NCBI GenBank assembly: GCA_964430745.1
Contig: CAYSHI010000304.1
Coordinates: forward strand, 5,180 to 69,179
Origin: an uncultured Acidobacteriota bacterium
GTDB lineage: Bacteria; Acidobacteriota; UBA890
Reading direction: 5' to 3'
DNA: 64,000 nucleotides
In this document: positions 1-64,000 of the stretch, piece after piece
Position numbering within the stretch: the stretch's first letter is position 1
Layout: every line of letters begins with the position of its first letter
Made by a program: the position numbers and the translations under genes
The notes under the pieces: model-generated
Database searches by the model: none
Seen by the model: the letters and a program-made list of their open reading frames with translations, nothing else
What the model was told of the DNA's origin: nothing

Positions 1-803
1 CTGACGACCTCATCGACTCCACGATCCGGGCGTTCTGCGGCCCCACCGACAGCGTCGCGTTCCCCCGTCCGACGTTTTCCATGATCGAATCGTTCGCCGG
101 CATGAACGGGGTCCCCGCGATCGGCATCGACATGCCGCCTGGGTTCGAGCTCCGTGCCGACGATCTGCTGGCGCCGCGGGCTCAGGTGACCTACGTATGC
201 CGTCCCAACAACCCGACCGGCAACGCGTGCGCCCGAGCCGAGGTGGAGCGACTCGTCGATCGGGCGGCCGGACTCGTGATCATCGACGAGGCCTATGGCG
301 ACTTCTTCGAGGACCCCCTCGCCGCCTGGGCGCCGCAAACCGATCGAGCGGTTGTGTTCCGGACTATGTCGAAGGCCTTCGGGCTGGCCGGATTGCGCGT
401 CGGCATCGCCGTCGGGCCTCCGGCCTTGATCGAGGAGATCGAGAAATCGCGCGGCCCCTACAAGGTCGCGGTGGCGTCGGAATCGGCGGCCGCGGCGGCG
501 CTTCGAGAAGATGGCGACTGGGTGCGGTCCACGGTTGCCGAGGCGGTGGAGGCGCGTGAGTACCTCACGAAAGCGCTCACCGAGCTCGGCCTCGAGGTGT
601 ACCCCTCGGCGGCCAACTTCGTCTTGGTCGCCGCGCCGCACAACGACGCCATGGCTTACAGTCGCGAGCTTGCGGCTGCCGGAATCGGCGTCCGCCCCTT
701 CCCGGGCCTTCCCCACGCGGGCGACTGCGTCCGCGTCACCGCGGCACCGATCCCCTGGATTGATCGTCTGGTCGCACGCACGAAAAAGATGGTCGGCCGA
801 TGA
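1..803 (+). CDS. hisC: histidinol-phosphate aminotransferase, 5' end outside window
   Basis: Reading frame open from base 3; class I/II aminotransferase motif VCRPNNPTGN; directly upstream of hisH in a his operon. Confidence 0.8.
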   Translation, partial: DDLIDSTIRAFCGPTDSVAFPRPTFSMIESFAGMNGVPAIGIDMPPGFELRADDLLAPRAQVTYVCRPNNPTGNACARAEVERLVDRAAGLVIIDEAYGDFFEDPLAAWAPQTDRAVVFRTMSKAFGLAGLRVGIAVGPPALIEEIEKSRGPYKVAVASESAAAAALREDGDWVRSTVAEAVEAREYLTKALTELGLEVYPSAANFVLVAAPHNDAMAYSRELAAAGIGVRPFPGLPHAGDCVRVTAAPIPWIDRLVARTKKMVGR

Positions 804-1411
804 GAGTTTCTCTGTTCGACTACGGCACAGGCAATCTGCACTCCCTCGCCAAGGCGCTGGAACGCTACGGCGCTTCGGTTCGGATCGACGCGGACGCCGG
901 CGCGGTGCTCGACGCTGATGCCATGGTCCTGCCGGGCGTCGGCGCTTTCGGCGCCGCCGCCGCTCGGCTCGATGCCGCCCGCGACGACATCGTTGCGGCT
1001 CTGAACGAAGGCTTCCCGTGCTTGGGGATCTGCCTCGGCATGCAGCTCCTGTTCGAGCACAGCGAGGAGTCGCCCGGTCGCGGTCTCGGCTTCATCGGCG
1101 GGCGTGTGCGACGCCTGAAAGCCCACCGGCTTCCGCAGATGGGCTGGAACGACGTCGATACCGAAACCGCGGAGGGAGCCGGAGACCCCTTCTTCCGACG
1201 AACCGAGCGCGCCGTCGTCTATTACGCCAACACCTACGTGCCCGAGCCTGCGAGGCAGGAGAGGATCATCGCCTGGACAACCTACGAGGGCGACCGCTTT
1301 CCGGCCGCGGTTCGCAAGCGGCGCGTGTGGGGCGTTCAGTTCCATCCTGAAAAGAGCGCCGGCGACGGGCTCGCGATGCTCGAGAACTTCCTCCGCGAGG
1401 CGGCCGCATGA
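800..1411 (+). CDS. hisH: imidazole glycerol phosphate synthase, glutamine amidotransferase subunit
   Basis: 203 aa; GICLGMQLL catalytic Cys motif and HPEKS type I GATase; 4-bp overlap with hisC stop. Confidence 0.9.
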   Translation: MRVSLFDYGTGNLHSLAKALERYGASVRIDADAGAVLDADAMVLPGVGAFGAAAARLDAARDDIVAALNEGFPCLGICLGMQLLFEHSEESPGRGLGFIGGRVRRLKAHRLPQMGWNDVDTETAEGAGDPFFRRTERAVVYYANTYVPEPARQERIIAWTTYEGDRFPAAVRKRRVWGVQFHPEKSAGDGLAMLENFLREAAA

Positions 1412-1427
1412 TCACCGAGGTGCAACG

Positions 1428-2141
1428 ATGATCGTCCATGCCGCGATCGACCTTCGTCAGGGACGCGTGGTGCAGCTGATCGGCGGGCGGCCGGAGGCCG
1501 AGCGCATCAGCCTGCCGAATCCTGTCGCTGTGGCAGTCAGGTTCGTCGAGGAAGGCTTCGAGTCTCTGCATGTGATCGATCTCGATGCTGCGTTGGGCGA
1601 AGGATCCAACGGGCCCGCAGTACGCGAGATCATCGGCTCCGTCGGCGTACCGGTTCAGTTCGGTGGAGGCGTCCGCGACACGAATGCGCTGCGGGCGGCG
1701 CTGCTTGCAGGAGCAACGCGGGTGATCGTCGGAACGCGGGCGATCACCGACTTCGACTGGCTCGCGGAGGCAAGCCGTGCGCATCCCCGACGTGTGCTCG
1801 TCGCCGCCGACACGCGCGGTGAAACCATCGTCACTCACGGGTGGCGGCAAAGCACGTCTCTCGCTGCGGCTGATTTCTTCGATCAGGTCGGTGGATTGCC
1901 GCTCGCCGGCCTCCTGGTCACCGACGTCACGCGGGAGGGAAGCCTTGCGGGCATCGACGCCGCGAAGTTCGCGCGCATGGTGGCCGCGACAGACCTGCCG
2001 ATCATCGCCGCGGGCGGTGTCGGCTCGATCCAGGACCTTCGTGATCTCGACGGTGCCGGCGTCGCCGGCGCCGTCGTCGGCACGGCCCTGTACACCGGCG
2101 CCATCGATCCCGGCGCCGCCGCAAAGGAGTTCAAACGATGA
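1428..2141 (+). CDS. hisA: ProFAR isomerase
   Basis: 237 aa; IDLRQGRVVQL and VIVGTRAI motifs typical of HisA/HisF TIM barrel; operon position. Confidence 0.9.
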   Translation: MIVHAAIDLRQGRVVQLIGGRPEAERISLPNPVAVAVRFVEEGFESLHVIDLDAALGEGSNGPAVREIIGSVGVPVQFGGGVRDTNALRAALLAGATRVIVGTRAITDFDWLAEASRAHPRRVLVAADTRGETIVTHGWRQSTSLAAADFFDQVGGLPLAGLLVTDVTREGSLAGIDAAKFARMVAATDLPIIAAGGVGSIQDLRDLDGAGVAGAVVGTALYTGAIDPGAAAKEFKR

Positions 2142-2680
2142 GCAAGCTGCGGAGAAAGACGAGCGAGACGGAGATCATCGTTACGCTTCGCGCCGGAGGC
2201 GGCGACAGCTCGATCGCCACCACGGAGCCGTTTCTCGATCATATGCTCACCACGCTGGCGCGCTACGGCTCGCTCGACCTCGACGTGGAGGCGTCCGGCG
2301 ATCTGGCGCACCATCTCATCGAGGATGTCGGCATCACCATCGGCGCGGCGCTGCGCGACGAGACCCCGGAGGCCTGCGCCCGCTACGGCAGCGCCACCGT
2401 GCCGATGGACGACGCCCTGGTGCGGGTCGTCCTGGACAACGGCGGGCGCCCCTTCTACGAGGGTCCGCTCCCGGATCGCCACTACGATCACTTCTTTCGC
2501 TCGCTGGCCGATGCCGGTGCCATGACCCTTCACATGCAGGTGATCCGCGGAAGCGACCGCCACCACATCGTCGAGGCGGCGTTCAAGGCGTTCGGCATGG
2601 CGTTGCGACAGGCGCTGCGAACGACCGACAGGGTGTTCAGCACCAAAGGGTCGGTCACTCTCGAGAGACTGGAGGGCTGA
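2138..2680 (+). CDS. hisB: imidazoleglycerol-phosphate dehydratase
   Basis: 180 aa; SETEIIVTL and HHLIEDVGI, HHIVEA Mn-binding His motifs of IGPD. Confidence 0.9.
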   Translation: MSKLRRKTSETEIIVTLRAGGGDSSIATTEPFLDHMLTTLARYGSLDLDVEASGDLAHHLIEDVGITIGAALRDETPEACARYGSATVPMDDALVRVVLDNGGRPFYEGPLPDRHYDHFFRSLADAGAMTLHMQVIRGSDRHHIVEAAFKAFGMALRQALRTTDRVFSTKGSVTLERLEG

Positions 2681-2684
2681 GCGA

Positions 2685-3482
2685 ATGCTGCGCAAGCGCA
2701 TCATCGTTTGCCTCGACGTCCGCGACGGAGAGGTGGTCAAGGGCGTGAAGTTCGTCGAGCTCCGGCACATTGGCGATCCGGCGACGCTCGCCGCCCGCTA
2801 CCAGGAGGAGGGTGCCGACGAGGTCGTGCTTCTGGACATCTCCGCGTCGAGTGACGGACGCAAGACAATGCTCGACGTGGTCCGGCGGACGGCGGAACAA
2901 CTCTTCGTGCCGCTGACTGTCGGTGGCGGCATCAATTCGCTCGACGATATCGCCCGCGTCCTGCGGGCGGGCGCCGACAAGGTGAGCATCAACACCGCGG
3001 CGGTCCAAGCGCCGTCCTTGCTGACGCAGGCGGCCGCTCGTTTCGGTAGCCAGTGCGTGGTGGCGAGCATCGATGCAAAGCTCGAGGGCGACGAATCATC
3101 CGGGCGGCCGGTGCCGAGCGGCTATCGCGTCTTCACGCACGGAGGGAGGACGGCGACAGGCCTCGACGCCATCGAGTGGGCCGCGCAGTGCGCGGAGCTC
3201 GGGGCCGGCGAGATTCTGCTCACCGCGATCGAGAACGACGGCGGCCGCCACGGTTACGATCTGGTGCTGACCCGGGCGGTGGTCGAGGCCGTCTCGGTAC
3301 CGGTGGTCGCCAGCGGCGGCGCGGGCAACGCCGGCCACATGCGCGACGCGCTGCTTGCCGCAAAAGCCGCTGCCGCGCTCGCGGCGGGAATCTTCCACGA
3401 CGAGGTGGTCAGCGTCGGCGAGGTAAAGAAGATACTGGCGGCTGCAGGGGTTCCCGTGCGGCTCACCGAGGTGGCGGCATGA
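2685..3482 (+). CDS. hisF: imidazole glycerol phosphate synthase cyclase subunit
   Basis: 265 aa; [11 protein letters not shown]...VVKG and SGGAG motifs of HisF. Confidence 0.9.
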
Positions 3483-4273
3483 CGCCCGAAAGCCCGCGCG
3501 CCCTCCTCGACATCGCGCTCGACATCGCCCGGCGCGCCGGGGATCGGACGCTGCGCTATTTCCAGTCCGGGCCCGAGGTCGAGATCAAGGCCGACGCGTC
3601 GCCGGTAACCGTCGCCGACCGCGAAGCGGAGCAGCTCGCTCGCGAGCTCATCGAGAAGCGGTTCCCCTCAGATGGCATCGTCGGCGAGGAATTCGGCCGC
3701 ACCAACGCCGGAGCGGAGAGGACCTGGATTCTCGATCCGATCGACGGAACCTTGTCCTTTGTTCAGGGCGTGCCCCTGTACGGAGTGCTTGTTGCCGTCG
3801 AGCAAGGACGCGAAGCCATCGTCGGTGTCATGCATTTCCCGGCGTTGAATGAGTCCGTATACGCCGCCGTCGGCGAGGGTTGCTGGTGGAACGGTGCGAC
3901 CGCCCGCGTTTCGGAGACGGCATCTGTGGAGGAAGCGCTCGTCGTCTGCACCAACGCGGAGGAGATCGAGCGACGCGGGCACCGGTCGGGCTGGGACCTA
4001 CTGCGAGAGCGTGCACGCATGGTCCGCACCTGGGGCGACTGCTACGGCCACGCGCTCGTCGCGACGGGCAGGGCGGAAGCGATGATCGATCCGATCCTGG
4101 CCCGGTGGGACGCGGCCGCTCTCAAGCCGATCATCGAGGAGGCCGGCGGCCGATACACCGATTTCTCGGGCAACGACACCCAACACTCGGACAGCGGCAT
4201 CTCGACCAACGACGCACTGGCCGTCGAGGTGCGCCGCATCCTCGGAGCCAACATCGAGGACTCCCGACAATGA
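3479..4273 (+). CDS. hisN: inositol monophosphatase-family protein, likely histidinol-phosphatase
   Basis: ATG at 3479 overlaps hisF stop (ATGA); IMPase motifs WILDPIDGT and EE..GR; his operon context. The track ORF 3053..4273 is a spurious N-terminal extension. Confidence 0.7.
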   Translation: MTPESPRALLDIALDIARRAGDRTLRYFQSGPEVEIKADASPVTVADREAEQLARELIEKRFPSDGIVGEEFGRTNAGAERTWILDPIDGTLSFVQGVPLYGVLVAVEQGREAIVGVMHFPALNESVYAAVGEGCWWNGATARVSETASVEEALVVCTNAEEIERRGHRSGWDLLRERARMVRTWGDCYGHALVATGRAEAMIDPILARWDAAALKPIIEEAGGRYTDFSGNDTQHSDSGISTNDALAVEVRRILGANIEDSRQ

Positions 4274-4884
4274 TCATCCGAAGCAACGAAGAACTGGACG
4301 GCATCGACTTCGCCAAGGGAAACGGACTCATCCCCCTGGTGGCGCAGGAAGTAAACACCGGAGCGATACGCATGCTCGGCTACGCCGACCGGGCGGCGCT
4401 GGAGATCTCGCTCTCCTCCGGCTTCCTTCATTTCTGGTCGCGAAGCCGGAGCGCACTCTGGATGAAGGGCGCGACCAGCGGCAACACGCTCCGGCTCGTC
4501 TCGCTGCACGTCGATTGTGACAAGGACGCCGCGCTCGCACTGGTCCGGGCCGAGGGGCCGACCTGTCATACCGGGGCAGAGAGCTGCTTCGATGCCGCGC
4601 CGTTTCTGCAACAGCTCGACGTCGTCATCGAGCAGCGGGCCGTCGCCCGCGAGCGCTCGGCGGAAGAAGCCGGCTACACGAACCGCTTGCTGGCCGATCG
4701 CAACCTTCGCCTGAAGAAGATCGCCGAGGAGTCCGGCGAGCTCGTCCTCGCCTGCGCCGACGACGACGCCGGCGCGGTGGCCGAGGAGGCTGCCGATCTC
4801 CTGTACCATGCGCTCGTCGCATGTCGCGCCGCCGGCGTCGGCCTCTCTGACGTCGTTGAGACCCTCCGCAAACGACATTCGTGA
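4270..4884 (+). CDS. hisI: bifunctional phosphoribosyl-AMP cyclohydrolase / phosphoribosyl-ATP pyrophosphatase
   Basis: ATG at 4270 overlaps hisN stop; HisI region (cyclohydrolase-type Cys cluster) followed by HisE-like helical C-terminus (ELVLACADDD...EEAADLLYH). Confidence 0.85.
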   Translation: MIIRSNEELDGIDFAKGNGLIPLVAQEVNTGAIRMLGYADRAALEISLSSGFLHFWSRSRSALWMKGATSGNTLRLVSLHVDCDKDAALALVRAEGPTCHTGAESCFDAAPFLQQLDVVIEQRAVARERSAEEAGYTNRLLADRNLRLKKIAEESGELVLACADDDAGAVAEEAADLLYHALVACRAAGVGLSDVVETLRKRHS

Positions 4885-5300
4885 GCGAACCGTGACCGCA
4901 TCCGCTTCGGAGTCCAAGTTCTACGAGTTCACCCGCGAGCTCGTGGTCGCGCTCGAACGCCTCGAGACGGCATTTGAGGAGCGCGGCATCTTCCCTTGAG
5001 CGCCACCGGCTTGCTGATCATGCAACCGGCGTGCGAGAGTCTGTGAAGTTCGGTTTCGGACATTCGTGGCAATGATTCGGAGATATCAGTGGGAAAAGGT
5101 GATCGACGCACGCGACGCGGGAAGATCTGGCGCAGCTCGCACGGCAAGACTCGCACCCGTCAGCAAGAGCGGGCGCGGGCCCGCCAGCGACACGGCCCCA
5201 AGCCGTCGCAGCTTCAGCAGAAGAACAAAGATACTTAGCAGGCCGTGAAGCGGCCTCTACCTGCCCCCGCGGCGACCCCATGTGGGCGGGTGACGACCTG

Positions 5301-6635
5301 ATGCAGGCGTTCTCTTTCCTCCACTGTGCCGACCTTCATCTCGGGGCGCCGTTCCAGGGCCTGGCCGAGGTCCCCCCCAACCTCGCCAAACGCCTGCGCG
5401 AAGCGCCGATTCAGGCGCTCGACCGGATCGTCTCGACGGCCATCGAGCACCGTGTCGTCGCCGTGCTCGTCTCGGGCGACCTCTTCGACGCCGCCGACCG
5501 GAACTTGCGAGCGCAGATCCAGCTTCGCGACCGTTTGCGCAAGCTCGACGATGCCGGAATCCGCACGCTCATCGCCGCCGGCAACCACGACCCGCTCGGT
5601 AGCGCGGCGGCGAGCATCGACTACCCGCCGTCGGTCCATTTTTTCGGCACAGAGCTGGAGACCGTACCGCTGACCCGCGACGGGCAGCTCCTGGCACACG
5701 TCTATGGCATTTCGTATGGCGCTGCCTCGGTGTCGGAGAACCTCGCGCTCCGGTTCCCCCCCAACCCCGAAGGGCCGTTCTCGATCGCCATGTTGCACAC
5801 CAACGTCGGCGCCCGCGCGGAACATGAGGGCTATTCCCCTTGCTCTCTCGGGGACCTGGAGGCACGAGCCTTCGACTATTGGGCGCTGGGCCACGTCCAC
5901 AAGCGCGAGACGCTGCGCGCCACGCCCCCTGTCGTGCACTATCCGGGGAACACCCAGGGCTTGCACATGAAGGACGTCGGTCCGCGCGGGGCAACCCTGG
6001 TCGACGTGTCAACGTCGGGGTCGATCACATTGTCGCCGGTGTGGACGGACGCGGTGCGCTGGCACCGAGGGCGATCTTCCATCGACCGCTACGAGAGCAT
6101 CGACGACGTCATCACGGCGTTCGACGAGATCAGCTCGCGAACCGCGGCCGAGGCGCCCGACCGATTCCACATCATGCTCTGGACGCTGATGGGTTCCGGC
6201 AAGGTGCACGACAGCCTACGACGCGCGGATACCGTTGCGGGACTGCTGCAATCGCTGCGCGAGCGGCACGCGCCGGAGCCGGCTCCCGGCGCAATCTGGT
6301 TGCAACGCCTCGACGTCGCGACTCGCCCCATGCGCGACATCGAGGAGCTGCGCAAGCAGCAGGACTTGCTCGGCGATCTCTTACGTCTCGCGGAAGAAGC
6401 GCGCGAGAATCCGCCGGCGATGTCGCCCTCCGAGATCGGTGAGGACCTGATTCTAGAGGACCCGCCCGAGGTATCTACGGCGATCAGGGACGAGCTCGGC
6501 ACGCTCCTGGACGACCCACGACTGCGGGCGGTCCTCGGCGGCGACGCCTGGGGCGTTCTCGACTGGCAGAGTCTGCTGCGGCGCGCCGAGGTTCTGGCCG
6601 TTGAGGGACTCCTGGGCGACGACACTGAATCATGA
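5301..6635 (+). CDS. Mre11/SbcD-like metallophosphoesterase nuclease
   Basis: Calcineurin-like phosphoesterase motifs in order: FLHCADLHLG, GDLFD, GNHD, MLHTNV, GHVH. An alternative ATG lies at 5280. Confidence 0.8.
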   Translation: MQAFSFLHCADLHLGAPFQGLAEVPPNLAKRLREAPIQALDRIVSTAIEHRVVAVLVSGDLFDAADRNLRAQIQLRDRLRKLDDAGIRTLIAAGNHDPLGSAAASIDYPPSVHFFGTELETVPLTRDGQLLAHVYGISYGAASVSENLALRFPPNPEGPFSIAMLHTNVGARAEHEGYSPCSLGDLEARAFDYWALGHVHKRETLRATPPVVHYPGNTQGLHMKDVGPRGATLVDVSTSGSITLSPVWTDAVRWHRGRSSIDRYESIDDVITAFDEISSRTAAEAPDRFHIMLWTLMGSGKVHDSLRRADTVAGLLQSLRERHAPEPAPGAIWLQRLDVATRPMRDIEELRKQQDLLGDLLRLAEEARENPPAMSPSEIGEDLILEDPPEVSTAIRDELGTLLDDPRLRAVLGGDAWGVLDWQSLLRRAEVLAVEGLLGDDTES

Positions 6636-9148
6636 TATTTCGCCGCCTACATATCGACGGCTTCGGCATCTGGCGAGACCTCACGCTCGATGGCCTGACG
6701 CCGGGGCTCAACGTCTTCGTCGCCCCTAACGAGGGCGGCAAGACCACCTTGATGAGCTTCGCTCGTGCCGTCCTGTACGGGTTCCGTCAACGCAATCATG
6801 CGGAGCGCTACGAGCCGCTACGGGGCGGAAAGCACGGCGGCTATCTCGAAGTCGAGGAGGGAGGCAGCATCTACCGCATCGTGCGCACGCACGATCGCAG
6901 CTCGCCGGGCGCCCTTCAGGTAACCGACGGGGAGGGAACGGCGCTCCCCGAAAGCACGCTCCCGCGGCTGCTCGGAGGAACGACTCGCGAGCTCTACGAA
7001 AACGTCTTCGCGTTCGGACTCGCGGAGCTGCAGATGATCGAGTCGATGCGCAAAGAAGAAATCGCCTCGCACATTTACAGTGCCGGGATGGCTGCGGCGG
7101 GAGCCGACCCGCTGGGGTTTCGGCAACGTCTCGACGACAAGCGACGCGAATACTTCCTCGAACGCGGAAGAAACCAACAAGTGACCCGCATCTTCGACCG
7201 CATTCAAGCGTTGCAGCGCGACATCGAGCCGCTTCAACAGCTTCCCGAGGAGCACGGCCGCCTGCTCGATCAGGCGGCCACCCTGCGTGACCGCCTCGAG
7301 GGACTCGACGGCGAGCTCGAGATCAAGCAACGGGAGCTCGACGCGGCCCGCAGGGCACGGAGCTCCTGGGGCGATTACGAGGAACTGCTGGCGGCGGAAT
7401 CGTCGCTCGAGGCGCTCGGCGTGCCGCTGGCCTCGGCCAGCCACGCGGAGGCTTCCGACCTGCTTACTGACGGCGAAACCGCGGTGTTGCGCGAGGCGGG
7501 TCGCATCCGCAGCATGCTCGCCTCGACACCACGCCTGCGGGAGCTGCGCGCCGCCGCCGACAAACATGCTTCGGACGCCGACTCCTCGTTCGCCGCACTC
7601 CGTTCGCATCTGGACGATCTGGGCGAGAAGTGGTCCGTGAGGCGGATCCTGAAGACGAACGCGGGGCTGGAACAACGCGAAAAGGCGCGTGAATACGCCC
7701 GAGAGCTGCGTGAGGTCGAGTCCGAAATCGAGCACATCGCGGCACGCGCGGCCGAAGCTCACGATGCCTACGAGACCATCGTCAACCGGCCCGATCCGAT
7801 CAGCCGTGAAGCCGTGATGCTCACGTGGGCGGTGGCCGTGGCGTTGACCTTCTTCAGCGTGTTCATGCCCCTGCCCTCGCGCGTCGTCATTACCTCGGGT
7901 GTGGCGGCGGCCGGTTTCATCGCCGGGACGGTGGCCTACTGGTTGCGTTACCGCGGACGCCAGCAGCTCGATCATGAGCGGGTTGCTTCGGCGGATCGGG
8001 AAACCACGCTCTGGGCGCAACACGAGATCGCCGAAGAGAAGCAGCAGAAGAAGGAAACCGAGTGGCGCAGGTGGCTCAAGCGGCAGGGGCTGGACGCCGA
8101 GCTCACGCTCGACGGGGCCCTCGACCTGCTCGACCGGGTGCGCGAGGCGCAGGAGGTCGCGCGTCGGCACCGGGCGGCGGTCGCCAGCCGCGACAAGTCG
8201 CTCGAGGAGCTCTCGGTCGCTACCGGCAGAGTCAACGCGCTGCTTTCGGATCTCGGGCGAGAGACCGTGCAGGCCAACGAGCGCCCGATGGAAGCCGTTG
8301 AGCTGCACATCGGAAGGCTCGAAACGCTGCAAACCGAGCTCGACTCGGTGGAAGATCAGGACATGCGCTTGCGCAAGGAAATGCAACAGTACGTGCAATC
8401 CCGCGCGGCCTTGCGGGCAAGCGCCGGGGAGGAGGGTCTCGAGCAGCTGCGCGCCCGGCTCGAGGCGCTCGATCCGGACCAGATCGAGCGCGTTCTGCGG
8501 CACGCGGAGACTGCGGTCGCCGCTGTGCAGGCCCAACGCGACGGCGTCAACGAGCAACTGGGGGCCGTCTCCGAGCGCATTTCCCACCTCGAGGGCGACG
8601 GCGAGCTCGGCGATCTGCTGTTGCTGCGCGAGGAAGCTCGCTCCGCGCTCGCCGACGGCGTCAGGACATGGTCGGAGTACACGGCAGCCGCAACGCTGTT
8701 CGACCGAGCGAAGAAGATCTACGAGGAGCAGCGCCAACCGGAAGTACTGCGATTGGCATCCGGATACTTCAACACCATGACCGGCGGCGCGTATCTGCGG
8801 GTAATGGCGCCTCTCGGGGAGATCGACCTGCAGGTCGAGGAATCCAAGACGGGCAAGCGGAAGGGGCCCGAGGCGCTTTCTCGTGGAACCAAGGAACAGC
8901 TTTACCTGGCGATGCGGCTGGCACTCGCGGCGGTCTATGCCGAACAGATGGTCGCGTTGCCCCTCGTTGCCGACGATATTCTGGTGAACTTCGACGATGC
9001 CCGAGCGGCCGCAACCGCGTCGCTGCTGGGTGACTACGCCGACGCCTCGGTGCAGGTTTTGGCCTTCACCTGCCACCAGCGGCTGGCCGAGATGTTCGCC
9101 GCCGAGGCGCCGGGCGCGCGCATAATCGCGCTGCCGAAGCCGGCGTGA
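6632..9148 (+). CDS. Rad50/SbcC-like SMC-type ATPase (YhaN-like) with internal transmembrane hairpin
   Basis: ATGA overlap with upstream nuclease gene; N-terminal Walker A PNEGGKTT; long coiled-coil middle; C-terminal signature LSRGTKEQL and Walker B/D-loop LVADDILVNFDD; two hydrophobic helices (LTWAVAVALTFFSVF / GVAAAGFIAGTVAYWL) mid-protein; no CxxC hook. Confidence 0.8.
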   Translation: MIFRRLHIDGFGIWRDLTLDGLTPGLNVFVAPNEGGKTTLMSFARAVLYGFRQRNHAERYEPLRGGKHGGYLEVEEGGSIYRIVRTHDRSSPGALQVTDGEGTALPESTLPRLLGGTTRELYENVFAFGLAELQMIESMRKEEIASHIYSAGMAAAGADPLGFRQRLDDKRREYFLERGRNQQVTRIFDRIQALQRDIEPLQQLPEEHGRLLDQAATLRDRLEGLDGELEIKQRELDAARRARSSWGDYEELLAAESSLEALGVPLASASHAEASDLLTDGETAVLREAGRIRSMLASTPRLRELRAAADKHASDADSSFAALRSHLDDLGEKWSVRRILKTNAGLEQREKAREYARELREVESEIEHIAARAAEAHDAYETIVNRPDPISREAVMLTWAVAVALTFFSVFMPLPSRVVITSGVAAAGFIAGTVAYWLRYRGRQQLDHERVASADRETTLWAQHEIAEEKQQKKETEWRRWLKRQGLDAELTLDGALDLLDRVREAQEVARRHRAAVASRDKSLEELSVATGRVNALLSDLGRETVQANERPMEAVELHIGRLETLQTELDSVEDQDMRLRKEMQQYVQSRAALRASAGEEGLEQLRARLEALDPDQIERVLRHAETAVAAVQAQRDGVNEQLGAVSERISHLEGDGELGDLLLLREEARSALADGVRTWSEYTAAATLFDRAKKIYEEQRQPEVLRLASGYFNTMTGGAYLRVMAPLGEIDLQVEESKTGKRKGPEALSRGTKEQLYLAMRLALAAVYAEQMVALPLVADDILVNFDDARAAATASLLGDYADASVQVLAFTCHQRLAEMFAAEAPGARIIALPKPA

Positions 9149-9238
9149 GCCGGCCTGAGCCGGTTGTCTGTCGCGGGCGAATGAGGTAGGGATTAGCTGC
9201 TGAGAGACCATTTCGATCGACGCACTCCGGGGAATTTC

Positions 9239-9943
9239 ATGAGCGACAAGAAACACGCTTCGACGGATTCCAACGACTGCGGCAAGGAGACAAGGAGCAA
9301 CGTCTCGCGCCGCGGTTTCATCAAGGGGCTCAGCGCCGGGGGCATCGGCTCCGCGCTCGCTCCCACGGCGGTGTTGGGAGCCGGGACCATCGCCACCGCC
9401 GGAACGCTCACGGGAGGCTCGGCGCAAGAGGGCGAGGTTTCGGGCCCCGGGAAAGTGCCCATCCGACTGCAGGTCAACGGAGGGATGGTGTCCGTCGAGG
9501 TGGAGCCCCGCCAGACGCTGCTCGACGTGCTGCGGCAGGATCGCGGCGTAGACGGTGAGTACATCGACGTTACGGGGAACAAACGAGTCTGCGACCGCGC
9601 CAGTTGCGGCGCTTGTTCAATGCTCGTGGACGGCCGCCTGACCTACGGTTGCACGATGCTGGCAATCGAAGCTCAGGGGGTCGAGATCACGACCGTCGAA
9701 GGACTCGGCAGCCCCGATTCGATGCACGCGGTGCAGCAAGCGTTCGTAGAAATGGATGCCCTGATGTGCGGCTTCTGCACGCCGGGAATGGTGGTGGCAG
9801 TCGCGGCCTTGCTGGAGGACAACCCCGATCCGACACGAGAACAGATCCGCCGGGCACTCGACGGCAACCTGTGCCGCTGCGGCACCTATCCACGGATCTT
9901 CGAAGCCACCGAAACCGCCGCGGCACGGCTGAGGGGGGCCTGA
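9239..9943 (+). CDS. molybdenum hydroxylase small subunit, [2Fe-2S]-binding, Tat signal
   Basis: Twin-arginine motif SRRGFIKG; two Cys clusters CGACSMLV...C and CGFCTPG...CRCGTY typical of CoxS/PaoA/XdhA ferredoxin subunits. Confidence 0.85.
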   Translation: MSDKKHASTDSNDCGKETRSNVSRRGFIKGLSAGGIGSALAPTAVLGAGTIATAGTLTGGSAQEGEVSGPGKVPIRLQVNGGMVSVEVEPRQTLLDVLRQDRGVDGEYIDVTGNKRVCDRASCGACSMLVDGRLTYGCTMLAIEAQGVEITTVEGLGSPDSMHAVQQAFVEMDALMCGFCTPGMVVAVAALLEDNPDPTREQIRRALDGNLCRCGTYPRIFEATETAAARLRGA

Positions 9944-9945
9944 TC

Positions 9946-12288
9946 ATGGCGAAACGAACCGAAATCCCTGGTGTGCGACCCGGGCAGCCGCGCGACAGCG
10001 AATCCGTCCGCGAGCGCCTCGAGGTCGAGAACCCCCGTCTGCGAAAGGCTGCCGAAGCGGAACGAGCAGAAACCGTCGAGCGCTGGGCCCAGGATGCCGC
10101 ACAACCGCGCGAGTGGTCGTGGCCGAGCGAGCGTCGCCTCATCGGGCAGCGGATTCCGCGGCTCGATGGAGCGTGGAAGGCGACCGGCAGGGCGATCTAT
10201 TCGTACGACATCAACCGGCCCCGTATGTGCTACGGCAAGATGCTCCGTTCCCCGCACGGCCGGGCGAGCGTCGTCTCGATCGAGACCTCAGCGGCCGAGG
10301 CCGCGCCCGGCGTCGTCGCCGTCGAGACAATCGCCGAACCCGGAGCGACGCTTCGCTATCACGGCGACCCGATCGCGGCGGTGGCGGCAGAGACCGAAGA
10401 GCAGGCCCGCGATGCGTGCCGCATGATCGAGATCCGCTACGACCTCCTACCGCACGTGGTCACCGAGGAGGACGCGATGCTGCCCCGCGCGCCGCAGGTG
10501 CACGAGGACGGCAACATCCGGCTCGGCACCGCCCGAGAAGAGGGAGACATCGGCGCCGGCCTGGACGGCGCCGACGTGACCTTCGAAGGCGTGTTCCGCA
10601 CGCAGGTGCAGACCCACAGCTCACTCGAGACACACGGTGTCGTGGCCGAGTGGAACGGCGATCACCTGACGGTTTGGGCCTCGACTCAGGGGGTGCACGC
10701 CGTCAAGGACGGGTTGACCGGCTACTTCGAGATCCCCGCCACACAGGTGCATGTTCAGACCCCGGTGATGGGCGGCGGTTTCGGCTCGAAGCTCGGCTCC
10801 GGCATCGAGGATGCAATGGCTGCGGTGCTCGCTCGCCAGTCCGGCCGACCCGTGAAGATGCTGCTGGAACGGGACGAGGAGCACCTCGATACCGGTAACC
10901 GACCCTCCGCGGTCGCCCGCGTCCGCGCCGGCGTCTCCGCCGACGGGCGACTGACGGGATTCGAGGCCACCAGCTACGGCACCGGCGGGATCACCAGCGG
11001 CGCCAACTTCCCGTTGCCCTACATCTACTCGGTGCCGAACTCGCGCACCCAGGGATCCGCCATCTACATCAACGCGGGCAACCAGCGTGCCATGCGCGCC
11101 CCGGGGCACCCGCAGGGATCGTTCATCATGGAAGCGGTGATGGACGAGCTCGCCGCTCTCGTGAGCATGGATCCCGTGGAGTTCCGCAAGCTCAACGTGC
11201 CGACGGATTCGCTCTGGAGCGATCAGCTCGACCTCGGCGCCGAAGCGATCGGCTGGAGTGACAACTGGCATCCACCGGGGGACCCGACTCCGGGACCGAT
11301 CAAGAAGGGGCTGGGCTGCGCGATCTCGACCTGGGGCAGCGGCGGCGGTCGCACCCAGGCGTTCTGCCGCATCCATCCCGACGGCTCCGTGGAGATGAAC
11401 ACCGGCACCCAGGACATCGGCACGGGCACCCGCACCATCGTGGCGATCGTTACCGCCGAGATCCTCGGCTTGGAGGTCGAGGACATCACCGTCGGTATCG
11501 GCAACTCAGACTTCCCGTATTCCGGTTCCTCCGGCGGCTCTACGACGATCCCCTCGGTGTGCCCGGCCGTCCGCGTCACAGCGGGACTGGCGCTCGAAGC
11601 GCTGTTCGGTCGCATTGCCCCGGCGCTCGGCGCCAGTGCGGATCAGCTCGAGGCCCGCGTCGGCGGGATCGGCATCGTCGGCGACACGTCGACCTCCTGG
11701 AGCTGGAGGGAAGCCTGCTCGCGTCTCGGCACTGAACCGGTCTCCGTCGACGGCCAGTGGCAACCCGGCCTCTCGGCGCGCGGCGTGAACGGCGCACAGT
11801 TCGCCGCCGTTTCCGTCGATATCGAAACCGGCGTGGTTACCGTCGACAAGCTCGTTGCGCACCACGATTGCGGCATGGTCGTCGACGAGCTCACCGCGGA
11901 AAGCCAGGTCAACGGCGGCTTGATTATGGGACTGAGCTACGCGCTCTTCGAGGAGCGCATCATGGATCGACCGACCGGTCGCATGGTCAATCCCAACCTC
12001 GAGACCTACCACATCGCCGGCCCCTCGGACATGCCGGAGTTCGACGTCAACATGATGGATGTGCCCGACCGCGGCGTGCTCGGGCTCGGCGAACCCCCGA
12101 CGATCCCGACGGCCGCGGCCATCGCCAACGCGGTCGCGAACGCCATCGGGGTGCGCGTGCACTCGTTACCGATAACGCCCGAGAAGGTCGTAGCGGCGCT
12201 CGAAGAGGGCCCCGAGGCGACACTACAGGGAACTCGTTTCGATCTTCTCGACGCGGCCATCGCTGCAGAAGGGAGTGAAGGCCGATGA
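9946..12288 (+). CDS. molybdenum hydroxylase large subunit (molybdopterin-binding, aldehyde oxidase/xanthine dehydrogenase family)
   Basis: 780 aa; ATG at 9946 just after small-subunit stop; a/b hammerhead then Moco-binding domains (GGGFGSK, QGSAI..NAG..RAPG); the track ORF 9604.. is an N-terminal extension. Confidence 0.85.
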   Translation: MAKRTEIPGVRPGQPRDSESVRERLEVENPRLRKAAEAERAETVERWAQDAAQPREWSWPSERRLIGQRIPRLDGAWKATGRAIYSYDINRPRMCYGKMLRSPHGRASVVSIETSAAEAAPGVVAVETIAEPGATLRYHGDPIAAVAAETEEQARDACRMIEIRYDLLPHVVTEEDAMLPRAPQVHEDGNIRLGTAREEGDIGAGLDGADVTFEGVFRTQVQTHSSLETHGVVAEWNGDHLTVWASTQGVHAVKDGLTGYFEIPATQVHVQTPVMGGGFGSKLGSGIEDAMAAVLARQSGRPVKMLLERDEEHLDTGNRPSAVARVRAGVSADGRLTGFEATSYGTGGITSGANFPLPYIYSVPNSRTQGSAIYINAGNQRAMRAPGHPQGSFIMEAVMDELAALVSMDPVEFRKLNVPTDSLWSDQLDLGAEAIGWSDNWHPPGDPTPGPIKKGLGCAISTWGSGGGRTQAFCRIHPDGSVEMNTGTQDIGTGTRTIVAIVTAEILGLEVEDITVGIGNSDFPYSGSSGGSTTIPSVCPAVRVTAGLALEALFGRIAPALGASADQLEARVGGIGIVGDTSTSWSWREACSRLGTEPVSVDGQWQPGLSARGVNGAQFAAVSVDIETGVVTVDKLVAHHDCGMVVDELTAESQVNGGLIMGLSYALFEERIMDRPTGRMVNPNLETYHIAGPSDMPEFDVNMMDVPDRGVLGLGEPPTIPTAAAIANAVANAIGVRVHSLPITPEKVVAALEEGPEATLQGTRFDLLDAAIAAEGSEGR

Positions 12289-13295
12289 AAGCCTTCGAAT
12301 ACGTTGCTCCGACCAGCGTCGAAGGGGCGGTGAATCGTCTCGAAGAGCGGGCGGGTGAGTCGCAGCCGCTCGCCGGCGGCATGGACATCATCGGACTGAT
12401 GAAAGACTACGTGCTGCAGCCCGAGCGCATCGTCGCGCTGCGCGACGTCGGCGACTTGCGTGGCATCGAACCAACGGCGGACGGCGGACTACGCATCGGC
12501 GCCATGGTGACGGTGGCTGAGATCGCCGCCGACGAGCGCATCCGGGCGAACTGGCCGGCCCTCGCCGCAGCGGCCGGCGAAGTCGGCACGCCGCAGATCC
12601 GCAACCGCGGCACCATCGGCGGCAACCTCTGCCAGCGCCCGCGCTGCTGGTACTTTCGCTCCGAAGCCTTCACCTGCCTGCGCAAGGGCGGGGCCGCGTG
12701 CTTCGCCGTCGACGGCGACAATCGCTACCACGCCATCTTCGACACCGCCCCCTGCCCCATCGTGCATCCATCGAACTGCGCCATCGCGCTGCAGGCATAC
12801 GGGGCCGGCGTCACCGTTGCGGGGCCCGGCACCGCCGACGAGCCGGTCAGGCTCGAGAGCATGTCGATGGCCGACTTCTTCGTCCGCCCGGCGCGCAACA
12901 TCCGCCGCGAGAACGTGCTGACCGAAGATCAGATCGTCACCTCGATCGAGCTACCCGCGGCCGGCGGCGTGTCCGCTACGTACACCATCAAGCACAAGCA
13001 ATCGCACGACTGGCCGCAAGCGATGGCGACGGCGGTTCTCGAAATGGACGGCACCACCGTGACCTCCGCCAGCATCGTGATGGGCGCGGTGGCGCCGATT
13101 CCGTGGCGCTCGGACGCGGCGGAGCAGTCGATCACCGGCCAGACTGTCTCGGTGACCACCGCCGAGGCAGCCGCCGACGCGGCGGTCGCAGACGCCGAAC
13201 CACTCGACCACAACGCCTACAAGGTGCGGCTCGCTCGCACCGCGGTGAAGCGCGCCATCCTCGAGGCCGCCGGCATCGACTGGGCCACCGGGTAA
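12285..13295 (+). CDS. molybdenum hydroxylase FAD-binding medium subunit
   Basis: 336 aa; ATGA overlap with large subunit; FAD-binding PCMH motifs AGGMDIIGLMK and RNRGTIGGNLCQ (CoxM/PaoB/XdhB-like). Confidence 0.85.
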   Translation: MKAFEYVAPTSVEGAVNRLEERAGESQPLAGGMDIIGLMKDYVLQPERIVALRDVGDLRGIEPTADGGLRIGAMVTVAEIAADERIRANWPALAAAAGEVGTPQIRNRGTIGGNLCQRPRCWYFRSEAFTCLRKGGAACFAVDGDNRYHAIFDTAPCPIVHPSNCAIALQAYGAGVTVAGPGTADEPVRLESMSMADFFVRPARNIRRENVLTEDQIVTSIELPAAGGVSATYTIKHKQSHDWPQAMATAVLEMDGTTVTSASIVMGAVAPIPWRSDAAEQSITGQTVSVTTAEAAADAAVADAEPLDHNAYKVRLARTAVKRAILEAAGIDWATG

Positions 13296-13305
13296 GCAGG
13301 AGGCA

Positions 13306-13533
13306 ATGATGAGCGATTCGAATGTCCAGCCCAAGACGGCCGCCTGCCGCTGCTTTCGCACGCGCATGATGTTTCTCCCGGAGCAAGAAGCCGACCCGCA
13401 TACCTACGGCTTCGAGTTATCCGATGTGGGCCATGTCTGGTGCCAGAAGACGCTCCGCGTGATGGGCCCCGATGACGGGTTGGTGGCCGAGGAGAAGTGC
13501 GAGCCGGGAAGGCAGTGCTTCGAGGGCTTCTGA
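13306..13533 (+). CDS. small Cys-rich hypothetical protein (75 aa)
   Basis: Good RBS aggagg 8 bp upstream of ATG; 5 Cys (CRCF...C...C..C); no recognisable family. Confidence 0.4.
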   Translation: MMSDSNVQPKTAACRCFRTRMMFLPEQEADPHTYGFELSDVGHVWCQKTLRVMGPDDGLVAEEKCEPGRQCFEGF

Positions 13534-13616
13534 TTCGACCCCGTTCGGTTCCAGCCGCGTAAATCACGCCCCCGCAGGCTGATTTTGTCAGCCCTGCCCG
13601 ACGCCCGGGGTAGTGT

Positions 13617-13888
13617 TAGTGTGCTGTCTCCAACATAGCTTGACACTTGCAGAGGGAATTGCGGGCGAGATCAAGGAAGGGCGAGGAAGGCGATGCTTCG
13701 GCATCGTCGACGAGCCCTGACGCCGAGATCGCGCGCAATCTCCTCTGCCCGCAGGGTAGCGGCGGGACGGGGCGATTCCTTTGTCGCGGCCCCTCGACGA
13801 TGTTTGAACATCGCCGTCGTCGCCTCTCCGCGGACTCGCCCCGTCGCGCTCGCTACAAGTGTCAAGCTATGTTGGAGACAGCACACTA
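13617..13888. repeat. perfect 33-bp inverted repeat (13617-13649 / 13856-13888) flanking a 206-bp imperfectly palindromic core; MITE-like or cruciform element
   Basis: Left arm tagtgtgctgtctccaacatagcttgacacttg is the exact reverse complement of the right arm. The inner arms are also near-reverse-complementary, each with its own hairpin (gatgcttcggcatc / gatgtttgaacatc). Track ORFs beginning MSSYVGDSTL on both strands are mirror artefacts. Confidence 0.8.
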
Positions 13889-13958
13889 GAGTCGGTTTCT
13901 CGTCGCCCCTTGTCTGTCGAAATCACGATCACGCGGAGTCAAGATGGAGAACGTTACG

Positions 13959-14624
13959 ATGCGGAAAACTGCTGCCTGGACGGTGCTTGTAACCCTGGCG
14001 ATCTCGTCGATCGCGATTGCCGCGCCCACGTCGGACCTCGAAGGAGTCTACGTGGAGGCTCGCTCGGCGCAGGTGTTCATCGGCGGCTGCATCTGGAACT
14101 CCGAAGCCATGACGATAGGGCGCGAGGCGGTCATGGCATGGCGAATCGACAAGGGCTCCATCGAGGGTGTCGACGTCGCCGGTCTTTCGATCGTGGCCGC
14201 GATCGCCGGAGACGAGAACCTGGCGATCAATCCCGAAGCCGCCCGACGCACCGTTCTGTTTGTCGACCACCATGCGAGCAATGCGCAGCAGGAGGCGCTC
14301 GCCGACCGCTACGCGACGGACAACGCTCGCATGTTCGGCCAGGTAATCGAAGTCGTCGCCGTGCCGATCTCCTTCGTGGACACGCCCGAGGGCTATCGGG
14401 TGAACGCCGGCGACCAGGTGGAGCTCGAGGCCAAGGCGCTGCACGTCGATCACAAGGGCCTCAATCAGTGCGGTGAGGCACAGTGGTACGAGCCCTTCGT
14501 CGCGCTGAACGATTCCACTCTGGGCATCGCCGTCGAGCATTCCTATCAGGGCAAGACGCTCAGCACGCGGTGGAGCGACCCCGACAAGCAAAGCGCATTC
14601 TTCGGCCGCTTCGGCTCCTCATAG
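13959..14624 (+). CDS. secreted hypothetical protein
   Basis: Signal peptide MRKTAAWTVLVTLAISSIAIAAP; no recognised motif. Start taken at the second ATG of track ORF 13944. Confidence 0.55.
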   Translation: MRKTAAWTVLVTLAISSIAIAAPTSDLEGVYVEARSAQVFIGGCIWNSEAMTIGREAVMAWRIDKGSIEGVDVAGLSIVAAIAGDENLAINPEAARRTVLFVDHHASNAQQEALADRYATDNARMFGQVIEVVAVPISFVDTPEGYRVNAGDQVELEAKALHVDHKGLNQCGEAQWYEPFVALNDSTLGIAVEHSYQGKTLSTRWSDPDKQSAFFGRFGSS

Positions 14625-14648
14625 ACCTCACACGAACCGACACCAAAC

Positions 14649-15338
14649 ATGCCGATTGCCGCCATCTCGGCCGTCGTCGCGATTCTTCTCTGCGCGCCGG
14701 TCCCCACTCCTTCTCATTCGACGCCGACCCCGGCCGAAGATTACAAGCTCGCGGCCACCGAAAAGGCCCTCCCCGACGGCCTCAATGCCGCCATCTCGGA
14801 GCACGTCCGAACAACCGCTCTGACGGTATCGACGGCGACGGGCGAACCGCTGATGGACCTCTGGTTCGCCGCCGGGCTTCCGGCGGCCGAATCGCCGCCG
14901 GTCGATCCGGGAGTGGCCTACGGCACGCTCAACGAAGGGGTCGTGCTCGCCGTCATGCAGGTCCACAGGGAGCATCGCGACTACCGCGACCAGACCGTGC
15001 CCGCCGGAACGTACGTGGCGCGCTACTTGCGTCAGCCCGACGACGGCAACCACCTCGGTGAGACCACCTACCGCGACTTCGCCGTGCTGGTTCCGGCATC
15101 GGCGCGCACGGCCGGGCCGCAGCGGTTCGACGTGACGCTCGGCCAGGCGCTGCAGCTCAACACGCACCCGCTGGTGTGGGGGCTGTGGCCGGCCGACTTC
15201 GTCACCACGGCGGAGCAACCGGGCATCGGCCCGTTCGACGGCGACAAGTGGGCCGTCAAGCTCACGCTTCCCCGCGAGGATGGCAGCTCGCTACCGCTGG
15301 CCCTCGTCGTCGTGGGCCACGAGCGGCACTACGATTGA
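14649..15338 (+). CDS. secreted hypothetical protein
   Basis: Hydrophobic N-terminus MPIAAISAVVAILLCAPVP (signal or lipoprotein-like); 229 aa; no recognised family; tandem with the previous secreted ORF. Confidence 0.55.
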   Translation: MPIAAISAVVAILLCAPVPTPSHSTPTPAEDYKLAATEKALPDGLNAAISEHVRTTALTVSTATGEPLMDLWFAAGLPAAESPPVDPGVAYGTLNEGVVLAVMQVHREHRDYRDQTVPAGTYVARYLRQPDDGNHLGETTYRDFAVLVPASARTAGPQRFDVTLGQALQLNTHPLVWGLWPADFVTTAEQPGIGPFDGDKWAVKLTLPREDGSSLPLALVVVGHERHYD

Positions 15339-15355
15339 TCGTCCGAAAAGCGGTA

Positions 15356-15697
15356 GTGGATGACCACGAGGTCGCTTACACGCTGTGCCGCGTGCTGCCG
15401 GACACCGCCCTGGTGCTGCGCGACACGCTGCGCGAGGCGGACCGTATCTGGGCCCTTCACCTCGGCGCCGAGCTTCATGCGAAGTTGAAGGAATCCATCG
15501 ACGGCCAGAGCTTTTTCACCGGGCGTGTCCGTCTCGAGCCGGTGCCTCCGGAGCGGGAAATGGTTGGCGTGTGGCTTCCTCTGCCGCCTGATTTTGACAC
15601 CCATGTGCGCCCCCAATTAGTCGACTTTATCGAAGCTTTCGAAGCCGCGAGGGGAATGCGCGAGCCTCCGGAGGGCTGGCCCGGCTGGCACCTCTGA
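15356..15697 (+). CDS. hypothetical protein (possible GTG start); C-terminus encoded by tandem DNA repeat
   Basis: In-frame GTG at 15356 after the upstream stop; ends EPPEGWPGWHL within the first unit of a 33-bp tandem repeat. Weak support. Confidence 0.3.
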   Translation: MDDHEVAYTLCRVLPDTALVLRDTLREADRIWALHLGAELHAKLKESIDGQSFFTGRVRLEPVPPEREMVGVWLPLPPDFDTHVRPQLVDFIEAFEAARGMREPPEGWPGWHL

Positions 15698-15860
15698 GCC
15701 TACCGAGGGCTGGCCCCGGCGGGCACGAACCTCCCGAGGGCTCGCCCCGGCGGGCACCTCTGAGCCTCCCGAGGGTGGCTCCGGTTGGCGCCTCTGTTGC
15801 GAACGAGGCCGGCCCCGCCGGTACCTCGGAGACGCCGGAAGCCGGCCCCGACCGGCGACC
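15664..15860. repeat. tandem direct repeats, about 33-bp unit, at least 4 copies decaying 3'
   Basis: Units gcctccggagggctggcccggctggcacctctga / gcctaccgagggctggccccggcgggcacgaac / ctcccgagggctcgccccggcgggcacctctga / gcctcccgagggtggctccggttggcgcctctg, then degenerate copies. Confidence 0.6.
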
Positions 15861-16049
15861 GCGACCGCGATAACAGCGTGCTTGACACCCCCAAGTGGCG
15901 CACCTATTCTCGGTCTGTTGGAACGCACCCCGATTCTGTATGCTTTTCTCCGACGCCCCTGAGCCGGAGTCCACGGTAGCCGCCGGCGCCGTATCGACGA
16001 GAAAGCGACACATCCGCTGCCGGCCGTAGTTTGACGGGGGCTCGCTCCT

Positions 16050-17273
16050 TTGAAGCCTATGAACTCACTTGAACTGCACCGACAGAACCCTTCCCTCGAA
16101 CTCGCCCCGATCCTCCGCGTCGTCAAGTACATGGGGTTCGATAGCCACGCGCTCTCCGAGACCGAAGTCGAGAAGGTCCTCCACCTGTACCCGCAGTTCG
16201 AACGCGACCCCGAGTTGGTGGTCGGGATCGACGCCGTGTGCCGGTTGGCTGAGCTGGAACCCGATCGACTCGTCGAGATCCTCAGCTTGCATCGTCACGA
16301 GATCCCCTTCCTCGGGACCACGGCCCACCCGATGGTGCCGGCCTCCGCGATCGGCATGATCCGCGCCCTGGCCGATGGAGAAGACCCGCTGGCGTCCCAC
16401 GACGAGCAACTCTTCACGCTCACCGAGATGGCGGAGCGCACCGAGATCAGCCTCGCCAGCCTGTCGAAGTACGTCAAAGAGCAACCCGAGCGCGTTCCGT
16501 CGAAGCTCGTCGGCAAGATGCGCAAGTTCCCCAGCGCGGCGATTCCCGTCTTCCAGCAGATCAAGACCGAGAACCTCGGGCGCCGCGGCAACGGCCGGGA
16601 CCGCGTCGAGCGTCAGAAGGCCGCCGTTTCGCGCCGTTACGCCACCAAGTTCGCCGAGCTCGAGGCGCAACTCGAGGCAGCAGTCGAGGTCTCCAAGGAG
16701 CTCTCGCGGACTCTGAACCGGCTGGCGAACCAGGTCCGTCGGGCCCGGGCCGTCGCGGTGTCGGGCTCGAGGGTACACGAGGAACACCAGCCGAAGCGCG
16801 CGCGTCGTTCCGGTGGGCATCGTCCCGACACGATCGTCGCCGCCTGCAAGAGAGTGCTCGCCGAGGCCGACGGCCCCATGCGCGTTGCCGACATTACGGA
16901 GCGGGTCATAAGCATGGGCACACCGATCAACGCCAAGAATCCGAACGTGACGGTGTCATCGATACTTTCGTCGTACGACGACTTCGGGCGCGTTCGACGC
17001 GGCTATTACGAACTGCTGAAGCGCGACGCGGTCGGCGACACCCCGACGGCGGAGGAAGACCTCGACGCCCGCGCCGTGGCGAATGGCGCCGCGACCAACG
17101 GAGGCCCCGTCTCGTCTCCCGCTGAATCCTCCTCTCCGACAGAGCCCGCCCCGGAGGACGTGCTCGCCGGTCTACAGGCGGCAGCCGACTCCGAGGAGCG
17201 TTCCCACGACGCCGGCGACCGTGGGACGGGAACTCCGAGACTCGACCTCGGACCCTTCGGAGCCGCCGGCTGA
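16050..17273 (+). CDS. hypothetical protein with C-terminal HARE-HTH-like winged-helix domain and acidic/Ser-rich tail
   Basis: 407 aa; C-terminal segment TIVAACKRVLAEADGPMRVADITERVISMGTPINAKNPNVTVSSILSSYDDFGRVRRGYYELL matches the HARE-HTH pattern; upstream of the ECF sigma gene. Confidence 0.5.
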   Translation: MKPMNSLELHRQNPSLELAPILRVVKYMGFDSHALSETEVEKVLHLYPQFERDPELVVGIDAVCRLAELEPDRLVEILSLHRHEIPFLGTTAHPMVPASAIGMIRALADGEDPLASHDEQLFTLTEMAERTEISLASLSKYVKEQPERVPSKLVGKMRKFPSAAIPVFQQIKTENLGRRGNGRDRVERQKAAVSRRYATKFAELEAQLEAAVEVSKELSRTLNRLANQVRRARAVAVSGSRVHEEHQPKRARRSGGHRPDTIVAACKRVLAEADGPMRVADITERVISMGTPINAKNPNVTVSSILSSYDDFGRVRRGYYELLKRDAVGDTPTAEEDLDARAVANGAATNGGPVSSPAESSSPTEPAPEDVLAGLQAAADSEERSHDAGDRGTGTPRLDLGPFGAAG

Positions 17274-17465
17274 GGAGCCACCGAGCGGCCTCCGGCGGCG
17301 CACCGGCACGGCGACAATGGCATTTTGTTCTTGGTGCTGGAGGGCAACCTGTGGCACAAATGAGCACAGATCACCGTCGAGGAGCACGCAGCCAGCCCCA
17401 CCATTCTCCACGGTACGGCAGCCGCTCCGTGCGTCCCGGCCCAAGCTTCTGATGGTGCGAGCATC

Positions 17466-18023
17466 GTGGTAAGAAACCCAGAGGCAAACAAGAAACTGAC
17501 GCGAGCCGACCTGATTGCCGCCGCTGTCGAGCGGAATCGAGATATCTGGGTGCGCATGGCATTGCGCATCACGGCGGATCTGCACGACGCGGAGGACGCG
17601 GTGCAGGAGGCGATCTCCAAGGTCCTGACCGGGCCGGGGACGCTCATCGACGCCGATTCCGCGGGCCGCTATCTGACCCGCAGCGTCAGCCACTGCGCCA
17701 TCGATCGCGTGCGCGCCCGCAGCCGGCTCACCGGCTTTGCCGAAGCCGACGAGTCCGGGCCCCGGCTCGCACCGGTGGGCCCCGAACAGGAGGACCGGCT
17801 GCTGGCCGCCGAACAAACGCTCGTCCGACGTGAACAACTTCAACGCATGCTCGACGAGTTGCAGACCTTACCGAAGCACCAGCGGGAGGCCATCGAGCTT
17901 CTCGTCTTGCGCCAACCGCCGATGAAGTTGCGGGAGGCATCCGAGTACACCGGAGCGCCGATCTCCACGCTGCACAGCCGCCTGCAATCGGCGCTCGACA
18001 GCTTGAGAAAAAACCTATCGTAA
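17466..18023 (+). CDS. ECF-family RNA polymerase sigma factor (sigma-24)
   Basis: 185 aa; region 2 (DAEDAVQEAISKV) and region 4 HTH (REAIELLVLRQPPMKLREASEYTGAPISTLHSRL). Confidence 0.85.
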   Translation: MVRNPEANKKLTRADLIAAAVERNRDIWVRMALRITADLHDAEDAVQEAISKVLTGPGTLIDADSAGRYLTRSVSHCAIDRVRARSRLTGFAEADESGPRLAPVGPEQEDRLLAAEQTLVRREQLQRMLDELQTLPKHQREAIELLVLRQPPMKLREASEYTGAPISTLHSRLQSALDSLRKNLS

Positions 18024-18095
18024 AGACCCGTATGCACCCGTTACTAGGTTGAAGAGGCCGAACCCCCCAAGGCTTCCATACATACGAGAAATGCG

Positions 18096-18908
18096 ATGCT
18101 TTTGAACGCTGAAGAGCTGCTGGCGCTGGTAAACGGGGACACCGAGCCTGATCGGCTGGCCGATTTGCTTGATCGCCTCGAAAACTGCCCGGATAGCGCC
18201 GCTGCTCTCCAGGTTCTCGTGACGCTACGCGCCAACCGCGAAGAGGGCCTCGAGGCGCTCCGAGAGGCCGCGGAAACCGATCCCAAACGACTCATACAGC
18301 ACCCCTCATGGCGTAATCCGGCCAATCCGGCCACACGCTGGGGTATCCAGCCTCTCCGCCTCGCCGCCTCGATCGCGATCGTCGGAATCATGGGCATCCT
18401 GGCAGCCACGTCGTTCTTCGGGGTACTGGGAGACCACGTTTCGGTGGTCTCGCTGGCGACGATCGAGTTCCAGGACAACACGGTGCGCGAAGAGGTCTCG
18501 CCAATCGAGCCCACCGCGAGAATCGGTGATCCCGCGTTCCGGGACGTCTCCGATGCGATTTCCGAACAGCGTTACGAAGATGCTCGTGTACTCCTGAGCG
18601 GGATGTCGCCGGACGATGCCAGCAGGGTCGAGATGTATCGCGGGATGACAGAGTATTTCGCCGGGAACCACGAGGACGCACTCAAATCGTTCGCGAAGGT
18701 CGTCAGCGAAGATGACCCCAACGTGCGCCACCAGGCCTCCTGGTACGAGGCCAACGCCTACCTGGCCCTCAATCGGCCAATGGATGCATTGATCGCTTTC
18801 GAGAGGCTGAGCTCCGCAAAGGGTCTCCCTTTCGACGTGCAGGCCGCAGCGGCATACCGCGACCTCTGTGAGGCGCTGGGAATCAACAGTTCGGTGGGCA
18901 CGAGCTAA
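18096..18908 (+). CDS. putative anti-sigma factor (single TM, C-terminal TPR-like region)
   Basis: Immediately downstream of the ECF sigma gene; cytoplasmic N-terminal helical domain, TM helix IAIVGIMGILAATSFFGVL, periplasmic helical repeats. Confidence 0.5.
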   Translation: MLLNAEELLALVNGDTEPDRLADLLDRLENCPDSAAALQVLVTLRANREEGLEALREAAETDPKRLIQHPSWRNPANPATRWGIQPLRLAASIAIVGIMGILAATSFFGVLGDHVSVVSLATIEFQDNTVREEVSPIEPTARIGDPAFRDVSDAISEQRYEDARVLLSGMSPDDASRVEMYRGMTEYFAGNHEDALKSFAKVVSEDDPNVRHQASWYEANAYLALNRPMDALIAFERLSSAKGLPFDVQAAAAYRDLCEALGINSSVGTS

Positions 18909-19115
18909 GACACACCGCCGGAAGCCCCTGCGCCCGGCACCATGTCTCTACGGCCGTCACGCCTCGAAAGAGAGCGCCTACCCCGTTCCTGCTGGTTCCT
19001 TCCCCGCGCCGAGACCGGTGCATCTCCGCCCCCTCGAATAACGGTGCTGGAACCGAGATGGGCCAGCCGGTGACGAAAAAGCGCTGCCCCTTGGCCCCCG
19101 ACGCCCGTTCCCGCG

Positions 19116-19135
19116 GGTGCCGAAATATCGGCACC
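19116..19135. promoter_or_regulatory. 20-bp palindrome GGTGCCGAAATATCGGCACC, candidate enhancer (UAS) for a sigma54 activator
   Basis: Perfect 8-bp inverted arms with 4-nt spacer, about 120-135 bp upstream of the -24/-12 promoter. This geometry is typical of NtrC-type EBP sites. Confidence 0.4.
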
Positions 19136-19213
19136 TGCCCGCCAAGGTCTTCTCGGGCCGCCGATTTCACGTCATCTCGGCTTCGGCAACCTGCCCGTCG
19201 AATTCGCACAAAC

Positions 19214-19229
19214 CCCTATGAGCATAGGG
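19214..19229. promoter_or_regulatory. palindrome CCCTATGagCATAGGG between UAS and promoter
   Basis: Perfect 7-bp inverted repeat 23 bp upstream of the -24 element; possible second regulator or IHF-type site. Confidence 0.3.
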
Positions 19230-19251
19230 TTTCCTTCTATCGCGGACAGCC

Positions 19252-19267
19252 TGGCATGAGGCTTGCT
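19252..19267 (+). promoter_or_regulatory. sigma54 (-24/-12) promoter TGGCATG-N4-TTGCT
   Basis: Matches TGGCACG-N4-TTGCW at all but one position; GG and GC dinucleotides correctly spaced; 45 bp upstream of the NHL-repeat gene start. Confidence 0.6.
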
Positions 19268-19311
19268 ATTAAGAGGCGCAGAAGTTCACTGCAGCCAACA
19301 AGGAGCTTCAC

Positions 19312-20376
19312 ATGCCAAGGATCATCCAGCCGGTGGTATCGCCAAGGGGGCGTATCATCGTACTTACCGGCGCGACCCTGTGGCTCATCGCCGCGATGGT
19401 GCTTTCAGCGACACCCGACGGGGTGCGCGCAAGCACCGGCGATGTAACACGCACGTTCGCGACCAACATTGTTCACTCCCTGGACGAGCTCGACGGGGCT
19501 CCCGGGATCCTCTACTACCCACGCGTCGCCACGGACGCGCTCGGGCGCGCATACGTCGCCGACGAAGGCCAGCATCACGTCGTTCGCCTGGCTGCCGACC
19601 TCCGCACAGCGGAAACCGTCTTCGGCAGGGAAGGCGCGGGCCCAGGCGAGCTTCGGATGCCCCACGACGTCGCCACCGACAGCAAAGGAAACGTCTTCGT
19701 CGCCGACCTGGAACTGAACCGCATCATCAAGTTCGCCGACGACGGCACCTTCGTGCGCCAGATTGCGGCACCGGGCGCGGCGTCCCTGCTGGTGGACTCG
19801 CAGGATCGTCTCATCGCCTACCCGGCGCCCGGAACGGCCCTCCTGCAGCGCTACGACAACGATCTCGACGAGATCGATACGCTGCTGGAGAAACCCGATC
19901 CCAAGAGATATCGGTCGTCGCTGGGCGTGCTCCTTGCCATGGGACGAGACGATCATCTCTACGTGCTCGATCAGGCAGGCCCGACGCTTTCGGTTTACGA
20001 CCGCGAGATGAACCGGGTCGACGAGTGGAATGTCGAGCCACCGCAGCTCCGCGAATCTATCGACGCCCATCTGGAGACCATGCGGAAGCGGATGCCGGAA
20101 GGCTACACCGCGCACTGGAACGGCATTCAGTCGATGGCCATCGACCCGAGCGGCCAGCTTTTGGCTTTCTTCTACCTGGTGAAGGAATCCCCCGACGTCA
20201 AATACACCCAGGTGGCCTGGTACCAGGTCGACGGTACCCGCCTGTGGGTTGAAAAACGTAGCGGAAAGGTCCTGAGCGGCGCCCTGCTGCCCGGCGGCCA
20301 TATGGTCGAAGGAAACGCGGAAGAGGTTTTCGTCCGCAAGCTTCAAACCACCCCCACGACCTCGGGCAACAACTGA
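19312..20376 (+). CDS. NHL repeat-containing beta-propeller protein, N-terminal signal/anchor
   Basis: 354 aa; N-terminal hydrophobic segment IIVLTGATLWLIAAMVL; repeated blades with ...G.VFVAD..NRI.KF... NHL-like motifs. Confidence 0.7.
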   Translation: MPRIIQPVVSPRGRIIVLTGATLWLIAAMVLSATPDGVRASTGDVTRTFATNIVHSLDELDGAPGILYYPRVATDALGRAYVADEGQHHVVRLAADLRTAETVFGREGAGPGELRMPHDVATDSKGNVFVADLELNRIIKFADDGTFVRQIAAPGAASLLVDSQDRLIAYPAPGTALLQRYDNDLDEIDTLLEKPDPKRYRSSLGVLLAMGRDDHLYVLDQAGPTLSVYDREMNRVDEWNVEPPQLRESIDAHLETMRKRMPEGYTAHWNGIQSMAIDPSGQLLAFFYLVKESPDVKYTQVAWYQVDGTRLWVEKRSGKVLSGALLPGGHMVEGNAEEVFVRKLQTTPTTSGNN

Positions 20377-20416
20377 GATGCCTCCGACGGCCCAGCGGAA
20401 CACAAGGAGACAAACG

Positions 20417-20668
20417 ATGAGAAAGCAAGGAAAGCGCAACTGGTTCGATATCGCAACGACGTTGTGGGCGATCACGCTGGTGATCGTCGCCGTCACCTGG
20501 GTCGCCACGCCGGTCTTCGCCGGCGGCGGTCCCAACTGCATCGGCGTCTGCGTGGAAGAGGGTCTCTGCGAGGATGAGGGCGGCTGCAAGACCGCCGAGT
20601 ACGAAGGTGGGCAGTGCGGCGGCGACTGCCGCGATGGCGGCGAGTGGACGTGCCCGATGGGTGTCTAG
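20417..20668 (+). CDS. small membrane-anchored/secreted cysteine-rich peptide (83 aa, 8 Cys)
   Basis: RBS aaggag 8 bp upstream; N-terminal TM/signal WAITLVIVAVTWVATPVFAGGG then Gly/Glu/Cys-rich core CIGVCVEEGLCEDEGGCKTAEYEGGQCGGDCRDGGEWTC. Confidence 0.5.
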   Translation: MRKQGKRNWFDIATTLWAITLVIVAVTWVATPVFAGGGPNCIGVCVEEGLCEDEGGCKTAEYEGGQCGGDCRDGGEWTCPMGV

Positions 20669-20770
20669 GCAAGCCTCGCGCCATCACGATTGGCTGCGGT
20701 GAATGGCGCGCGCCGGCTGGCGGGTCTTCCCCCCTTGCACCTGCCAACCGGCGCCGCGCCAACCGCTAAA

Positions 20771-20814
20771 CGCTTCGCGGCGAGCCGACGGGCTTGCCGC
20801 GAAGCGCTTTTTTG
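20771..20814 (+). terminator. intrinsic terminator (possibly bidirectional)
   Basis: 11-bp GC stem cgcttcgcggc / gccgcgaagcg, 14-nt loop, followed by TTTTTT; lies between the convergent Cys-peptide gene and the sigma54 EBP gene. Confidence 0.6.
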
Positions 20815-20881
20815 TCCAAAAAATCGGCCCGCCGCGGCGCGCGGGAGGTGAGGCGCGCCGAGGGGGCCGCTTTCTTCGTTG

Positions 20882-22501
20882 CTATTGCACCCCGTAACGA
20901 CGCAGCTTCGACTGCAGCGTCGTGCGCGGGATGTCGAGCATCCGTGCCGCTTGGCTGATGTTGCCCTTGGCCATCGACAACACCTTACGCAGGTGGGCGG
21001 CGGTGGCACCGTCGAGGCTGAGGCTCTCGCGGCCGGCGCCGTTCCCGGCCCGCGCGAACGAACTCTTCCCGACCGTGCCCGCCGGCACAATCGCCAGGTC
21101 TGCAGCCGGGTAGACATCGGTGTTCCAGCCGCTCGAGCCGTCCATCGTCCGGCCGCTGCCGTTGTTGCGCCCGTTGCTCACCGAGCGCCCGTTGCTGTTC
21201 GATCTACCACTCCTGCCTGAACGCGGGTTGCCGTCGGACGGCGTGCGTCCGTTGGGGTTCCCGCTCCCGGAGGAGTCGTTTCCGGCCGCCCGAAACGCTC
21301 CCTGAAGACCCTCGGTGGCATCGGCCTCAGGTGCGCGCGTGGGCGAAGGAAGCAGCGTCAGCCGGGCGCCCGGCGCATGGCCACGAGGCGGATCCGACAG
21401 CCCCGGAAACGGAATGGACTCGATGCGTCCGGAGCAGGCCGTCGCGGCGGCGCGCAGCACGAGGTTGCGCAACTCGCGCACGTTGCCCGGAAACGGGTAC
21501 CCCAACAAGCTTCCGAGCGCTTCAGACACGAGCTCCAGCGATTGTCCCCAACGTTCCTCGAGAACACGGACGAAGTGACGTGCCAACACAGGGATGTCGT
21601 CTAGCCTGTGGCGCAACGGTGGTACATCGATCGTCAGCGACGTCAGGCGGTAGTAGAGATCGCTGCGGAACCGGCCTGCGGCTACGTCCGCCGCGAGATC
21701 GCGGTTGGTGGCGGCGATGATGCGTACGTCGATCCGCTGCATGCGTCCCTCGTCGCCGAGTTGCTGCATCTCGCCGTATTCGAGGACACGCAACAAGGCC
21801 GCCTGCAGACCCGGTCCCATCTCGCCGATCTCGTCGAGGAACAGTGTCGCCCCATCGGCAATCTCGAAGCGTCCGCGCTGGTCGCGGACGGCGCCCGTAA
21901 AGGCGCCACGACGATGCCCGAACAGCTCGCTGGCAATGAGCTCGTCCGGCACCGCGGCGCAGTTGATGGTGCTGAGCGGCAGGTCGTTGCGAGAGCTGAC
22001 GCAGTGCACCATCTGCGCGATGAGCTCCTTGCCGACGCCGGTTTCTCCCTGGATCAGCACGGGCTCGTCCAACGCTGCATAGCGGCGTGCCAGCATCTCG
22101 ACGTGTCGAATACCCGGGCTGTGCCCGACGATGGTCTGCTGCAGACCTTCATCGCCGAGGCACCGGCGCGCTTCCCAGGTTGCCAGCATCTCGGCAACCC
22201 GCGCAGCATGCTCGTGCGCCGATCCGTTGACGGGCTCGGCCGCCTCCAGACCGACAGTGCCGCATACGCGTCCGGCAAGATCGACCGGAACCTCTACGCC
22301 ATACGGGTACCGGGACGCCGCGGGATCTCCGGCCGCCTCGACGGTGTGGGCCTGGAGCTTCGCCCAGGCTCGTCGGGCGCCGGGGGCGGTGAGACAATCG
22401 CTCGCCGCCGCATGAAGTGCCGCCTCGCGATCCGCATCCTGCGGAGGACGGCATAGGAACTCCAACAGTCCAGACTCGGCCAGGTTACCGGCCTGCATCA
22501 T
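20882..22501 (-). CDS. sigma54-dependent transcriptional activator (EBP) with N-terminal sensory domain and long low-complexity linker
   Basis: AAA+ sigma54 activator motifs GETGVGKE, GAFTGA, ESELFGH..GAFTGA; C-terminal Fis-type HTH; a linker of roughly 110 aa rich in S/G/N/R with NGRS repeats. Confidence 0.9.
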   Translation of the reverse strand: MMQAGNLAESGLLEFLCRPPQDADREAALHAAASDCLTAPGARRAWAKLQAHTVEAAGDPAASRYPYGVEVPVDLAGRVCGTVGLEAAEPVNGSAHEHAARVAEMLATWEARRCLGDEGLQQTIVGHSPGIRHVEMLARRYAALDEPVLIQGETGVGKELIAQMVHCVSSRNDLPLSTINCAAVPDELIASELFGHRRGAFTGAVRDQRGRFEIADGATLFLDEIGEMGPGLQAALLRVLEYGEMQQLGDEGRMQRIDVRIIAATNRDLAADVAAGRFRSDLYYRLTSLTIDVPPLRHRLDDIPVLARHFVRVLEERWGQSLELVSEALGSLLGYPFPGNVRELRNLVLRAAATACSGRIESIPFPGLSDPPRGHAPGARLTLLPSPTRAPEADATEGLQGAFRAAGNDSSGSGNPNGRTPSDGNPRSGRSGRSNSNGRSVSNGRNNGSGRTMDGSSGWNTDVYPAADLAIVPAGTVGKSSFARAGNGAGRESLSLDGATAAHLRKVLSMAKGNISQAARMLDIPRTTLQSKLRRYGVQ

Positions 22502-22784
22502 GACTCACCTCCCCTTGCTTGTGCCTCCCCCGTCGTTAGGGTCAGATGCACCCCTACATTACATAACGGTCGGGGTGCCTCCCCTTACGACCGCATCTGC
22601 ATCTGACCGGCATTTTGGCTGCGGTAGGCTGCGGTGATCAGTGCTGATGCGTTCAAGACAGTGCACCAAAAAATGACACATTGCCAGCCCCCCACGGAGG
22701 TTCAAGGGCTACAATCGGCGCGACATTCATCACCATGCAAAACAGTGCCCGCGAACTCGCTATCGTTTGCGATCGGAGAGAGCG

Positions 22785-23396
22785 ATGCCTACCCGTCCAT
22801 TGCCGGCCGGCCTAGTGCTCATGGCTTCCGTCACGTTGCTCGTTCCCGCTGCCGCGACGGCGGGGCCGGAGTTGACGTTTTCGATCGGCGCGATCATCGG
22901 CGACTCGCTCACGGACGTCCTCCAGGTGCGCCCCGAGAACCTCACGGAGGGATTCCAGAACGCTCCGTTCTTCGCCGGACGCGTGGGCTGGAGCGCCTTC
23001 CCCTTCGCTATCGAGGGGACCTTGGCCTATAGCCCCAGTGCGGTGAACATTGCCGGCGTGGGCAGTCTCGACGCGAACCTCGTCTACGCCGAAGCGGAGC
23101 TGCAGATCCTCATCTTGCCGGGGCCGATCGCTCCGTTCGTGGGCGGCGGAATCGGCATCCACTCGATCGATATCCGCTCGCTCATCGTGCCGCGCGAAAC
23201 CGTCGTCGGCTACACCCTCGGCGGCGGACTCAAAGCAGCGTTCGGCTCACTCGGTCTGCGCGTGGACCTGCGCGACCACATCACGCCCCTGAAGGTCGCC
23301 GACCTTAGCGACGAGTTCCTCACCGTGATCGGCATCGTCAACAACACGACGATCCACAATGTGGAGTTGTCCGGAGGGATCACCATCCGCTTTTGA
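22785..23396 (+). CDS. outer-membrane beta-barrel protein (OmpA/OmpW-like porin family)
   Basis: Signal peptide ending AAATAG; alternating amphipathic strands; C-terminal ...GITIRF with terminal Phe typical of OMPs. Confidence 0.6.
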   Translation: MPTRPLPAGLVLMASVTLLVPAAATAGPELTFSIGAIIGDSLTDVLQVRPENLTEGFQNAPFFAGRVGWSAFPFAIEGTLAYSPSAVNIAGVGSLDANLVYAEAELQILILPGPIAPFVGGGIGIHSIDIRSLIVPRETVVGYTLGGGLKAAFGSLGLRVDLRDHITPLKVADLSDEFLTVIGIVNNTTIHNVELSGGITIRF

Positions 23397-23401
23397 AGTA
23401 G

Positions 23402-23520
23402 GCGAGCGCGGAGAGGGGCGATGGCTGCGTTGCGCTTGTTTCGATCGCTTCCGCGTACTGATGTACGCGTCCGCTCACGAAGACGGCGCGCGCCTTGCCC
23501 TCGCCCCTCTCCGCGCCCGC
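23402..23520. repeat. 20-bp inverted repeat (19/20) separated by 79 bp between convergent genes
   Basis: gcgagcgcggagaggggcga ... tcgcccctctccgcgcccgc; the spacer holds a further hairpin cgcgtactgatgtacgcg; probable structured terminator region. Confidence 0.4.
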
Positions 23521-23590
23521 TGCAGGTTTCTGTCGGGTTGCGGGGGCACCTCGGGTGCTCCCGCGCCTCGGCCGGCTGCTTCCACCGGCG

Positions 23591-24610
23591 CTAACGGAGA
23601 TTCTGGCGGAAGAAGCGGACTACCAGGAAGGCGTCGATGAGATAGAAGGGGGGGCGGCCCAGGGTGTAGTGGCCGCACGGGAGGATGGCCCGGCGGAAAC
23701 CGACCTCGGCGTCGCGCAGGGAATCGGCGAGGGCCTGCGCGTGCTGCGGAAGGAAGATCGGGTCGTAGGCTCCGGAGACCAGAAGCAGGGCGGGCTGCCG
23801 GTCGTACAGGCGGTCGGTGAAATGAGCCGGAGAGATCGGTGCCCAGCAGCGTCGCAGGGTCTCCAGGTCGATGTGCCCGTCGAGGCTCTCGCGGACGTGC
23901 CGCGTCGCCAGACCCTCCCACACGACATCGGCGAAGTACCCGGCGACATGATTGAATGCGGCGGCGTCGATCCCTTCCTCGTGTGTGAGGGCGAGGAAGC
24001 CGACACAGGATCCGAGGCTCGTGCCCATCAGGCCGATGCGCCGGTATCCCTGCGCCCGCAGCCAGGCCACCGCGAGGCGAACTTCAACCACCGCCCGCCG
24101 TACCTCCTGTAATGTCAATCCCAGCACCGGGCTGACCATGGCGTCCGCTCGCACCATACGCGGGGGGCGGCGATCCTCGTGGTAGGGCAGCGTCATTCGC
24201 AAGGCATCGAAACCGAATCGGCTGAGAATTCGGCACGCGCCCACCATCGAGTCTTCGTCGGCATTCCACTGCGGGATCACGACAATGGCGCGGCCGTCCG
24301 CGTCCGCGGCCTCGAACATGCGCGCCGACGCCCGCCGCACTTCGGGATCCTCGCTCGGAAGCGGAGAGTCGAAGGTGAGCCGGTGGCCGTCGAAGACCGC
24401 GCCCGACATCGCGCCGATCCGGTAAAAGTCGGTACTCGCGCGGCGCATCTCGGCCGCCATATCTGCCAGCTCCGAGCCGTCCGACACGCGCTGCGGATCG
24501 ACGAGGCCCGCGAGATGATCGACGCCCAGTCCGAATTCCTGGGATCGCCGATCGTCCGCGTGATCGTCGAAGATCGAACGCTCCCATCGGTGAAAGAAAC
24601 GACGCAGCAT
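23591..24610 (-). CDS. alpha/beta-fold hydrolase (esterase/lipase-like)
   Basis: 339 aa; nucleophile elbow GTSLGS (GxSxG); remainder consistent with an a/b hydrolase fold. Confidence 0.75.
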   Translation of the reverse strand: MLRRFFHRWERSIFDDHADDRRSQEFGLGVDHLAGLVDPQRVSDGSELADMAAEMRRASTDFYRIGAMSGAVFDGHRLTFDSPLPSEDPEVRRASARMFEAADADGRAIVVIPQWNADEDSMVGACRILSRFGFDALRMTLPYHEDRRPPRMVRADAMVSPVLGLTLQEVRRAVVEVRLAVAWLRAQGYRRIGLMGTSLGSCVGFLALTHEEGIDAAAFNHVAGYFADVVWEGLATRHVRESLDGHIDLETLRRCWAPISPAHFTDRLYDRQPALLLVSGAYDPIFLPQHAQALADSLRDAEVGFRRAILPCGHYTLGRPPFYLIDAFLVVRFFRQNLR

Positions 24611-24738
24611 GGCCCGCCGATGCTAGCAGGGCGCCGAAGCCGCGCCGACAAGGTGGCAATAACGGCCCGCGCTCGGTAGATTGCCGGCGGGCACTTACGT
24701 CGCCGGACAAGGGAGAGTTCGTCATTTCCGCATCGCCC

Positions 24739-26187
24739 CTGCCGCTACGGCGGACGAAAATCGTCTGTACGCTCGGCCCCGCCACGGAGAGCTTCGAGCA
24801 GATTCGCGCCCTGTTCGAGGCGGGCATGGACGTTGCCCGCCTGAACTTCTCGCACGGCACCATCGAGTGGCACCGTGAGCGGGCCCGCATGCTTCGGGCA
24901 ATCTCCGAGGATGCCGGACGGCCGATCGGCATTCTCCAGGACCTGCCGGGACCCAAGATCCGCGTCGGCGAGTTTCCCAAGGGTCCGGTGAAGCTCAAGG
25001 CGGGGAACACGTTCATCCTCAGCACCGACCCGGTCGACGGCAACAAGCGACGCGCCTCGATCAACCATCCCGAGCTCGCTGAGCAGGTACAGCCCGGCGA
25101 CCCGATCCTTCTGTCCGACGGCAACATCCAGATGACGGTGGAGTCGATCGACGAGCGCGGCATCGTCTGCAAGGTCACGGTGGGCGGCAGGCTCGGTCCG
25201 CACAAAGGCGTGAACCTGCCCACCCGCTCGCTCTCGATCCCGGCGATGACCGCCTACGACTACGAAGCTCTCGCCGCCGGTCTCGACATGGGCGTCGACT
25301 TCGTTGCCATGTCCTTCGTTCGCACCCGCGACGATGTCGAGCTGGCCCGCCAGGCGATGCGTGATCACGGCCGCGAGATTCCCATCATCGCCAAGATCGA
25401 AAAACACGAGGCGGTGGCCAATCTCGACGACATCATCGGCGCCGTCGACGGCGTCATGGTGGCGCGTGGCGACCTGGCGGTCGACATCCCGCTCTGGGAC
25501 GTACCGCAAGTGCAGAAACGAGTCATCGCGACGGCCAACAACGCAGCCAAGCCCGTGATCACGGCAACGCAGATGTTGCTGTCGATGGTCGACTCGCCAC
25601 GACCTGCCCGCGCCGAGACCAGCGACGTCGCCAACGCCCTGTACGACGGCACCGACGCCGTCATGCTCTCGGAGGAAACGGCCATAGGCCATCACGCCGT
25701 CGAGGCGGTCGACGTGATGGCGAAGATCTGTATCGCCACCGAGCGCGAGCGCTACAAGCCGGGCACTTTCAACAGCCTGCCGGAGCACCGCCGGCACCTC
25801 GTCCCGGACACGGTTGCCGCGGCTGCGTGCATGGTTGCCCGGCTCCTGCAGGCAACGGCACTGGTCGTCCCGACCCGGACCGGAAGCTCGGCGATAAAGA
25901 TCGCCGCCTGCAGGCCCACCCAGCCCATCGTCGCCATCGGAACCCACATCGAAGCGGTCAGTCGAATGACGCTGATCTGGGGAGTGATACCCATCTACGG
26001 TGAGGAGCTATTGACCCACGAGTCGATGCTCATGGAGGTCGAGCGGCGCGGCGAAGCAGCCGGCCTGCTCCACGACGGCGACCTCCTCGTGGTCACCGCG
26101 GGATTTCCGGTGGGTGGGCCCGGCAGCACCAACACGGTTACCGTCAAGACCGTGGGCGAACAGTTGATCACGATCGGCTCGGAATGA
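24739..26187 (+). CDS. pyk: pyruvate kinase
   Basis: Canonical N-terminus RRTKIVCTLGP then LNFSHG, MVARGDLAV. There is no ATG/GTG/TTG in frame upstream of MDVAR (24826). Best candidate start is CTG at 24739 giving (M)PLRRTKIV. Confidence 0.8.
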   Translation: MPLRRTKIVCTLGPATESFEQIRALFEAGMDVARLNFSHGTIEWHRERARMLRAISEDAGRPIGILQDLPGPKIRVGEFPKGPVKLKAGNTFILSTDPVDGNKRRASINHPELAEQVQPGDPILLSDGNIQMTVESIDERGIVCKVTVGGRLGPHKGVNLPTRSLSIPAMTAYDYEALAAGLDMGVDFVAMSFVRTRDDVELARQAMRDHGREIPIIAKIEKHEAVANLDDIIGAVDGVMVARGDLAVDIPLWDVPQVQKRVIATANNAAKPVITATQMLLSMVDSPRPARAETSDVANALYDGTDAVMLSEETAIGHHAVEAVDVMAKICIATERERYKPGTFNSLPEHRRHLVPDTVAAAACMVARLLQATALVVPTRTGSSAIKIAACRPTQPIVAIGTHIEAVSRMTLIWGVIPIYGEELLTHESMLMEVERRGEAAGLLHDGDLLVVTAGFPVGGPGSTNTVTVKTVGEQLITIGSE

Positions 26188-26291
26188 CGATGAGCTATTC
26201 CGCCATCGGCGCGAGGCGGTCCGAATCCGCGCGGACACACCTGGCGCCCACCACGGCCCGGTGGCACTGTTAGCCCCTCAACGGAGGCAGC

Positions 26292-27491
26292 TTGAACGAT
26301 TCTTCTCGCGGCATCGAACATACGCACCGTCGCCTGTCCACGCGGGTGGAGTGTTTCACCGAATCCGTGATTCGGGAGATGACGCGAAAGGCCATGGTGC
26401 ACGACGCCATCAACCTGGCGCAGGGGTTCCCCGACTTCCCAGCCCCGTCGGCGATCAAACAAGCGGCGATCGACGCGGTGAATGCGGACGTCAATCAATA
26501 CGCCATCACCTGGGGGGCCAAGAGCATCCGTGATGCGATCGCCGCGAAGTTCGGCGCCGACGCCTCGCTGGAGATCGACCCCGAACGCGAGCTCACCGTC
26601 ACCTGCGGGGCGACCGAAGCGATGATCGCCACCCTCCTCGCACTCATCAATCCGGGAGACGAGGTCGTCGTCTTCGAGCCGTTCTACGAGAACTATGGTC
26701 CAGACTCGATCCTCTCCGGGGCGAGCGTGCGCTACGTCCCACTGCGGGCGCCGGATTGGGAGATGGACCCCGCCGAGCTCGAGTCCGCCTTCAACGAGAA
26801 AACAAAAGCGGTCATCATCAACACGCCGAACAACCCCACGGGCAAGGTGTTCTCGGACGAGGAGCTTGAAGCCATCGCCCGCCTGTGCCGCCGATTCGAC
26901 GTCATCGCCATCACGGACGAGATCTACGAACACATCATCTATGGCGAGCCCGATGCGCCGCTGCAACACCGCTCGATGATCACGTTCGACGGCATGCGCG
27001 ACCGCACCGTCGTTATCAACGGTATGTCCAAGACCTATTCGGTGACCGGCTGGCGCGTGGGCTGGACGATCGCCGAACCGGGGATCACGGACGCCATCCG
27101 TAAGGTCCACGACTTCCTGACGGTCGGCGCCGCGGCGCCGCTTCAGGAAGCAGGCGTCGTCGCCCTCCGCCAACCCGCTGCCTATTATGATGAGCTCCGC
27201 GATGGATACCGGGCCCGGCGGGACCTACTGTGCGAGGCGCTGGAGCGCGCCGGTTTCGGCTTCACCGTGCCGCGGGGCGCCTATTACGTGATGACGGACA
27301 TCAGCTCCTTCGGCTACTCGGACGACCTTGCATTCTCCCGGTTTCTCGTGGAGAAGGTGGGCATTGCCGTCGTTCCGGGCTCCTCTTTCTACAACGCCCC
27401 GGAGCGCGGATCGCAGCAGGTGCGCTTCGCCTTCTGCAAGCGGAGAGAAACGCTCAGGGCTGCAGCCCAACGCCTCGAAAAACTTCGATAA
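26292..27491 (+). CDS. PLP-dependent class I aminotransferase (kynurenine/methionine aminotransferase-like)
   Basis: 399 aa, TTG start; NPTG motif INTPNNPTGKV; PLP lysine region NGMSKTYSVTGWRVGW. Confidence 0.85.
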   Translation: MNDSSRGIEHTHRRLSTRVECFTESVIREMTRKAMVHDAINLAQGFPDFPAPSAIKQAAIDAVNADVNQYAITWGAKSIRDAIAAKFGADASLEIDPERELTVTCGATEAMIATLLALINPGDEVVVFEPFYENYGPDSILSGASVRYVPLRAPDWEMDPAELESAFNEKTKAVIINTPNNPTGKVFSDEELEAIARLCRRFDVIAITDEIYEHIIYGEPDAPLQHRSMITFDGMRDRTVVINGMSKTYSVTGWRVGWTIAEPGITDAIRKVHDFLTVGAAAPLQEAGVVALRQPAAYYDELRDGYRARRDLLCEALERAGFGFTVPRGAYYVMTDISSFGYSDDLAFSRFLVEKVGIAVVPGSSFYNAPERGSQQVRFAFCKRRETLRAAAQRLEKLR

Positions 27492-27507
27492 CCCGGGAGT
27501 CGCTCAC

Positions 27508-27903
27508 ATGGCAGTACTCAAGCAAATCACCGTCTTTCTGGAGAATGTTCCCGGCCGTCTGGCGACGCTGTGCAATACCCTCGAGGAGCGCGGGGTGAAC
27601 CTGCAAGCGATGACCACTTCCGAAGCTTCGGAGTACGGCGTCGTGCGCATGATCGTCGATGACGTCGACACCGCCACCGATGCCCTACGACACGTCGACC
27701 TGCCGTTCTCGACCGTCGATGTGCTCGGCATCGAAGTCACCGACGAGCCCGGTGCGCTCGGCAAGGTCGCCGTCCGCCTCGCCGGCGCCGGATTGAACGT
27801 GGATTACGCCTACGTGACCGTAGCCAGCAAATCGGGCAACGCTCTGTGCGTCTTCAAGGTGCCCGACCCGCAACGGGCCGAGGAGATGCTGGCCGAAGGC
27901 TGA
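27508..27903 (+). CDS. ACT domain-containing protein
   Basis: 131 aa; two ACT-like bab units (ITVFLENVPGRLATL...; LGIEVTDEPGALGKVA). Confidence 0.65.
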   Translation: MAVLKQITVFLENVPGRLATLCNTLEERGVNLQAMTTSEASEYGVVRMIVDDVDTATDALRHVDLPFSTVDVLGIEVTDEPGALGKVAVRLAGAGLNVDYAYVTVASKSGNALCVFKVPDPQRAEEMLAEG

Positions 27904-27965
27904 TCGCCGGCGCCGGACGGCTCCCCGGCCGCGAGCTCGGGAAGCCCGGCAGCAACAGGTGCACC

Positions 27966-28391
27966 ATGGTCCCCCACCCGATTATCGTCGATTTCGCGGT
28001 CGCGCTGTTGGTTACCTCGGTTGCGTTCGACCTCCTCGCGTCGATCGTCGAGGAGCGCGACCTACGCGTGGTGTCCTGGTGGACCCTCATGATCGGCACC
28101 GTCGCCGCCGCCCTATCGGTCGTATCCGGCTACGTGGCCGCCAACCTGGCCGGCGACGAGGCCCGCGTGGTCGAGACGGTTACCCTGCATCGCAACCTGG
28201 GAATCACCACTTTGGCTTGCTTCTCGAGTTGTGCGCTCTGGCGGATCCGCCACCCCGGGACCTTTCCGCGGCGTTACCGTGACGCCTACTGGGCATTGAC
28301 GGCCATCGGCATGGCTGCACTGGTGGTTACCGCCTACTTCGGCGGAATCCTCGTCTTCCGCCTGGGGGTCGGCTACCTGCCGCCATCCTGA
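27966..28391 (+). CDS. DUF2231-family integral membrane protein
   Basis: 141 aa, 4 predicted TM helices; N-terminal HPIIVDFAVAL matches the HP..VHFP.AL start typical of DUF2231. Confidence 0.55.
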   Translation: MVPHPIIVDFAVALLVTSVAFDLLASIVEERDLRVVSWWTLMIGTVAAALSVVSGYVAANLAGDEARVVETVTLHRNLGITTLACFSSCALWRIRHPGTFPRRYRDAYWALTAIGMAALVVTAYFGGILVFRLGVGYLPPS

Positions 28392-28476
28392 CCGCGCGGC
28401 GGTCAGCGCGACGCCACACCGGCCCGACGACGGATGCGTTCGAAGAGAGCCGGCCCGCTGGCCGGTTCCCCGGAGA

Positions 28477-28505
28477 GTTGACACTCCGGAACCGACTTGT
28501 TTAAA
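28477..28505 (+). promoter_or_regulatory. candidate sigma70-type promoter TTGACA-N17-TTAAAG(T)
   Basis: Perfect -35 hexamer, 17-bp spacer, weak -10; would drive a roughly 150-nt transcript ending at the terminator at 28626. Confidence 0.35.
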
Positions 28506-28512
28506 GTACGGC

Positions 28513-28660
28513 CGGAGTTCGACGCAGCGCTCAAACGCTCAGTCGACAGGCCGTAAACCCTCGGGATGGCACGGCGTTTTCCCCCGCCAACGCCCCCACG
28601 CCTGGTGGGACGAAGGCCTGTTCTCGTGGCTCACGGGCCCGCGCTCGTGAGCCACTTTTT
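28513..28660 (+). ncRNA. candidate small RNA or 5' leader, non-coding, ending in an intrinsic terminator
   Basis: No plausible ORF. Bounded upstream by a TTGACA promoter-like site and downstream by a perfect 10-bp stem gtggctcacg/cgtgagccac plus TTTTT. Internal complementary segments (cggccggag...caggccg). Confidence 0.3.
28626..28660 (+). terminator. intrinsic (Rho-independent) terminator
   Basis: Perfect 10-bp stem, 10-nt loop, followed by TTTTT. Confidence 0.65.
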
Positions 28661-28820
28661 CGTCCCCTCGAACTCCCCCGCTGAGCGGTAGTCGCCTCCC
28701 CGTAGAGCCAGTGGTACGCTTGACTCTACCGGCGCGCAGCCCCCCCCAACCGGCTCCTTCTCGCGACGGTTTCGTTGGGTCCGGCTGTTCATATCCTTCA
28801 CCGATTCGAGAGGCCAACCC

Positions 28821-30110
28821 GTGTTCGCAGACCGGTTACAGCTGCTTGGAACCGAAAACGCCTTCAAGCTCGCCGATCATATCGGCCGCGTCCAGGCGGA
28901 TGGTCAGACTGTCGTCAAACTGAACCTCGGGGAGCCGGATTTCGATGCCCCCGCACACGTCGCCGCCGAGGCCAAGGCGCAGATCGATGCCGGCAACGGC
29001 CACTACTGCCATCCCGCCGGAATCGAACCGCTTCGACGCGCCATCGCTCATCAGGTGAGCGAGACGCGGAGATTGGACATCGACTTCCGCCGCGTGGTCG
29101 CCCACCCGGGCGGCAAGCCGTCGATCGCCTACAGCATGCTGGCCTACGTCAATCCCGGCGATGAGGTCATCTACCCCAGCCCCGGCTTTCCGGTCTACGA
29201 GTCGTGGGTAACGTTCGTCGGCGCCAAGCCCGTGCCCATGCGGTTGAAGGAGTCCGCCGGCTTCGCCATGACGGCCGATGATCTCGCCGCGCTGATCACG
29301 GACAAGACGAAGGTAATCATTCTCAACTCACCCGCCAATCCGACGGGAGGCTTGATCGAGCCCGACGCCCTGGCGGAAATGGCGGCCGTCATTCGCGACA
29401 AGGCGCCCGCCGACGTGCGCGTCTACTCCGACGAGATCTACGAGAACATCCTCTTCGATGGACGCACGCACTCGAGCATCGCCTCCGAACCCGGCATGGA
29501 GCCGATCACGCTCATCGCCTCCGGGCACTCGAAGTCGTTCGCCATGACGGGGTGGCGCCTCGGATACGTCGTGCTGCCGACGATCGAGGAGGCCGAGATT
29601 TTCAAGAACTTCAACATCAACCTCATCTCGTGCACGCCCCCGTTCATCCAGGAGGCGGGCCGCGTGGCGTTGGAGAGCCCCGAGAGCGCCGCGGCGATCA
29701 ACAAGATGGTCGACGCCTTCGACTCGCGGCGTAAGGTCGTGGTCGAGACCCTCAACAACATACCGGGGATCTCCTGCATCATGCCCAAGGGCGCGTTCTA
29801 CGTCTTTCCGAACGTCGCCGGGGCGTGCGAATCGCTGGGGGCAATCGAAGCGTTCGAGAACCTCCCGGCCGACCAGCAGGCAAAATCGAGCCCGTCCACG
29901 CTGCTGCAGATGTTCGCCCTCTATCGCTACGGGGTCGCGACGATGGACCGGCCTTCGTTCTGCCGCATCGGTAGCGAGGGTGAGCACTACCTGCGCCTGA
30001 GCACGGCTACGGGCCTGGATCAACTGAGCGAGGGCCTTTCGAGACTCGAGGCCGCAGTCAACGATCCCGACGGATTCGCTGATTTCGTCGCGCAGGGAGT
30101 TCCCGCCTGA
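28821..30110 (+). CDS. PLP-dependent class I aminotransferase (aspartate/aromatic-type)
   Basis: 429 aa, GTG start; NSPANPTG motif; PLP-lysine region SGHSKSFAMTGWRLGY. Confidence 0.85.
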   Translation: MFADRLQLLGTENAFKLADHIGRVQADGQTVVKLNLGEPDFDAPAHVAAEAKAQIDAGNGHYCHPAGIEPLRRAIAHQVSETRRLDIDFRRVVAHPGGKPSIAYSMLAYVNPGDEVIYPSPGFPVYESWVTFVGAKPVPMRLKESAGFAMTADDLAALITDKTKVIILNSPANPTGGLIEPDALAEMAAVIRDKAPADVRVYSDEIYENILFDGRTHSSIASEPGMEPITLIASGHSKSFAMTGWRLGYVVLPTIEEAEIFKNFNINLISCTPPFIQEAGRVALESPESAAAINKMVDAFDSRRKVVVETLNNIPGISCIMPKGAFYVFPNVAGACESLGAIEAFENLPADQQAKSSPSTLLQMFALYRYGVATMDRPSFCRIGSEGEHYLRLSTATGLDQLSEGLSRLEAAVNDPDGFADFVAQGVPA

Positions 30111-30260
30111 CCGAGGGATCACGAGACGGCGAAGCGTAACGCATCGCAAGCACGTAGGATTGTGCGGGGTCCCGCATTGTCGCCGGGACCCCGCCCCGCC
30201 CACACCCCGAAGGCCCGATCTCGTCGCGAGGGTCCGGCGGTGCGCTGAACGGAGATCATC

Positions 30261-31292
30261 TTGAGCCTTGGGAAGGTATTCGTAACCCGTCGCATCCGCG
30301 AGGCCGGCCTCGACCTGCTGGCCGAAGCAGGCGCCGAGTTCCGTGTCTGGCCGGGAGCGGAAAACGAAGGCCCGACGCCGGAAGAGGTCATCGAGGGCGC
30401 GCGTTGGGCCGACGTGCTGCTGTCGCTCCTGACCGAGCCGATCGGCCGCGAGGTGATGGAAGCGAACCCCATGCTGCGCGGTGTCGCCCAGTTTTCGGTC
30501 GGCTACGACAACATCGATACGAACGCGGCCACAGAGCTCGGCCTCCCGGTGAGCAACACCCCCGGAGTGCTGACGGACACCACCGCTGATCTCACCTGGG
30601 CACTGCTGCTGGCAGCATCCCGCAACATCGTTTCCGGTGATCGCTACATGCGCGGGGGTCATTACAAGCTCTGGGGTCCGAACCTTCTGCTCGGCGAGGA
30701 CGCCTCGCCCGGCGGGGACGAGCGTCGCAAGGTCCTCGGCGTGATCGGTTTCGGACGAATCGGCCAGGCCGTGGCGCGCCGCGCGCAAGGGTTCGATATG
30801 GATGTACTGGCGTACGATCCTTACGCGCGCGACCAGATCGAAGCCGACGAGCAGGCCCAATGGGCCGATTTCGAGGCGTTGCTGGAGAGCTCGGATTTCA
30901 TCACCATCCACACGCTGCTGAGCGAGGAAACGCGACACCTCATCGACGCCGCAGCGTTCGAGAAGATGAAACGGTCTGCATACATCGTCAATGCCGCCCG
31001 GGGTCCGATCATCGATGAGGCAGCGCTGGTGGAGGCTTTGAACTCCGGACAGATAGCGGGCGCCGGGTTGGACGTTTACGAACGGGAGCCGGAAATGGTC
31101 GCGGGCCTGGCGGCCTGCGGAAACGCCGTGCTGCTACCACACCTGGGGAGCGCGAGTCGGGGCACCCGAGACAAGATGGCAACCATGGCCGCCGACAACG
31201 TCCTCGCCATGCTGCGCGACGAGAAGGCGCCGAACTGCGTCAATCCGGAAGTCTACGAAACGGCCGCCTACGCCGGGCGAAGAGTTACCTGA
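30261..31292 (+). CDS. D-isomer-specific 2-hydroxyacid dehydrogenase (glyoxylate/hydroxypyruvate reductase-like)
   Basis: 343 aa, TTG start; NAD-binding GVIGFGRIG; catalytic region IVNAARG...D; HLGSA C-terminal motif. Confidence 0.85.
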   Translation: MSLGKVFVTRRIREAGLDLLAEAGAEFRVWPGAENEGPTPEEVIEGARWADVLLSLLTEPIGREVMEANPMLRGVAQFSVGYDNIDTNAATELGLPVSNTPGVLTDTTADLTWALLLAASRNIVSGDRYMRGGHYKLWGPNLLLGEDASPGGDERRKVLGVIGFGRIGQAVARRAQGFDMDVLAYDPYARDQIEADEQAQWADFEALLESSDFITIHTLLSEETRHLIDAAAFEKMKRSAYIVNAARGPIIDEAALVEALNSGQIAGAGLDVYEREPEMVAGLAACGNAVLLPHLGSASRGTRDKMATMAADNVLAMLRDEKAPNCVNPEVYETAAYAGRRVT

Positions 31293-31330
31293 CCCGTTAG
31301 ACTCCCAGCGAGATAACAAGAGGGGAAAAC

Positions 31331-31708
31331 GTGCGCTTCAAGGAGTCGGAAATCGATAACGCAATGCACCTGCGCGCCGGCGGACTCGCCTGGGGTCCTG
31401 AACCGGGCCACTATGTGTTCGACATCAACGGCGTAGTGCGGGCCGGGTCGCCGTTTCAAGCCGGGATCTTCTTGATCCACAGCACCAATACGTTCGAGGC
31501 CATGGTCGGCGGGCAAGACGAGATGTTCGAGAACTTCGTCTGGCTGCCTACCTGGGAGGACTGTCGCACCTGGCTCAAGGAGAAAGAAGTGTCGGACGAG
31601 CGCGTCCTCGCGGCATGGAAGCGTGGTTGCGACGCGGGCCTGAGCGATCGCGAGGCGCTGTACGCCCTCATCGCGAAGGTTCTGGAAGGGAGCGTCACGG
31701 CGAAATGA
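31331..31708 (+). CDS. hypothetical protein (125 aa)
   Basis: GTG start; stop overlaps downstream lipoprotein start (ATGA); no recognised motif. Confidence 0.4.
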   Translation: MRFKESEIDNAMHLRAGGLAWGPEPGHYVFDINGVVRAGSPFQAGIFLIHSTNTFEAMVGGQDEMFENFVWLPTWEDCRTWLKEKEVSDERVLAAWKRGCDAGLSDREALYALIAKVLEGSVTAK

Positions 31709-32607
31709 CGCGGAGCCTCGCGTTCATCTTGCTGCTTGCTCTCGCGGCGCAAGGCTGTGGAGAGACGCCGCGACAGTTCCGCCCACTACCCTCGGCGCTC
31801 GGTGATATCCGTGGCGTGGCGATGGGGTTCGAGAGGCTCCTGCCACTGGGCCCCCAGGAAGGCATCTATGCCGGCTGGATCAGGCTCGACAACGGCGACG
31901 TCGTGGGCCTCGGCACATTCAACGTCAACGCCGCGGGCCAACCGATCAACAGCGAAGGTCAGGTCATCGACCGCTTCAGCAGCGGGGTCAGCCTGTTCAA
32001 CTCGGTCAGCATCGTCATCACGGTCGAGCCCACCGGAGGAGCGGGCCCTGACGCCGGCGGCGGGGCCATCCTGCAGGGGCCCTTCCTCGACGGCATCGCG
32101 GAGCTCAGAGTTCCGGCACCGCTGTTCATCGAGCAAGCCTCTGGAAGCTACCGCGTATTCACGCCCACCGACGGACCCGACACGAACGAAAACTCCGGCG
32201 TCTGGAGCGTCGACACCGACGGCAACCCGACCCTCTTGCTACCGCCGCTCAACAACGTCTATTCGTACGAGGCCTACATGGTCATCGACGGGCAGCCGGT
32301 GACGATGGGTCGCTTCCTCTTTTCGGACCGAGCCGATTTCATCAATTTCTTCAGTGGACCGGAGCCGGCCCCCGATGTTCCCGGTGAAGACTTCCTCCAG
32401 AACGCCCCGGGAGGCCTCGTGTTTCCCACCGACCTGTCGGGGACGACGTTGCTTCTGACCCTCGAGCCGACCTTCGATGATACGGTCGACCCTTCACAGC
32501 TGGTGGTGTTGGAGGCGGTGATGCCGGCGGGCCTCCAGGGAGGCGAAACGGTCGCGTTGACCAACCGCACGGGGAGTTTCCCCACCGGAACGGCGGCGAT
32601 CTTCTGA
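31705..32607 (+). CDS. hypothetical lipoprotein
   Basis: Lipobox ...LLALAAQGC; Gly/Asp/Thr-rich, probably beta-rich periplasmic protein; translationally coupled on both sides. Confidence 0.5.
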   Translation: MTRSLAFILLLALAAQGCGETPRQFRPLPSALGDIRGVAMGFERLLPLGPQEGIYAGWIRLDNGDVVGLGTFNVNAAGQPINSEGQVIDRFSSGVSLFNSVSIVITVEPTGGAGPDAGGGAILQGPFLDGIAELRVPAPLFIEQASGSYRVFTPTDGPDTNENSGVWSVDTDGNPTLLLPPLNNVYSYEAYMVIDGQPVTMGRFLFSDRADFINFFSGPEPAPDVPGEDFLQNAPGGLVFPTDLSGTTLLLTLEPTFDDTVDPSQLVVLEAVMPAGLQGGETVALTNRTGSFPTGTAAIF

Positions 32608-33350
32608 TGCGACACGCAGACAGCCGAAACCGAAGGCGCCCGCGCCCCCAAACCTTGGTGCTGTTGGCCGCCGGACTCGCGGTGTGCGCCGGGCTGCCGT
32701 CAGAGGCCCATGCCGGGACGACGGCGTTCGTCGGCCTCGGTCGCATGGCGACCGCGGTGATCTCTCCTCCTGCTCCCGAGCCAACGACTCCGGAGCCGAC
32801 CGCGCCGGAAGTGGCGCAGCAGGAGGAAGGCCAACGGGAAGCTCCGCCGTTCACCGACCCTGCCTCCGGCGCCGTGTTTTCGATCTTCGGCGGATCCGTT
32901 TTTTCCGGGTCGAGCGCGTTTCAGACGGGCGCGGCACTCGCCTACTTCTTCGGTGAGAAGGCGACCTTCGGGTTCGAGGTGGAAGGCAACTTCGTCTTCG
33001 GCCCGGGCGGCAGAGTAGGCCAAGTGATGGGGAGCTTCGTCGTTCAGACCGGCGCCCGCACTTCCAAGTTCGTGCCTTACATCGCGGGCGGCGCCGGCTA
33101 CCTGACTGCTACCTCGAAGCTACCGGACGCTACTCAGGCGGTGCTCGACGACCTCGGCGTCGTCCGGGAGCCGGAAACGGAGCGGGCACCCTTCGTGCAC
33201 TTCGGCGGCGGGCTGCGCTTTTACATCAAGCCCACAGTGGCCTTCCGTGCCGACGTGCGCTTCGCCCAGGTCGCGCTTGACCTCAGGGTCGTAGGAAGAA
33301 GCAACTACCCGATGCGCCGGATTGCCGGGATGCTGAGCTGGGATTTCTGA
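32607..33350 (+). CDS. outer-membrane beta-barrel protein
   Basis: Signal peptide ...SEAHAGT; Pro-rich linker; amphipathic beta-strands; C-terminal ...MLSWDF terminal Phe. Confidence 0.5.
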   Translation: MRHADSRNRRRPRPQTLVLLAAGLAVCAGLPSEAHAGTTAFVGLGRMATAVISPPAPEPTTPEPTAPEVAQQEEGQREAPPFTDPASGAVFSIFGGSVFSGSSAFQTGAALAYFFGEKATFGFEVEGNFVFGPGGRVGQVMGSFVVQTGARTSKFVPYIAGGAGYLTATSKLPDATQAVLDDLGVVREPETERAPFVHFGGGLRFYIKPTVAFRADVRFAQVALDLRVVGRSNYPMRRIAGMLSWDF

Positions 33351-33393
33351 GGCAAGGGTCGCTCGGGCCGTTGGTGCGGGCCGGGTCTTCGCG

Positions 33394-33521
33394 TCGAGAA
33401 AAGTGACGGACGAGCGGCCGCCGGACCGGCCGCCGGCCTGGGAGTCGAGCGAGGGGTCCCCTGGTTTTTCCCCTTCCGTCCAACGGTCATCCCATTTGGC
33501 GAGCCGGCCCGACCGCCGCTC
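33394..33521. repeat. perfect 16-bp inverted repeat gtgacggacgagcggc / gccgctcgtccgtcac with 96-bp spacer, between convergent genes
   Basis: Exact reverse complements; the spacer is itself GC-rich and partially self-complementary. Confidence 0.4.
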
Positions 33522-33757
33522 GTCCGTCACGCCCATCATAGTTAGCAAGCGCGATGCCAAACCGGGGGCGGCGCTGCTGCTCGCGCTCTCGCAAGGAGCC
33601 GAAACCTCCGTAGACGTGGCCTCGGGCCCGCTACGGGTCCTCGAAAAACGAAACTTCGGGCACCGAGAGACCTCGCCACGTGTCCGAAGAGCGGCAAGTG
33701 TCCGCATGTCGACGCCCGCCGGCGGTCACATCGTGGGATGGGAATGACGCTATGTCG

Positions 33758-35296
33758 TCATTCTGGTGCGTCGTGCTCGCCGATGCCGTATCGACGCAAC
33801 TTGTGATAGAGCGACGTACGCGGGATCCCGAGCAACTCGGCCGCGCGCGACTTGTTGCCTCCGCTGACCGCCAGAGCGCGGCGGATGTGCGCCTCGACCA
33901 GTCGATCCAGCGGAACGACCGACGAGTCATCCGGAGCCGTCACGGAGCCCTCCGATGGGTCCGGATCCGGGCGCGACTCGGCCGGGCCGGGCGGCGAAGC
34001 GAGCGGTCGGCCGGAGAGTGACGGCGCCAGATCGGTCACCTGCACGGCGTCGCTTTCGGCGAGCACCGCCGCCCGGTGGACGGCGTTGCGCAGCTCGCGC
34101 ACGTTCCCCGGCCAGTCGTGTTCCTGGAGCTTTCGCAGTGCCGGCGCCGTGAATCTTTCCGGACCGCGGCCGTTCGCAAGCCGAAACGCGCGCAGGAAAT
34201 GCTCCGCCAGCAGGGGAACATCTTCCACGCGCGCCCGCAACGGCGGGACGCGCACGTCGAAAACGTTGAGACGAAACAGGAGGTCCTCGCGGAAGCTCCC
34301 CGCGGCAACGAGGTCGGGCAGGTCCTGATTGCTGGCCGCGATGATGCGAACGTCGATGCGCCGGGTGCCCCGTTCCTCTCCGACCTTCTGAACCTCGCCC
34401 TGCTCGAGGACCCGCAACAGCATCACCTGGAGCCTTGGGCTCATCGACTCGACCTCGTCGAGAAACAGGGTGCCGCCGTCGGCCAGCTCGAGCTTTCCGG
34501 CCTTGTCGCGATGCGCCCCCGTGAAGGCGCCGCGGACGTGCCCGAAGAGCTCCGACGCAAGCAACTCTTCCGCGAAGGCGCCGCAATTGACGATGAGTAA
34601 CTCCTGGTCGCGCCGGCTGGAAAAATAGTGGATGGCGTGGGCCAACAGCTCCTTGCCGACGCCGCTCTCACCCGTCAGCAGCACAGGCTCGCGCGTCGGC
34701 GCCACACGTTTGACAAGGGTCTCGATGTTGCGGATGGCGTCGGAGATGCCGACGATCTCCACGTTGTAGCCGCGTCTACGCGAGAACTCCGAAAGCCACT
34801 GCCGGGAGACGAACAAGGACACCGCCTCGGCAAGGTCCTCGAGACGGCCCTGATGCTCGGCATCGTAATGACCGAGCTGCAGCGACTCGACGGAAAGCAC
34901 GCCGATGGGCTTTCCCTGCAGGCGAATCGGCACCGCGAGATTTGCTCGTGCCCCTTTGAAGGCACGGAAATAGTAGGGATCCTTCGCCACATCGTTGGCC
35001 AGGTACGGCTCGTTGTTGCGATAGACCCAGGTGATGATCCCGGGTGATTCCTTGTCCTGGGCGAGCAGATTGGGCAGCTCGTCCAGCAACTCGCCTTCCT
35101 CGTGGGCCGAGACCACGCGTACTTCGTCGTTTTCCTGTTCGAGGACGTAAATGCTCCCGAAGTCGCTGCCGGTCAGCTTGCGCGCGACGTCCACGAAATC
35201 GGCCATGATCCCCTTGACCGTCTGATCCCGCCGCGGCCAGCCGTCGACAACGATCTTGTGGAGGATCTCCTGAGAAAGCGCGGTCGCTCGGGTCAT
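33758..35296 (-). CDS. sigma54-dependent transcriptional activator with N-terminal GAF domain
   Basis: Start at internal ATG 35296 (the 50 aa upstream in track ORF are an extension); GAF-like N-terminus; GESGVGKE, GAFTGA, Fis-type HTH C-terminus. Confidence 0.9.
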   Translation of the reverse strand: MTRATALSQEILHKIVVDGWPRRDQTVKGIMADFVDVARKLTGSDFGSIYVLEQENDEVRVVSAHEEGELLDELPNLLAQDKESPGIITWVYRNNEPYLANDVAKDPYYFRAFKGARANLAVPIRLQGKPIGVLSVESLQLGHYDAEHQGRLEDLAEAVSLFVSRQWLSEFSRRRGYNVEIVGISDAIRNIETLVKRVAPTREPVLLTGESGVGKELLAHAIHYFSSRRDQELLIVNCGAFAEELLASELFGHVRGAFTGAHRDKAGKLELADGGTLFLDEVESMSPRLQVMLLRVLEQGEVQKVGEERGTRRIDVRIIAASNQDLPDLVAAGSFREDLLFRLNVFDVRVPPLRARVEDVPLLAEHFLRAFRLANGRGPERFTAPALRKLQEHDWPGNVRELRNAVHRAAVLAESDAVQVTDLAPSLSGRPLASPPGPAESRPDPDPSEGSVTAPDDSSVVPLDRLVEAHIRRALAVSGGNKSRAAELLGIPRTSLYHKLRRYGIGEHDAPE

Positions 35297-35300
35297 GGGC

Positions 35301-36737
35301 TCATTGTAGTGGGGCGGTCGCGTCTCGAGGGACGCTCGGTGGGCCGTCAACGCGAAACTGATACGACGATGGATACCAGTGCAACGCCCACGACTCGAGG
35401 ATATTGCTTCCGAGTACGGCGATCGGAGCGACACCCCCATCGACACCCCACCCGGCCAGCGAGGCCGGACGCCAGGAGACGTCGGAGCGCCATGCTCCCA
35501 GCATCAGATTCGCCGGCGCCGAATTGCTCCCCGGAAGCACCTCGAAGGAGTCGGAGTCCAACCGTGAGGTCTCGCCCGGATCGATCCCCGCGGCGACGAC
35601 AGCGTCGGACACGCGGGGAAACAAGAGCACCTGTGTCCCCACGCCTTCGCGCGCCACCCGCGCCCTCAACCAGGCGAGCGTGGAGCCGGTCAACGGGGCG
35701 GAAAGCGAGTCGACGTCGGCGGCACGAGGGGGCGGGGCGATGATCAGTTGGGCGCGCAGCGGGAGCAGCGTCCAGCGCGCACCGACCAGCAGATCAGCCC
35801 CGATCACGCCGTCAACCCCGGGCGGCGCGTCCGCGACGGCGACCACGACGCTGCGCACGGAGAGGTCACCGAAATCCACTGAGGGAATCGCCACCTGGCG
35901 TGACGAGAGAATCGAGGGCCAGCGAGATGTCGCAGCTCTGCCGCCCCCGGGCGCTCCATCAACCGGCAACCCAACCGCGCGGACAAGCTCCTCGGAGATC
36001 AGGCTCTGACGAAACGTGAGGTCGAGCTTCAACCGGGCTGCGCTACCTGAGACGACCGCTTCCACCGCCCAGCCTCCGCCTTCCAGCGGATGCATCGGGA
36101 GGATCTCGGGCCCACCCGTCCACTGCTGCGGCGGGCCTTCGATTCGAGCGGCTGCCGCTCCCATAGCGTCCGCGGCCCGGCCCCGCGAAGTCCCACGCTC
36201 CGCGGCTCCCCAGGCGAGCATCTCGCGTCCGGCCGCGGCGGCGTCTCCAGCCACCCAGGCCGCGCTGGCGAGCACCGCGTGCGCGACTCCGGCTCCCTCC
36301 TCGGCGGCCAATCCCGCTCGCGCCATTTCGACGGCGGTACTCCAATCGGCCGCGCTCGCCCGCGCCACCGCCACGCCGACGTGTCCCTCGACGAGGCCGG
36401 CCTCCAGAGCACGGCGGAAGTGAGTCTCCGCACTGCGCACGGCGCCGTTGCGCCATAGCGCCCAGCCGTATACCAGGTCTGCCTGCGGTCCGCTGTATTG
36501 TCGCTGCAGCAGTTCGGCGCGCGTCAGCGCCTGCCGGACCCGATCCTGTTCGAGCAACGTACGGACTTCGCTGATCGACGGAGCCAACGTTCCGGCGTCG
36601 GCAGCGAACTCGAACCTACACCCCCCCAGCATCGCGCAAAGGGTGCCAACGATGATCAGTGTCCGGCCCGGGCTTCGGGCCCGGCCATTTTCACTTTCCC
36701 CGCGCGATGGTATATTCACGCCGATAGGGATCTCCAT
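35301..36737 (-). CDS. hypothetical lipoprotein with TPR-like N-terminal region
   Basis: Lipobox-like LIIVGTLCAMLGGC; Ala-rich helical repeats; C-terminal beta-rich domain. The true start may lie downstream of the annotated ATG. Confidence 0.45.
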   Translation of the reverse strand: MEIPIGVNIPSRGESENGRARSPGRTLIIVGTLCAMLGGCRFEFAADAGTLAPSISEVRTLLEQDRVRQALTRAELLQRQYSGPQADLVYGWALWRNGAVRSAETHFRRALEAGLVEGHVGVAVARASAADWSTAVEMARAGLAAEEGAGVAHAVLASAAWVAGDAAAAGREMLAWGAAERGTSRGRAADAMGAAAARIEGPPQQWTGGPEILPMHPLEGGGWAVEAVVSGSAARLKLDLTFRQSLISEELVRAVGLPVDGAPGGGRAATSRWPSILSSRQVAIPSVDFGDLSVRSVVVAVADAPPGVDGVIGADLLVGARWTLLPLRAQLIIAPPPRAADVDSLSAPLTGSTLAWLRARVAREGVGTQVLLFPRVSDAVVAAGIDPGETSRLDSDSFEVLPGSNSAPANLMLGAWRSDVSWRPASLAGWGVDGGVAPIAVLGSNILESWALHWYPSSYQFRVDGPPSVPRDATAPLQ

Positions 36738-36978
36738 GAAGCTGCGTAACTACATCACGCGCTGGCAGGAATTTCGTGAATGGTCGGAGACCAACCGACC
36801 CGAAATCATTTCGGATGTGGAGAGCCTGGGCCACGAGCTCCGGCATTCCATCGAAGCCTACCGTCAGGCCAGGGGGCCTGAAGAGCGGCAGGACACGATG
36901 GATTCGATCAAAGCCTACTACGACGAAGTTGTTGAGTGGCATATGCGCGAGATCATCGCGAAACTCGACAACGTTTAG
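36736..36978 (+). CDS. small hypothetical protein (80 aa), lower GC than surroundings
   Basis: ATG overlaps the divergent gene start; -10-like TATATT about 25 bp upstream; Trp/Glu-rich; no known motif. Confidence 0.35.
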   Translation: MKLRNYITRWQEFREWSETNRPEIISDVESLGHELRHSIEAYRQARGPEERQDTMDSIKAYYDEVVEWHMREIIAKLDNV

Positions 36979-37067
36979 GCCATCATCGCTCCCATTGTCG
37001 CGAATCCGACAGCTTAGAACCTTGACTGCAGCCTTGTAGGTGGGCTTCGGCCGAAGACCGTAAAGCA

Positions 37068-38090
37068 GTGGACGGCCTGGCGAAGGACAACGAGGCAGGA
37101 GTCGAGGACGACTTCGACACGATCGCTCGACTCGCGAGCGACTTTCGTGCATCCCGTGTTGTGCTGACGGCCGTCGAGCTGAATCTCTTTTCGCTTCTCG
37201 GAACCGAACGGCTGCAGACGGAGACCCTTGCGCGGCGCGCACACGCGCAAGAGCGCGGTGTCGAGCTGCTCGCAAACGCCCTCGTCGGACTCGGGCTCCT
37301 ATCGCTCGATGAGCATGGATACGCGTGCACCCCGTCGTCTCGCCGCTATCTCGACGAAACTTCTCCCGACTACCGGGGCCGTGTCATCCGGCTGGCGAGC
37401 TGGTGGTGGACACGCTGGTCGGATCTGACCGACATCGTCCGCAACGGAAACGCGCCCGACGGCCCTCCGACGGAGATGCTGGAAGATTTCACCCTCGCCA
37501 TGCAACAGGGCAAACCGCGGGCCGGCTCCCTGTTGGCAGAGAAGCTCGACCTCCACGGAGTATCGCGAATCGTTGATCTCGGCGGCGGACCGGGAGCCTT
37601 CGCGGAAGCTCTGGCGGCGACGTTGCCGGAAGCGCAGATCGTGGTCGTCGACAGACCCGAGGTCATCGACATCGCTCGGCGCCACCTGCCGGCGAGCCTC
37701 CTCGACCGGCGAATCGTCTTCGTCGCCCATGATTTCGTCAACGAAGGAATCCCCCTCGCCGGCGACGCGCCGGCTCCCTACGACCTGGCAATACTCTCGT
37801 CGGTTGTCCACCTCCTCGGCGAGGAAGAAAACGCTGCTCTGCTGAAGCGGGTGCGCGACGCTCTCGCCCCCGGCGGGCGCATCGCAATTCGCGACTTCCT
37901 CGTCGACGAAAAGGGTGTCGCCCCGCTCGACGCTGCTTTGCTCGCGGTCACGATGCTCGTTTCGAGCCGTCGAGGGCGTTGCTACAGCTTCGCCCGCATC
38001 AAGGAATGGCTCCACGCGGCCGGGTTCGGCGAGGTGGAGAAGAGCGAATTCGACGGACCGGCAGTGTTGATCACGGCCCGCCGTGCGTAG
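37068..38090 (+). CDS. class I SAM-dependent O-methyltransferase with N-terminal dimerisation domain
   Basis: 340 aa; SAM motif VDLGGGPGAF; architecture of plant/actinomycete-type small-molecule OMTs (CrtF/ASMT-like). Confidence 0.8.
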   Translation: MDGLAKDNEAGVEDDFDTIARLASDFRASRVVLTAVELNLFSLLGTERLQTETLARRAHAQERGVELLANALVGLGLLSLDEHGYACTPSSRRYLDETSPDYRGRVIRLASWWWTRWSDLTDIVRNGNAPDGPPTEMLEDFTLAMQQGKPRAGSLLAEKLDLHGVSRIVDLGGGPGAFAEALAATLPEAQIVVVDRPEVIDIARRHLPASLLDRRIVFVAHDFVNEGIPLAGDAPAPYDLAILSSVVHLLGEEENAALLKRVRDALAPGGRIAIRDFLVDEKGVAPLDAALLAVTMLVSSRRGRCYSFARIKEWLHAAGFGEVEKSEFDGPAVLITARRA

Positions 38091-38427
38091 CCGCGGCACC
38101 GCTTTCTGCACCGACGTACGCCCACGCCGAAACCTCGCGCGCCGACAGGACCGTCTTCACCTGTAGGCTCAGACGCTCGTATTCGCCATCCTCGGTGTTT
38201 TCGAACGCGTCCAGCTTGGCGATGTCGGACGGCTCGATGCCTTCGAGCAAGAGGCCGACGATCATCGCGCCAGCCTGCGCGACGGCCCGGAAACAGCCCG
38301 TCTCCGGCGTCATGCGGCGCGAGAATCCTCCCAGCACCGCGGGCTCGGACGGCGGCACGCGTCCGAGAACCTGGCGCAGGACCGGAGGTTTGCACAGCTC
38401 ACCGTAGACGAACAGGCTCGTCGGCAC
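38071..38427 (-). CDS. gamma-glutamylcyclotransferase-like (AIG2/GGCT fold) protein
   Basis: LFVYGEL motif near N-terminus; start assigned to in-frame GTG at 38427, the rest of track ORF 38071..38946 being a spurious extension; 3' end overlaps the convergent OMT gene by 20 bp. Confidence 0.5.
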   Translation of the reverse strand: MPTSLFVYGELCKPPVLRQVLGRVPPSEPAVLGGFSRRMTPETGCFRAVAQAGAMIVGLLLEGIEPSDIAKLDAFENTEDGEYERLSLQVKTVLSAREVSAWAYVGAESGAAATHGGP

Positions 38428-38447
38428 TCGAAACTCCGTTGCCCGAG

Positions 38448-38873
38448 TCAGGGACCGTCCACCTCCGACGCGGCGCTGTCCAAACGGTCGGCCAGCTCGA
38501 TGAGCTTGCGCCGCTGAGGGAAACTGAGGCTCGCGCCGACGTCTCGCTCGAGGTCCCGCAAGACGGCCGAGGCGTCGAATGCAAGCTGCGCGAGACGGTC
38601 GCAGTCGACACCCGAGTGACCGGTGGATCCATCGGAGGCGCCTTTCCTCCGGCCTCGGGCAGTCTTCTTCGCCCCGCCGGCGCTGGTCGTCGTCTTGTCC
38701 GTACCGGCGCCGCGTGACTGGTCCTCCGTCCAGCGCTCCAGCTCCCCGGGATCGAAGCGGACGTTGAAACCGATCTTGCGGTACGGGACCCGGTCGAGCC
38801 GCACCCACTCGTACAACGTCTTGGGGCGAATCCCGAGGTACTCCGCAGCTTCTTCGACCTTCCAGAGACCCAT
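38448..38873 (-). CDS. excisionase-family (HTH_17) DNA-binding protein with basic C-terminal tail
   Basis: Start at internal ATG 38873; VEEAAEYLGIRPKTLYEWVRLDRVPYRKIGFNVRFDPGELERW matches the excisionase/MerR-like HTH_17 pattern. Confidence 0.6.
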   Translation of the reverse strand: MGLWKVEEAAEYLGIRPKTLYEWVRLDRVPYRKIGFNVRFDPGELERWTEDQSRGAGTDKTTTSAGGAKKTARGRRKGASDGSTGHSGVDCDRLAQLAFDASAVLRDLERDVGASLSFPQRRKLIELADRLDSAASEVDGP

Positions 38874-39038
38874 TGCACCTCGGAATTGTGGAGACGGCGT
38901 CCTCAACAAGTACGCCCACGCTACCGCCGCGTCGTCGTCCCTTCAAGCGCGTCCGTTGCCGCCTCCCGACGCGGCGACTATACTCGAATTTCTTTTCAGG
39001 ATTTGTGAGTCGACGCCCTCTCGCCCCCGTTCACGGCC

Positions 39039-39596
39039 ATGACCGACGCCTCCGAAGCGCAGCTCAACGTCACCCCCTTGCGCCCGACCCACGTCCTGCG
39101 CAGCGAGCACCGCCAGATCGACGAGCAACTCGACGTGCTGTCCGCCGCGCTACGCCGTCTCGGCGATGGAGGGCCTGCCCCCGACGTGCTGGATCGGATC
39201 GAGAGCGTGGCCGGGTACATCGACGGCGAGATGGCCCTCCACCACCGAAAGGAAGAGGACTGCCTGTTTCCTTTCCTCGAGGGGTTCCTGGCCTCGGAGA
39301 ACCTTCATTTGGATGCACGCATCGCCGATCACGAGGACCTCAACATCATGAACGGCAAGTTCAAGGAGGCCCTCAACGAATGCCGCGAGCTGGCGGGCGG
39401 CCGACGCGCGGCGTTCTCGGCGCAGATGCTGCGCGGCTACGGCCTCTACATCGTGCACCTGGTGCGCGAGCACCTCCTGAAGGAGGACCAGATCCTCTTT
39501 CTCGTCGCGGACGAGTACCTCACGCCCGAACAGGAGGCGGAGATCCTCTCGCGCTTCGCCGCCATCGACCGAGCCGGCCAGCGCTCGGAAGGGTGA
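39039..39596 (+). CDS. hemerythrin-like domain protein
   Basis: 185 aa; HHE cation-binding pattern (H..H..E...H, HHRKEEDCLFP, HLVREH). Confidence 0.7.
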   Translation: MTDASEAQLNVTPLRPTHVLRSEHRQIDEQLDVLSAALRRLGDGGPAPDVLDRIESVAGYIDGEMALHHRKEEDCLFPFLEGFLASENLHLDARIADHEDLNIMNGKFKEALNECRELAGGRRAAFSAQMLRGYGLYIVHLVREHLLKEDQILFLVADEYLTPEQEAEILSRFAAIDRAGQRSEG

Positions 39597-39982
39597 GCGC
39601 GCCTCGCCCCTCGATCGCCCGTAAGCGGGAAGAGCAGGGCCGCCTCTTCTGGGTGTGGCTGCTGACGCTGCCCCTCCTCCTGCTGTTGGGCGCGAGTCGC
39701 GTGTTCGGGGCCCCCTGGCCCAATCCGCTCACGCAGCGGATCGGTTTCGTGGTGCTGGCGTTTCCGGTGTTGTTCGTCGTCGGAGAACCGTTGTTCGCGG
39801 CCGCCCGCGCGGCAATCGAGCGGCGGCGCCCCAACCTCTCACTGATCGTGGCGGGCATGGCCGCAGCAGGCTACGGCTGTGGTCTGCTGGCCATCTTCAC
39901 GTCCGCACCCCCACTGGCAGGCGCATCAGCACTGCTGGTTTCTGTGTACCTGACTCTTCGATACATCACAAGTAGGTATTGA
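39593..39982 (+). CDS. small integral membrane protein, hypothetical
   Basis: GTG at 39593 overlaps hemerythrin stop (GTGA); 3-4 hydrophobic helices; no known motif. Confidence 0.4.
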   Translation: MSAPRPSIARKREEQGRLFWVWLLTLPLLLLLGASRVFGAPWPNPLTQRIGFVVLAFPVLFVVGEPLFAAARAAIERRRPNLSLIVAGMAAAGYGCGLLAIFTSAPPLAGASALLVSVYLTLRYITSRY

Positions 39983-40220
39983 TGTGCAATGTTATGAAAC
40001 TCTATTATCAGGTACGTCTAGAGTTTCTTAGAGAGTCAGGACAGACAATCAGGGGACCGAACAGAACTCGGCTGACGGCAATCGGCCTGCCACGTAATCG
40101 GCTCACCCGCCGATAGCACGGCACCGCAGCCACGACGCCTCAACGCATTCTGCGCGACACCGGGAAGTCCGCTGAACGTGGAGTGATAAGTGCGCCATTG
40201 AAGCCTCGAGAGCAATCCTC

Positions 40221-41042
40221 ATGGATTCGGCGATGAACACGCAGATCGGAGTCTATCTAGAGCACTGGGGCCTGGCGGGTAAGCCATTCGAGAACGTCCC
40301 GGACCCCGAAAGCGTTTACCTGTCGGAAAGCCACAGCCAGGCGGTCGACCTGCTTGAATACGCGATCCGCGAGCGCAAATCGGCGGCGCTACTGACCGGC
40401 GAATACGGCACCGGGAAAACGACCATGGTGCGCGTGCTGCTCTCCAAGGTCGACCTCGAGCAGTTCAGCACCGTGCTGATCAATTACCCGTTGGTCGAGG
40501 GCGAGGCCCTCTTCCGAAACATGCTCCGGCAAATGGACGCGGAGCCCGCCGAAGACACCAACAAGAGCGATCTGTACGCCGAGTTGGGGTCGTGCTTTCT
40601 CAACAACGCCTCCCGCGGTCTGCACAATCTCGTCGTGCTCGACGAAGCCCAGTCGCTGCCGGCCGACTCTCTGTACGAAGAGCTGCGGCTGTTGCTCAAC
40701 TTCCAGCTCAATGACCGGAACCTGGTAACCCTCCTGCTCGTGGGACAGGACGACCTCTGGAACCGAGTTTCCCAACTGCCGCAGCTCGCGGACCGTTTCA
40801 CCGTCAAGTGTCGGCTTCAGGAGCTCGACCTCGAACAGACCGTCAGCTACATCCGTCACCGTCTCGAGCATTTTGCGGGAGACCCGAAGATCTTCTCCGA
40901 TGACGCTCTGCAGCTCATCCACGACAGCTCGAAGGGAATTCCCCGTCGCATCAACAACCTCTGCGACCTGTCGCTGCTCATGGGTTTCCAACGCCAGCTC
41001 AAGGTTGTCGGGCCCGAAATCGTGAAGACCATATGGGTGTGA
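40221..41042 (+). CDS. ExeA/GspA-like AAA ATPase (PEP-CTERM/EPS-locus-type secretion ATPase)
   Basis: 273 aa; Walker A GEYGTGKTT, Walker B VVLDEAQ; AAA_22 architecture as in ExeA-like ATPases found at EPS/exosortase loci. Confidence 0.8.
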   Translation: MDSAMNTQIGVYLEHWGLAGKPFENVPDPESVYLSESHSQAVDLLEYAIRERKSAALLTGEYGTGKTTMVRVLLSKVDLEQFSTVLINYPLVEGEALFRNMLRQMDAEPAEDTNKSDLYAELGSCFLNNASRGLHNLVVLDEAQSLPADSLYEELRLLLNFQLNDRNLVTLLLVGQDDLWNRVSQLPQLADRFTVKCRLQELDLEQTVSYIRHRLEHFAGDPKIFSDDALQLIHDSSKGIPRRINNLCDLSLLMGFQRQLKVVGPEIVKTIWV

Positions 41043-41046
41043 TGAA

Positions 41047-42330
41047 ATGACGAACCTCATCGATTTCATCAAGTCATACGATGAGCTTCGCAAGGACGCC
41101 CGGCCGGCCGAGGGGGAGGCCGGCAACGCCGACGAGAAGCAACCGGAGAGCGCCGGCAATGCGACCGACGCCACTCAACCCGCGTCGGCCGCTCAACCCG
41201 CGTCACCGGCCGCCGTCGCGCCGCCCGCATCTCCGGCGCCGCCCGCATCTCCGGCGCCGGTCGCATCTCCGGCGCCGGTCGCACCGCCCTCGCCGGCCTC
41301 CGGCGTCGAGGTGGCCCCTTCGCCGGCCGATGCCCGCTCCGCGGAGGACATGGCGACCGCGGCGCGAGAGCTCTACGGTCGCGCGGTAATGGCCGTGTCG
41401 CGCCTGTTCGAAGCGGCGGTGATGGAGAAGCTGACCCCGGGCAGGCTGATGGCGACCGTCAACGAGCTCGAAACAATCAGTCCGGAGATCGTTCGCTCGA
41501 CCGCTCAGGGGCGGGACCTCCTGCGCGAGGCGATGGGAACCTACACTGAGGGAGAAGGATTCATCCTGCCGCATTCCGTAAACGTGGCAATCCTCGCCGT
41601 CCATCTCGGACGAGAGCTCGAGCTCGCCGAATCCGGACTATCGCAGCTCTGTCTCGCCGGATTCGTCCACGATGTCGGTAGCGTGCAGCTGCCCTCCGGA
41701 CTGCTGACCAAGGCCGACAGCCTGACCCCGAGCGAATGGGAGCTGATGCGCTCGCGGCCGACGCGCAGCTACGAGATGCTGCACGCTCTGGGCGGACGCT
41801 ACGAGCTTGTGGCCGAGATTTCCCGCCAGGTTTACGAGCGCCTCGACGGAAGCGGCTACCCTCGCGGCCTCCGGGAGGACGAGATCCTACCCGAAGCTCG
41901 GATTCTCGGAACCGTCGACTTCTTCGAGTCCTTCGCCCACCCGAGGCCGTACAGAGCCACCGTTCCCGGCAGCGCCAATCACGGCATCCAGATGCTCATG
42001 CAGATGGCCGACAAGTTCGGCTCCGCGACACTGAAAGCATTGGTGGGAAGCATCGGGTTGTTCCCGATCGGCAGCTACGTGCGCCTCAGCGGCGGCGAGA
42101 TCGGGCGGGTCGTGGACGTAAAGAGAGAGAACCCCATGCGCCCACAGGTCGAGGTGCTCCTCACCGCCGAGCGACGGCCGCCGCGAGAATCCCGCACTCT
42201 GGATCTCCTGTCGATTCCGCATATTTACGTTTCGCGGGCGCTGACCGCGTCAGATCTACGGGAACTCGGCCTACTTCCGCCACCCAGCGAAATGCCACCC
42301 CTGTCCGGCCCCGAAGACAGCCGGTCGTAG
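41047..42330 (+). CDS. HD-GYP domain protein (c-di-GMP phosphodiesterase family) with Pro/Ala-rich repeat N-terminus
   Basis: HD motif FVHDVGS and GYP motif DGSGYPRGL; N-terminal PASPAP tandem repeats encoded by an 18-bp DNA repeat near 41206-41290. Confidence 0.8.
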   Translation: MTNLIDFIKSYDELRKDARPAEGEAGNADEKQPESAGNATDATQPASAAQPASPAAVAPPASPAPPASPAPVASPAPVAPPSPASGVEVAPSPADARSAEDMATAARELYGRAVMAVSRLFEAAVMEKLTPGRLMATVNELETISPEIVRSTAQGRDLLREAMGTYTEGEGFILPHSVNVAILAVHLGRELELAESGLSQLCLAGFVHDVGSVQLPSGLLTKADSLTPSEWELMRSRPTRSYEMLHALGGRYELVAEISRQVYERLDGSGYPRGLREDEILPEARILGTVDFFESFAHPRPYRATVPGSANHGIQMLMQMADKFGSATLKALVGSIGLFPIGSYVRLSGGEIGRVVDVKRENPMRPQVEVLLTAERRPPRESRTLDLLSIPHIYVSRALTASDLRELGLLPPPSEMPPLSGPEDSRS

Positions 42331-42338
42331 GAGGAATC

Positions 42339-43655
42339 GTGCGGCCCCGAGACAATCAACGTTACTCCTACGGAATCGCGAGCCCGCGCGCTCCTTGGCG
42401 TCGCGTCGCGAAGCCGTTGGCGGTTCTGTTCACGCTTCAGTTGTCCGGCATCGGTTGCGCGGCTCGTGCGCCGGAGTTGGCGACACCGACACGACCCGAC
42501 GAGCTCGCCCCACTGCTCGCGGTGTACGAGGAACAGCTCGACCAACAGGGAATCACACTCGAGGGCGCGGAAGACTACGTCATCGGGCGCTCCGAGTCTC
42601 CACTGCCCCCCGCCGAAGCGCCGGCCGACACGTGGCCAGCCGACATGGAGGCAGCGGGCGACGAGGTAGCCGGGACCGAAGCAGACGGATACGAAGCAAC
42701 GGTCAACGAGGCGACCGAGGGAGCCGGCGCCGATGGACCTACCGCCGCCGTCTCACCGTTCCAGGACACCGGGGGGCAGATGACCTTCAAGGTGGTCGAC
42801 GGTGTCGCCGAGTACGTCTTCGGGCCCGGCGACGTCGTACAGGTGATCACCTACCTGGGCCCGGAGCCTCCCACGACGACCACTCACCGCGTGCAAGCCG
42901 ACGGCAATATCCAGATCGCCCGCTTCGGCCTGGGCTCGGTTGTCGCCGCCGGTGCGACCCCCACCGAGCTGACCCGCGTCCTGACCGGGATGTTCCGGCA
43001 GTACGTTCCGGCCGGCTTGGCGGAAGTCCGTGTCGAGGAGTACAACGCGTGGTCGGCGACGCTGACCGGAGAGATACGCAACACGCCCAACGGAGGGGCC
43101 GGCAATTATCCGATCCGAGGCCGCATCTCTCTCGGTGAGTTCATCAACGCCTACGGCGGCCCGACCCCGAATGCCGACCTTGGCGACGTTCGCGTCGTGC
43201 GTCAGGGAAACGAGTTGCGTTTCGACCTGGCCTCGATTCTCGCGGGCGCGGCGGACGACCCCCCGGTGCGGGCGGGCGACATCGTGCAGGTCGCGTCGAT
43301 CGCACAGGGATCGAGCCGCATGTTCATCTTCGGAGAGGTCCGGGAACCCGGCGTCTATACCTACAGCGAGGGGATTTCCGTACTCGACGCCATAGCTCAG
43401 GCAGGTGGCTGGACGCAGACCGCAAAGCGAGACGCGGTATACGTTTCACGGCCGACCTCGGGGGAAGTGATACCCGTCAACCTCGACGTGACGCTCGGCG
43501 CCGGGCAGGTAGCCAGCGCGCCGGCTCTCGAACCCGGGGATTTCGTCGTCGTTCCGTTCTCTCCGGACCGCAGCCAGAAGATCCGCGACTGGGTCGGCAT
43601 CGCCAGCCTCATCCTCAGCGCCCTTACGATCCTAGAGCTCATACGCCGCGACTGA
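42339..43655 (+). CDS. polysaccharide export outer-membrane lipoprotein (Wza-like, SLBB domains)
   Basis: GTG start with RBS ggagga; lipobox LSGIGC; Poly_export/SLBB-like repeats (GDVVQVITY..., GDIVQVA...); the track ORF 41736.. is an extension. Confidence 0.8.
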   Translation: MRPRDNQRYSYGIASPRAPWRRVAKPLAVLFTLQLSGIGCAARAPELATPTRPDELAPLLAVYEEQLDQQGITLEGAEDYVIGRSESPLPPAEAPADTWPADMEAAGDEVAGTEADGYEATVNEATEGAGADGPTAAVSPFQDTGGQMTFKVVDGVAEYVFGPGDVVQVITYLGPEPPTTTTHRVQADGNIQIARFGLGSVVAAGATPTELTRVLTGMFRQYVPAGLAEVRVEEYNAWSATLTGEIRNTPNGGAGNYPIRGRISLGEFINAYGGPTPNADLGDVRVVRQGNELRFDLASILAGAADDPPVRAGDIVQVASIAQGSSRMFIFGEVREPGVYTYSEGISVLDAIAQAGGWTQTAKRDAVYVSRPTSGEVIPVNLDVTLGAGQVASAPALEPGDFVVVPFSPDRSQKIRDWVGIASLILSALTILELIRRD

Positions 43656-43656
43656 C

Positions 43657-45870
43657 ATGCACTACGAACTGAACCTCCGCGACTACGTCCGCATCTTCCA
43701 GAAACGCAAGTGGACAATCATCCTGATGCCGGTACTCGCCGGGCTGCTGGGGTACTTCCTCACCCAGGCGCCGACGACGATATACGAGGCGACCGGGCGC
43801 TTGAGAATCGTCTCGCGGGGTCAACAAATGGACCTCATGCTGCAGACCTTCTACTACTACGAAGAGGGGAATCGCCTCGACACGCACGCCGAAGTAATGA
43901 TGAGCCGAGAGGTGCTCAAGGAGGTGGCCACGGAACTGGGCCTGATCAATCGCACCAATGCCGACGGCTCGCCGGTCACCGACGCGGACATCGCAGACGA
44001 CGAAGCATGGAGGGGACAGTTGGCGCGTCTGCGCGAGGCCATCACGCCGAGGGCCGTCTCCGGCACCAGCATCCTGGAGGTCACCGTGGGCCTCCCCGAC
44101 CAAGCCCAGGCAATCTCGTATCTGAATGTCCTGCTCGATACCTACGCGGCGCGGAACCGGTATCAGATCAACCAGGATGTCATCGAAGGCAAGCGCTTCC
44201 TCGTTGATCGGCTTGCCATGATCGAGGCCGACCTGGACCGATCCCAGCAGCGGCTCTCCGACTTCATGCTCGAGAACGCCGAGCGCCTGAGCTTGGGCAC
44301 CGACGAGATCGCGGTGACGCAGCGCGAGCTACAGCGCGTGCAGCGCCGACTCGCGGACACACGGGCGGTGATTACGGTGCTCGATCAGGCCCGCGCCAGC
44401 AACTCACTGCCGCCCGGAGGATTGCTCGCCAACATGGGGGCGGACGACACTACGCTGGCCACCTTCGGACCGACTCTGCGAGCACTGGATGAGAGACGCA
44501 CCGAGCTTCTGACCTACCAGGCAGAGTCTTCACCCGAGGTCCTGGCGGTCGAGAACGAGATCCGAGCAACTGCGGAGTCCCTGCGAGAGTTCTTCGCGGT
44601 TGCGGCGGATGAGCTCGAGCGTGAGCGTGACCGCCTGCGTGAGAGGTTCCTGGCGATGCCGGCCAACGACGCGGAGCTCGAGCGGCTGCGGCGCGAGGTA
44701 GCGCTGAACGCTGAGATCCACACGCAGATACGTTCCAACCTGGAGCAGGCGAATCTGCGGGACGTTAAGCAAACCCAGGAGATCCAGATCATCGAGCGTG
44801 CGATCGACGCATCACCCGTGATCGAGTCCGGTCGTGCCAACCGAAGCCTCATTGCCGCCGTCATCGGACTGATGCTCGGAATCGTCGTGGCGCTCCTCGT
44901 GGAGACGCTCGACACGTCGATCGGCGCCATCGAGGACATCGAATCACTCCTCACCCTACCGGTTATCGGCATCGTCCCGACCATCGACTTCGACGAAGTC
45001 CGAACCGTCATCCGAGGCACATCGCCGCAGTTGCTCGAGAACCCCGACATCGATCAGATGGCGTCGCTGGTCACGCACTACGATCCGCGGTCGCCGGTTG
45101 CCGAGGCGTATCGAGCGTTGCGAACCAACGTCGAGAAATTGCGCGACGCCGCCGATGCCAAGGCCATCATGGTGACCAGCTCCGTGCTCGAAGAGGGCAA
45201 AACAACGACCTCCGCGAACCTGGCGCTGGCGTTCGCCCAGATGGGCCGCAAGACGATCCTGGTGGCGGCGGATCTACGACGACCCCATACGCACCGAGTG
45301 TTCGGCCTGGACAAGGAGCCCGGTCTCGCCGATGTGCTCACCGGCGGAATGACCTGGGAAGCGGCCACGCGCGGCCTCTCCGACATCCTTCTCGGCGACC
45401 TGCCGATGGACATCGTGATGCTCACGCCGGGGATGGACAACCTCCACATCCTGCCTTCCGGCTCGAACCCTCTGAACCCGGCGGAGCTGCTCAGCGGCCG
45501 GGCGATGAGCAACGTGATTACCGAGCTTCGGCAGGTATTCGACGTCATCGTCATCGACACCCCGCCGATCATCCCGGTCACGGACTCAGCGGTGCTGGCC
45601 GAGCACACCGACGGCATCGTGCTGGTCTACGAGGTGGGCAAGGTAGGCCGCGACGTCCTGCGCCGCGCCAAGGGCCACTTCGACAACGCCAAGGCCGACG
45701 TCTGGGGCATCGTCATGAACGACGTCCGCGCAGAGGCCGAGACCACGCTGCGCGACACGGACTACTACTACTATCACCACCGTTACGAGGAGGAGCAGTC
45801 GGGCTCGGCCTCGGGTGTCTTCGGAGGCCTGGGAAGAGCGGCGTCGAAGATCCTGGGTCGCCGCGCCTGA
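43657..45870 (+). CDS. polysaccharide co-polymerase / tyrosine autokinase (Wzc-like)
   Basis: 737 aa; N-terminal TM plus Wzz domain, coiled coil, second TM, C-terminal P-loop VTSSVLEEGKTTTSANLA, Walker B DVIVIDTPP, Tyr-rich tail DYYYYHHRY. Confidence 0.85.
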   Translation: MHYELNLRDYVRIFQKRKWTIILMPVLAGLLGYFLTQAPTTIYEATGRLRIVSRGQQMDLMLQTFYYYEEGNRLDTHAEVMMSREVLKEVATELGLINRTNADGSPVTDADIADDEAWRGQLARLREAITPRAVSGTSILEVTVGLPDQAQAISYLNVLLDTYAARNRYQINQDVIEGKRFLVDRLAMIEADLDRSQQRLSDFMLENAERLSLGTDEIAVTQRELQRVQRRLADTRAVITVLDQARASNSLPPGGLLANMGADDTTLATFGPTLRALDERRTELLTYQAESSPEVLAVENEIRATAESLREFFAVAADELERERDRLRERFLAMPANDAELERLRREVALNAEIHTQIRSNLEQANLRDVKQTQEIQIIERAIDASPVIESGRANRSLIAAVIGLMLGIVVALLVETLDTSIGAIEDIESLLTLPVIGIVPTIDFDEVRTVIRGTSPQLLENPDIDQMASLVTHYDPRSPVAEAYRALRTNVEKLRDAADAKAIMVTSSVLEEGKTTTSANLALAFAQMGRKTILVAADLRRPHTHRVFGLDKEPGLADVLTGGMTWEAATRGLSDILLGDLPMDIVMLTPGMDNLHILPSGSNPLNPAELLSGRAMSNVITELRQVFDVIVIDTPPIIPVTDSAVLAEHTDGIVLVYEVGKVGRDVLRRAKGHFDNAKADVWGIVMNDVRAEAETTLRDTDYYYYHHRYEEEQSGSASGVFGGLGRAASKILGRRA

Positions 45871-45885
45871 GGAGGGTCGCGCCTC

Positions 45886-47331
45886 ATGGCCTCTACGACC
45901 ACCGCCTCGACGAGCCTCAAGCACCCACCGAACCGGTCGGCGTCGCTGTCGCCGAATGCTGTCGGCATCATAGCGATTCTGATTCTCGCCCCCCTGATCG
46001 CCCTGTTGGCGGCGTCGGCTGAGCTCACCACCATCGGCATCTTCGCCGCGGCTCTGCTGCTGCTACTCGTCGTCCTGTGGTCGTCCGAGGCGACGTTTTA
46101 CGTGCTGATCCTGTCGATGCTGCTGTCGCCGGAGTTCATTGTCGGTCAGCTCGGCGGCGAGTCGGCGGCGACGGCGAGCCGCGGCGTGACGCTGCGACTC
46201 GACGACTACGTCATCCTCATCATCTCGTTCGCCTGGCTGATCCGCCTGGCGGTGTTCAAGGAGGCGGCGCTGCTGCGGCGCACCCCGCTGAACGCGCCGA
46301 TTCTCGTTTACCTGACCTTCGCCGCGCTGGTCACGCTCTGGGGCGGGATGATGGAGCGACTGAACCTGCTGACCGGGGTCTTCTTCATCCTCAAGTATCT
46401 CGAATACGCGTTCATCTATTTTCTCGTGGTGAACTACGTTCGCGATCGCACGCAGGTACGCCGGCTGTTGATCGCCGTGCTGGCGACCGCGGTGATCATC
46501 TCGATCATCGGCTTGGCTCAGATCCCGGCTGGTGGCCGCATCAGCGCGCCGTTCGAGGGTGAGCGGGGGGAGCCGAACACCCTGGGTGGCTACCTCGTCT
46601 TCACCATGGCGTTGGCGCTCGCGTACCTGGGAGAGGCGCGCACGGCAAAGGAGCGCTTCGCGTGGCTCGCCGCGGTGGCCATCATGACGGTGCCGCTGGC
46701 ATTCACGTATTCGCGAACATCGTGGCTCGCGTTTGTGGTCATGTTGTGCGCCACCATCCTCCTGAGCAGAAACAAGACGATCTTCCTGCTGCTCATCTCG
46801 GCGGGGCTGGTATTCCTTGTGCTGTCCCCGCCTCAGGCGCTCCTGGAACGCGCCACGTACACGCTCAGCTCGCACCGGGACAGCGTGTCGTTCCTGGGCT
46901 ACACCATCGAACCCTCGGCAGCCGCGCGCCTCGAAGCGTGGGTCACCGCCGCTCGCGTTCTGACCAAATATCCGGTTACCGGCGCAGGCGTGACCGGCGC
47001 CGGACTGATCGACGCGCAGTACCCGAGAATCCTGGCCGAGACCGGCCTCATCGGGTTCGGGCTCTTCTGCTGGATGGTCTGGCGCTTGTTCGGAACCGGC
47101 TTTCGACTGCGCCGCCTCGCATGCAACCGCACGGAGTCCGTTCTGGCGGCGGGCTTTCTCGCCGGCTTCGCCGGCATCTTGATGCACGGCATCGGCGCGA
47201 ACACGTTCATCATCGTCCGGATCATGGAACCGATGTGGATGATTGTCGGCCTGATCGGCGCGTCCCTGCTGATGCACCAGGACCAGAGCCGACAGACACC
47301 GGGCGCCGCAGCGCCCGGTGTGGAAGCCTGA
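45886..47331 (+). CDS. O-antigen ligase/polymerase-family membrane protein (Wzy-like)
   Basis: 481 aa, roughly 10-12 TM helices; large loop with conserved R/H between late helices, typical of the Wzy_C family. Confidence 0.7.
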   Translation: MASTTTASTSLKHPPNRSASLSPNAVGIIAILILAPLIALLAASAELTTIGIFAAALLLLLVVLWSSEATFYVLILSMLLSPEFIVGQLGGESAATASRGVTLRLDDYVILIISFAWLIRLAVFKEAALLRRTPLNAPILVYLTFAALVTLWGGMMERLNLLTGVFFILKYLEYAFIYFLVVNYVRDRTQVRRLLIAVLATAVIISIIGLAQIPAGGRISAPFEGERGEPNTLGGYLVFTMALALAYLGEARTAKERFAWLAAVAIMTVPLAFTYSRTSWLAFVVMLCATILLSRNKTIFLLLISAGLVFLVLSPPQALLERATYTLSSHRDSVSFLGYTIEPSAAARLEAWVTAARVLTKYPVTGAGVTGAGLIDAQYPRILAETGLIGFGLFCWMVWRLFGTGFRLRRLACNRTESVLAAGFLAGFAGILMHGIGANTFIIVRIMEPMWMIVGLIGASLLMHQDQSRQTPGAAAPGVEA

Positions 47332-48460
47332 AGGGCGCGGCGTGGGTGCATCAACGACTACGGCCGGTCGCAAGGTCTTCTACGTCTCGCACCACTCGAG
47401 CATCGTCGGAGGCGGCGAGATCAGCCTGTTGACGCTGATCGAGGGGCTCCGAGATACCGAGTGGTCGCCGACACTGGTGCTGCCGGAGCGTGGGCAGCTG
47501 TCAGAGATGGCGATCGAGGCGGGCGCCTCGATATTGGAGGCTCCCATGCCCACGCTGCGTCGACCCGGCCGATCGGTGCTGGCTTCGTTACGATCGATCC
47601 GTCGCCAGATGAAGGCCGCGTGTCCCGATATCGTGCACGCCAACGGCACCCGGGCGATGTTCTACGGGGGGCTTGGAGCCCGTGCCGCCGGCTGCCCGTC
47701 GATCTGGCACTTGCGCATCCTCGAGAAAGACAAACGGTTCGATCCGATTCTCGTGCGTCTGGCGACCGCTTCGATCGCCGTGTCCGAAGCAGCGCGCGCT
47801 CGGCTGGAAGCCTGGCCGGGCGCTCTTGGAAGGTGCCGGGTCGTCCCCAATGGTATCGACCTGGCCTCTTTCGCAGCCTCGACGCCGCGCCGGGAAACGA
47901 GAGAAATTCTCGGGATCCGCCCCGATTCCACCGCCGTCGTTTCCGTGAGTCGGTTGGTCGATTTCAAACGGCTCGACCTGCTGCTCGAGGCCCTGGCGCG
48001 ATTACGCCCTCAGAATCCCGACCTCGAGTGCGTCATCGTGGGAAAGGGGCCGGAAGAAGCAGCGTTGCGTGAACGCGCGGCGCGACCCGACCTCGCGGGG
48101 GCCGTGGTCTTCGCGGGCCACCGGGACAATATCGCCGACATCCTCTCGGCGTGCGACTTGTTCGTCCTCACCTCGCCTGTCGAATCGTTCGCACGCTCGG
48201 TCATCGAGGCCATGGCGATGGAGCTGCCGGTGGTCGCCCCCGAGGCGGGCGGCCCCTCGGAGATCGTCGTGCACCAGAAAACCGGCCTGATGGTCAGACC
48301 CGGTGATGTCGACACGCTGGCCGACGCGATCGCCCGGCTGTTGGACGAACCGCAGCAGCGCAGGACGATGGGACTGTCCGGGAGACGGCGTGCGGAGGAG
48401 AACTACTCCCGGAAGACACACACCGAGAACGTGCTCAGCTGTTACGAGGAGCTCCTGTGA
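47318..48460 (+). CDS. glycosyltransferase family 4
   Basis: GT-B fold; C-terminal EX7E region FVLTSPVESFARSVIEAMAMELPVVA; start uncertain (ATG 47318 or GTG 47342). Confidence 0.8.
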   Translation: MWKPEGRGVGASTTTAGRKVFYVSHHSSIVGGGEISLLTLIEGLRDTEWSPTLVLPERGQLSEMAIEAGASILEAPMPTLRRPGRSVLASLRSIRRQMKAACPDIVHANGTRAMFYGGLGARAAGCPSIWHLRILEKDKRFDPILVRLATASIAVSEAARARLEAWPGALGRCRVVPNGIDLASFAASTPRRETREILGIRPDSTAVVSVSRLVDFKRLDLLLEALARLRPQNPDLECVIVGKGPEEAALRERAARPDLAGAVVFAGHRDNIADILSACDLFVLTSPVESFARSVIEAMAMELPVVAPEAGGPSEIVVHQKTGLMVRPGDVDTLADAIARLLDEPQQRRTMGLSGRRRAEENYSRKTHTENVLSCYEELL

Positions 48461-49608
48461 TGGCGGTGCGCGATCGAGATCGGCCCGATGCGACCATGAC
48501 GGCCGGCCGACGAATCGGCGTCGACGTCCGCGAGTGGAAGCCGGGCACTTCCACAGGAATCGCCCGAGTCCTCACGGGATTCCTCGCCTGGGCCGCCGAT
48601 AACTCGCCGCACGACTTCGTGCTGTTCGGCAATCAGCATACGGAGATCAGGGTAAGCACAGACAGGATGATCGCGCGCATGGAAGACGAATCCAGCCGCT
48701 TGCTCTGGGACCAGATGACACTGCCGCGGCTGCTCGCGGAGAGCAAAGCAGACGTCTTCTTGTCTCCCTACTACAAAGGCCCGTTGAAGGCTCCCTGCCC
48801 TGTCGTCGTCACCGCCAACGACCTCATCGAGGTGCACTATCCCGGTGGCTCAGCGCTCAAGCGACTCATGCTCCCCGGATGGATGCGGCTCATGTCACGG
48901 CGTGCCTCCCGTGTCTTGACGCTGTCGGAATACTCGCGGCGAGATCTGGTGGAGACACTCGGCTTGGACAGCTCTCGCATCAGCGTGGTTCCGGTCGGGG
49001 TCGACGAGCGATTCTTCGACGCGCCGTCGGATGCACGGCGGGAGCAGCCCCGGCGCGCGCTCGACATCCCCCCGGGCTATGTGCTGTACGTCGGCCGCTG
49101 TGCGGATCACAAGAACGTCCGCACGCTGGTGCGCGCCTGGAGCGCCTTGCCCGACGCCGTGCGCAACAAACACCCGCTGGTGTTGGCCGGCGGTGACGTC
49201 GACATGTTTCGGGAGCTTGCGGACGGTTCGAACCCATCCGTGTCGATACCGGGGTTCATCGACGACGACGAACTGGCAGCGCTCTACCGCGACGCAGCGG
49301 TGATGTGCTTCCCCTCGCTGTATGAAGGCTTCGGCCTCCCACCTCTCGAGGCCATGGCTTGCGGCACCCCCGTCGTTGCGTCGAATGCCACCTCGCTTCC
49401 GGAGGTCCTCGGCGACGCGGCACTGCTCCTCGACCCACTCGACGAAGAAGGCTGGTGTGTCGGGCTGAGCAACGTCCTTCACGATGGCGAGCTGCGCCAA
49501 GAGCTGATCTCGGCGGGCAGAAGACGCGCCGCGAAGTACACCACCGCACGAGCGGCCGAGCTGATGCTGGACAACCTCCTCGCAGTGGCGTGCCGGGAGG
49601 AAACATGA
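48457..49608 (+). CDS. glycosyltransferase family 4
   Basis: 383 aa; EX7E motif [25 protein letters not shown]; overlaps neighbours by 4 bp. Confidence 0.8.
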
Positions 49609-50840
49609 AAACCCTCTTGTTGACGTTCGACTACCCTCCGATGATCGGCGGAATCGCGAACGCTCTCGGAACCCTGTGGGAACGCTCGGGATGCCACGAG
49701 TCGGTTGTCCTGGCACCGGCCGGCAAGGGCGCAGGCGAGCTCGACGGCGCCGGGCGGAGTACCACCGTGCGCTTCCCGGTCGTCGCCGGAAACGGTGTCG
49801 CGAGCAAGCTCATCAACTTGTCTTCCGGGCTCGCGTGGTTCACCTATTGTGCGATCCGCTTTCGTCCACAGTTGGTCATCGCCGGGCAGATCCGTCGCGC
49901 CGGCCCGATTGCCCGCCTGTGGAGCATCGTCACCCGCAGGCCCTACTACTTGTGGGTATACGGCGGCGAGACCAGCCCCGACTTCACCCGTTCCGCCCGC
50001 GCGACGGCGTACTTGCAGCGTGTCCTGCGAGGGGCGCGCGTCGTCTTCACCATCTCGCCCTACACGACCCGCCTGATGTCGGACTTCGGAATCCCCGGAT
50101 CCCGGATCGTCGAGGTCCCGCTGGGCACACGCCATGATGTCGGCCCGCGCCCGAAGGATCGAGGATACACGGACAAGCTGGGGCTCCACGGAAAACTCGT
50201 GTTCCTGACGGTGGGACGGTTGGTCGAGCGGAAGGGCGTCGACACAATGCTGCGAGCCCTCGCCGAGATCGATGCGGAGCTACCGGCCTGGCGCTACCTC
50301 GTGGTCTCGGACGGCCCGTATCGCGTCGCTCTGGAAGAGCTGGCCTCCCGCCTCGGGATCGCCGACAGGGTGACGTTCACCGGGTACGTCGACGACGCGG
50401 AGCTGGCGACCTATTACAACCTCTCCGATGTCTTCTGCATGCCGAACCGCGAGGTAGTGACTCAGGGCGGCTCCAGCCTCTCCGTCGAGGGCTTCGGCAT
50501 GGTCTTCGTCGACGCCGCGGCGTGCGGCAAGCCGGTCATCGGCGGCCGCTCGGGCGGCGCTGTTGACGCCATCTCGCACGGCGTGAACGGATTCCTCGTT
50601 GCACCCGGCGACGTGGAAGATCTGAAACGCGCCATCGTTCGGCTCGCCGACGCCGGAGTCCGCGCGACCATGGGCAAGGCCGGTTTGGAGCTCGCCTCTC
50701 GTTTCGACTGGAGTCGATCGGCGAGCGTCCTTCGTCCTTATCTCAGCGGCGAGAAGCGACCCGGGTTCGACGGCGACGCGCGGTCGCGGCTCGGCGACGA
50801 AGATCAGCAGCGCTTCGGCGGCGAGGAGGAACGCGGATGA
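49605..50840 (+). CDS. glycosyltransferase family 4
   Basis: ATG 49605 (ATGA overlap); motif CMPNREVVTQGGSSLSVEGFGMVFVDAAACGKPVIG; the track ORF 49359.. is an extension. Confidence 0.8.
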   Translation: MKTLLLTFDYPPMIGGIANALGTLWERSGCHESVVLAPAGKGAGELDGAGRSTTVRFPVVAGNGVASKLINLSSGLAWFTYCAIRFRPQLVIAGQIRRAGPIARLWSIVTRRPYYLWVYGGETSPDFTRSARATAYLQRVLRGARVVFTISPYTTRLMSDFGIPGSRIVEVPLGTRHDVGPRPKDRGYTDKLGLHGKLVFLTVGRLVERKGVDTMLRALAEIDAELPAWRYLVVSDGPYRVALEELASRLGIADRVTFTGYVDDAELATYYNLSDVFCMPNREVVTQGGSSLSVEGFGMVFVDAAACGKPVIGGRSGGAVDAISHGVNGFLVAPGDVEDLKRAIVRLADAGVRATMGKAGLELASRFDWSRSASVLRPYLSGEKRPGFDGDARSRLGDEDQQRFGGEEERG

Positions 50841-51976
50841 AGGTCCTTCACTTGATCACGCGTCTCGATCCCGGAGGGTCCGCCGAGAACACGCTGCTCA
50901 CCTGCCACCACCTCGTAGAGAACGGCTGGCAAGCGCGGCTCGCCGCCGGTCCCGGCTGGACCGGCAAGGAGGCCAACGTCGGAGACGCCCGCGTGCCGGT
51001 GTTGCTGATCCCGACGATGCAGCGAGATCCTTCGCCGATCGCCGACGCGCGGGCCTTCTGGCAGATCTATCGCATCCTGCGGCGTGAACGCCCGACGATC
51101 CTTCACACGCACTCGGCGAAAGCGGGCGTGCTCGGCCGTTGGGCCGGCGTAGCAGCCCGCGTACCGGTGATCGTTCACACTCCTCACGGACACGTGCTCT
51201 ACGGGTACGCACGCGGTCTGAAGAACTGGATCTACCTGCTTGCCGAGCGGATGTGCGCGCCGGTTTCCGATTCCCTCGTGGCGCTGAGCGAAGGCGAGAA
51301 GCGGGAGTCGGCGGAGGCCGGAATCGGCGCATTGAAAAAATGGACCGTGGTTCCCAGCGGCGTGGACGTCGACGGGATCGAACGGAGGCCCGAGCGCCCC
51401 GCCGGCGCCAAGGTCAGGGTCGGCACCGTCGCCCGCCTCGAACACGTCAAAGGTGTCGATGTGCTGGTTCGGGCCGCGAGCGTGCTCTCGTCCCAAGATC
51501 TGCCGGATCACGAAATCCTCGTCTGGGGAGAGGGCCGGGAGCGGCAGGAGCTCGTCGATCTGACGGCACGGCTCGATGTCGGCCACCGCGTTCGCTTCGT
51601 CGGCACGGAGCAGCCGGTCGAAGAGTTCCTCGGCAGCCTGGACGTCTACACCCAGCCTTCGCGCAACGAAGGAATGGGGCGGGCGCTGGTGCTCGCCCAG
51701 GCCGCCGGACTACCCGTGGCGGCGAGCAGTGTGTGCGGCATTCCCGATGTGGTTCGCGACGGCGAAACCGGCCTGCTGGTGCCACCGGATCAGCCCGAGG
51801 CGCTCGCGGGCGCTATCGCCCGATTCGTGCGGGACCCTTCTACCCGAGACGGTTTCGGCGACGCCGCGCGATCGTGGATCATGTCCCACGACGAAACGGG
51901 CTACCCGAGGTTCAGCACGGCGGCGATGCTCTGGCGCCTCGAAGCGTTGTACCAACAGCTGTCCGAGGACCGATGA
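50837..51976 (+). CDS. glycosyltransferase family 4
   Basis: 379 aa; motif TQPSRNEGMGRALVLAQAAGLPVAAS. Confidence 0.8.
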   Translation: MKVLHLITRLDPGGSAENTLLTCHHLVENGWQARLAAGPGWTGKEANVGDARVPVLLIPTMQRDPSPIADARAFWQIYRILRRERPTILHTHSAKAGVLGRWAGVAARVPVIVHTPHGHVLYGYARGLKNWIYLLAERMCAPVSDSLVALSEGEKRESAEAGIGALKKWTVVPSGVDVDGIERRPERPAGAKVRVGTVARLEHVKGVDVLVRAASVLSSQDLPDHEILVWGEGRERQELVDLTARLDVGHRVRFVGTEQPVEEFLGSLDVYTQPSRNEGMGRALVLAQAAGLPVAASSVCGIPDVVRDGETGLLVPPDQPEALAGAIARFVRDPSTRDGFGDAARSWIMSHDETGYPRFSTAAMLWRLEALYQQLSEDR

Positions 51977-53622
51977 AGCGGGCGATGCAGGGCGTCGTTC
52001 GATGGATCGCCGCGGCCCTTGTCGGCGTCGCATTCGCGGCGATTCCGGCGGAAGCGGGTTTGGCGCCCCAGGAATCGTCATCGCCGCGAGTAACAGCCGT
52101 GGAACCAGCGGCAGCCATCGGCGCTCGGAAACATGACGCCGGCCCGGACCAGCTCGTGGCCGCCGTTCACGTGCACTCGAGCGCCAGCAGCGGGGCGCTG
52201 CCGATGCCAGAGCTCGCTCAGCTGGCGCGACAATCCGGCCTTGACGTGCTCGTACTCGGAGAGAACCTTGGCTACGAGTTCCGCTACGCGCCCGCGGGCC
52301 TGCGTATGTTCGGCGAGGCCCGCGTCACGACGGAAACGCTCGAACGCCACGGGATAGCCCGCTTTCTGGAGGAGGTCGCCGCAGCTCGCGTCGCGCAACC
52401 GGATCTGCTTCTGCTCGCGGGCGCCGAAGTGCCGCCATACTACTACTGGACGGGGAGCCTGCTGCAGGGTGATCTGACGTTGCGCGACCTGCAACGCAAC
52501 ATCCTGCTGATCGCGCCGGTGGACGCATCGACGGACGCGACCCACGCGTTCTTCCGGGACGTCCCGGCCGTCGGGAATCCCCACCACCGCGAATACGGGA
52601 CACGTAGTCTCGCGCTATTGGTCCCGGGGTTGCTGTGTGTCGGATTCGCGGCCCGATTGCTGACTCGACCCGCATCCGGCGCTCCCTCGCGGAGGCCGGC
52701 CGCGCCCGCGGCTGCCCTGCTCACCGTCGGCACGATATTGCTGTACATGAATTTCCCCTACTCGGCCCCCGTGCTCGCCCCCTATTCACCGGGCGCCGCC
52801 GCACGGGCAGCCGAGAGCGTGCTGTCCCACGCGCGAGACCACGGCGGCCTGGGCTATTGGTCGATGCCGCAGGCGGTTGCCGAAAGCGAGCGCGGGGTGG
52901 GCCCGGTGACGGTTCGGCTGTCAACGGTTCCCTACCCCGAGGTGCTCGCCGAGCCGAGCGCGTACACGGGCTTCGGGGGCGTATACGCGGATACGGTGAC
53001 GTTGTGGGAAGCGGGCGATGCCTGGGACAAGGCGATTCTCGCTTTCCAGTCGGGCCGGCGCGATCGGCCGCCCTGGATCATGGGGGAGTCCGCCTTTCAC
53101 TACCCCGGCCAGGCGGGCAAGCATATCGGCGACGTCGTCACCGTCCTGCTCGTCGAAGAACAGACCGAGCATGCTGTCTTCACGGCCCTCTCCGAGGGGA
53201 GCAGCTACGCTCTGCGACGCGATCGAGGTCATCCCGATATACGGCTCGGCGAGTTCTCGATCATCCGCACCGGTACGGTCGACGCACGCCACCGTGAGGA
53301 GCCGGACACGTCGAGCGCACCGGCCTCCGCGCCGGAGGCGAAGCGAGCCGGTCAGACTTTGGCGGTACTAACGCCCGAAGCCATCGAAACCGAGCTTGTC
53401 GTGCAGGTGTACGATACGGCGGGCTCGCGGACACCCATTGACGTCGAGATCATTCGCAACGGTGAGGTGCACCGGCGAGTCGCGGGGGCAACGCCGTTTG
53501 AACAACGCTGGCGAGAGACGCTTGCCGCCGGCGACAGGAGCGCCTACTACCGGGTCGTCGTGCGCGCGACGCGCGCCGCGTACCTCGTCTCCAACCCCAT
53601 ATTCATCGAGCGCGACCGTTGA
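51973..53622 (+). CDS. exported PHP-like metal-dependent phosphoesterase domain protein
   Basis: ATG 51973 (ATGA overlap); signal peptide; VHVHSSASSGALP resembles the PHP/CpsB H-x-H-x-x-S-D-G start motif; internal TM; family assignment tentative. Confidence 0.45.
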   Translation: MKRAMQGVVRWIAAALVGVAFAAIPAEAGLAPQESSSPRVTAVEPAAAIGARKHDAGPDQLVAAVHVHSSASSGALPMPELAQLARQSGLDVLVLGENLGYEFRYAPAGLRMFGEARVTTETLERHGIARFLEEVAAARVAQPDLLLLAGAEVPPYYYWTGSLLQGDLTLRDLQRNILLIAPVDASTDATHAFFRDVPAVGNPHHREYGTRSLALLVPGLLCVGFAARLLTRPASGAPSRRPAAPAAALLTVGTILLYMNFPYSAPVLAPYSPGAAARAAESVLSHARDHGGLGYWSMPQAVAESERGVGPVTVRLSTVPYPEVLAEPSAYTGFGGVYADTVTLWEAGDAWDKAILAFQSGRRDRPPWIMGESAFHYPGQAGKHIGDVVTVLLVEEQTEHAVFTALSEGSSYALRRDRGHPDIRLGEFSIIRTGTVDARHREEPDTSSAPASAPEAKRAGQTLAVLTPEAIETELVVQVYDTAGSRTPIDVEIIRNGEVHRRVAGATPFEQRWRETLAAGDRSAYYRVVVRATRAAYLVSNPIFIERDR

Positions 53623-53653
53623 GCGTCGGCTGCTCGGTGCGAGCCCATCGCCC

Positions 53654-54346
53654 ATGACAATCCTCGCGGCACACCAACCTCAATACCTGCCCTGGCTCGG
53701 CTTCTTCGACAAGCTCGACCAGGCGGACGTGTTCGTCCTCCTGGACGACGTGCAGTTCAAGAAGAACGAATGGCAGAACCGAAACCGCATCAAGGGTCCG
53801 GCGGGGCCACAGTGGCTGACCGTCCCCGTGCGTCACAAGTTCCCCCAGTCGATCGCCGAGGTCGAGGTGAGGGAGGGCGAGCCCTGGCGACGGAAGCACC
53901 TGCGCGCACTGGAAACCAACTACGGCAAGGCGCCCTTCTTCGAGGCCGAGATGCAGCTCTTGGCGGAGTTGTTGGAGCGTCCGTGGACGCACCTCGCGCC
54001 GCTGAACATCGAGCTGACCCGCCGCCTTGTCGAGCGGCTGGGCATTCGCACCGACATTCGGATGAGCTCCGAGCTCTCGGCGCGCCGGCACCCGACGCTC
54101 CGACTCGTCGACCTGTGTCTCGGACTCGGAGCGGACATGTATCTATCCGGAGCCGGAGGCGACTATCTGGAGCGGGAGGCGTTCGATGCGTCCGGCGTCG
54201 GCCTCCGGTTCCAGCAGTTCACCCATCCGAGCTACGGCCAACTTCACGGTGAATTCGAGCCCTGCCTGTCGGTGGTCGACCTCCTGATGAACTGCGGCGA
54301 CGAGAGTCTTTCCGTCATTCAATCCGGTAGAATTGCCCCGTCATGA
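53654..54346 (+). CDS. WbqC-family protein
   Basis: 230 aa; AHQPQYLPWLGFFDKLDQADVFVLLDDVQF matches the WbqC-like N-terminus; common in O-antigen/EPS clusters. Confidence 0.7.
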   Translation: MTILAAHQPQYLPWLGFFDKLDQADVFVLLDDVQFKKNEWQNRNRIKGPAGPQWLTVPVRHKFPQSIAEVEVREGEPWRRKHLRALETNYGKAPFFEAEMQLLAELLERPWTHLAPLNIELTRRLVERLGIRTDIRMSSELSARRHPTLRLVDLCLGLGADMYLSGAGGDYLEREAFDASGVGLRFQQFTHPSYGQLHGEFEPCLSVVDLLMNCGDESLSVIQSGRIAPS

Positions 54347-54969
54347 GAATACTTGCGCTGGGTTGCCACCCCGATGACATCGAGTTCGGCTGCGGCGGAA
54401 CACTGTCGAAGTACGCCAGGGCCGGCCACGAGATCTACATGATGGTCATGACGCAGGGTCACGCGGGCGGCGATGACAGCCTGCGCCGGGCCGAGCAGGA
54501 AACCGCGGCGAAGATCCTCGGCTGCAAGAAGCTCTTCTGGGGCAACTACCGCGACACGGAGCTTCCGTTGAGTCGCAAGCTGATCCAGGGCATCGAGGAG
54601 GTGATCGAACAGGTCGCGCCATCGTTCATCTTCGTCCACTACGGCGACGACACACACCAGGACCACCGCGTGCTGTCGCAGGCAACCGTGACGGCTACCC
54701 GCTACACCCGCAACGTGCTGTTCTACGAGGGGCCGACGACGCAGAACTTCATCCCCACGGTCTTTGTTGCCATCAACGACGTCATCGCCCACAAGATCGA
54801 AGCGCTCGAGGCACACGCGTCGCAGGTGCGCAAAACGAACATCGGCGACCTCAATATCGTCGAGCTGGTCGAAGCCGCATCGCTCTTTCGAGGGACCCAG
54901 GCGCGCATCAAGCACGCCGAAGGATTCTCGCCTTTGCGCCTGTTCATCAACGTGTCGGCCGGGGAGTAA
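54343..54969 (+). CDS. PIG-L/LmbE-family deacetylase
   Basis: 208 aa; ILALGCHPDDIEFGCGGT and HQDH motifs. Confidence 0.8.
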   Translation: MRILALGCHPDDIEFGCGGTLSKYARAGHEIYMMVMTQGHAGGDDSLRRAEQETAAKILGCKKLFWGNYRDTELPLSRKLIQGIEEVIEQVAPSFIFVHYGDDTHQDHRVLSQATVTATRYTRNVLFYEGPTTQNFIPTVFVAINDVIAHKIEALEAHASQVRKTNIGDLNIVELVEAASLFRGTQARIKHAEGFSPLRLFINVSAGE

Positions 54970-54971
54970 CC

Positions 54972-56099
54972 TTGCCGGAGGCTGGCCCAACCGGCGACGC
55001 CATGACCGCAGACCACATCGCGACGATTCCCCATTCCCGCCCTCTGCTGGGCGCGGAAGAAGCGGCAGCGGCGGCCGATGTGCTCCGGTCCGGACAGCTT
55101 TCGCAAGGCCCGCGGGTCGCCGCGCTCGAGGCCGCGACCGCTGTCGCCGTCGACGCGGCGCCTTCGACCGAGCACGCCGCCACCCACGCGGTGGCCGTTT
55201 CATCGGGAACGGCGGCGCTCTATGTCGCGCTCAAGGCGCTCGGCGTGGCCGGCGGCGACGAGGTCTTGATCCCCGCGTTCGCGTGCGCCAGCCTGCACCA
55301 GGCGGTCGTTCACGCGCGCGCGACACCACGATTCATCGATTGTGACCCGCACTCACTGAACCCCGATGCGGACGACGCCCGACGAAAGCTCAGCTCGCGC
55401 ACCACCGCCTGCATCGTGCCCCATCTGTTCGGACTGCCGGCCGACATCGCGGCTTTCTCGGCCCTGGACGTCCCGGTTGTCGAGGACTGCGCCCAGACTC
55501 TCGGAGTGTCCGTCGGCGATCGCCGCGTCGGGAGCTTCGGAGTGCTGACCGTGTGCTCGTTCTACGCCACAAAGCTCGTCGCCGGCGGCGAGGGGGGCAT
55601 GGTCCTGTCGCGCGATCGTCGCCTCACCGATGCCGCCCGCTCGTTGCGTGACTGCGAGCAGTCGGACGCAGCGGAGGCCGCCTTCAACTTCAAGATGAGC
55701 GACCTTCACGCGGCCATCGCCCAGGTGCAGCTCCGCCGTCTCGACGACATCCTGCGCCGACGCCGCCTGCTTGCAGGCGCCTACCGCGAGGCCCTCGAAG
55801 ACGCCGGCGTGGACCTACCCGTCGAGCCGACGGCCGGCGGCCACGCCTGGTTCCGGTTCGTCGTCGGACTCCGCGCTACCGACATCGGCTCGCTGATCGA
55901 CCGCTGCGACCGACGAGGCCTGTCGTGCCGACGCCCCGTTGGCCGTCTGGCACCGGGAGTCGACCTGGACGCCCTTCCGGGCTGTCGCTCGGCATGGGAA
56001 GAAAGCTGCTCGCTTCCCCTCTATCCCGCGCTTTCCGACATCGAAGCCCGCCAGGTGCCCGAACGGTTCAAGGCGGCACTCGGAGGCGCCGATGACTAG
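54972..56099 (+). CDS. DegT/DnrJ/EryC1/StrS-family sugar aminotransferase
   Basis: SRPLLG..E start region and PLP fold; an alternative ATG lies at 55002. Confidence 0.8.
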   Translation: MPEAGPTGDAMTADHIATIPHSRPLLGAEEAAAAADVLRSGQLSQGPRVAALEAATAVAVDAAPSTEHAATHAVAVSSGTAALYVALKALGVAGGDEVLIPAFACASLHQAVVHARATPRFIDCDPHSLNPDADDARRKLSSRTTACIVPHLFGLPADIAAFSALDVPVVEDCAQTLGVSVGDRRVGSFGVLTVCSFYATKLVAGGEGGMVLSRDRRLTDAARSLRDCEQSDAAEAAFNFKMSDLHAAIAQVQLRRLDDILRRRRLLAGAYREALEDAGVDLPVEPTAGGHAWFRFVVGLRATDIGSLIDRCDRRGLSCRRPVGRLAPGVDLDALPGCRSAWEESCSLPLYPALSDIEARQVPERFKAALGGADD

Positions 56100-56168
56100 C
56101 CGCGTTCGCTCCCGAGACCGCCGAAGCGATCGGCGGCAGAGAGCCACGAACCACTCCCGGAGAGAGCG

Positions 56169-57734
56169 ATGACGAACCGAGAGCGCCTGCTGAGCTTCGC
56201 TTTGGCCGTGGTCGCCATCGTCTTGCTCCTGCCGCCGATCAGCGGTCTGTTTTTCGTCGCGGGAAACCGCTGGGTGTATGTGTTGGCGCTCAGCTTCTGT
56301 ATTTCCGGCGCCACCACTCCGGTGATTCGAGACGTTGCCGTCAGGATCGGGGCGGTCGACAAGCCCGACGGCGCGGAAGGCCGGAAGATCCACCAACGTT
56401 CGACCGCCCTGCTCGGCGGCGTCGCCGTCTGGTTCGGGATCGTCGGCGCACTCGTTGCCAACGGCGTGTGGCCCGCGGGGCTCGCCCCGGTTCTCGCCAC
56501 GGGCACGATTCTGCTCGTTTTTTCCGCCGCCGACGACGTGCGCCCGATCCGCACCTCCCTGAAGCTGGTAGCGTTTCTGGTGTGCGCCGCGTTCGCCGTG
56601 TCCGCGGGAGCCCAAGCCTCCATCTTTCCCCCGTCGCCGCTGGGCACGGCCGCGAATCTGCTCCTCAGCTTCGTGTGGATCGTCGGCATCTTCAACGCGC
56701 TGAACTTCCTCGATGGCATGGACGGGCTCGCCGCGGGCCTGTCGGTCGTTATCGCCGTTCTGATGGGCGTCGTCGCTTTCGAAACATCGCAGCCGGGGAT
56801 CGGCTGGGCCACGGCGGCAATCGCCGGCGCCTGCCTCGGCTTCATTCCCTACAACTTTCGCCCGGGCGGCCGCGCGACGATCTTTCTCGGCGACGCCGGC
56901 AGCAACTTCCTCGGCTTCGTCCTCGCCAGCCTGGCATTGTTGGGGTTCTGGGCCGAGGCCGACCCTCTGGTGGCGATCAGCAACCCGATTCTCATCTTCT
57001 CGGTGCTGATCTACGACATGACGTACATCACCATCGACCGCATTGCTTCGGGCAAGGTCCGTTCGTTCCACGACTGGATCGACTACACGGGCCAAGACCA
57101 CCTTCACCATCGGACCGCTGCCGTACTCGCCGGGCGCGGCAAGGCGGTGCTCTTCATCCTGATGATGAACACGGCGCTCGGCATCGCAGCTCTGGCGCTG
57201 CGCGGCGCAGACCGGGTCACGGCGGTCTTCTTGCTCGTTCAGGCGCTGTTGATCCTCAGCCTCATCACCATGCTCGAACGCCGTGGGAAGGGGCTCATCA
57301 GCGCTCTCTTGAAACAGGAGCCCCACATCAGCCGAGACCCGAACCGGCCGCCCGTCCTGGTCGTCGACTTCGACGGCACCATCGCGCTCTGGGCGCCCTC
57401 AGGCTATCCCGATATCGGCGAGCCGATCGAAGGCGCCCACCGATTCCTGCGGCTGCTCAAGAGCGAGGGCTGGAAGATCGTGATCAACAGCTGCAGAAGC
57501 GGCGTCGATCATGAAACTCGGATGGTCCGCTGGCTCACGGACCACAACATCCCGTTCGACGAGGTCAACCACAACTCGGATTATCCGTGGGCCAAGGGCA
57601 AGCCCGTCGGCGACGTCTACCTCGACGACCGCGGCGTTCGCTTCGAAGGCCGCTGGGACGCCGCTTATCAGAAGGTCCAGGAGTTGCTCCACCTCGCCGG
57701 CCAAAACGAGATCGCCTGCCGCGACGACGACTGA
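56169..57734 (+). CDS. polyprenyl-phosphate sugar-1-phosphate transferase (WecA/MraY family) fused to C-terminal HAD-like hydrolase domain
   Basis: About 10 TM helices with FNALNFLDGMDGLAAG (NxxNxxDGxDGL); C-terminal 120 aa soluble domain with DFDGT and GDVYLDDRG HAD motifs. Confidence 0.75.
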   Translation: MTNRERLLSFALAVVAIVLLLPPISGLFFVAGNRWVYVLALSFCISGATTPVIRDVAVRIGAVDKPDGAEGRKIHQRSTALLGGVAVWFGIVGALVANGVWPAGLAPVLATGTILLVFSAADDVRPIRTSLKLVAFLVCAAFAVSAGAQASIFPPSPLGTAANLLLSFVWIVGIFNALNFLDGMDGLAAGLSVVIAVLMGVVAFETSQPGIGWATAAIAGACLGFIPYNFRPGGRATIFLGDAGSNFLGFVLASLALLGFWAEADPLVAISNPILIFSVLIYDMTYITIDRIASGKVRSFHDWIDYTGQDHLHHRTAAVLAGRGKAVLFILMMNTALGIAALALRGADRVTAVFLLVQALLILSLITMLERRGKGLISALLKQEPHISRDPNRPPVLVVDFDGTIALWAPSGYPDIGEPIEGAHRFLRLLKSEGWKIVINSCRSGVDHETRMVRWLTDHNIPFDEVNHNSDYPWAKGKPVGDVYLDDRGVRFEGRWDAAYQKVQELLHLAGQNEIACRDDD

Positions 57735-57773
57735 TCTCCGCCCGGAGATGTCGCTCGTTCGGACTGTCGACGC

Positions 57774-58871
57774 TCAGCGCAGAAGCGCCGCCTCCACCAC
57801 CATCCCCGGGCCGAAGCCCACCGCGACACAAGGTCTCGGCGCCTCATTGCGGCGCAGGTCTTCGAGGATGAACAGCAGCGTCGCGGCCGACATGTTGCCG
57901 TACTCCGACAGTACCCGCCGGGACACCGCCATCGCTTGGTCGTCGAGACCCATGGCATCGGCGAAGGCGGTGAGAATGCGCGGGCCGCCGGGGTGTACCG
58001 CCCAGGTGGCAACGTCATCCACTTCGAGGTCGTTGGCCTCCAGCCATGCGCGCAACCAGTCGGCAAGGTTTCGCCGGATGAGCTCGGGAACACGCGCCGA
58101 GAGCGTCATGTGAAATCCGTGGTCGCCGATGTTCCAGGTCATCGCGTCGCCTGAATCGGGCATCAGCAATGTTCCGCTCGCGGTGGCGGACCACTCCGTT
58201 TCCGATGCCGCGGCCGGGTCCGCAAGGCCCACCAGCGCACCCGCGCCATCGGCGAACAAAGAGTTGGCGACGATCTTCTGAGCGTCCCAGCCGTAGAAGA
58301 AATGCAAGGTGCACAACTCGACGGCACACAGCAGCACGCGGGCCTCGGGATCGGCGCGGGTGAACGACCGCGCCACACGCAAGCCGTTGAGCGCCCCGTG
58401 GCAACCCATGAATCCCACATGGGTGCGCTGCACGGTTCGCGGGAGGTCGAGGCCCTCGATCAAGGCGGCGTCGATCCCCGGCGCGAGGAATCCCGTGCAC
58501 GACACCGTCACGACATGAGTAAAGTCACGCGGCGCGATCCCGGAGTCGTCGATCGCTCGGCGCGCCGCCAGCTCGGCCAGGCGAGGCGCCTCCGTCTCGT
58601 AGACCCGCATGCGCTCGCGCGTCGTCGGGCCGAGGTCACGGGCGTCTCGGGCACGGTGATAGAGAGCCTGGCGTGAGAACGGCTCACCCTCGGGACTCTG
58701 CAGCAGAACGCTGTGCCGTTTGCGCACACCGGCGCGACGGTAGAGAGCCGGGATGACGCGTCGCTTCTTCTCGTCGCCGTGGCAAAATGACTGGTTCACC
58801 TCGGCGACGTCGTCCTGCGTGATCGAGAAATCCGGCGAAGCGGTGCCGATCCCGGCGATTGTCAGGCTCAT
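57774..58871 (-). CDS. type III polyketide synthase (chalcone/stilbene synthase family)
   Basis: 365 aa; active-site Cys region VVTVSCTGFLAPG, FMGCHGALNGL, C-terminal GFGPG signature. Confidence 0.85.
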   Translation of the reverse strand: MSLTIAGIGTASPDFSITQDDVAEVNQSFCHGDEKKRRVIPALYRRAGVRKRHSVLLQSPEGEPFSRQALYHRARDARDLGPTTRERMRVYETEAPRLAELAARRAIDDSGIAPRDFTHVVTVSCTGFLAPGIDAALIEGLDLPRTVQRTHVGFMGCHGALNGLRVARSFTRADPEARVLLCAVELCTLHFFYGWDAQKIVANSLFADGAGALVGLADPAAASETEWSATASGTLLMPDSGDAMTWNIGDHGFHMTLSARVPELIRRNLADWLRAWLEANDLEVDDVATWAVHPGGPRILTAFADAMGLDDQAMAVSRRVLSEYGNMSAATLLFILEDLRRNEAPRPCVAVGFGPGMVVEAALLR

Positions 58872-60133
58872 GCCGGCCTCCCCTCATCGACCGGCGCCGC
58901 GTGCAGAAGCTGAACGAACGGAGCGCCGAGCGCCGGACGGCGCTCCAGCGTCCGGATGACCGCGCGCACTAACGGCGGACGGCGCAACAGCCATGCAAGT
59001 GCTCGACAAGCGCGCTGCGACCGTGCCAGTTCCCGCCTGTGAACGTGGCTCCATACGCCCACCAGATCATCCGACCAACGCTCCAACGCCCGCTCCAGGA
59101 TCGGCCCGAGGCTCACCGCCGATCGGACGGCCCAACCGATCCCTTCGCCCGTGAATGGCTCGACGTAACCCGCTGCGTCCCCGGCGGAAAACACTCGCTC
59201 AGCGGCAAGCCGAGGCGGGCGTTGGTCGAGGCGCGGAGTACCTGCCCAACGAGCGCGCGCCAATCCTTCGACGGGATCGAAGCCGGCGCCCTGCAGTATC
59301 CTCTGAGCAGTCTCCGCCAGACCCTCCTGGCGGACGGCCCGCGGATCGAGCGCCGCGGCGACGTTCAAGAGGCCGGCCTCGAGACGGACCACACCTACAT
59401 AACCCTCTTTCCCGACAGCCATGAAGATGGTTCCCGGCCGATAACCCGGCACGGGGGCGTCGATCGTGGCACTGCAGCCGATGCGCGATCCGACACGAAC
59501 CGTTCCGCTCCCGGCAGCCGGCGCAGGATCGCGCTGTTGCCGAGCGAGCAACCTGCTGCCGAGTCCGGATGCGTCGATCACGATCCGGGCGGCCACGTCG
59601 TGGCGGGCACCCGCCGAGCGCAGCACCGCGTGGCGCCGGTCGGCGTCAGCGGCGCCTATCGCAGCGCTGTGCGCAGGCAGGAAGTCCGCTCCGGCCTCCA
59701 CCGCCTCGGCAACCAGGGCGGCGTCCATGGCGCGCCGCGAGATCGACAGCCCCACCGGGAGGGACAGCTCCGCGGCGCGACTCCATCCTCCCAGTCGCAG
59801 GCGGCGCACCTCTCTCCCACCGAGGGCCGCGACAACTCGTCCCAGGCCGGCGGCGTCCATGGCCGCCAGTGTTCGGGCGCTCAAGCACCCCCCGCAAACC
59901 TTGTCGCGAGGAAACGTGCTGCGGTCGACGAGCAGGACGCTTCGACCGTTGACCGCCGCCTGCCGTGAGATCAAGGCGCCTGCCGGACCCGCCCCAATGA
60001 CCATGACGTCCCACAAACGGTCACTCGCAGTCGCCGCGCTCGTCGTCGCCGCGTTCGTCCTCGCAGTCGCCCCGTTCGTCGTCGCCGTCGCCGCGTTCGT
60101 CGTTGCCGCGCTCGCCGTCGCCGCGGCGGTCAT
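58868..60133 (-). CDS. FAD-dependent oxidoreductase (geranylgeranyl-reductase/flavin monooxygenase-like) with Thr/Ala-rich N-terminal repeat
   Basis: ATGA overlaps with both neighbours; DVMVIGAGPAG...CGG dinucleotide-binding motif; N-terminal 36 aa TA-rich tract encoded by a 15-21-bp tandem repeat (60001-60125). Confidence 0.75.
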   Translation of the reverse strand: MTAAATASAATTNAATATTNGATARTNAATTSAATASDRLWDVMVIGAGPAGALISRQAAVNGRSVLLVDRSTFPRDKVCGGCLSARTLAAMDAAGLGRVVAALGGREVRRLRLGGWSRAAELSLPVGLSISRRAMDAALVAEAVEAGADFLPAHSAAIGAADADRRHAVLRSAGARHDVAARIVIDASGLGSRLLARQQRDPAPAAGSGTVRVGSRIGCSATIDAPVPGYRPGTIFMAVGKEGYVGVVRLEAGLLNVAAALDPRAVRQEGLAETAQRILQGAGFDPVEGLARARWAGTPRLDQRPPRLAAERVFSAGDAAGYVEPFTGEGIGWAVRSAVSLGPILERALERWSDDLVGVWSHVHRRELARSQRACRALAWLLRRPPLVRAVIRTLERRPALGAPFVQLLHAAPVDEGRPA

Positions 60134-60795
60134 GGCTTGACCCAGGTGAGGCTGTAGCGACGAGGCCAGCAGCGCCTCACGCGCGCCGACAGCCCTGCGC
60201 GCTGCGCCAAGCCAACGGCCTCCGAGGGCGTGAAGGAGGCACGCACCGATATCGGCCCGTCGTTGCGGGCGACACCGGATCGGGTAAGAACGCGCAGGCC
60301 GGCGTAGGCGAGGGCATAGCCGATCCGACTTCGTTCGAGATCCTGGACAACGAGCATGCGCCGCGTCGCCGCCGCCATCCGCGCCAACAGGCCGACGGCC
60401 TGCGCCTCGTCGAGGTGATGCAAGAAGAGCGTGCTGCAGATTACGTCGGCGTCCCTCGGCAGGTCATCACAAAGCACATCGAGGTGGAAGAACCGTGCCG
60501 TCGAACCCGACTCCGCCGCCCTCTCGGTGGCCATCGCCACAGCAACCGGGCTGGCGTCGCACCCGCTTACCTCCAGGCCGACGCCCGCTCGTTTCGCCCG
60601 GTTCTCGAGACCTACGGCCACATCCCCACCCCCACAGGCAATATCGAGCACGCGCCACGGACGCTCGGCCCGACGCGGCATCAACGAACGGATGTCTGAC
60701 CACAGGTGCGCAGCGCTGCGCGATACGTGATTGACGCGTCGTAGGGCCTCGAGGGCGCGCCGGTGGCGAGACTCGTCGAGATTCGGCGAGTCCAT
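60130..60795 (-). CDS. class I SAM-dependent methyltransferase
   Basis: Start at internal ATG 60795; SAM motif VLDIACGGGDV; first gene of the MT-oxidoreductase-PKS operon. Confidence 0.7.
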   Translation of the reverse strand: MDSPNLDESRHRRALEALRRVNHVSRSAAHLWSDIRSLMPRRAERPWRVLDIACGGGDVAVGLENRAKRAGVGLEVSGCDASPVAVAMATERAAESGSTARFFHLDVLCDDLPRDADVICSTLFLHHLDEAQAVGLLARMAAATRRMLVVQDLERSRIGYALAYAGLRVLTRSGVARNDGPISVRASFTPSEAVGLAQRAGLSARVRRCWPRRYSLTWVKP

Positions 60796-61000
60796 GATCT
60801 CGGGTTGGCGACAGCGTCGAAGATGGTGCACGCAACGAGTATAGTCAGGTGCCGCGCCGTCGTGCCGAGCCGACCTCGGGCGGGTATTCGCCGGCTGACA
60901 GACCTTCGGCGAAGTTCCGCCCCCGGTGAGGGGTTTCCGGCGGGGCGCTAGCTGCGTACACTTGCGCACAGCAACGCGCACTTATGCGCAGGATTTCACC

Positions 61001-61029
61001 TTGACACTCTAGCGATCGATCCATAGAGT
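61001..61029 (+). promoter_or_regulatory. sigma70-type promoter TTGACA-N17-TAGAGT with embedded 24-bp near-palindrome (operator)
   Basis: Perfect -35, 17-bp spacer, good -10. Spacer plus -10 form actctagcGATCGATCcatagagt (20/24 symmetric). Three TGCGCA-like half-sites just upstream (60963-60990). Confidence 0.5.
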
Positions 61030-61149
61030 AGAACACACTTGAGCTTGTTCATACGCACCCGTGAACAGCCCTCGCCTGCCGGGAGTTCCTCGCTCCAGAG
61101 CAGTTGGAGGGAGGCGCGGACACTGTCCGGTACGCTGAAGGAGAATGCA

Positions 61150-61341
61150 ATGCAGGAAACGCGACCAACCATCATGACGCTGGACGAAGTAGCCAAGTTT
61201 CTTCGTCTGCACAAATCCACCGTGTATCGGATGGCGCGCGAGGGACGGCTACCCGGCAACAAGGTGGCCGGACAGTGGCGTTTCAAGAAGGAGCGCTTGG
61301 TCGAGTGGTTCGAGAAGCAGCAGGAATTGGGCGAGCTCTGA
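61150..61341 (+). CDS. excisionase-family (HTH_17) DNA-binding protein (63 aa)
   Basis: RBS aaggag; PTIMTLDEVAKFLRLHKSTVYRMAREGRLPGNKVAGQWRFKKERLVEWF; paralog of 63064..63294. Confidence 0.6.
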   Translation: MQETRPTIMTLDEVAKFLRLHKSTVYRMAREGRLPGNKVAGQWRFKKERLVEWFEKQQELGEL

Positions 61342-61462
61342 CGCCCCAACCCCCTCACGGGGGGCCCGACAGTGGCCCCGGCCCAGCCAGCTTGAAGCTC
61401 CCGCGCTCTTGGAAAGCCTCCGGCACCCGGGGCAGGCGCGTCGATGAATCCTACGCTTCTAC

Positions 61463-62029
61463 TCAGCCGAAGAGCGCGTGGTGCAGCTCGGGGCCGAGTT
61501 CCCGAGCGTCGTCCTCGCTGAGCTCCGTAAGCCGGTAAGGCAGCAGCGGGGGGCTCTCCACCTCGTGCAGGAAGTAGTCGGGACCCACGAGGAACTCGCG
61601 CCGGGCCGGAAGGTAATACACGGTCGCCACACGTACCTCCGGCGTATTTCGGCGCGCCGTGCGCCGCAGATACCTCATGACCTCGTAGATCGTGCGCCCG
61701 GTGTTGAAAACGTCGTCTACGAGCAGCAGTTGATCATCCGCTTCGACGACATCGAGCACGTGCTCGAAGCCCTTGATGTCGAAACCGTCGCCGTGGAGCA
61801 CTCCCTCGAGCGACTGCGTGCGAATGGCCGTGTGGTACGGATCGTGGCCCTTCCAGCGAAAGAACTCCTGGATCACGATTCCCGGGGGAGCGCCGCCTCG
61901 CCACAACCCGATGAGAAAATCGGGCCGATATCCGTCGTCCCATATGCGGCGGGCCAACCGAAAACAATCGATGAGGTAGTCGTTGGGGTCGACGACACGG
62001 CGTCGGCTCGCCCCTTCCGCCTCGCTCAC
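61463..62029 (-). CDS. type I phosphoribosyltransferase-family protein (purine PRTase-like)
   Basis: 188 aa; PRPP-binding motif LLLVDDVFNTGRT. Confidence 0.7.
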   Translation of the reverse strand: MSEAEGASRRRVVDPNDYLIDCFRLARRIWDDGYRPDFLIGLWRGGAPPGIVIQEFFRWKGHDPYHTAIRTQSLEGVLHGDGFDIKGFEHVLDVVEADDQLLLVDDVFNTGRTIYEVMRYLRRTARRNTPEVRVATVYYLPARREFLVGPDYFLHEVESPPLLPYRLTELSEDDARELGPELHHALFG

Positions 62030-62757
62030 GCCGCCGGCGGGGGGAGCTTCGGGATGCGCAGCTTGTGGGCATTCTTGCTCCGCCGCTCCTCGACGCAGGC
62101 CGCCAGCGCTTCACTCCCCTCGCCGCCCACGAGATAGCGATCCAGGTCGTCGTACGAAAACCCTAGCTCCTCTTCGTCCGACTGCCCCGGCCACATTCCC
62201 GCGCTCGGCGGCTTGGAGATGACCGAATCCGGGACACCGAGGTACGACGCCAACTCGCAGACCTCGTGCTTGACGAGGTGGCCGAGCGGCAGCAAATCGA
62301 CGCCTCCATCGCCATATTTGGTGAAATAGCCGAGCGTGAGCTCCGTGCGGTTCCCGGTGCCAACAACGAGGTACCGATTGCGAGCCGCGAAAAAGTACAC
62401 GGCCGCCATGCGCAGGCGAGGTTTGAGATTGTTCAGCGGCAGGTCATCGTGACTACCCTGCCCGGGCTCGCCGAGAGTCTGCACGAAGGCCCGAAAAACG
62501 GGGCTGAGGTCGACTTCACGGTACTTTAGACGAAACTTCTCGATCAGCAGCAGGGCGTCGTCTCGGTCGCGCGCATCGGACTCGATCGGCATGATAACGG
62601 CCAGGTGCTCATCGCGGAACGCCCGACGCGCCAAAACGGCCACGGTGGCGGAGTCCACCCCACCGGAAAGGCCGAAAACCACGCCGCGACAGCCCGCGGC
62701 CTCGACTTCAGAACGCAGCCAGTTGACCAGACTGTCGGAAAGTTGCTCGGCGTTCAC
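62026..62757 (-). CDS. nadE: NH3-dependent NAD+ synthetase
   Basis: 243 aa; PP-loop ATP pyrophosphatase motif GLSGGVDS; 4-bp overlap with downstream PRTase. Confidence 0.85.
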   Translation of the reverse strand: MNAEQLSDSLVNWLRSEVEAAGCRGVVFGLSGGVDSATVAVLARRAFRDEHLAVIMPIESDARDRDDALLLIEKFRLKYREVDLSPVFRAFVQTLGEPGQGSHDDLPLNNLKPRLRMAAVYFFAARNRYLVVGTGNRTELTLGYFTKYGDGGVDLLPLGHLVKHEVCELASYLGVPDSVISKPPSAGMWPGQSDEEELGFSYDDLDRYLVGGEGSEALAACVEERRSKNAHKLRIPKLPPPAA

Positions 62758-63063
62758 CTCGGATCTCCGATCACGAGACGGGCGGGACCAACCATGTGTC
62801 CCCGAAGGGTGACCCGGATGTTAGGGGAGCCGGATGTAGCGGTCAATCGCGTTGTCACTGCCCTCCGCGCGACCGGACCGAGAGACCTGGTGACGCGGAC
62901 GAAACGCAGTGAAAAGCCTCTTGAGCACATAAGAACGCCTTATCAGACAAAATTGGAGAGCTTTCATGTGTGCTTTGGCGTATTGCACAGATCTGCTACA
63001 CTAAACCCCAGATTTGGAGATTATTGATTACTAACTCACAACTCCACACACTCTGCGGGACCA

Positions 63064-63294
63064 ATGGTTATGACGGACTCAACAAAGGCGAGCGTCGAAC
63101 GACGCCCCACAATCATGACCCTCGACGAGGTCGCCAAGTACCTCCGGGTCCACAAGTCGACCGTCTACCGGATGGCGCGGGAGGGTGCGATTCCTTCGAC
63201 GAAGGTCGCCAACCAGTGGCGCTTCAAGAAGGCCCGGATCGACGAGTGGTTGATGGAGCGAGAGCGCGAGGGCGACGTCGACTTCGACGAATAG
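63064..63294 (+). CDS. excisionase-family (HTH_17) DNA-binding protein (76 aa)
   Basis: PTIMTLDEVAKYLRVHKSTVYRMAREGAIPSTKVANQWRFKKARIDEWL; preceded by an AT-rich roughly 180-bp region (62880-63060). Confidence 0.6.
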   Translation: MVMTDSTKASVERRPTIMTLDEVAKYLRVHKSTVYRMAREGAIPSTKVANQWRFKKARIDEWLMEREREGDVDFDE

Positions 63295-63373
63295 CCCGGT
63301 TCGCAGGGCACGATCGTGCCCACCGGCCCGGCACCGGCCGCAACTGAACAAGCCCCAGGGGCTGGGCTGACGG

Positions 63374-64000
63374 TTAGCTGGTTATCGCCCCGCGTACCTC
63401 GTCGTACGTCACCACGTTGTACTGCTCGTGTAGCTCGCGAACGAGCGACTCGAAAAGGCTGCCCCGCCGCTGGTTGAGAATGTCCCCGCGGAGCGTCTCC
63501 TTCTCGACGGCGAACTGCCCCCAATCCGGCTGTACGTGTGCGGTAACGCGGAAAAGCGCGTACCCCTGATCCACCTCCACCGGTCCGCCGGTCTCGCCCT
63601 CGCCCAGCTCGAACGCCGCCAGCACCAGGGCCGGCTGACTGCCGAGGTCCGGCACCACGCCATGGCGGGGGATCAGCTCGGTGGATCGGCCCGCCGCGCC
63701 GACTTCCTCTGCCAGAACGTTGAACGGCTCGCCCTGCCGCAATCGCTCGCCCAGGTCCGCGGCGACCTCGCCGGCTCTTTCCTCGGCGAGCTGGCGAATG
63801 AGGTCGGCCCGCACGGCGGCCTCCACCTCGGAAAACTCGGGATCATGCGCCTCCGCGACCTCGTCGACGCGGAAGATCACGTACCCGTCACCGAAGCGGA
63901 TAGGCTCGGAGACGCGACCGCGACCGGTCGCGAAAGCCTGGCGGGCGAAGTCGGCAGAGAGAACTTCCGGAAGTCCGGCCGCCTGAGTGAACATCGGGCT
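63374..64000 (-). CDS. peptidyl-prolyl cis-trans isomerase/chaperone (SurA/PpiD-like), N-terminal part outside window
   Basis: C-terminal parvulin-like and chaperone-like region; the ORF continues beyond the window end. Confidence 0.5.
   Translation of the reverse strand, partial: SPMFTQAAGLPEVLSADFARQAFATGRGRVSEPIRFGDGYVIFRVDEVAEAHDPEFSEVEAAVRADLIRQLAEERAGEVAADLGERLRQGEPFNVLAEEVGAAGRSTELIPRHGVVPDLGSQPALVLAAFELGEGETGGPVEVDQGYALFRVTAHVQPDWGQFAVEKETLRGDILNQRRGSLFESLVRELHEQYNVVTYDEVRGAITS

Follow-up and report, generated by a model that had tools for sequence, protein, structure and literature searches.

An exopolysaccharide (EPS) locus within a 64-kb window (the whole stretch of DNA analyzed here) from an Acidobacteriota bacterium raises two questions: whether its architecture is of the exosortase type, as proposed in the first-pass annotation, and what an AAA+ ATPase and an HD-GYP-fold protein do at the head of its export genes.

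Gene content and organization of the operon

The forward-strand genes at positions 40221 to 57734 form one tightly packed EPS export operon of 17.5 kb. All 14 genes of the first-pass annotation were found at or near their annotated positions with HMM support, and their identities bear out its description of a Wza/Wzc/Wzy-type operon in which an ExeA-like ATPase is followed by a signaling-type HD-GYP-fold protein and then by the export genes. The features, in order, are as follows.

40221-41042, +, AAA+ ATPase, ExeA/GspA-like, 273 amino acids (aa), HD-GYP-coupled clade (AAA_22, E = 1.8e-19)
41047-42330, +, degenerate HD-GYP-fold protein, 427 aa (HD_5, E = 5e-26)
41170-41204, +, second 18-bp repeat unit, 1.9 copies (TRF)
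41217-41298, +, 18-bp tandem repeat (TRF: period 18, 3.3-4.4 copies, score up to 108)
42339-43655, +, Wza-type OPX outer-membrane export protein (Poly_export and two SLBB domains)
43657-45870, +, Wzc, fused PCP-2a co-polymerase and BY-kinase (Wzz, GNVR, AAA_31)
45886-47331, +, Wzy_C-family polymerase (PF04932, 35.2 bits, above the cutoff of 31.7)
47318-48460, +, glycosyltransferase GT4a (this and the next three: Glycos_transf_1, Glyco_transf_4)
48457-49608, +, GT4b
49605-50840, +, GT4c
50837-51976, +, GT4d
51973-53622, +, exported PHP/CehA-like metallo-phosphoesterase, 549 aa (signal peptide, VHVH motif)
53654-54346, +, WbqC (PF08889, 258 bits)
54343-54969, +, PIG-L de-N-acetylase (PF02585, 95 bits)
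54972-56099, +, DegT aminotransferase (PF01041, 232 bits)
56169-57734, +, WecA/MraY-family initiating phosphoglycosyl transferase, 10 transmembrane (TM) segments (PF00953, 108 bits), fused to a C-terminal HAD-type phosphatase (HAD models match residues 397-509)

The packing is operon-like, although the earlier statement that most junctions overlap by 4 bp was overstated, because exactly 4 bp is shared at 5 of the 13 junctions (GT4a/b, GT4b/c, GT4c/d, GT4d/PHP, and WbqC/PIG-L). One further junction, Wzy/GT4a, overlaps by 14 bp; five have gaps of 1 to 15 bp, and the gaps at PHP/WbqC and DegT/WecA are 31 and 69 bp.

The true starts of Wza and WbqC are a GTG at 42339 and an ATG at 53654, respectively. 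The Wza sequence shows a hydrophobic helix at its C terminus and, in LSGIGC, a probable lipoprotein signal. Wzc scores 160 bits against TIGR01007 (cutoff, 108) and ends in a tyrosine cluster (YYYYHHRY), and Wzy has 11 predicted TM segments. The relatives L003 and L023 carry orthologs of all four GT4 genes. The PHP-like protein has no Pfam match and only a weak match to the CehA/McbA model NF038032 (38.8 bits, below the cutoff); homologs occur in L024, L026, L032, L057, L103, and L136, including Desulfobacterales loci, and the gene is absent from L003, the closest complete genome.

The operon resembles the export system of the Escherichia coli K30 group 1 capsule and colanic acid in its initiating polyprenyl-phosphate transferase, cytoplasmic glycosyltransferases, Wzy_C polymerase, PCP-2a/BY-kinase fusion with a C-terminal tyrosine cluster, and Wza OPX protein, which combines Poly_export and SLBB domains with a C-terminal helix. 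In contrast to the K30 type, its export block is headed by an AAA+ ATPase and a degenerate HD-GYP protein, a HAD phosphatase is joined to its initiating enzyme, and it contains neither a Wzb-type phosphatase nor a Wzx flippase. Lacking a Wzx, the operon by itself encodes an incomplete pathway.

Upstream region

A promoter scan placed a sigma-70-like promoter, with a motif kept in the relatives L003 and L010, some 210 nt before the start codon of the ATPase. No sigma-54 −24/−12 site was detected upstream of the ATPase in the scan, and the leader has no Rfam match and no excess folding.

20882-22501, −, sigma-54 enhancer-binding protein, not PrsR
33758-35446, −, sigma-54 enhancer-binding protein, GAF-type in relatives, not PrsR
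35301-36632/36737, −, Asp_protease_2/TPR protein
36736-36978, +, highly conserved 80-aa open reading frame (ORF)
38448-38909, −, HTH_17 protein
39039-39596, +, hemerythrin
39593-39982, +, membrane protein, 129 aa
39979-40008, +, sigma-70-like promoter, TTGATG-18-TATTAT

The block from 33758 to 39982 is conserved in an Acidobacteriota clade, with the same order in L003, L004, L010, L015, and L017; whether it is functionally part of the operon is uncertain.

Relationship to exosortase loci

XrtA/PEP-CTERM exosortase EPS loci (Haft 2006, PMC1569441) likewise place an ExeA-like ATPase of about 270 aa beside OPX, PCP, and tyrosine kinase genes, and contain GT4 glycosyltransferases, DegT, and an O-antigen-ligase-like protein. 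TIGR03015 is, as proposed earlier, the curated family nearest to the window ATPase, as it is for XrtA loci, and for the ATPase, Wza, two of the GT4s, and Wzy the highest or nearly the highest NCBIfam scores come from TIGR03015, TIGR03027, TIGR03088, and TIGR03097. PEP-CTERM systems are known in Acidobacteriota. One could thus read the locus as an XrtA-type EPS locus with an XrtA-associated ATPase, and place its exosortase, PEP-CTERM substrates, and PrsK/PrsR at other sites in the genome. We regard this reading as very improbable, for on every PEP-CTERM-system model the window proteins fall far short of the curated cutoff: 195 against 324.5 bits for the ATPase, 84 against 180 for the export protein (Wza against TIGR03027), 139 against 230.65 for the tyrosine kinase, 67 against 278.85 for the chain-length determinant, 157 against 409 for stp2, and 43 against 188 for the O-ligase. 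The proteins of a genuine XrtA locus, on the N. vulgaris plasmid NZ_CP116248, exceed these cutoffs (428, 216, 261, and 520 bits).

The genuine locus is also built differently. Its PCP and kinase are split, whereas they are fused in the window; it encodes a TIGR03013 transferase, a TIGR03016 outer-membrane protein, and PEP-CTERM proteins, all lacking in the window, as are an exosortase, PrsK/R/T, FemAB, and EpsI; and it has no HD-GYP gene. The first-pass annotation had itself seen neither an exosortase nor PEP-CTERM tails, and inspection of polytopic ORFs and C termini agrees: of the ORFs in the 64 kb, Wzy and WecA alone are polytopic membrane proteins, no PEP-CTERM-like C terminus occurs in the window, and a search of polytopic ORFs in the window and in 32 + 82 related loci (~1.06 Mb) found no exosortase. 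Its further remark that no sigma-54 PrsR/PrsK pair is visible needs amending, since the window does encode the two sigma-54 enhancer-binding proteins listed above, but neither is PrsR. In addition, the ATPase groups with HD-GYP-coupled ATPases, apart from the XrtA-type ATPase. Judged by its sequences, the locus is not of the exosortase type.

An obligate ATPase/HD-GYP gene pair

The ATPase and HD-GYP genes are separated by 4 nt in the window. In a metagenome scan seeded on the ATPase alone, 59 loci extended at least 900 bp downstream, and in 56 of them an HD-GYP-family ORF came directly after the ATPase on the same strand; the two thus constitute an obligate gene pair. Wzc or Wzy homologs were present in 21 of the 33 loci of at least 7 kb, and the pair adjoins such export machines in several bacterial phyla. 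In Desulfobacterales metagenome-assembled genomes the order is GT4a-d, WbqC, PIG-L, DegT, WecA, HD-GYP, ATPase, Wza, Wzc, and Wzy, which is the window order circularly permuted, with the WbqC/PIG-L/DegT block still beside WecA. About one-third of the pairs are not beside EPS genes; in one such locus, L088, a signaling context is formed by the HDOD, GAF-HD-GYP, and PilZN genes that come after the pair. No description of the pair was found in the searched literature. The first-pass annotation had treated the ATPase as a separate exosortase marker rather than as the partner of the HD-GYP protein.

Degeneracy of the HD-GYP protein

The HD-GYP protein comprises a disordered, P/A-rich N terminus (residues 1-92), a helical stalk (93-163), the HD-GYP domain (173-336), and a small beta domain (344-398), and its AlphaFold2 (AF2) model has a pLDDT of 81. 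The 18-bp DNA repeat reported earlier behind the PASPAP tandem repeat is real: both repeat tracts encode PPASPA/PVASPA, a PASPAP-type low-complexity linker that is disordered in the model. Linker length varies among relatives (proteins of 376-479 aa), and the homologs in L063 and L064 have similar P/A/E-rich linkers.

Alignment with PmGH and V-cGAP3, read with the residue roles described for HD-GYP proteins (bioRxiv 10.1101/2021.11.05.467447), showed that H176, H208-D209, and D291 are kept, and that the second-metal ligands H250, H276, and H277 of PmGH are replaced by R237, V262, and Y263. Three of the seven metal ligands are therefore replaced, as is the lysine of HDxGK (by serine). The same pattern occurs in about 50 close relatives. 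Some close relatives have QVHE and so retain one histidine of the HH pair, and the canonical HD-GYPs among the same hits still have HDxGK, H, and HHE. The c-di-GMP contacts are kept, namely, Y271 of GYP and the RxYR motif (R300, Y302, and R303, aligned with R650, Y652, and R653 of DvhD), beside which stands an invariant new histidine, His298.

Foldseek placed DvhD first among the matches of the model, followed by PmGH and Bd1817. DvhD of Desulfovibrio vulgaris binds c-di-GMP experimentally without metal and without hydrolysis (PMC13090378; PDB 9rbz). Both proteins have the HD-GYP fold, a helical stalk before the domain, a replaced HH pair (MN in DvhD, VY here), and the RxYR needed for c-di-GMP binding. 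However, DvhD sits in the membrane, has a dCache-PAS-HD-GYP architecture, and regulates a LapG-like protease and adhesins. Its HD dyad, kept in the window protein, is also lost (SQ), and it is linked neither to an ATPase partner nor to EPS. Because the metal ligands and the lysine are replaced while RxYR and GYP are kept as in DvhD, the phosphodiesterase role first assigned to the protein ("c-di-GMP-degrading") is unlikely, and a sensor or adaptor role appears more likely.

The kept H...HD...D tetrad is nevertheless sufficient for one-metal HD hydrolases, and residual or altered hydrolase activity is therefore possible. The protein would then still cleave c-di-GMP, cGAMP, or some other phosphodiester at a remodeled or mononuclear metal site and so lower the messenger locally at the export machine, as first proposed. 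The tetrad, GYP, RxYR, His298, and the single histidine retained in some relatives fit such an enzyme, as does the best PDB sequence match, the cGAMP phosphodiesterase V-cGAP3. We consider it unlikely, as all three second-metal ligands and the lysine are gone, characterized HD-GYPs need two or three metals, and the HH-substituted HnoD, ECA3548, and DvhD are inactive. The family as a whole is also unlike a conserved enzyme: among 83 ATPase-adjacent HD-GYPs the HDxGK lysine is kept in none, at least one of the seven metal ligands is lost in 81, and the ligands lost differ from clade to clade. By these alignments, catalytic constraint is lifted across the family, and the pair is probably a signaling switch rather than an enzyme.

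The ATPase and the outer-membrane channel

The Walker A (GEYGTGKTT), Walker B (DEAQ), and PRRINN motifs of the ATPase are invariant in the alignment. Its AF2 model (pLDDT 91) matches ORC/Cdc6/TnsC initiator-clade AAA+ proteins, and as modeled the protein is an intact, switch-type AAA+ fold. The usual substrate of ORC/TnsC-like proteins is DNA, which counts against a switch acting on an export machine.

Relatives of the ATPase are named GspA or ExeA by JGI and NCBI. With ExeA/GspA of type II secretion and MshM of the MSHA pilus it shares the superfamily, Walker A, DEAQ, PRRIN, and the association with an outer-membrane channel. The pair might accordingly serve as an ExeA/ExeB- or MshM-like assembly factor for insertion and multimerization of Wza or a secretin, the HD-GYP protein being a scaffold with no signaling role. 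In L095 the pair is directly preceded by a secretin and TPR genes, ExeA-like ATPases without HD-GYP adjoin PCP/kinase genes in XrtA and Rhodobacterales plasmid loci, and the c-di-GMP contact residues are lost in a soil clade. Yet domain, TM, and model analysis found neither a TM segment nor a periplasmic peptidoglycan-binding domain in the ATPase, features on which ExeA function depends (PMC4098917), and its partner is an HD-GYP protein, not an ExeB-like one. Both proteins are predicted to be cytoplasmic, and any outer-membrane effect must therefore go via Wzc. A scaffold would also leave the kept GYP and RxYR of the window clade without explanation, and we hold an assembly role to be decidedly unlikely.

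Proposed function of the pair

We favor, with moderate confidence, the explanation that the region is a Wzx/Wzy-dependent, group-1-capsule-like EPS operon in which a non-hydrolyzing HD-GYP/ATPase switch gates export. The sequences show the identities of the genes, the degeneracy of the motifs, the obligate pairing, the link to Wzc/Wzy in several phyla, and the placement of the proteins outside the XrtA families. From sequence and context we infer the functions of the locus and of the pair, including the sugar chemistry, nucleotide binding, physical contact between the ATPase and the HD-GYP protein, and Wzc/Wza as the target. The repeat unit would be started on undecaprenyl phosphate by the WecA-type enzyme, built and modified by PIG-L, DegT, WbqC, and the four GT4 enzymes, polymerized by Wzy, and exported by Wzc (as co-polymerase and tyrosine autokinase) and Wza (as outer-membrane channel). 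The first two genes would act as one functional unit, a small cytoplasmic ORC/TnsC-like switch-type ATPase with an HD-GYP-fold protein that has lost the second-metal ligands, would no longer hydrolyze c-di-GMP, and may now be its nucleotide-sensing or adaptor partner, and the pair would gate the assembly or activity of the Wzc/Wza/Wzy machine posttranslationally.

A degenerate c-di-GMP-metabolizing domain is reused as a sensor within an EPS operon in BcsE-BcsQ(R) of E. coli-type cellulose secretion and in PelD of the Pel system; the Bcs sensor acts together with a small P-loop ATPase in posttranslational control of secretion. The logic is the same as that proposed for the pair, but there is no homology: those synthase-dependent systems use a degenerate GGDEF/GIL domain and a SIMIBI ATPase, whereas the Wzy-dependent operon described here uses HD-GYP and an initiator-clade AAA+ ATPase.

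The local second-messenger control of export suggested earlier remains plausible, but it would depend on sensing the messenger, not on hydrolyzing it, with the ATPase as a partner. In the soil clade of ATPase-coupled HD-GYPs, RxY[KR] is also lost and GFP replaces GYP, and c-di-GMP sensing is therefore not a universal function of the family; what its members have in common may be a structural partnership with the ATPase and nothing else.

Gene content and organization of the EPS operon

The G+C content of the window is about 66% over 64 kb, and Pfam and NCBIfam scans resolve positions 40221 to 57734 as a single gene array on the plus strand, in which every gene named in the first-pass annotation is borne out. 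The best matches are in MAGs labelled Acidobacteriota.

Genes of the exopolysaccharide (EPS) operon, as identified by Pfam and NCBIfam scans
40221-41042, +, AAA_22 ATPase
41047-42330, +, HD_5/HD protein (HD-GYP)
42339-43655, +, Wza, with Poly_export and two SLBB domains (GTG at 42339 is the real start)
43657-45870, +, Wzc, with Wzz, GNVR and BY-kinase domains (TIGR01007, 160 bits; cutoff, 108)
45886-47331, +, Wzy_C protein with 11 predicted transmembrane (TM) segments (PF04932 above the gathering score)
47318-51976, +, four GT4 glycosyltransferases
51973-53622, +, PHP/CehA-like exported protein, 549 aa
53654-54346, +, WbqC (ATG at 53654 is the real start)
54343-54969, +, PIG-L
54972-56099, +, DegT
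56169-57734, +, WecA/MraY-family transferase (PF00953) with a C-terminal HAD-type phosphatase (residues 397 to 509)

Overlaps of 4 bp occur at 5 of the 13 junctions, and the rest are mostly short gaps or a 14-bp overlap, with two wider gaps of 31 and 69 bp. Wzc, at 737 aa, carries its PCP and kinase parts fused in one protein and has a YYYYHHRY cluster in its tail. The HAD part of the WecA fusion (residues 397 to 509) is matched by the BT0820 and EcbF/BcbF capsule phosphatase models, and several Desulfobacterales loci contain WecA ORFs of similar length. The 18-bp repeat previously noticed in the HD-GYP gene is located by TRF at 41217-41298, together with a second repeat at 41170-41204, and the WbqC gene contains a 20-bp tandem repeat (54143-54181, +; 2 copies, 89% match). 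In the closest complete genome, OZ244217.1 (loci L003 and L011), gene order matches that of the window from the upstream regulators across the GT4s as far as WbqC, but the PHP-like gene is missing. In a related MAG (L004, 11144-14700), Wza is cut short at about 200 aa, and several transposase genes come next, so that the EPS operon is broken. Convergent with the window operon is another operon (57774-60981, -) encoding a type III polyketide synthase, an FAD-dependent oxidoreductase, and a PRK06202-like methyltransferase, which we take to be a phenolic-lipid set like srsABC or ars.

Assignment to the Wzx/Wzy-dependent pathway

The pathway type of the operon is ordinary. It encodes the components expected of a Wzx/Wzy-dependent system, namely, a PF00953 transferase, four GT4s, a PF04932 protein, a Wzc above the TIGR01007 cutoff, and a Wza with PF02563 and SLBB domains above their gathering scores. 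A MOP-family Wzx flippase was not found in the 64-kb window, in the Desulfobacterales core, or in the portion of the OZ244217.1 locus that was covered. Wzx is encoded in several related loci (L005, L006, L012, L013, L032, L110, L115, L128, and L133), and in more distant members of the family it adjoins Wzy. The Wzx serving the window operon is presumably encoded elsewhere in the genome.

The first-pass annotation had described the locus as exosortase type in architecture while seeing no exosortase or PEP-CTERM protein in the window. The latter observation agrees with our searches, based on the defining features of PEP-CTERM systems (PMC1569441). The only polytopic ORFs in the window are Wzy and WecA, neither of which is an exosortase (EpsH/XrtA, 8 TM segments, TIGR02602), and a regular-expression search of the C termini of all six-frame window ORFs returned no credible PEP-TM-basic tail. 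The architectural claim does not stand, as all of the PEP-CTERM models tested, including those for the ATPase, export, PCP, and kinase proteins, score below their cutoffs in the window. Among curated families, the window ATPase is closest to TIGR03015 (XrtA/PEP-CTERM associated), whose cutoff of 324.5 bits it misses with a score of 195; scores of other HD-GYP-coupled ATPases are 210 to 241 bits, and a genuine XrtA ATPase scores 427.7.

Scores of other PEP-CTERM-associated models in the window (bits)
TIGR03027 (export): window 84, cutoff 180
TIGR03018 (Tyr kinase): window 139, cutoff 231
TIGR03007 (chain-length determinant): window 67, cutoff 279
TIGR03088 (stp2): window 157, cutoff 409
TIGR03097 (O-ligase): window 43, cutoff 188

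The positive control, the XrtA locus of a Nitratidesulfovibrio vulgaris plasmid, passes with 428 (ATPase), 216 (export), 261 (Tyr kinase), and 520 bits (chain length). In that locus, chain length and kinase are encoded by separate genes, a TIGR03013 transferase, FemAB, and PEP-CTERM proteins are present, and the ATPase is followed immediately by a TIGR03016 outer-membrane protein with no HD-GYP, whereas in the window PCP and kinase are fused and an HD-GYP is present. The two sigma-54 enhancer-binding proteins (EBPs) of the window (33758-35446, -, and 20882-22501, -) were considered as PrsR and rejected, as they match TIGR02915 with 283 and 255 bits (cutoff, 502.6) over the AAA+ core only; their best matches are NifA/NorR-like rather than the PrsK/PrsR/PrsT proteins of Proteobacteria.

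Judged by these family models, the EPS operon is not an exosortase-type locus. A rival reading is that the operon serves an exosortase system encoded elsewhere, to which the TIGR03015 affinity of the ATPase could be referred. Across about 1.06 Mb of related loci (32 loci of 452 kb and 82 further loci of 605 kb), no unlabelled polytopic ORF matches an exosortase model; these ORFs are Wzx flippases, RND/ABC components, or CPBP proteases or have no match. In several Desulfobacterales loci (L025, 3298-3984; L027, 2619-3341; L057, 983-3211; all -), genes for CPBP/CAAX-type intramembrane proteases are located a few kilobases upstream of the cassette and give weak MrtJ and pepcterm_CAAX matches, all below cutoff.

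A degenerate HD-GYP protein

The second gene of the operon encodes a protein with the HD-GYP fold and motifs (HD_5, E value of 5e-26; H208-D209; G270-Y271-P272), and Foldseek matches its model first to DvhD, PmGH, and Bd1817 and also to PA4781. In the AF2 model (pLDDT, 81), a disordered N terminus containing the repeat (residues 1 to 92) leads into a helical stalk, after which come the HD-GYP domain and, at the C terminus, a small beta domain. This last domain was considered as a PilZ domain and rejected, since RxxxR and D/NxSxxG do not fit when the sequence is inspected by eye. The residues were compared by alignment to PmGH (4mcw), V-cGAP3 (5z7c), and DvhD (9rbz) and within a family alignment of 121 sequences. 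H176, H208-D209, D291, G270-Y271-P272, and R300-x-Y302-R303 are retained, while PmGH H250 is replaced by R237, HHE by V262-Y263-E264, and the Lys of HDxGK by S212. The window protein thus lacks the full bi- or trinuclear ligand set (H, HD, H, HH, D) and the HDxGK Lys, and canonical HD-GYPs within the same hit list retain all of the residues changed in it.

The His residues of HD-GYPs are metal ligands required for catalysis, c-di-GMP is contacted by RxY[K/R] and the GYP tyrosine, and the HD-GYPs HnoD and ECA3548, with altered HHE, are inactive (Galperin and Chou, bioRxiv 10.1101/2021.11.05.467447). In DvhD, the HD-GYP receptor of Desulfovibrio vulgaris, HH is replaced by MN and HD by SQ, and the protein binds c-di-GMP without metal and without hydrolysis, with binding dependent on R650, Y652, and R653 (PMC13090378). 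In the window protein, the residues aligned with these three are R300, Y302, and R303, and the sequence has the receptor-type combination of lost metal ligands with retained RxY[KR] and GYP tyrosine. The HH pair is replaced in both proteins, whereas the HD dyad, lost in DvhD, is retained in the window protein. Residual phosphodiesterase activity is a rival reading, to which the retained H176, HD dyad, and D291 could be referred; the c-di-GMP-degrading function proposed in the first-pass annotation conflicts with the replacement of three His ligands and the HDxGK Lys. The HD-GYP partner is, by its predicted active site, a pseudo-enzyme of c-di-GMP phosphodiesterase origin. No curated NCBIfam family exists for it, and the label "HD-GYP phosphodiesterase" on such partners is probably wrong.

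The ATPase and HD-GYP as one module

A metagenome scan seeded by the ATPase alignment alone yielded 80 loci, and an HD-GYP-family ORF lies directly downstream on the same strand in 56 of the 59 loci in which the downstream sequence spans 900 bp or more. The pair also occurs in L008, a locus without EPS genes (HD-GYP identity, 30%), and in L063 and L064 (a Gemmatimonadota MAG and another contig), where ATPase identity is 40% to 46% and the partner is a REC plus HD_5 protein. The HDxGK Lys is absent from all 83 HD-GYPs examined next to the ATPase, and in 81 of them one or more of the seven metal ligands have been lost. The window/Desulfobacterales clade has lost H237, H262, and H263; a soil clade has lost the His of HD and the RxYK and has GFP for GYP; and a further clade has EHE for HHE. 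This pattern of losses points to something other than catalysis as the conserved function of ATPase-coupled HD-GYPs, and c-di-GMP binding may not be universal in this family.

The ATPase is intact, with invariant Walker A, DEAQ, and PRRINN motifs, and its AF2 model (pLDDT, 91) has an initiator-clade AAA+ fold like that of ORC/Cdc6/TnsC. Sequence search returned no solved structure for it, and no natural ATPase-HD-GYP fusion is present among the matches listed. In a small neighbor-joining tree of 13 sequences, the HD-GYP-coupled ATPases are separated both from the XrtA-type ATPase and from a plasmid-borne Rhodovulum ATPase that adjoins PCP and kinase genes without an HD-GYP, which suggests that the coupling is monophyletic. 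Tandem ExeA-like ATPase copies occur in L071, L083, L099, L124, L131, and L135. An anti-phage defense module of an ATPase and an HD nuclease was considered and rejected, as PADLOC returned no match to the HD-GYP and, for the ATPase, just two negligible matches of about 17 bits.

As a rival to a signaling role, the pair could act in assembly in a purely structural, ExeA-like way. In L095, genes for a type II/III secretin (STN, Secretin_N, Secretin) and TPR/coiled-coil proteins (4609-7994) abut an ATPase-HD-GYP-Wza-Wzc-Wzy block from upstream, an arrangement that recalls MshL-MshM-MshN. The window ATPase (273 aa) has only AAA domains among its Pfam matches, and an ExeA/GspA secretin-assembly type was rejected for it because it has no TM segment or periplasmic peptidoglycan-binding domain and no ExeB-like gene is nearby. 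A signaling role of the pair has its own neighborhood in L088 (8001-13487), where it is followed by HDOD, canonical GAF-HD-GYP, and PilZN (YcgR-like) genes, with no EPS genes within 8 kb; this is a c-di-GMP signaling neighborhood.

Linkage to export genes

In the ATPase-seeded set, 33 loci span 7 kb or more; 21 of these contain Wzc and/or Wzy homologs (at least 100 bits) and two more contain WecA, DegT, and PHP-like genes. The orders seen are ATPase-HD-GYP-Wzc-Wzy, Wza-ATPase-HD-GYP-Wzc-Wzy, and Wzc-ATPase-HD-GYP-Wzy. In Desulfobacterales/Desulfosudaceae MAGs, the order is GT4a-d, (Gmd), (PHP-like), WbqC, PIG-L, DegT, WecA, HD-GYP, ATPase, Wza, Wzc, Wzy, a circular permutation of the window gene set. 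L006 has an HD-GYP of the window clade and no ATPase, followed by Wza-Wzc-Wzy-Wzx. The module lies inside Wzc/Wza/Wzy blocks in Acidobacteriota, Desulfobacterota, and many unclassified metagenome contigs, and the bare pair is also found in Gemmatimonadota and Methylomirabilota MAGs.

Regulation and upstream region

A sigma-70-like promoter (39979-40008, TTGATG-18-TATTAT) precedes the operon and is conserved in the two closest relatives. Sigma-54 control of the window operon was rejected, because no -24/-12 site lies upstream of the ATPase gene, as is also the case in relatives of the window clade, and the window-wide number of sigma-54-like sites (15) is at the shuffle expectation (14.9). Strong sigma-54 matches directly upstream of the HD-GYP gene occur in L032 (9301-9316, 11/11), L038 (9428-9443, 10/11), and L021 (9818-9833, 9/11), which are non-acidobacterial cassettes. 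The best such site in the window, TGGCATGAGGCTTGCT (10/11; 19252-19267, +), precedes a secreted NHL-repeat ORF (19312-20376) by 60 bp and adjoins the EBP gene at 20882-22501 (-); an ECF sigma factor is encoded at 17466-18023. A riboswitch or structured leader was likewise rejected, with no Rfam match at the gathering score in the window, none at an E value of ≤1 in 39900-40300, and a folding z-score of 0.10.

Genes for HTH_17 (38448-38909, -), hemerythrin (39039-39596, +), and a 129-aa membrane protein (39593-39982, +) directly precede the operon. The three keep this position throughout the acidobacterial clade, and the gene for the membrane protein also precedes the HD-GYP gene in L006 and L007. 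This trio may provide an O2, NO, or iron input. Farther upstream, an 80-aa helical ORF (36736-36978, +) without an assigned family is about 95% identical across the window, L001, L003, and L004, with neighboring proteins only 60% to 80% identical; its transcription diverges from that of the Asp_protease_2/TPR and sigma-54 EBP genes and is preceded by a conserved motif, TTTTCACTTTCC...TGGTATATTCAC.

Proposed role of the module

We infer a mechanism in which the operon would produce a Wzy-dependent EPS and a cytoplasmic switch would be built from the ATPase and pseudo-HD-GYP. Its probable input in the window clade would be c-di-GMP or a related dinucleotide, sensed at the retained RxYR and GYP site, and an ATP-dependent AAA+ assembly would gate the Wzc/Wza/Wzy machine. 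From what is generally known of cellulose secretion, BcsE-BcsQ is the closest functional analogy to the pair. Regulation of Wzx/Wzy-dependent polysaccharides by c-di-GMP is known chiefly as transcriptional control, and dedicated posttranslational c-di-GMP receptors are known for synthase-dependent systems, such as those for cellulose, alginate, Pel, and PNAG.

Neither the module nor its linkage to Wzc/Wzy across phyla appears to have been described; an incomplete literature search on pairing of ExeA/GspA/MshM with HD-GYP returned nothing relevant, which is weak evidence of novelty. The closest receptor-type HD-GYP precedent is DvhD (2026), from which the window protein differs in architecture and system. 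For annotation, a TIGR03015 match of about 200 to 240 bits followed by an HD_5 gene should not be taken to mark an exosortase system.

We consider it possible, with rather more doubt than confidence, that the pair is a widespread and apparently undescribed second-messenger checkpoint acting posttranslationally on Wzx/Wzy export through Wzc/Wza/Wzy. If so, it would be the Wzy-pathway counterpart of PelD, Alg44, and BcsA/BcsE of synthase-dependent systems, and it would represent, after DvhD, a second independent HD-GYP scaffold turned receptor, here with an ORC/TnsC-type ATP switch. The module is a concrete, testable candidate for posttranslational control of the Wzy-dependent pathway in environmentally dominant, mostly uncultured lineages.

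Follow-up and report, generated by a model that had tools for sequence, protein, structure and literature searches.

Two described gene sets lie closest to the locus analysed here. The hidABC genes of Cyanobium sp. LEGE 06113 (MIBiG BGC0001962) direct the biosynthesis of hierridins B and C, and hid-like clusters are found in cyanobacteria. O-methylation activity has been demonstrated for HidA, and hierridin B, the only end product known for a cassette of this type, is a dimethoxy-alkylphenol and not a quinone. The other is the planctomycetal mtr-fdo-t3pks operon of Gimesia maris and Rhodopirellula baltica, whose type III polyketide synthases (PKSs) make C15/C17 alkylresorcinols (Milke et al. 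2024, PMC10896814). When the G. maris mtr and fdo genes were co-expressed, the product gained a single methyl group, probably a C-methyl; fdo co-expression yielded no hydroxylated product, and the abstract of that study reports no antibiotic or beta-lactam phenotype for the planctomycete products (PMC10896814).

More distantly comparable are srsABC of Streptomyces griseus and pkqABC of Mycobacterium smegmatis and Streptomyces sp. MNU77, in which a type III PKS makes an alkylresorcinol that subsequently undergoes methylation and flavoenzyme-catalysed oxidation, yielding alkylbenzoquinones used in hypoxic respiration and spores. In a cluster with 51-63 % identity to the S. griseus srs operon across its three core proteins, the srsB homologue carries an isoprenylcysteine carboxyl methyltransferase (ICMT) annotation. 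Type III PKSs also make alkylresorcinol or alkylpyrone membrane lipids in the ArsABCD (Azotobacter vinelandii) and BpsAB (Bacillus subtilis) systems. ArsABCD combines two type I FAS-like genes (ArsA/ArsD) with two type III PKSs, and BpsAB is a two-gene pair of a PKS and a membrane ICMT-type methyltransferase, without a flavoenzyme.

The three-gene cassette and its relatives

The window, a 64,000-nucleotide stretch from an uncultured Acidobacteriota bacterium, encodes a class I SAM-dependent methyltransferase (MT), an FAD-dependent oxidoreductase and finally a type III PKS in that order on the minus strand (Table 1). An earlier, sequence-only reading had described three genes joined by ATGA; their coordinates were confirmed, as was the ATGA at either junction when read along the minus strand. 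Pfam and NCBIfam searches confirmed Chal_sti_synt_N/C in the PKS, FAD_binding_3 in the flavoenzyme, Methyltransf_25 in the MT and HTH_17 in the product of the neighbouring divergent gene. Taken together with the comparisons below, the locus is very probably a hidABC-type (mtr-fdo-t3pks) alkylresorcinol operon in an Acidobacteriota genome.

Table 1. Features of the cassette and of the adjoining HTH_17 gene, with positions in the window
Feature	Position	Strand	Details
Terminator-like hairpin	57711-57728	-	46 nt downstream of PKS stop; consensus scan only
Type III polyketide synthase, HidC-type alkylresorcinol synthase candidate	57774-58871	-	365 aa, end ...VGFGPGMVVEAALLR
FAD-dependent oxidoreductase, HidB/Fdo-type	58868-60133	-	421 aa; 4-nt ATGA overlap at either end
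In-frame tandem repeat, periods 15/21/36	60024-60125	-	TRF; codes for Ala/Thr/Asn-rich N-terminal extension of flavoenzyme
Class I SAM-dependent methyltransferase, HidA/Mtr-type	60130-60795	-	221 aa from ATG
Putative -10 TATACT of MT-flavoenzyme-PKS operon	60838-60843	-	~40 nt upstream of MT ATG
Four phased YGCRCA repeats	60953-60990		TGCGTA 60953, TGCGCA 60963, CGCGCA 60975, TGCGCA 60985; upstream of HTH_17 -35
HTH_17 promoter TTGACA-N17-TAGAGT	61001-61029	+	-35 61001-61006, -10 61024-61029
24-bp near-palindrome ACTCTAGC-GATCGATC-CATAGAGT	61006-61029		10/12 pairs
Non-coding ~113-nt leader of HTH_17	61037-61149	+	Hairpin 61043-61069; SD GAAGGAG 61137-61143
HTH_17/excisionase-family DNA-binding protein	61150-61341	+	63 aa; PF12728 at 63 bits, TIGR01764

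Gene order is identical to that in the published description of hidABC. This likeness is set by order and description, whilst the protein identities come from G. maris and from a cyanobacterial MAG, in which the same gene order, with an overlapping FAD-PKS junction, accompanies identities of 42 % for the MT, 41 % for the oxidoreductase and 37 % for the PKS. The locus differs from hidABC in host phylum and in the extra repeat-encoded N-terminal tail of its flavoenzyme. With the planctomycetal operon it shares the same genes in the same order, and over intact 60-nt lines of machine-read, error-containing supplementary sequences, translated line by line, identities to the G. maris proteins were approximately 50 % for T3PKS (219 cleanly read residues), 44 % for Mtr (68 residues) and 40 % for Fdo (137 residues), OCR noise having limited the length of the Mtr and Fdo segments. 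An ordinary tblastn search of the machine-read genes had given frameshifted and misleading identities, and was replaced by this procedure. Unlike the planctomycetal operon, the present one has an acidobacterial host and other flanking genes.

The gene content had previously been likened to the Srs, Ars and Bps systems. The enzyme logic is indeed analogous, but hidABC and mtr-fdo-t3pks, with identical order and homologous proteins, are nearer. In srsABC and pkqABC the order is PKS-MT-oxidoreductase, and the alkylquinones that result function in respiration. The Srs methyltransferase is of the ICMT type, whereas the MT here is a soluble Rossmann-fold enzyme (class I; Methyltransf_25/12/11/23) in which a Pfam search detected no ICMT/PEMT domain; its NCBIfam match to PRK06202 scored 217.7 bits, below the cut-off of 243. 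In contrast to ArsABCD, the region from 53 to 64 kb contains a single type III PKS and no FAS/PKS-I gene.

The sequence-only reading had staked its operon on the three genes forming a conserved unit in relatives, and this was borne out. Among the 71 informative loci, defined as those with enough upstream DNA, 69 carried MT, FAD and PKS genes in the same order and on the same strand, across at least eight phyla; the three therefore constitute a gene cassette far beyond chance. Cassette loci were found in Acidobacteriota, Gemmatimonadota, Planctomycetota, Hydrogenedentota, Elusimicrobia, Sumerlaeia, a Nitrospiraceae MAG and Kuenenia, with shared synteny and PKS identities of 48-57 % in planctomycete MAG loci. 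Within related Acidobacteriota, the cassette occupied the same chromosomal position. In 30/67 loci the FAD and PKS genes overlapped by 4 nt, and in most of the others the gap was 17 nt or less.

Upstream of the MT, the heptamer CTATACT was kept in the window and in eleven other loci, and a sigma70 scan of 57600-61500 found no consensus -35 for the operon. An alternative MT start at GTG-60981 (283 aa) was rejected because alignments with the homologues begin at the first residue of the ATG-60795 form and the context CCCGAGATCATG is also conserved; the conserved -10-like box falls within the extension that this start would create. Terminator-like hairpins were as numerous as in shuffled sequence. 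The GC content of the cassette was 66-73 % against 62-69 % in the flanks, with no clear anomaly indicative of horizontal transfer. Its neighbours between 53 and 64 kb were WbqC, PIG-L, DegT, GT4-HAD, HTH_17, PRT and NadE.

Predicted enzyme functions and product

The triad motifs of the PKS are intact, with its Cys (FMGCH), His (VHPGG) and Asn (YGNMS) aligning with the catalytic-triad region of PKS18, and its best solved relatives (Ectocarpus PKS1, PKS18, Steely1 and Pks11) are long-chain-acyl type III PKSs. By extension from tested homologues, it would combine a long-chain fatty acyl thioester with three malonyl-CoA and, through aldol ring closure, form a 5-alkylresorcinol. Production of alkylpyrones or of a non-lipid aromatic, as by DpgA or RppA, appears very unlikely. 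DpgA is the top NCBIfam match and two pyrone synthases, PKS18 and Pks11, are among the nearest solved structures, but the DpgA score (NF042429; 3,5-dihydroxyphenylacetyl-CoA synthase) was 150.9 bits against a cut-off of 425, and the PKS is much nearer to the resorcinol-forming planctomycete enzymes (~50 % identity; locus matches of 380-600 bits) than to PKS18 (160 bits). Where pyrone-forming PKS18 has Leu, it carries the Trp of AMTWNIG, which we take to be the position equivalent to CHS Gly256 and ArsB Trp281 and to favour resorcinol over pyrone.

By analogy, the MT would methylate the resulting ring or its hydroxyls. The flavoenzyme has a PHBH fold in its AF2 model (pLDDT 86.9), and pathway logic suggests ring hydroxylation. 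Alternatively, it could be a geranylgeranyl-reductase-like (GGR-like) reductase or a halogenase, leaving the product without the added hydroxyl, which we regard as rather unlikely. Its top NCBIfam family is indeed GG-reductase, PR-x-K-x-CGG-like and GDAAGYVEPFTGEGI motifs are present, and leading Foldseek matches include the halogenases FasV, PltA, Bmp2 and CmlS along with GGR 3oz2. Hierridin C is chlorinated without an assigned chlorinating enzyme, and the missing hydroxylated product upon fdo co-expression in the planctomycete study (PMC10896814) points the same way. Against a reductase, the score for TIGR02032 (geranylgeranyl reductase) was 116.3 bits, short of the 158.8 cut-off, and in saturated alkylresorcinols there is no obvious C=C bond for it to act on. 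The 3oz2 fold is compatible with the model (TM 0.70), no better than those of hydroxylases or halogenases; halogenases, GGR and aromatic hydroxylases all fell at TM 0.6-0.72, with no discrimination among them. Flavin-dependent halogenases have a WxWxIP motif and a conserved catalytic Lys approximately 60 residues past GxGxxG. The present enzyme contains no WxWxIP, nor WxW anywhere, and K78, which sits in the FPRxKVCG motif, is the sole invariant Lys in 37 aligned homologues, leaving no second one for a halogenase role. Hydroxylation is also the reading that suits the hierridin pathway, in which one further oxygen has to be placed on the ring to reach hierridin B and the cluster encodes no oxidoreductase other than HidB.

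A methylated and hydroxylated lipid akin to the hierridins, either an alkylphenol or a hydroquinone, would be expected as the product. Of the product initially predicted by comparison with Srs, Ars and Bps, what holds is a PKS/MT/flavoenzyme operon for a decorated long-chain phenolic lipid; what does not is the choice of nearest system. The three genes may be transcribed from a promoter of their own, as suggested by the conserved TATACT, and are probably translationally coupled via the ATGA overlaps. As an acidobacterial representative of a three-gene operon already known, the locus is unremarkable, and antiSMASH/MIBiG would label it hierridin-like.

The N-terminal extension sets the flavoenzyme apart from its homologues, which are approximately 390 aa long and cover about 90 % of the query. 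Residues 1-21 had pLDDT below 50, and the distance from the MT stop to the conserved W41 of the flavoenzyme is 120 nt, compared with a median of 44 nt.

The HTH_17 gene and its promoter

The HTH_17 protein belongs to a 79-member 90 % cluster. The sigma70 promoter ascribed to its gene was upheld, being the sole sigma70-type match in 3.9 kb (57600-61500) against 0.2 expected, and its -35, spacing and -10 were kept in 29/29 orthologous loci. Three TGCGCA sites had been placed upstream of it. Two are exact (60963 and 60985), and the others are one-mismatch variants (TGCGTA and CGCGCA). The whole YGCRCA block recurred in 29 orthologous promoters, some of them at loci that have no PKS cassette, and TGCGCA was not enriched in the window. 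The 24-bp near-palindrome does exist as described; twelve such palindromes occur in the window against 5.5 in shuffles. Its centre, GATCGATC, falls within the variable spacer and has no counterpart in orthologous promoters. A palindromic operator was rejected given this non-conserved centre, with a chance probability of only ~0.02 for one such palindrome in the 354-bp spacer, and the palindrome is most likely fortuitous.

It had also been proposed that HTH_17 is a pathway-specific regulator of the cassette, acting through the palindrome at 61006-61029 and the TGCGCA sites, an idea that now looks very improbable. The gene is divergent to the cassette across the shared 354-bp spacer, an arrangement that recurs in approximately 14 closely related loci; the palindrome overlaps the HTH_17 -10 and the YGCRCA repeats are conserved. 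However, HTH_17 orthologues of 85-90 % identity in five loci kept the promoter and repeats with no MT, FAD or PKS gene within 6 kb, remaining beside PRT-NadE, and the leader of about 110 nt likewise persists in relatives devoid of the cassette. Conversely, most cassettes lack HTH_17, including five loci of other Acidobacteriota and all of those sampled outside that phylum, and in one further locus 3.5 kb of other genes separates the two. The palindrome centre is not shared, as noted above, and the YGCRCA repeats lie 110-150 bp from the putative -10 of the operon. A cluster-situated regulator would be expected to co-occur with its cluster, whereas either of these was found without the other, and HTH_17 synteny followed PRT-NadE, not the cassette. 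Because the synteny of HTH_17 and cassette separates, the regulator model is largely refuted. Judged from gene neighbourhoods, HTH_17 is a conserved neighbour of the operon in the local NadE-PRT backbone and not a demonstrated regulator; it would be an independently conserved, strongly promoted gene for a small DNA-binding protein of that backbone.

The HTH_17 leader displayed 82 % mean column identity over 13 distinct sequences. An N-terminal coding extension of HTH_17 (TTG-61039 ORF) was dismissed and the leader considered non-coding, since the orthologues differ by 2-nt indels. The idea of a structured leader or riboswitch gained no support, with no Rfam match at E<=1 and a covariation term near zero in RNAalifold analysis of the 13 distinct leaders. 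No similar leader or promoter was found at the second HTH_17 paralogue (63064).

Distribution and physiological role

One proposal is that the cassette makes an alkyl (methyl/methoxy) benzoquinone or hydroquinone serving as an alternate membrane electron carrier, as for PkqABC, instead of a secondary metabolite or barrier lipid. A PKS, an MT and an oxidoreductase are also the enzyme set with which pkqABC and srsABC give alkylbenzoquinones. The cassette is very widely and vertically conserved in free-living phyla, with its fixed position in related Acidobacteriota, and a physiological function therefore fits better than an allelochemical one; the lack of an antibiotic or beta-lactam phenotype in the abstract of the planctomycete study (PMC10896814) is in line with this. 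We nonetheless consider the proposal quite improbable, as neither the MT nor the gene order is homologous to its pkq/srs counterpart, the only known end product of the cassette type is the non-quinone hierridin B and no respiratory genes were present in the cassette neighbourhood. HidB-type flavoenzymes group in a clade of their own, marked by an invariant FPR-x-K-V-C-G-x-C-L motif. A broader form of the idea, which we hold to be distinctly improbable, is that the hid-type cassette, found in at least nine phyla and at a fixed position in Acidobacteriota, is no niche cluster for a secondary metabolite but a widespread pathway for making a redox-active alkyl-hydroquinone/quinone membrane lipid, and that the HidB-type clade may catalyse a reaction new to PHBH-fold enzymes.

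An experimentally characterised alkylresorcinol operon now extends to marine and sediment Acidobacteriota. The cassette is distributed far beyond the cyanobacteria-planctomycete pair of the literature, occurring in Gemmatimonadota, Hydrogenedentota, Elusimicrobia, Sumerlaeia, a Nitrospiraceae MAG and anammox bacteria, and this wide distribution weakens the idea of a specific exchange between a cyanobacterium and a planctomycete.

A hidABC-type operon in the window

Judged from its sequence, the cassette of methyltransferase (MT), flavoenzyme and type III PKS genes is an operon already described in the literature, as hidABC of Cyanobium sp. and as the planctomycetal mtr-fdo-t3pks; the order MT-flavoenzyme-PKS is common to both and to the window. 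The product of the hidABC operon is hierridin B, a 5-pentadecylresorcinol with two O-methylations and one hydroxylation. 5-Pentadecylresorcinol is a substrate for methylation by recombinant HidA, and hydroxylation by HidB is a proposed step of the pathway. A methyltransferase-oxidoreductase-PKS operon was found in 58 of 131 planctomycete genomes, and co-expression of mtr and fdo from G. maris resulted in the gain of one methyl group, probably C-linked, with the role of fdo left open by that study (Milke et al. 2024, PMC10896814). The G. maris gene sequences came from a machine-read supplement full of indels, of which only intact 60-nt lines were translated; over these lines the window proteins were 50 % (PKS, 110/219), 44 % (MT versus Mtr, 30/68) and 40 % (flavoenzyme versus Fdo, 55/137) identical to their counterparts. 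The PKS figure is in line with the 48-57 % identity seen to planctomycete MAG loci. Hierridin-like type III PKS clusters have been noted before by genome mining of sponge metagenomes, the closest related clusters including one from an Acidobacteriota MAG, and the window operon is therefore a further member of a known operon type.

The sequence-only reading, which proposed an Srs/Ars/Bps-like operon, was thus right in kind (a phenolic-lipid type III PKS operon) but assigned it to the wrong family. The srsABC/pkqABC order is PKS-MT-oxidoreductase, in contrast to that of the window. The window MT matched only class I Rossmann MT families. By contrast, the annotation isoprenylcysteine carboxyl methyltransferase is given to an srsB homologue whose cluster shares 51-63 % identity with the S. 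griseus srs operon in its three core proteins. Domain searches of the flanking genes found no Ars-type type I FAS/PKS genes near the cassette; the flanks encode WbqC, PIG-L, DegT, a GT4-HAD fusion, HTH_17, a phosphoribosyltransferase (PRT), NadE and a second HTH_17. These differences in order, MT type and flanks indicate that Srs is similar in chemical logic but belongs to another family.

Three co-directional ORFs with ATGA overlaps had been read on the minus strand, and the ORF list and junction reads agreed: each junction is an ATGA stop/start overlap, reading ...AAGCCATGACC... in one case and ...CCGGCATGAGC... in the other. A Shine-Dalgarno-like run, GAGGGGAGG, lies 5' of the PKS start. 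All MT homologues align from residue 1 of the ATG-60795 form, the context of which, CCCGAGATCATG, is conserved, supporting the earlier choice of this ATG as the predicted start; the alternative GTG-60981 start was ruled out on the same two grounds. The cassette also has its own conserved TATACT box, a putative promoter element ~40 nt 5' of the MT ATG. Transcription starts are predicted near 60831 on the minus strand and near 61036 on the plus strand. The MT scored 217.7 bits against NCBIfam PRK06202 (cut-off 243), and the flavoenzyme 116 bits against the geranylgeranyl-reductase superfamily, under the NCBIfam cut-off of 158.8.

Coordinates of the cassette, the HTH_17 genes and associated elements
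Feature	Position	Strand	Description
Sugar-modification gene set	53657-57734	plus	WbqC-like, PIG-L deacetylase, DegT aminotransferase, GT4-HAD fusion; convergent to PKS
Type III PKS	57774-58871	minus	365 aa; Chal_sti_synt_N, Chal_sti_synt_C (Pfam/NCBIfam)
Flavoenzyme	58868-60133	minus	421 aa; FAD_binding_3, FAD_oxidored, Lycopene_cycl (Pfam/NCBIfam)
Flavoenzyme residues 75-83	59885-59911		FPR-x-K-V-C-G-x-C-L
Tandem repeat in flavoenzyme gene	60024-60125	minus (coding)	In frame; periods 15/21/36
MT	60130-60795 (ATG) or 60130-60981 (GTG)	minus	Methyltransf_25/12/11
TATACT box	60838-60843	minus	
HTH_17 expression module	60953-61149		YGCRCA repeats, TTGACA, 17-bp spacer, TAGAGT, leader
Exact TGCGCA copies	60963, 60985		
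HTH_17 promoter	61001-61006, 61024-61029	plus	TTGACA, N17, TAGAGT
Near-palindrome	61006-61029		24 bp; 10/12 pairs
HTH_17 gene	61150-61341	divergent	63 aa; HTH_17 and excisionase domain
Second HTH_17 gene	63064-63294	plus	76 aa; divergent from nadE

PKS product class and flavoenzyme chemistry

An NCBI protein from a 71.8-kb contig has the same sequence as the window PKS, whose nearest relatives are found in Acidobacteriota MAGs. The closest solved structures, at far lower scores (140-177 bits), are long-chain-acyl type III PKSs, namely Ectocarpus PKS1, a mycobacterial CHS-like enzyme, PKS18, Steely1 and Pks11; the NCBIfam DpgA profile gave 151 bits against a cut-off of 425. The triad region of PKS18 aligns with FMGCH (Cys), VHPGG (His) and YGNMS (Asn) of the window PKS. 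Trp is found in the window and G. maris enzymes, and Leu in pyrone-forming PKS18, at the position that we take, from CHS numbering, to be that of CHS Gly256. Trp281 of ArsB, versus Gly in ArsC, is reported to promote resorcinol rather than pyrone formation, and the window Trp would occupy the same position as ArsB Trp281.

An AlphaFold model of the flavoenzyme built from 37 homologues was confident (pLDDT 86.9, pTM 0.87). Foldseek against the PDB returned about equal matches (TM 0.6-0.72, 15-21 % identity) to halogenases (FasV, PltA, Bmp2, CmlS), a GGR-like protein (3oz2) and aromatic hydroxylases (protocatechuate hydroxylase, PqsL, PHBH), so the fold leaves the chemistry undecided. Flavin-dependent halogenases are marked by a WxWxIP motif and a conserved catalytic Lys; neither WxWxIP nor an invariant Lys besides K78 was found among the 37 aligned homologues, which argues against a halogenase. 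Our best guess, based on pathway logic, is that the flavoenzyme is probably a ring hydroxylase. The family retains GxGxxG, FPR-x-K78-V-C80-G-x-C83-L and GDAAGYVEPFTGEGI, with C80 and C83 invariant in all 37 HidB-type proteins; the second motif is GGR-like (PxKxCGG) with an extra Cys. The first ~38 residues, encoded by the tandem repeat, form an Ala/Thr/Asn-rich tail that is missing from ~390-aa homologues and disordered in the model. Translation could alternatively begin at a TTG at codon 40.

Distribution of the cassette

The three window proteins were compared by tblastn with 80 genome loci retrieved by means of the PKS, 71 of which were informative (2 kb or more of sequence 5' of the PKS). 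The expectation that the genes form a conserved unit in relatives held, as the same-strand order MT, flavoenzyme, PKS was present in 69/71; the exceptions were L075 (MT-PKS only) and L078 (PKS alone). In five planctomycete loci the middle position was taken by a more divergent oxidoreductase (28-30 % identity). Variants listed for Planctomycetota are L075, L078, L039, L042, L072, L077 and L080, and the MT-PKS arrangement of L075 resembles S. maiorica. Hosts included Acidobacteriota, Gemmatimonadota (with Longimicrobiales), Planctomycetota (with Kuenenia), Hydrogenedentota, Elusimicrobia, Sumerlaeia, one Nitrospiraceae MAG and one FCB-group MAG, and a cyanobacterial MAG carried the same arrangement at 42/41/37 % identity. 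In 30 of 67 loci the flavoenzyme and PKS genes overlapped by 4 nt, and in most others they were at most 17 nt apart, indicating that tight coupling is a family trait; the overlap would imply translational coupling of the two genes. A full cassette (PKS 49 % identical) was present in L054, a MAG of the anammox bacterium Candidatus Kuenenia stuttgartiensis. To our knowledge, alkylresorcinol-type lipids are not part of the described anammox lipidome.

The divergent HTH_17 gene and its neighbourhood

Within 3.9 kb, the HTH_17 promoter as originally read is the sole match to the sigma70 consensus. Alignment with four genome orthologues, followed by examination of 27 metagenome orthologues, showed that the -35, 17-bp spacing and -10 are invariant or nearly so, that phased YGCRCA repeats form a conserved block 5' of the -35, and that every orthologue has a leader of ~110-125 nt. 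The proposed palindrome exists, but of three reported TGCGCA half-sites only two are exact, accompanied by two one-mismatch variants. Sequence varies freely in the promoter spacer containing GATCGATC, which confines the palindrome to the window and its near-identical copy L081. The leader had no Rfam match; in a close group of leaders a hairpin is predicted together with a helix that may occlude the SD, and no covariation was found for these. The expression module as a whole is unusually well conserved in 29 loci (L081-L107, L001-L003, L008).

Regulation of the cassette by HTH_17 through a palindromic operator, as suggested earlier, was not supported by comparison of synteny. The window, L001, L002, L008, L081-L093 and L107 (Group A) share GT4, PKS-FAD-MT, HTH, PRT-NadE and the second HTH. 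L094-L106 (Group B) carry the HTH gene (85-90 % identical) with PRT-NadE and, where the sequence extends far enough, lack a cassette in the 6 kb upstream, whereas L004, L006, L114, L115 and L117 (Group C) carry PKS-FAD-MT-PRT-NadE without this HTH. In L003, an Acidobacteriota MAG, genes for a GT2-MT fusion and a multi-pass membrane protein of 650 aa (2875-6128) are inserted between the HTH_17 and MT genes. These patterns indicate that the HTH_17 gene is part of the NadE-PRT backbone. Its cis elements are predicted to serve its own expression, and may bind an activator or the HTH_17 protein itself. The TATACT box of L003 stays with the MT gene despite the insertion.

L004, L006, L085-L091 and L114-L117 have orthologues of the second HTH_17 paralogue at this position, 62-69 % identical to the first HTH_17. 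The region upstream of the second paralogue has no obvious similarity to that of the first. The GT4 (WecA/MraY-like) protein of the sugar-modification set is 521 aa long with a fused C-terminal HAD-phosphatase-like domain, and synteny of its gene with the cassette extends to related Acidobacteriota.
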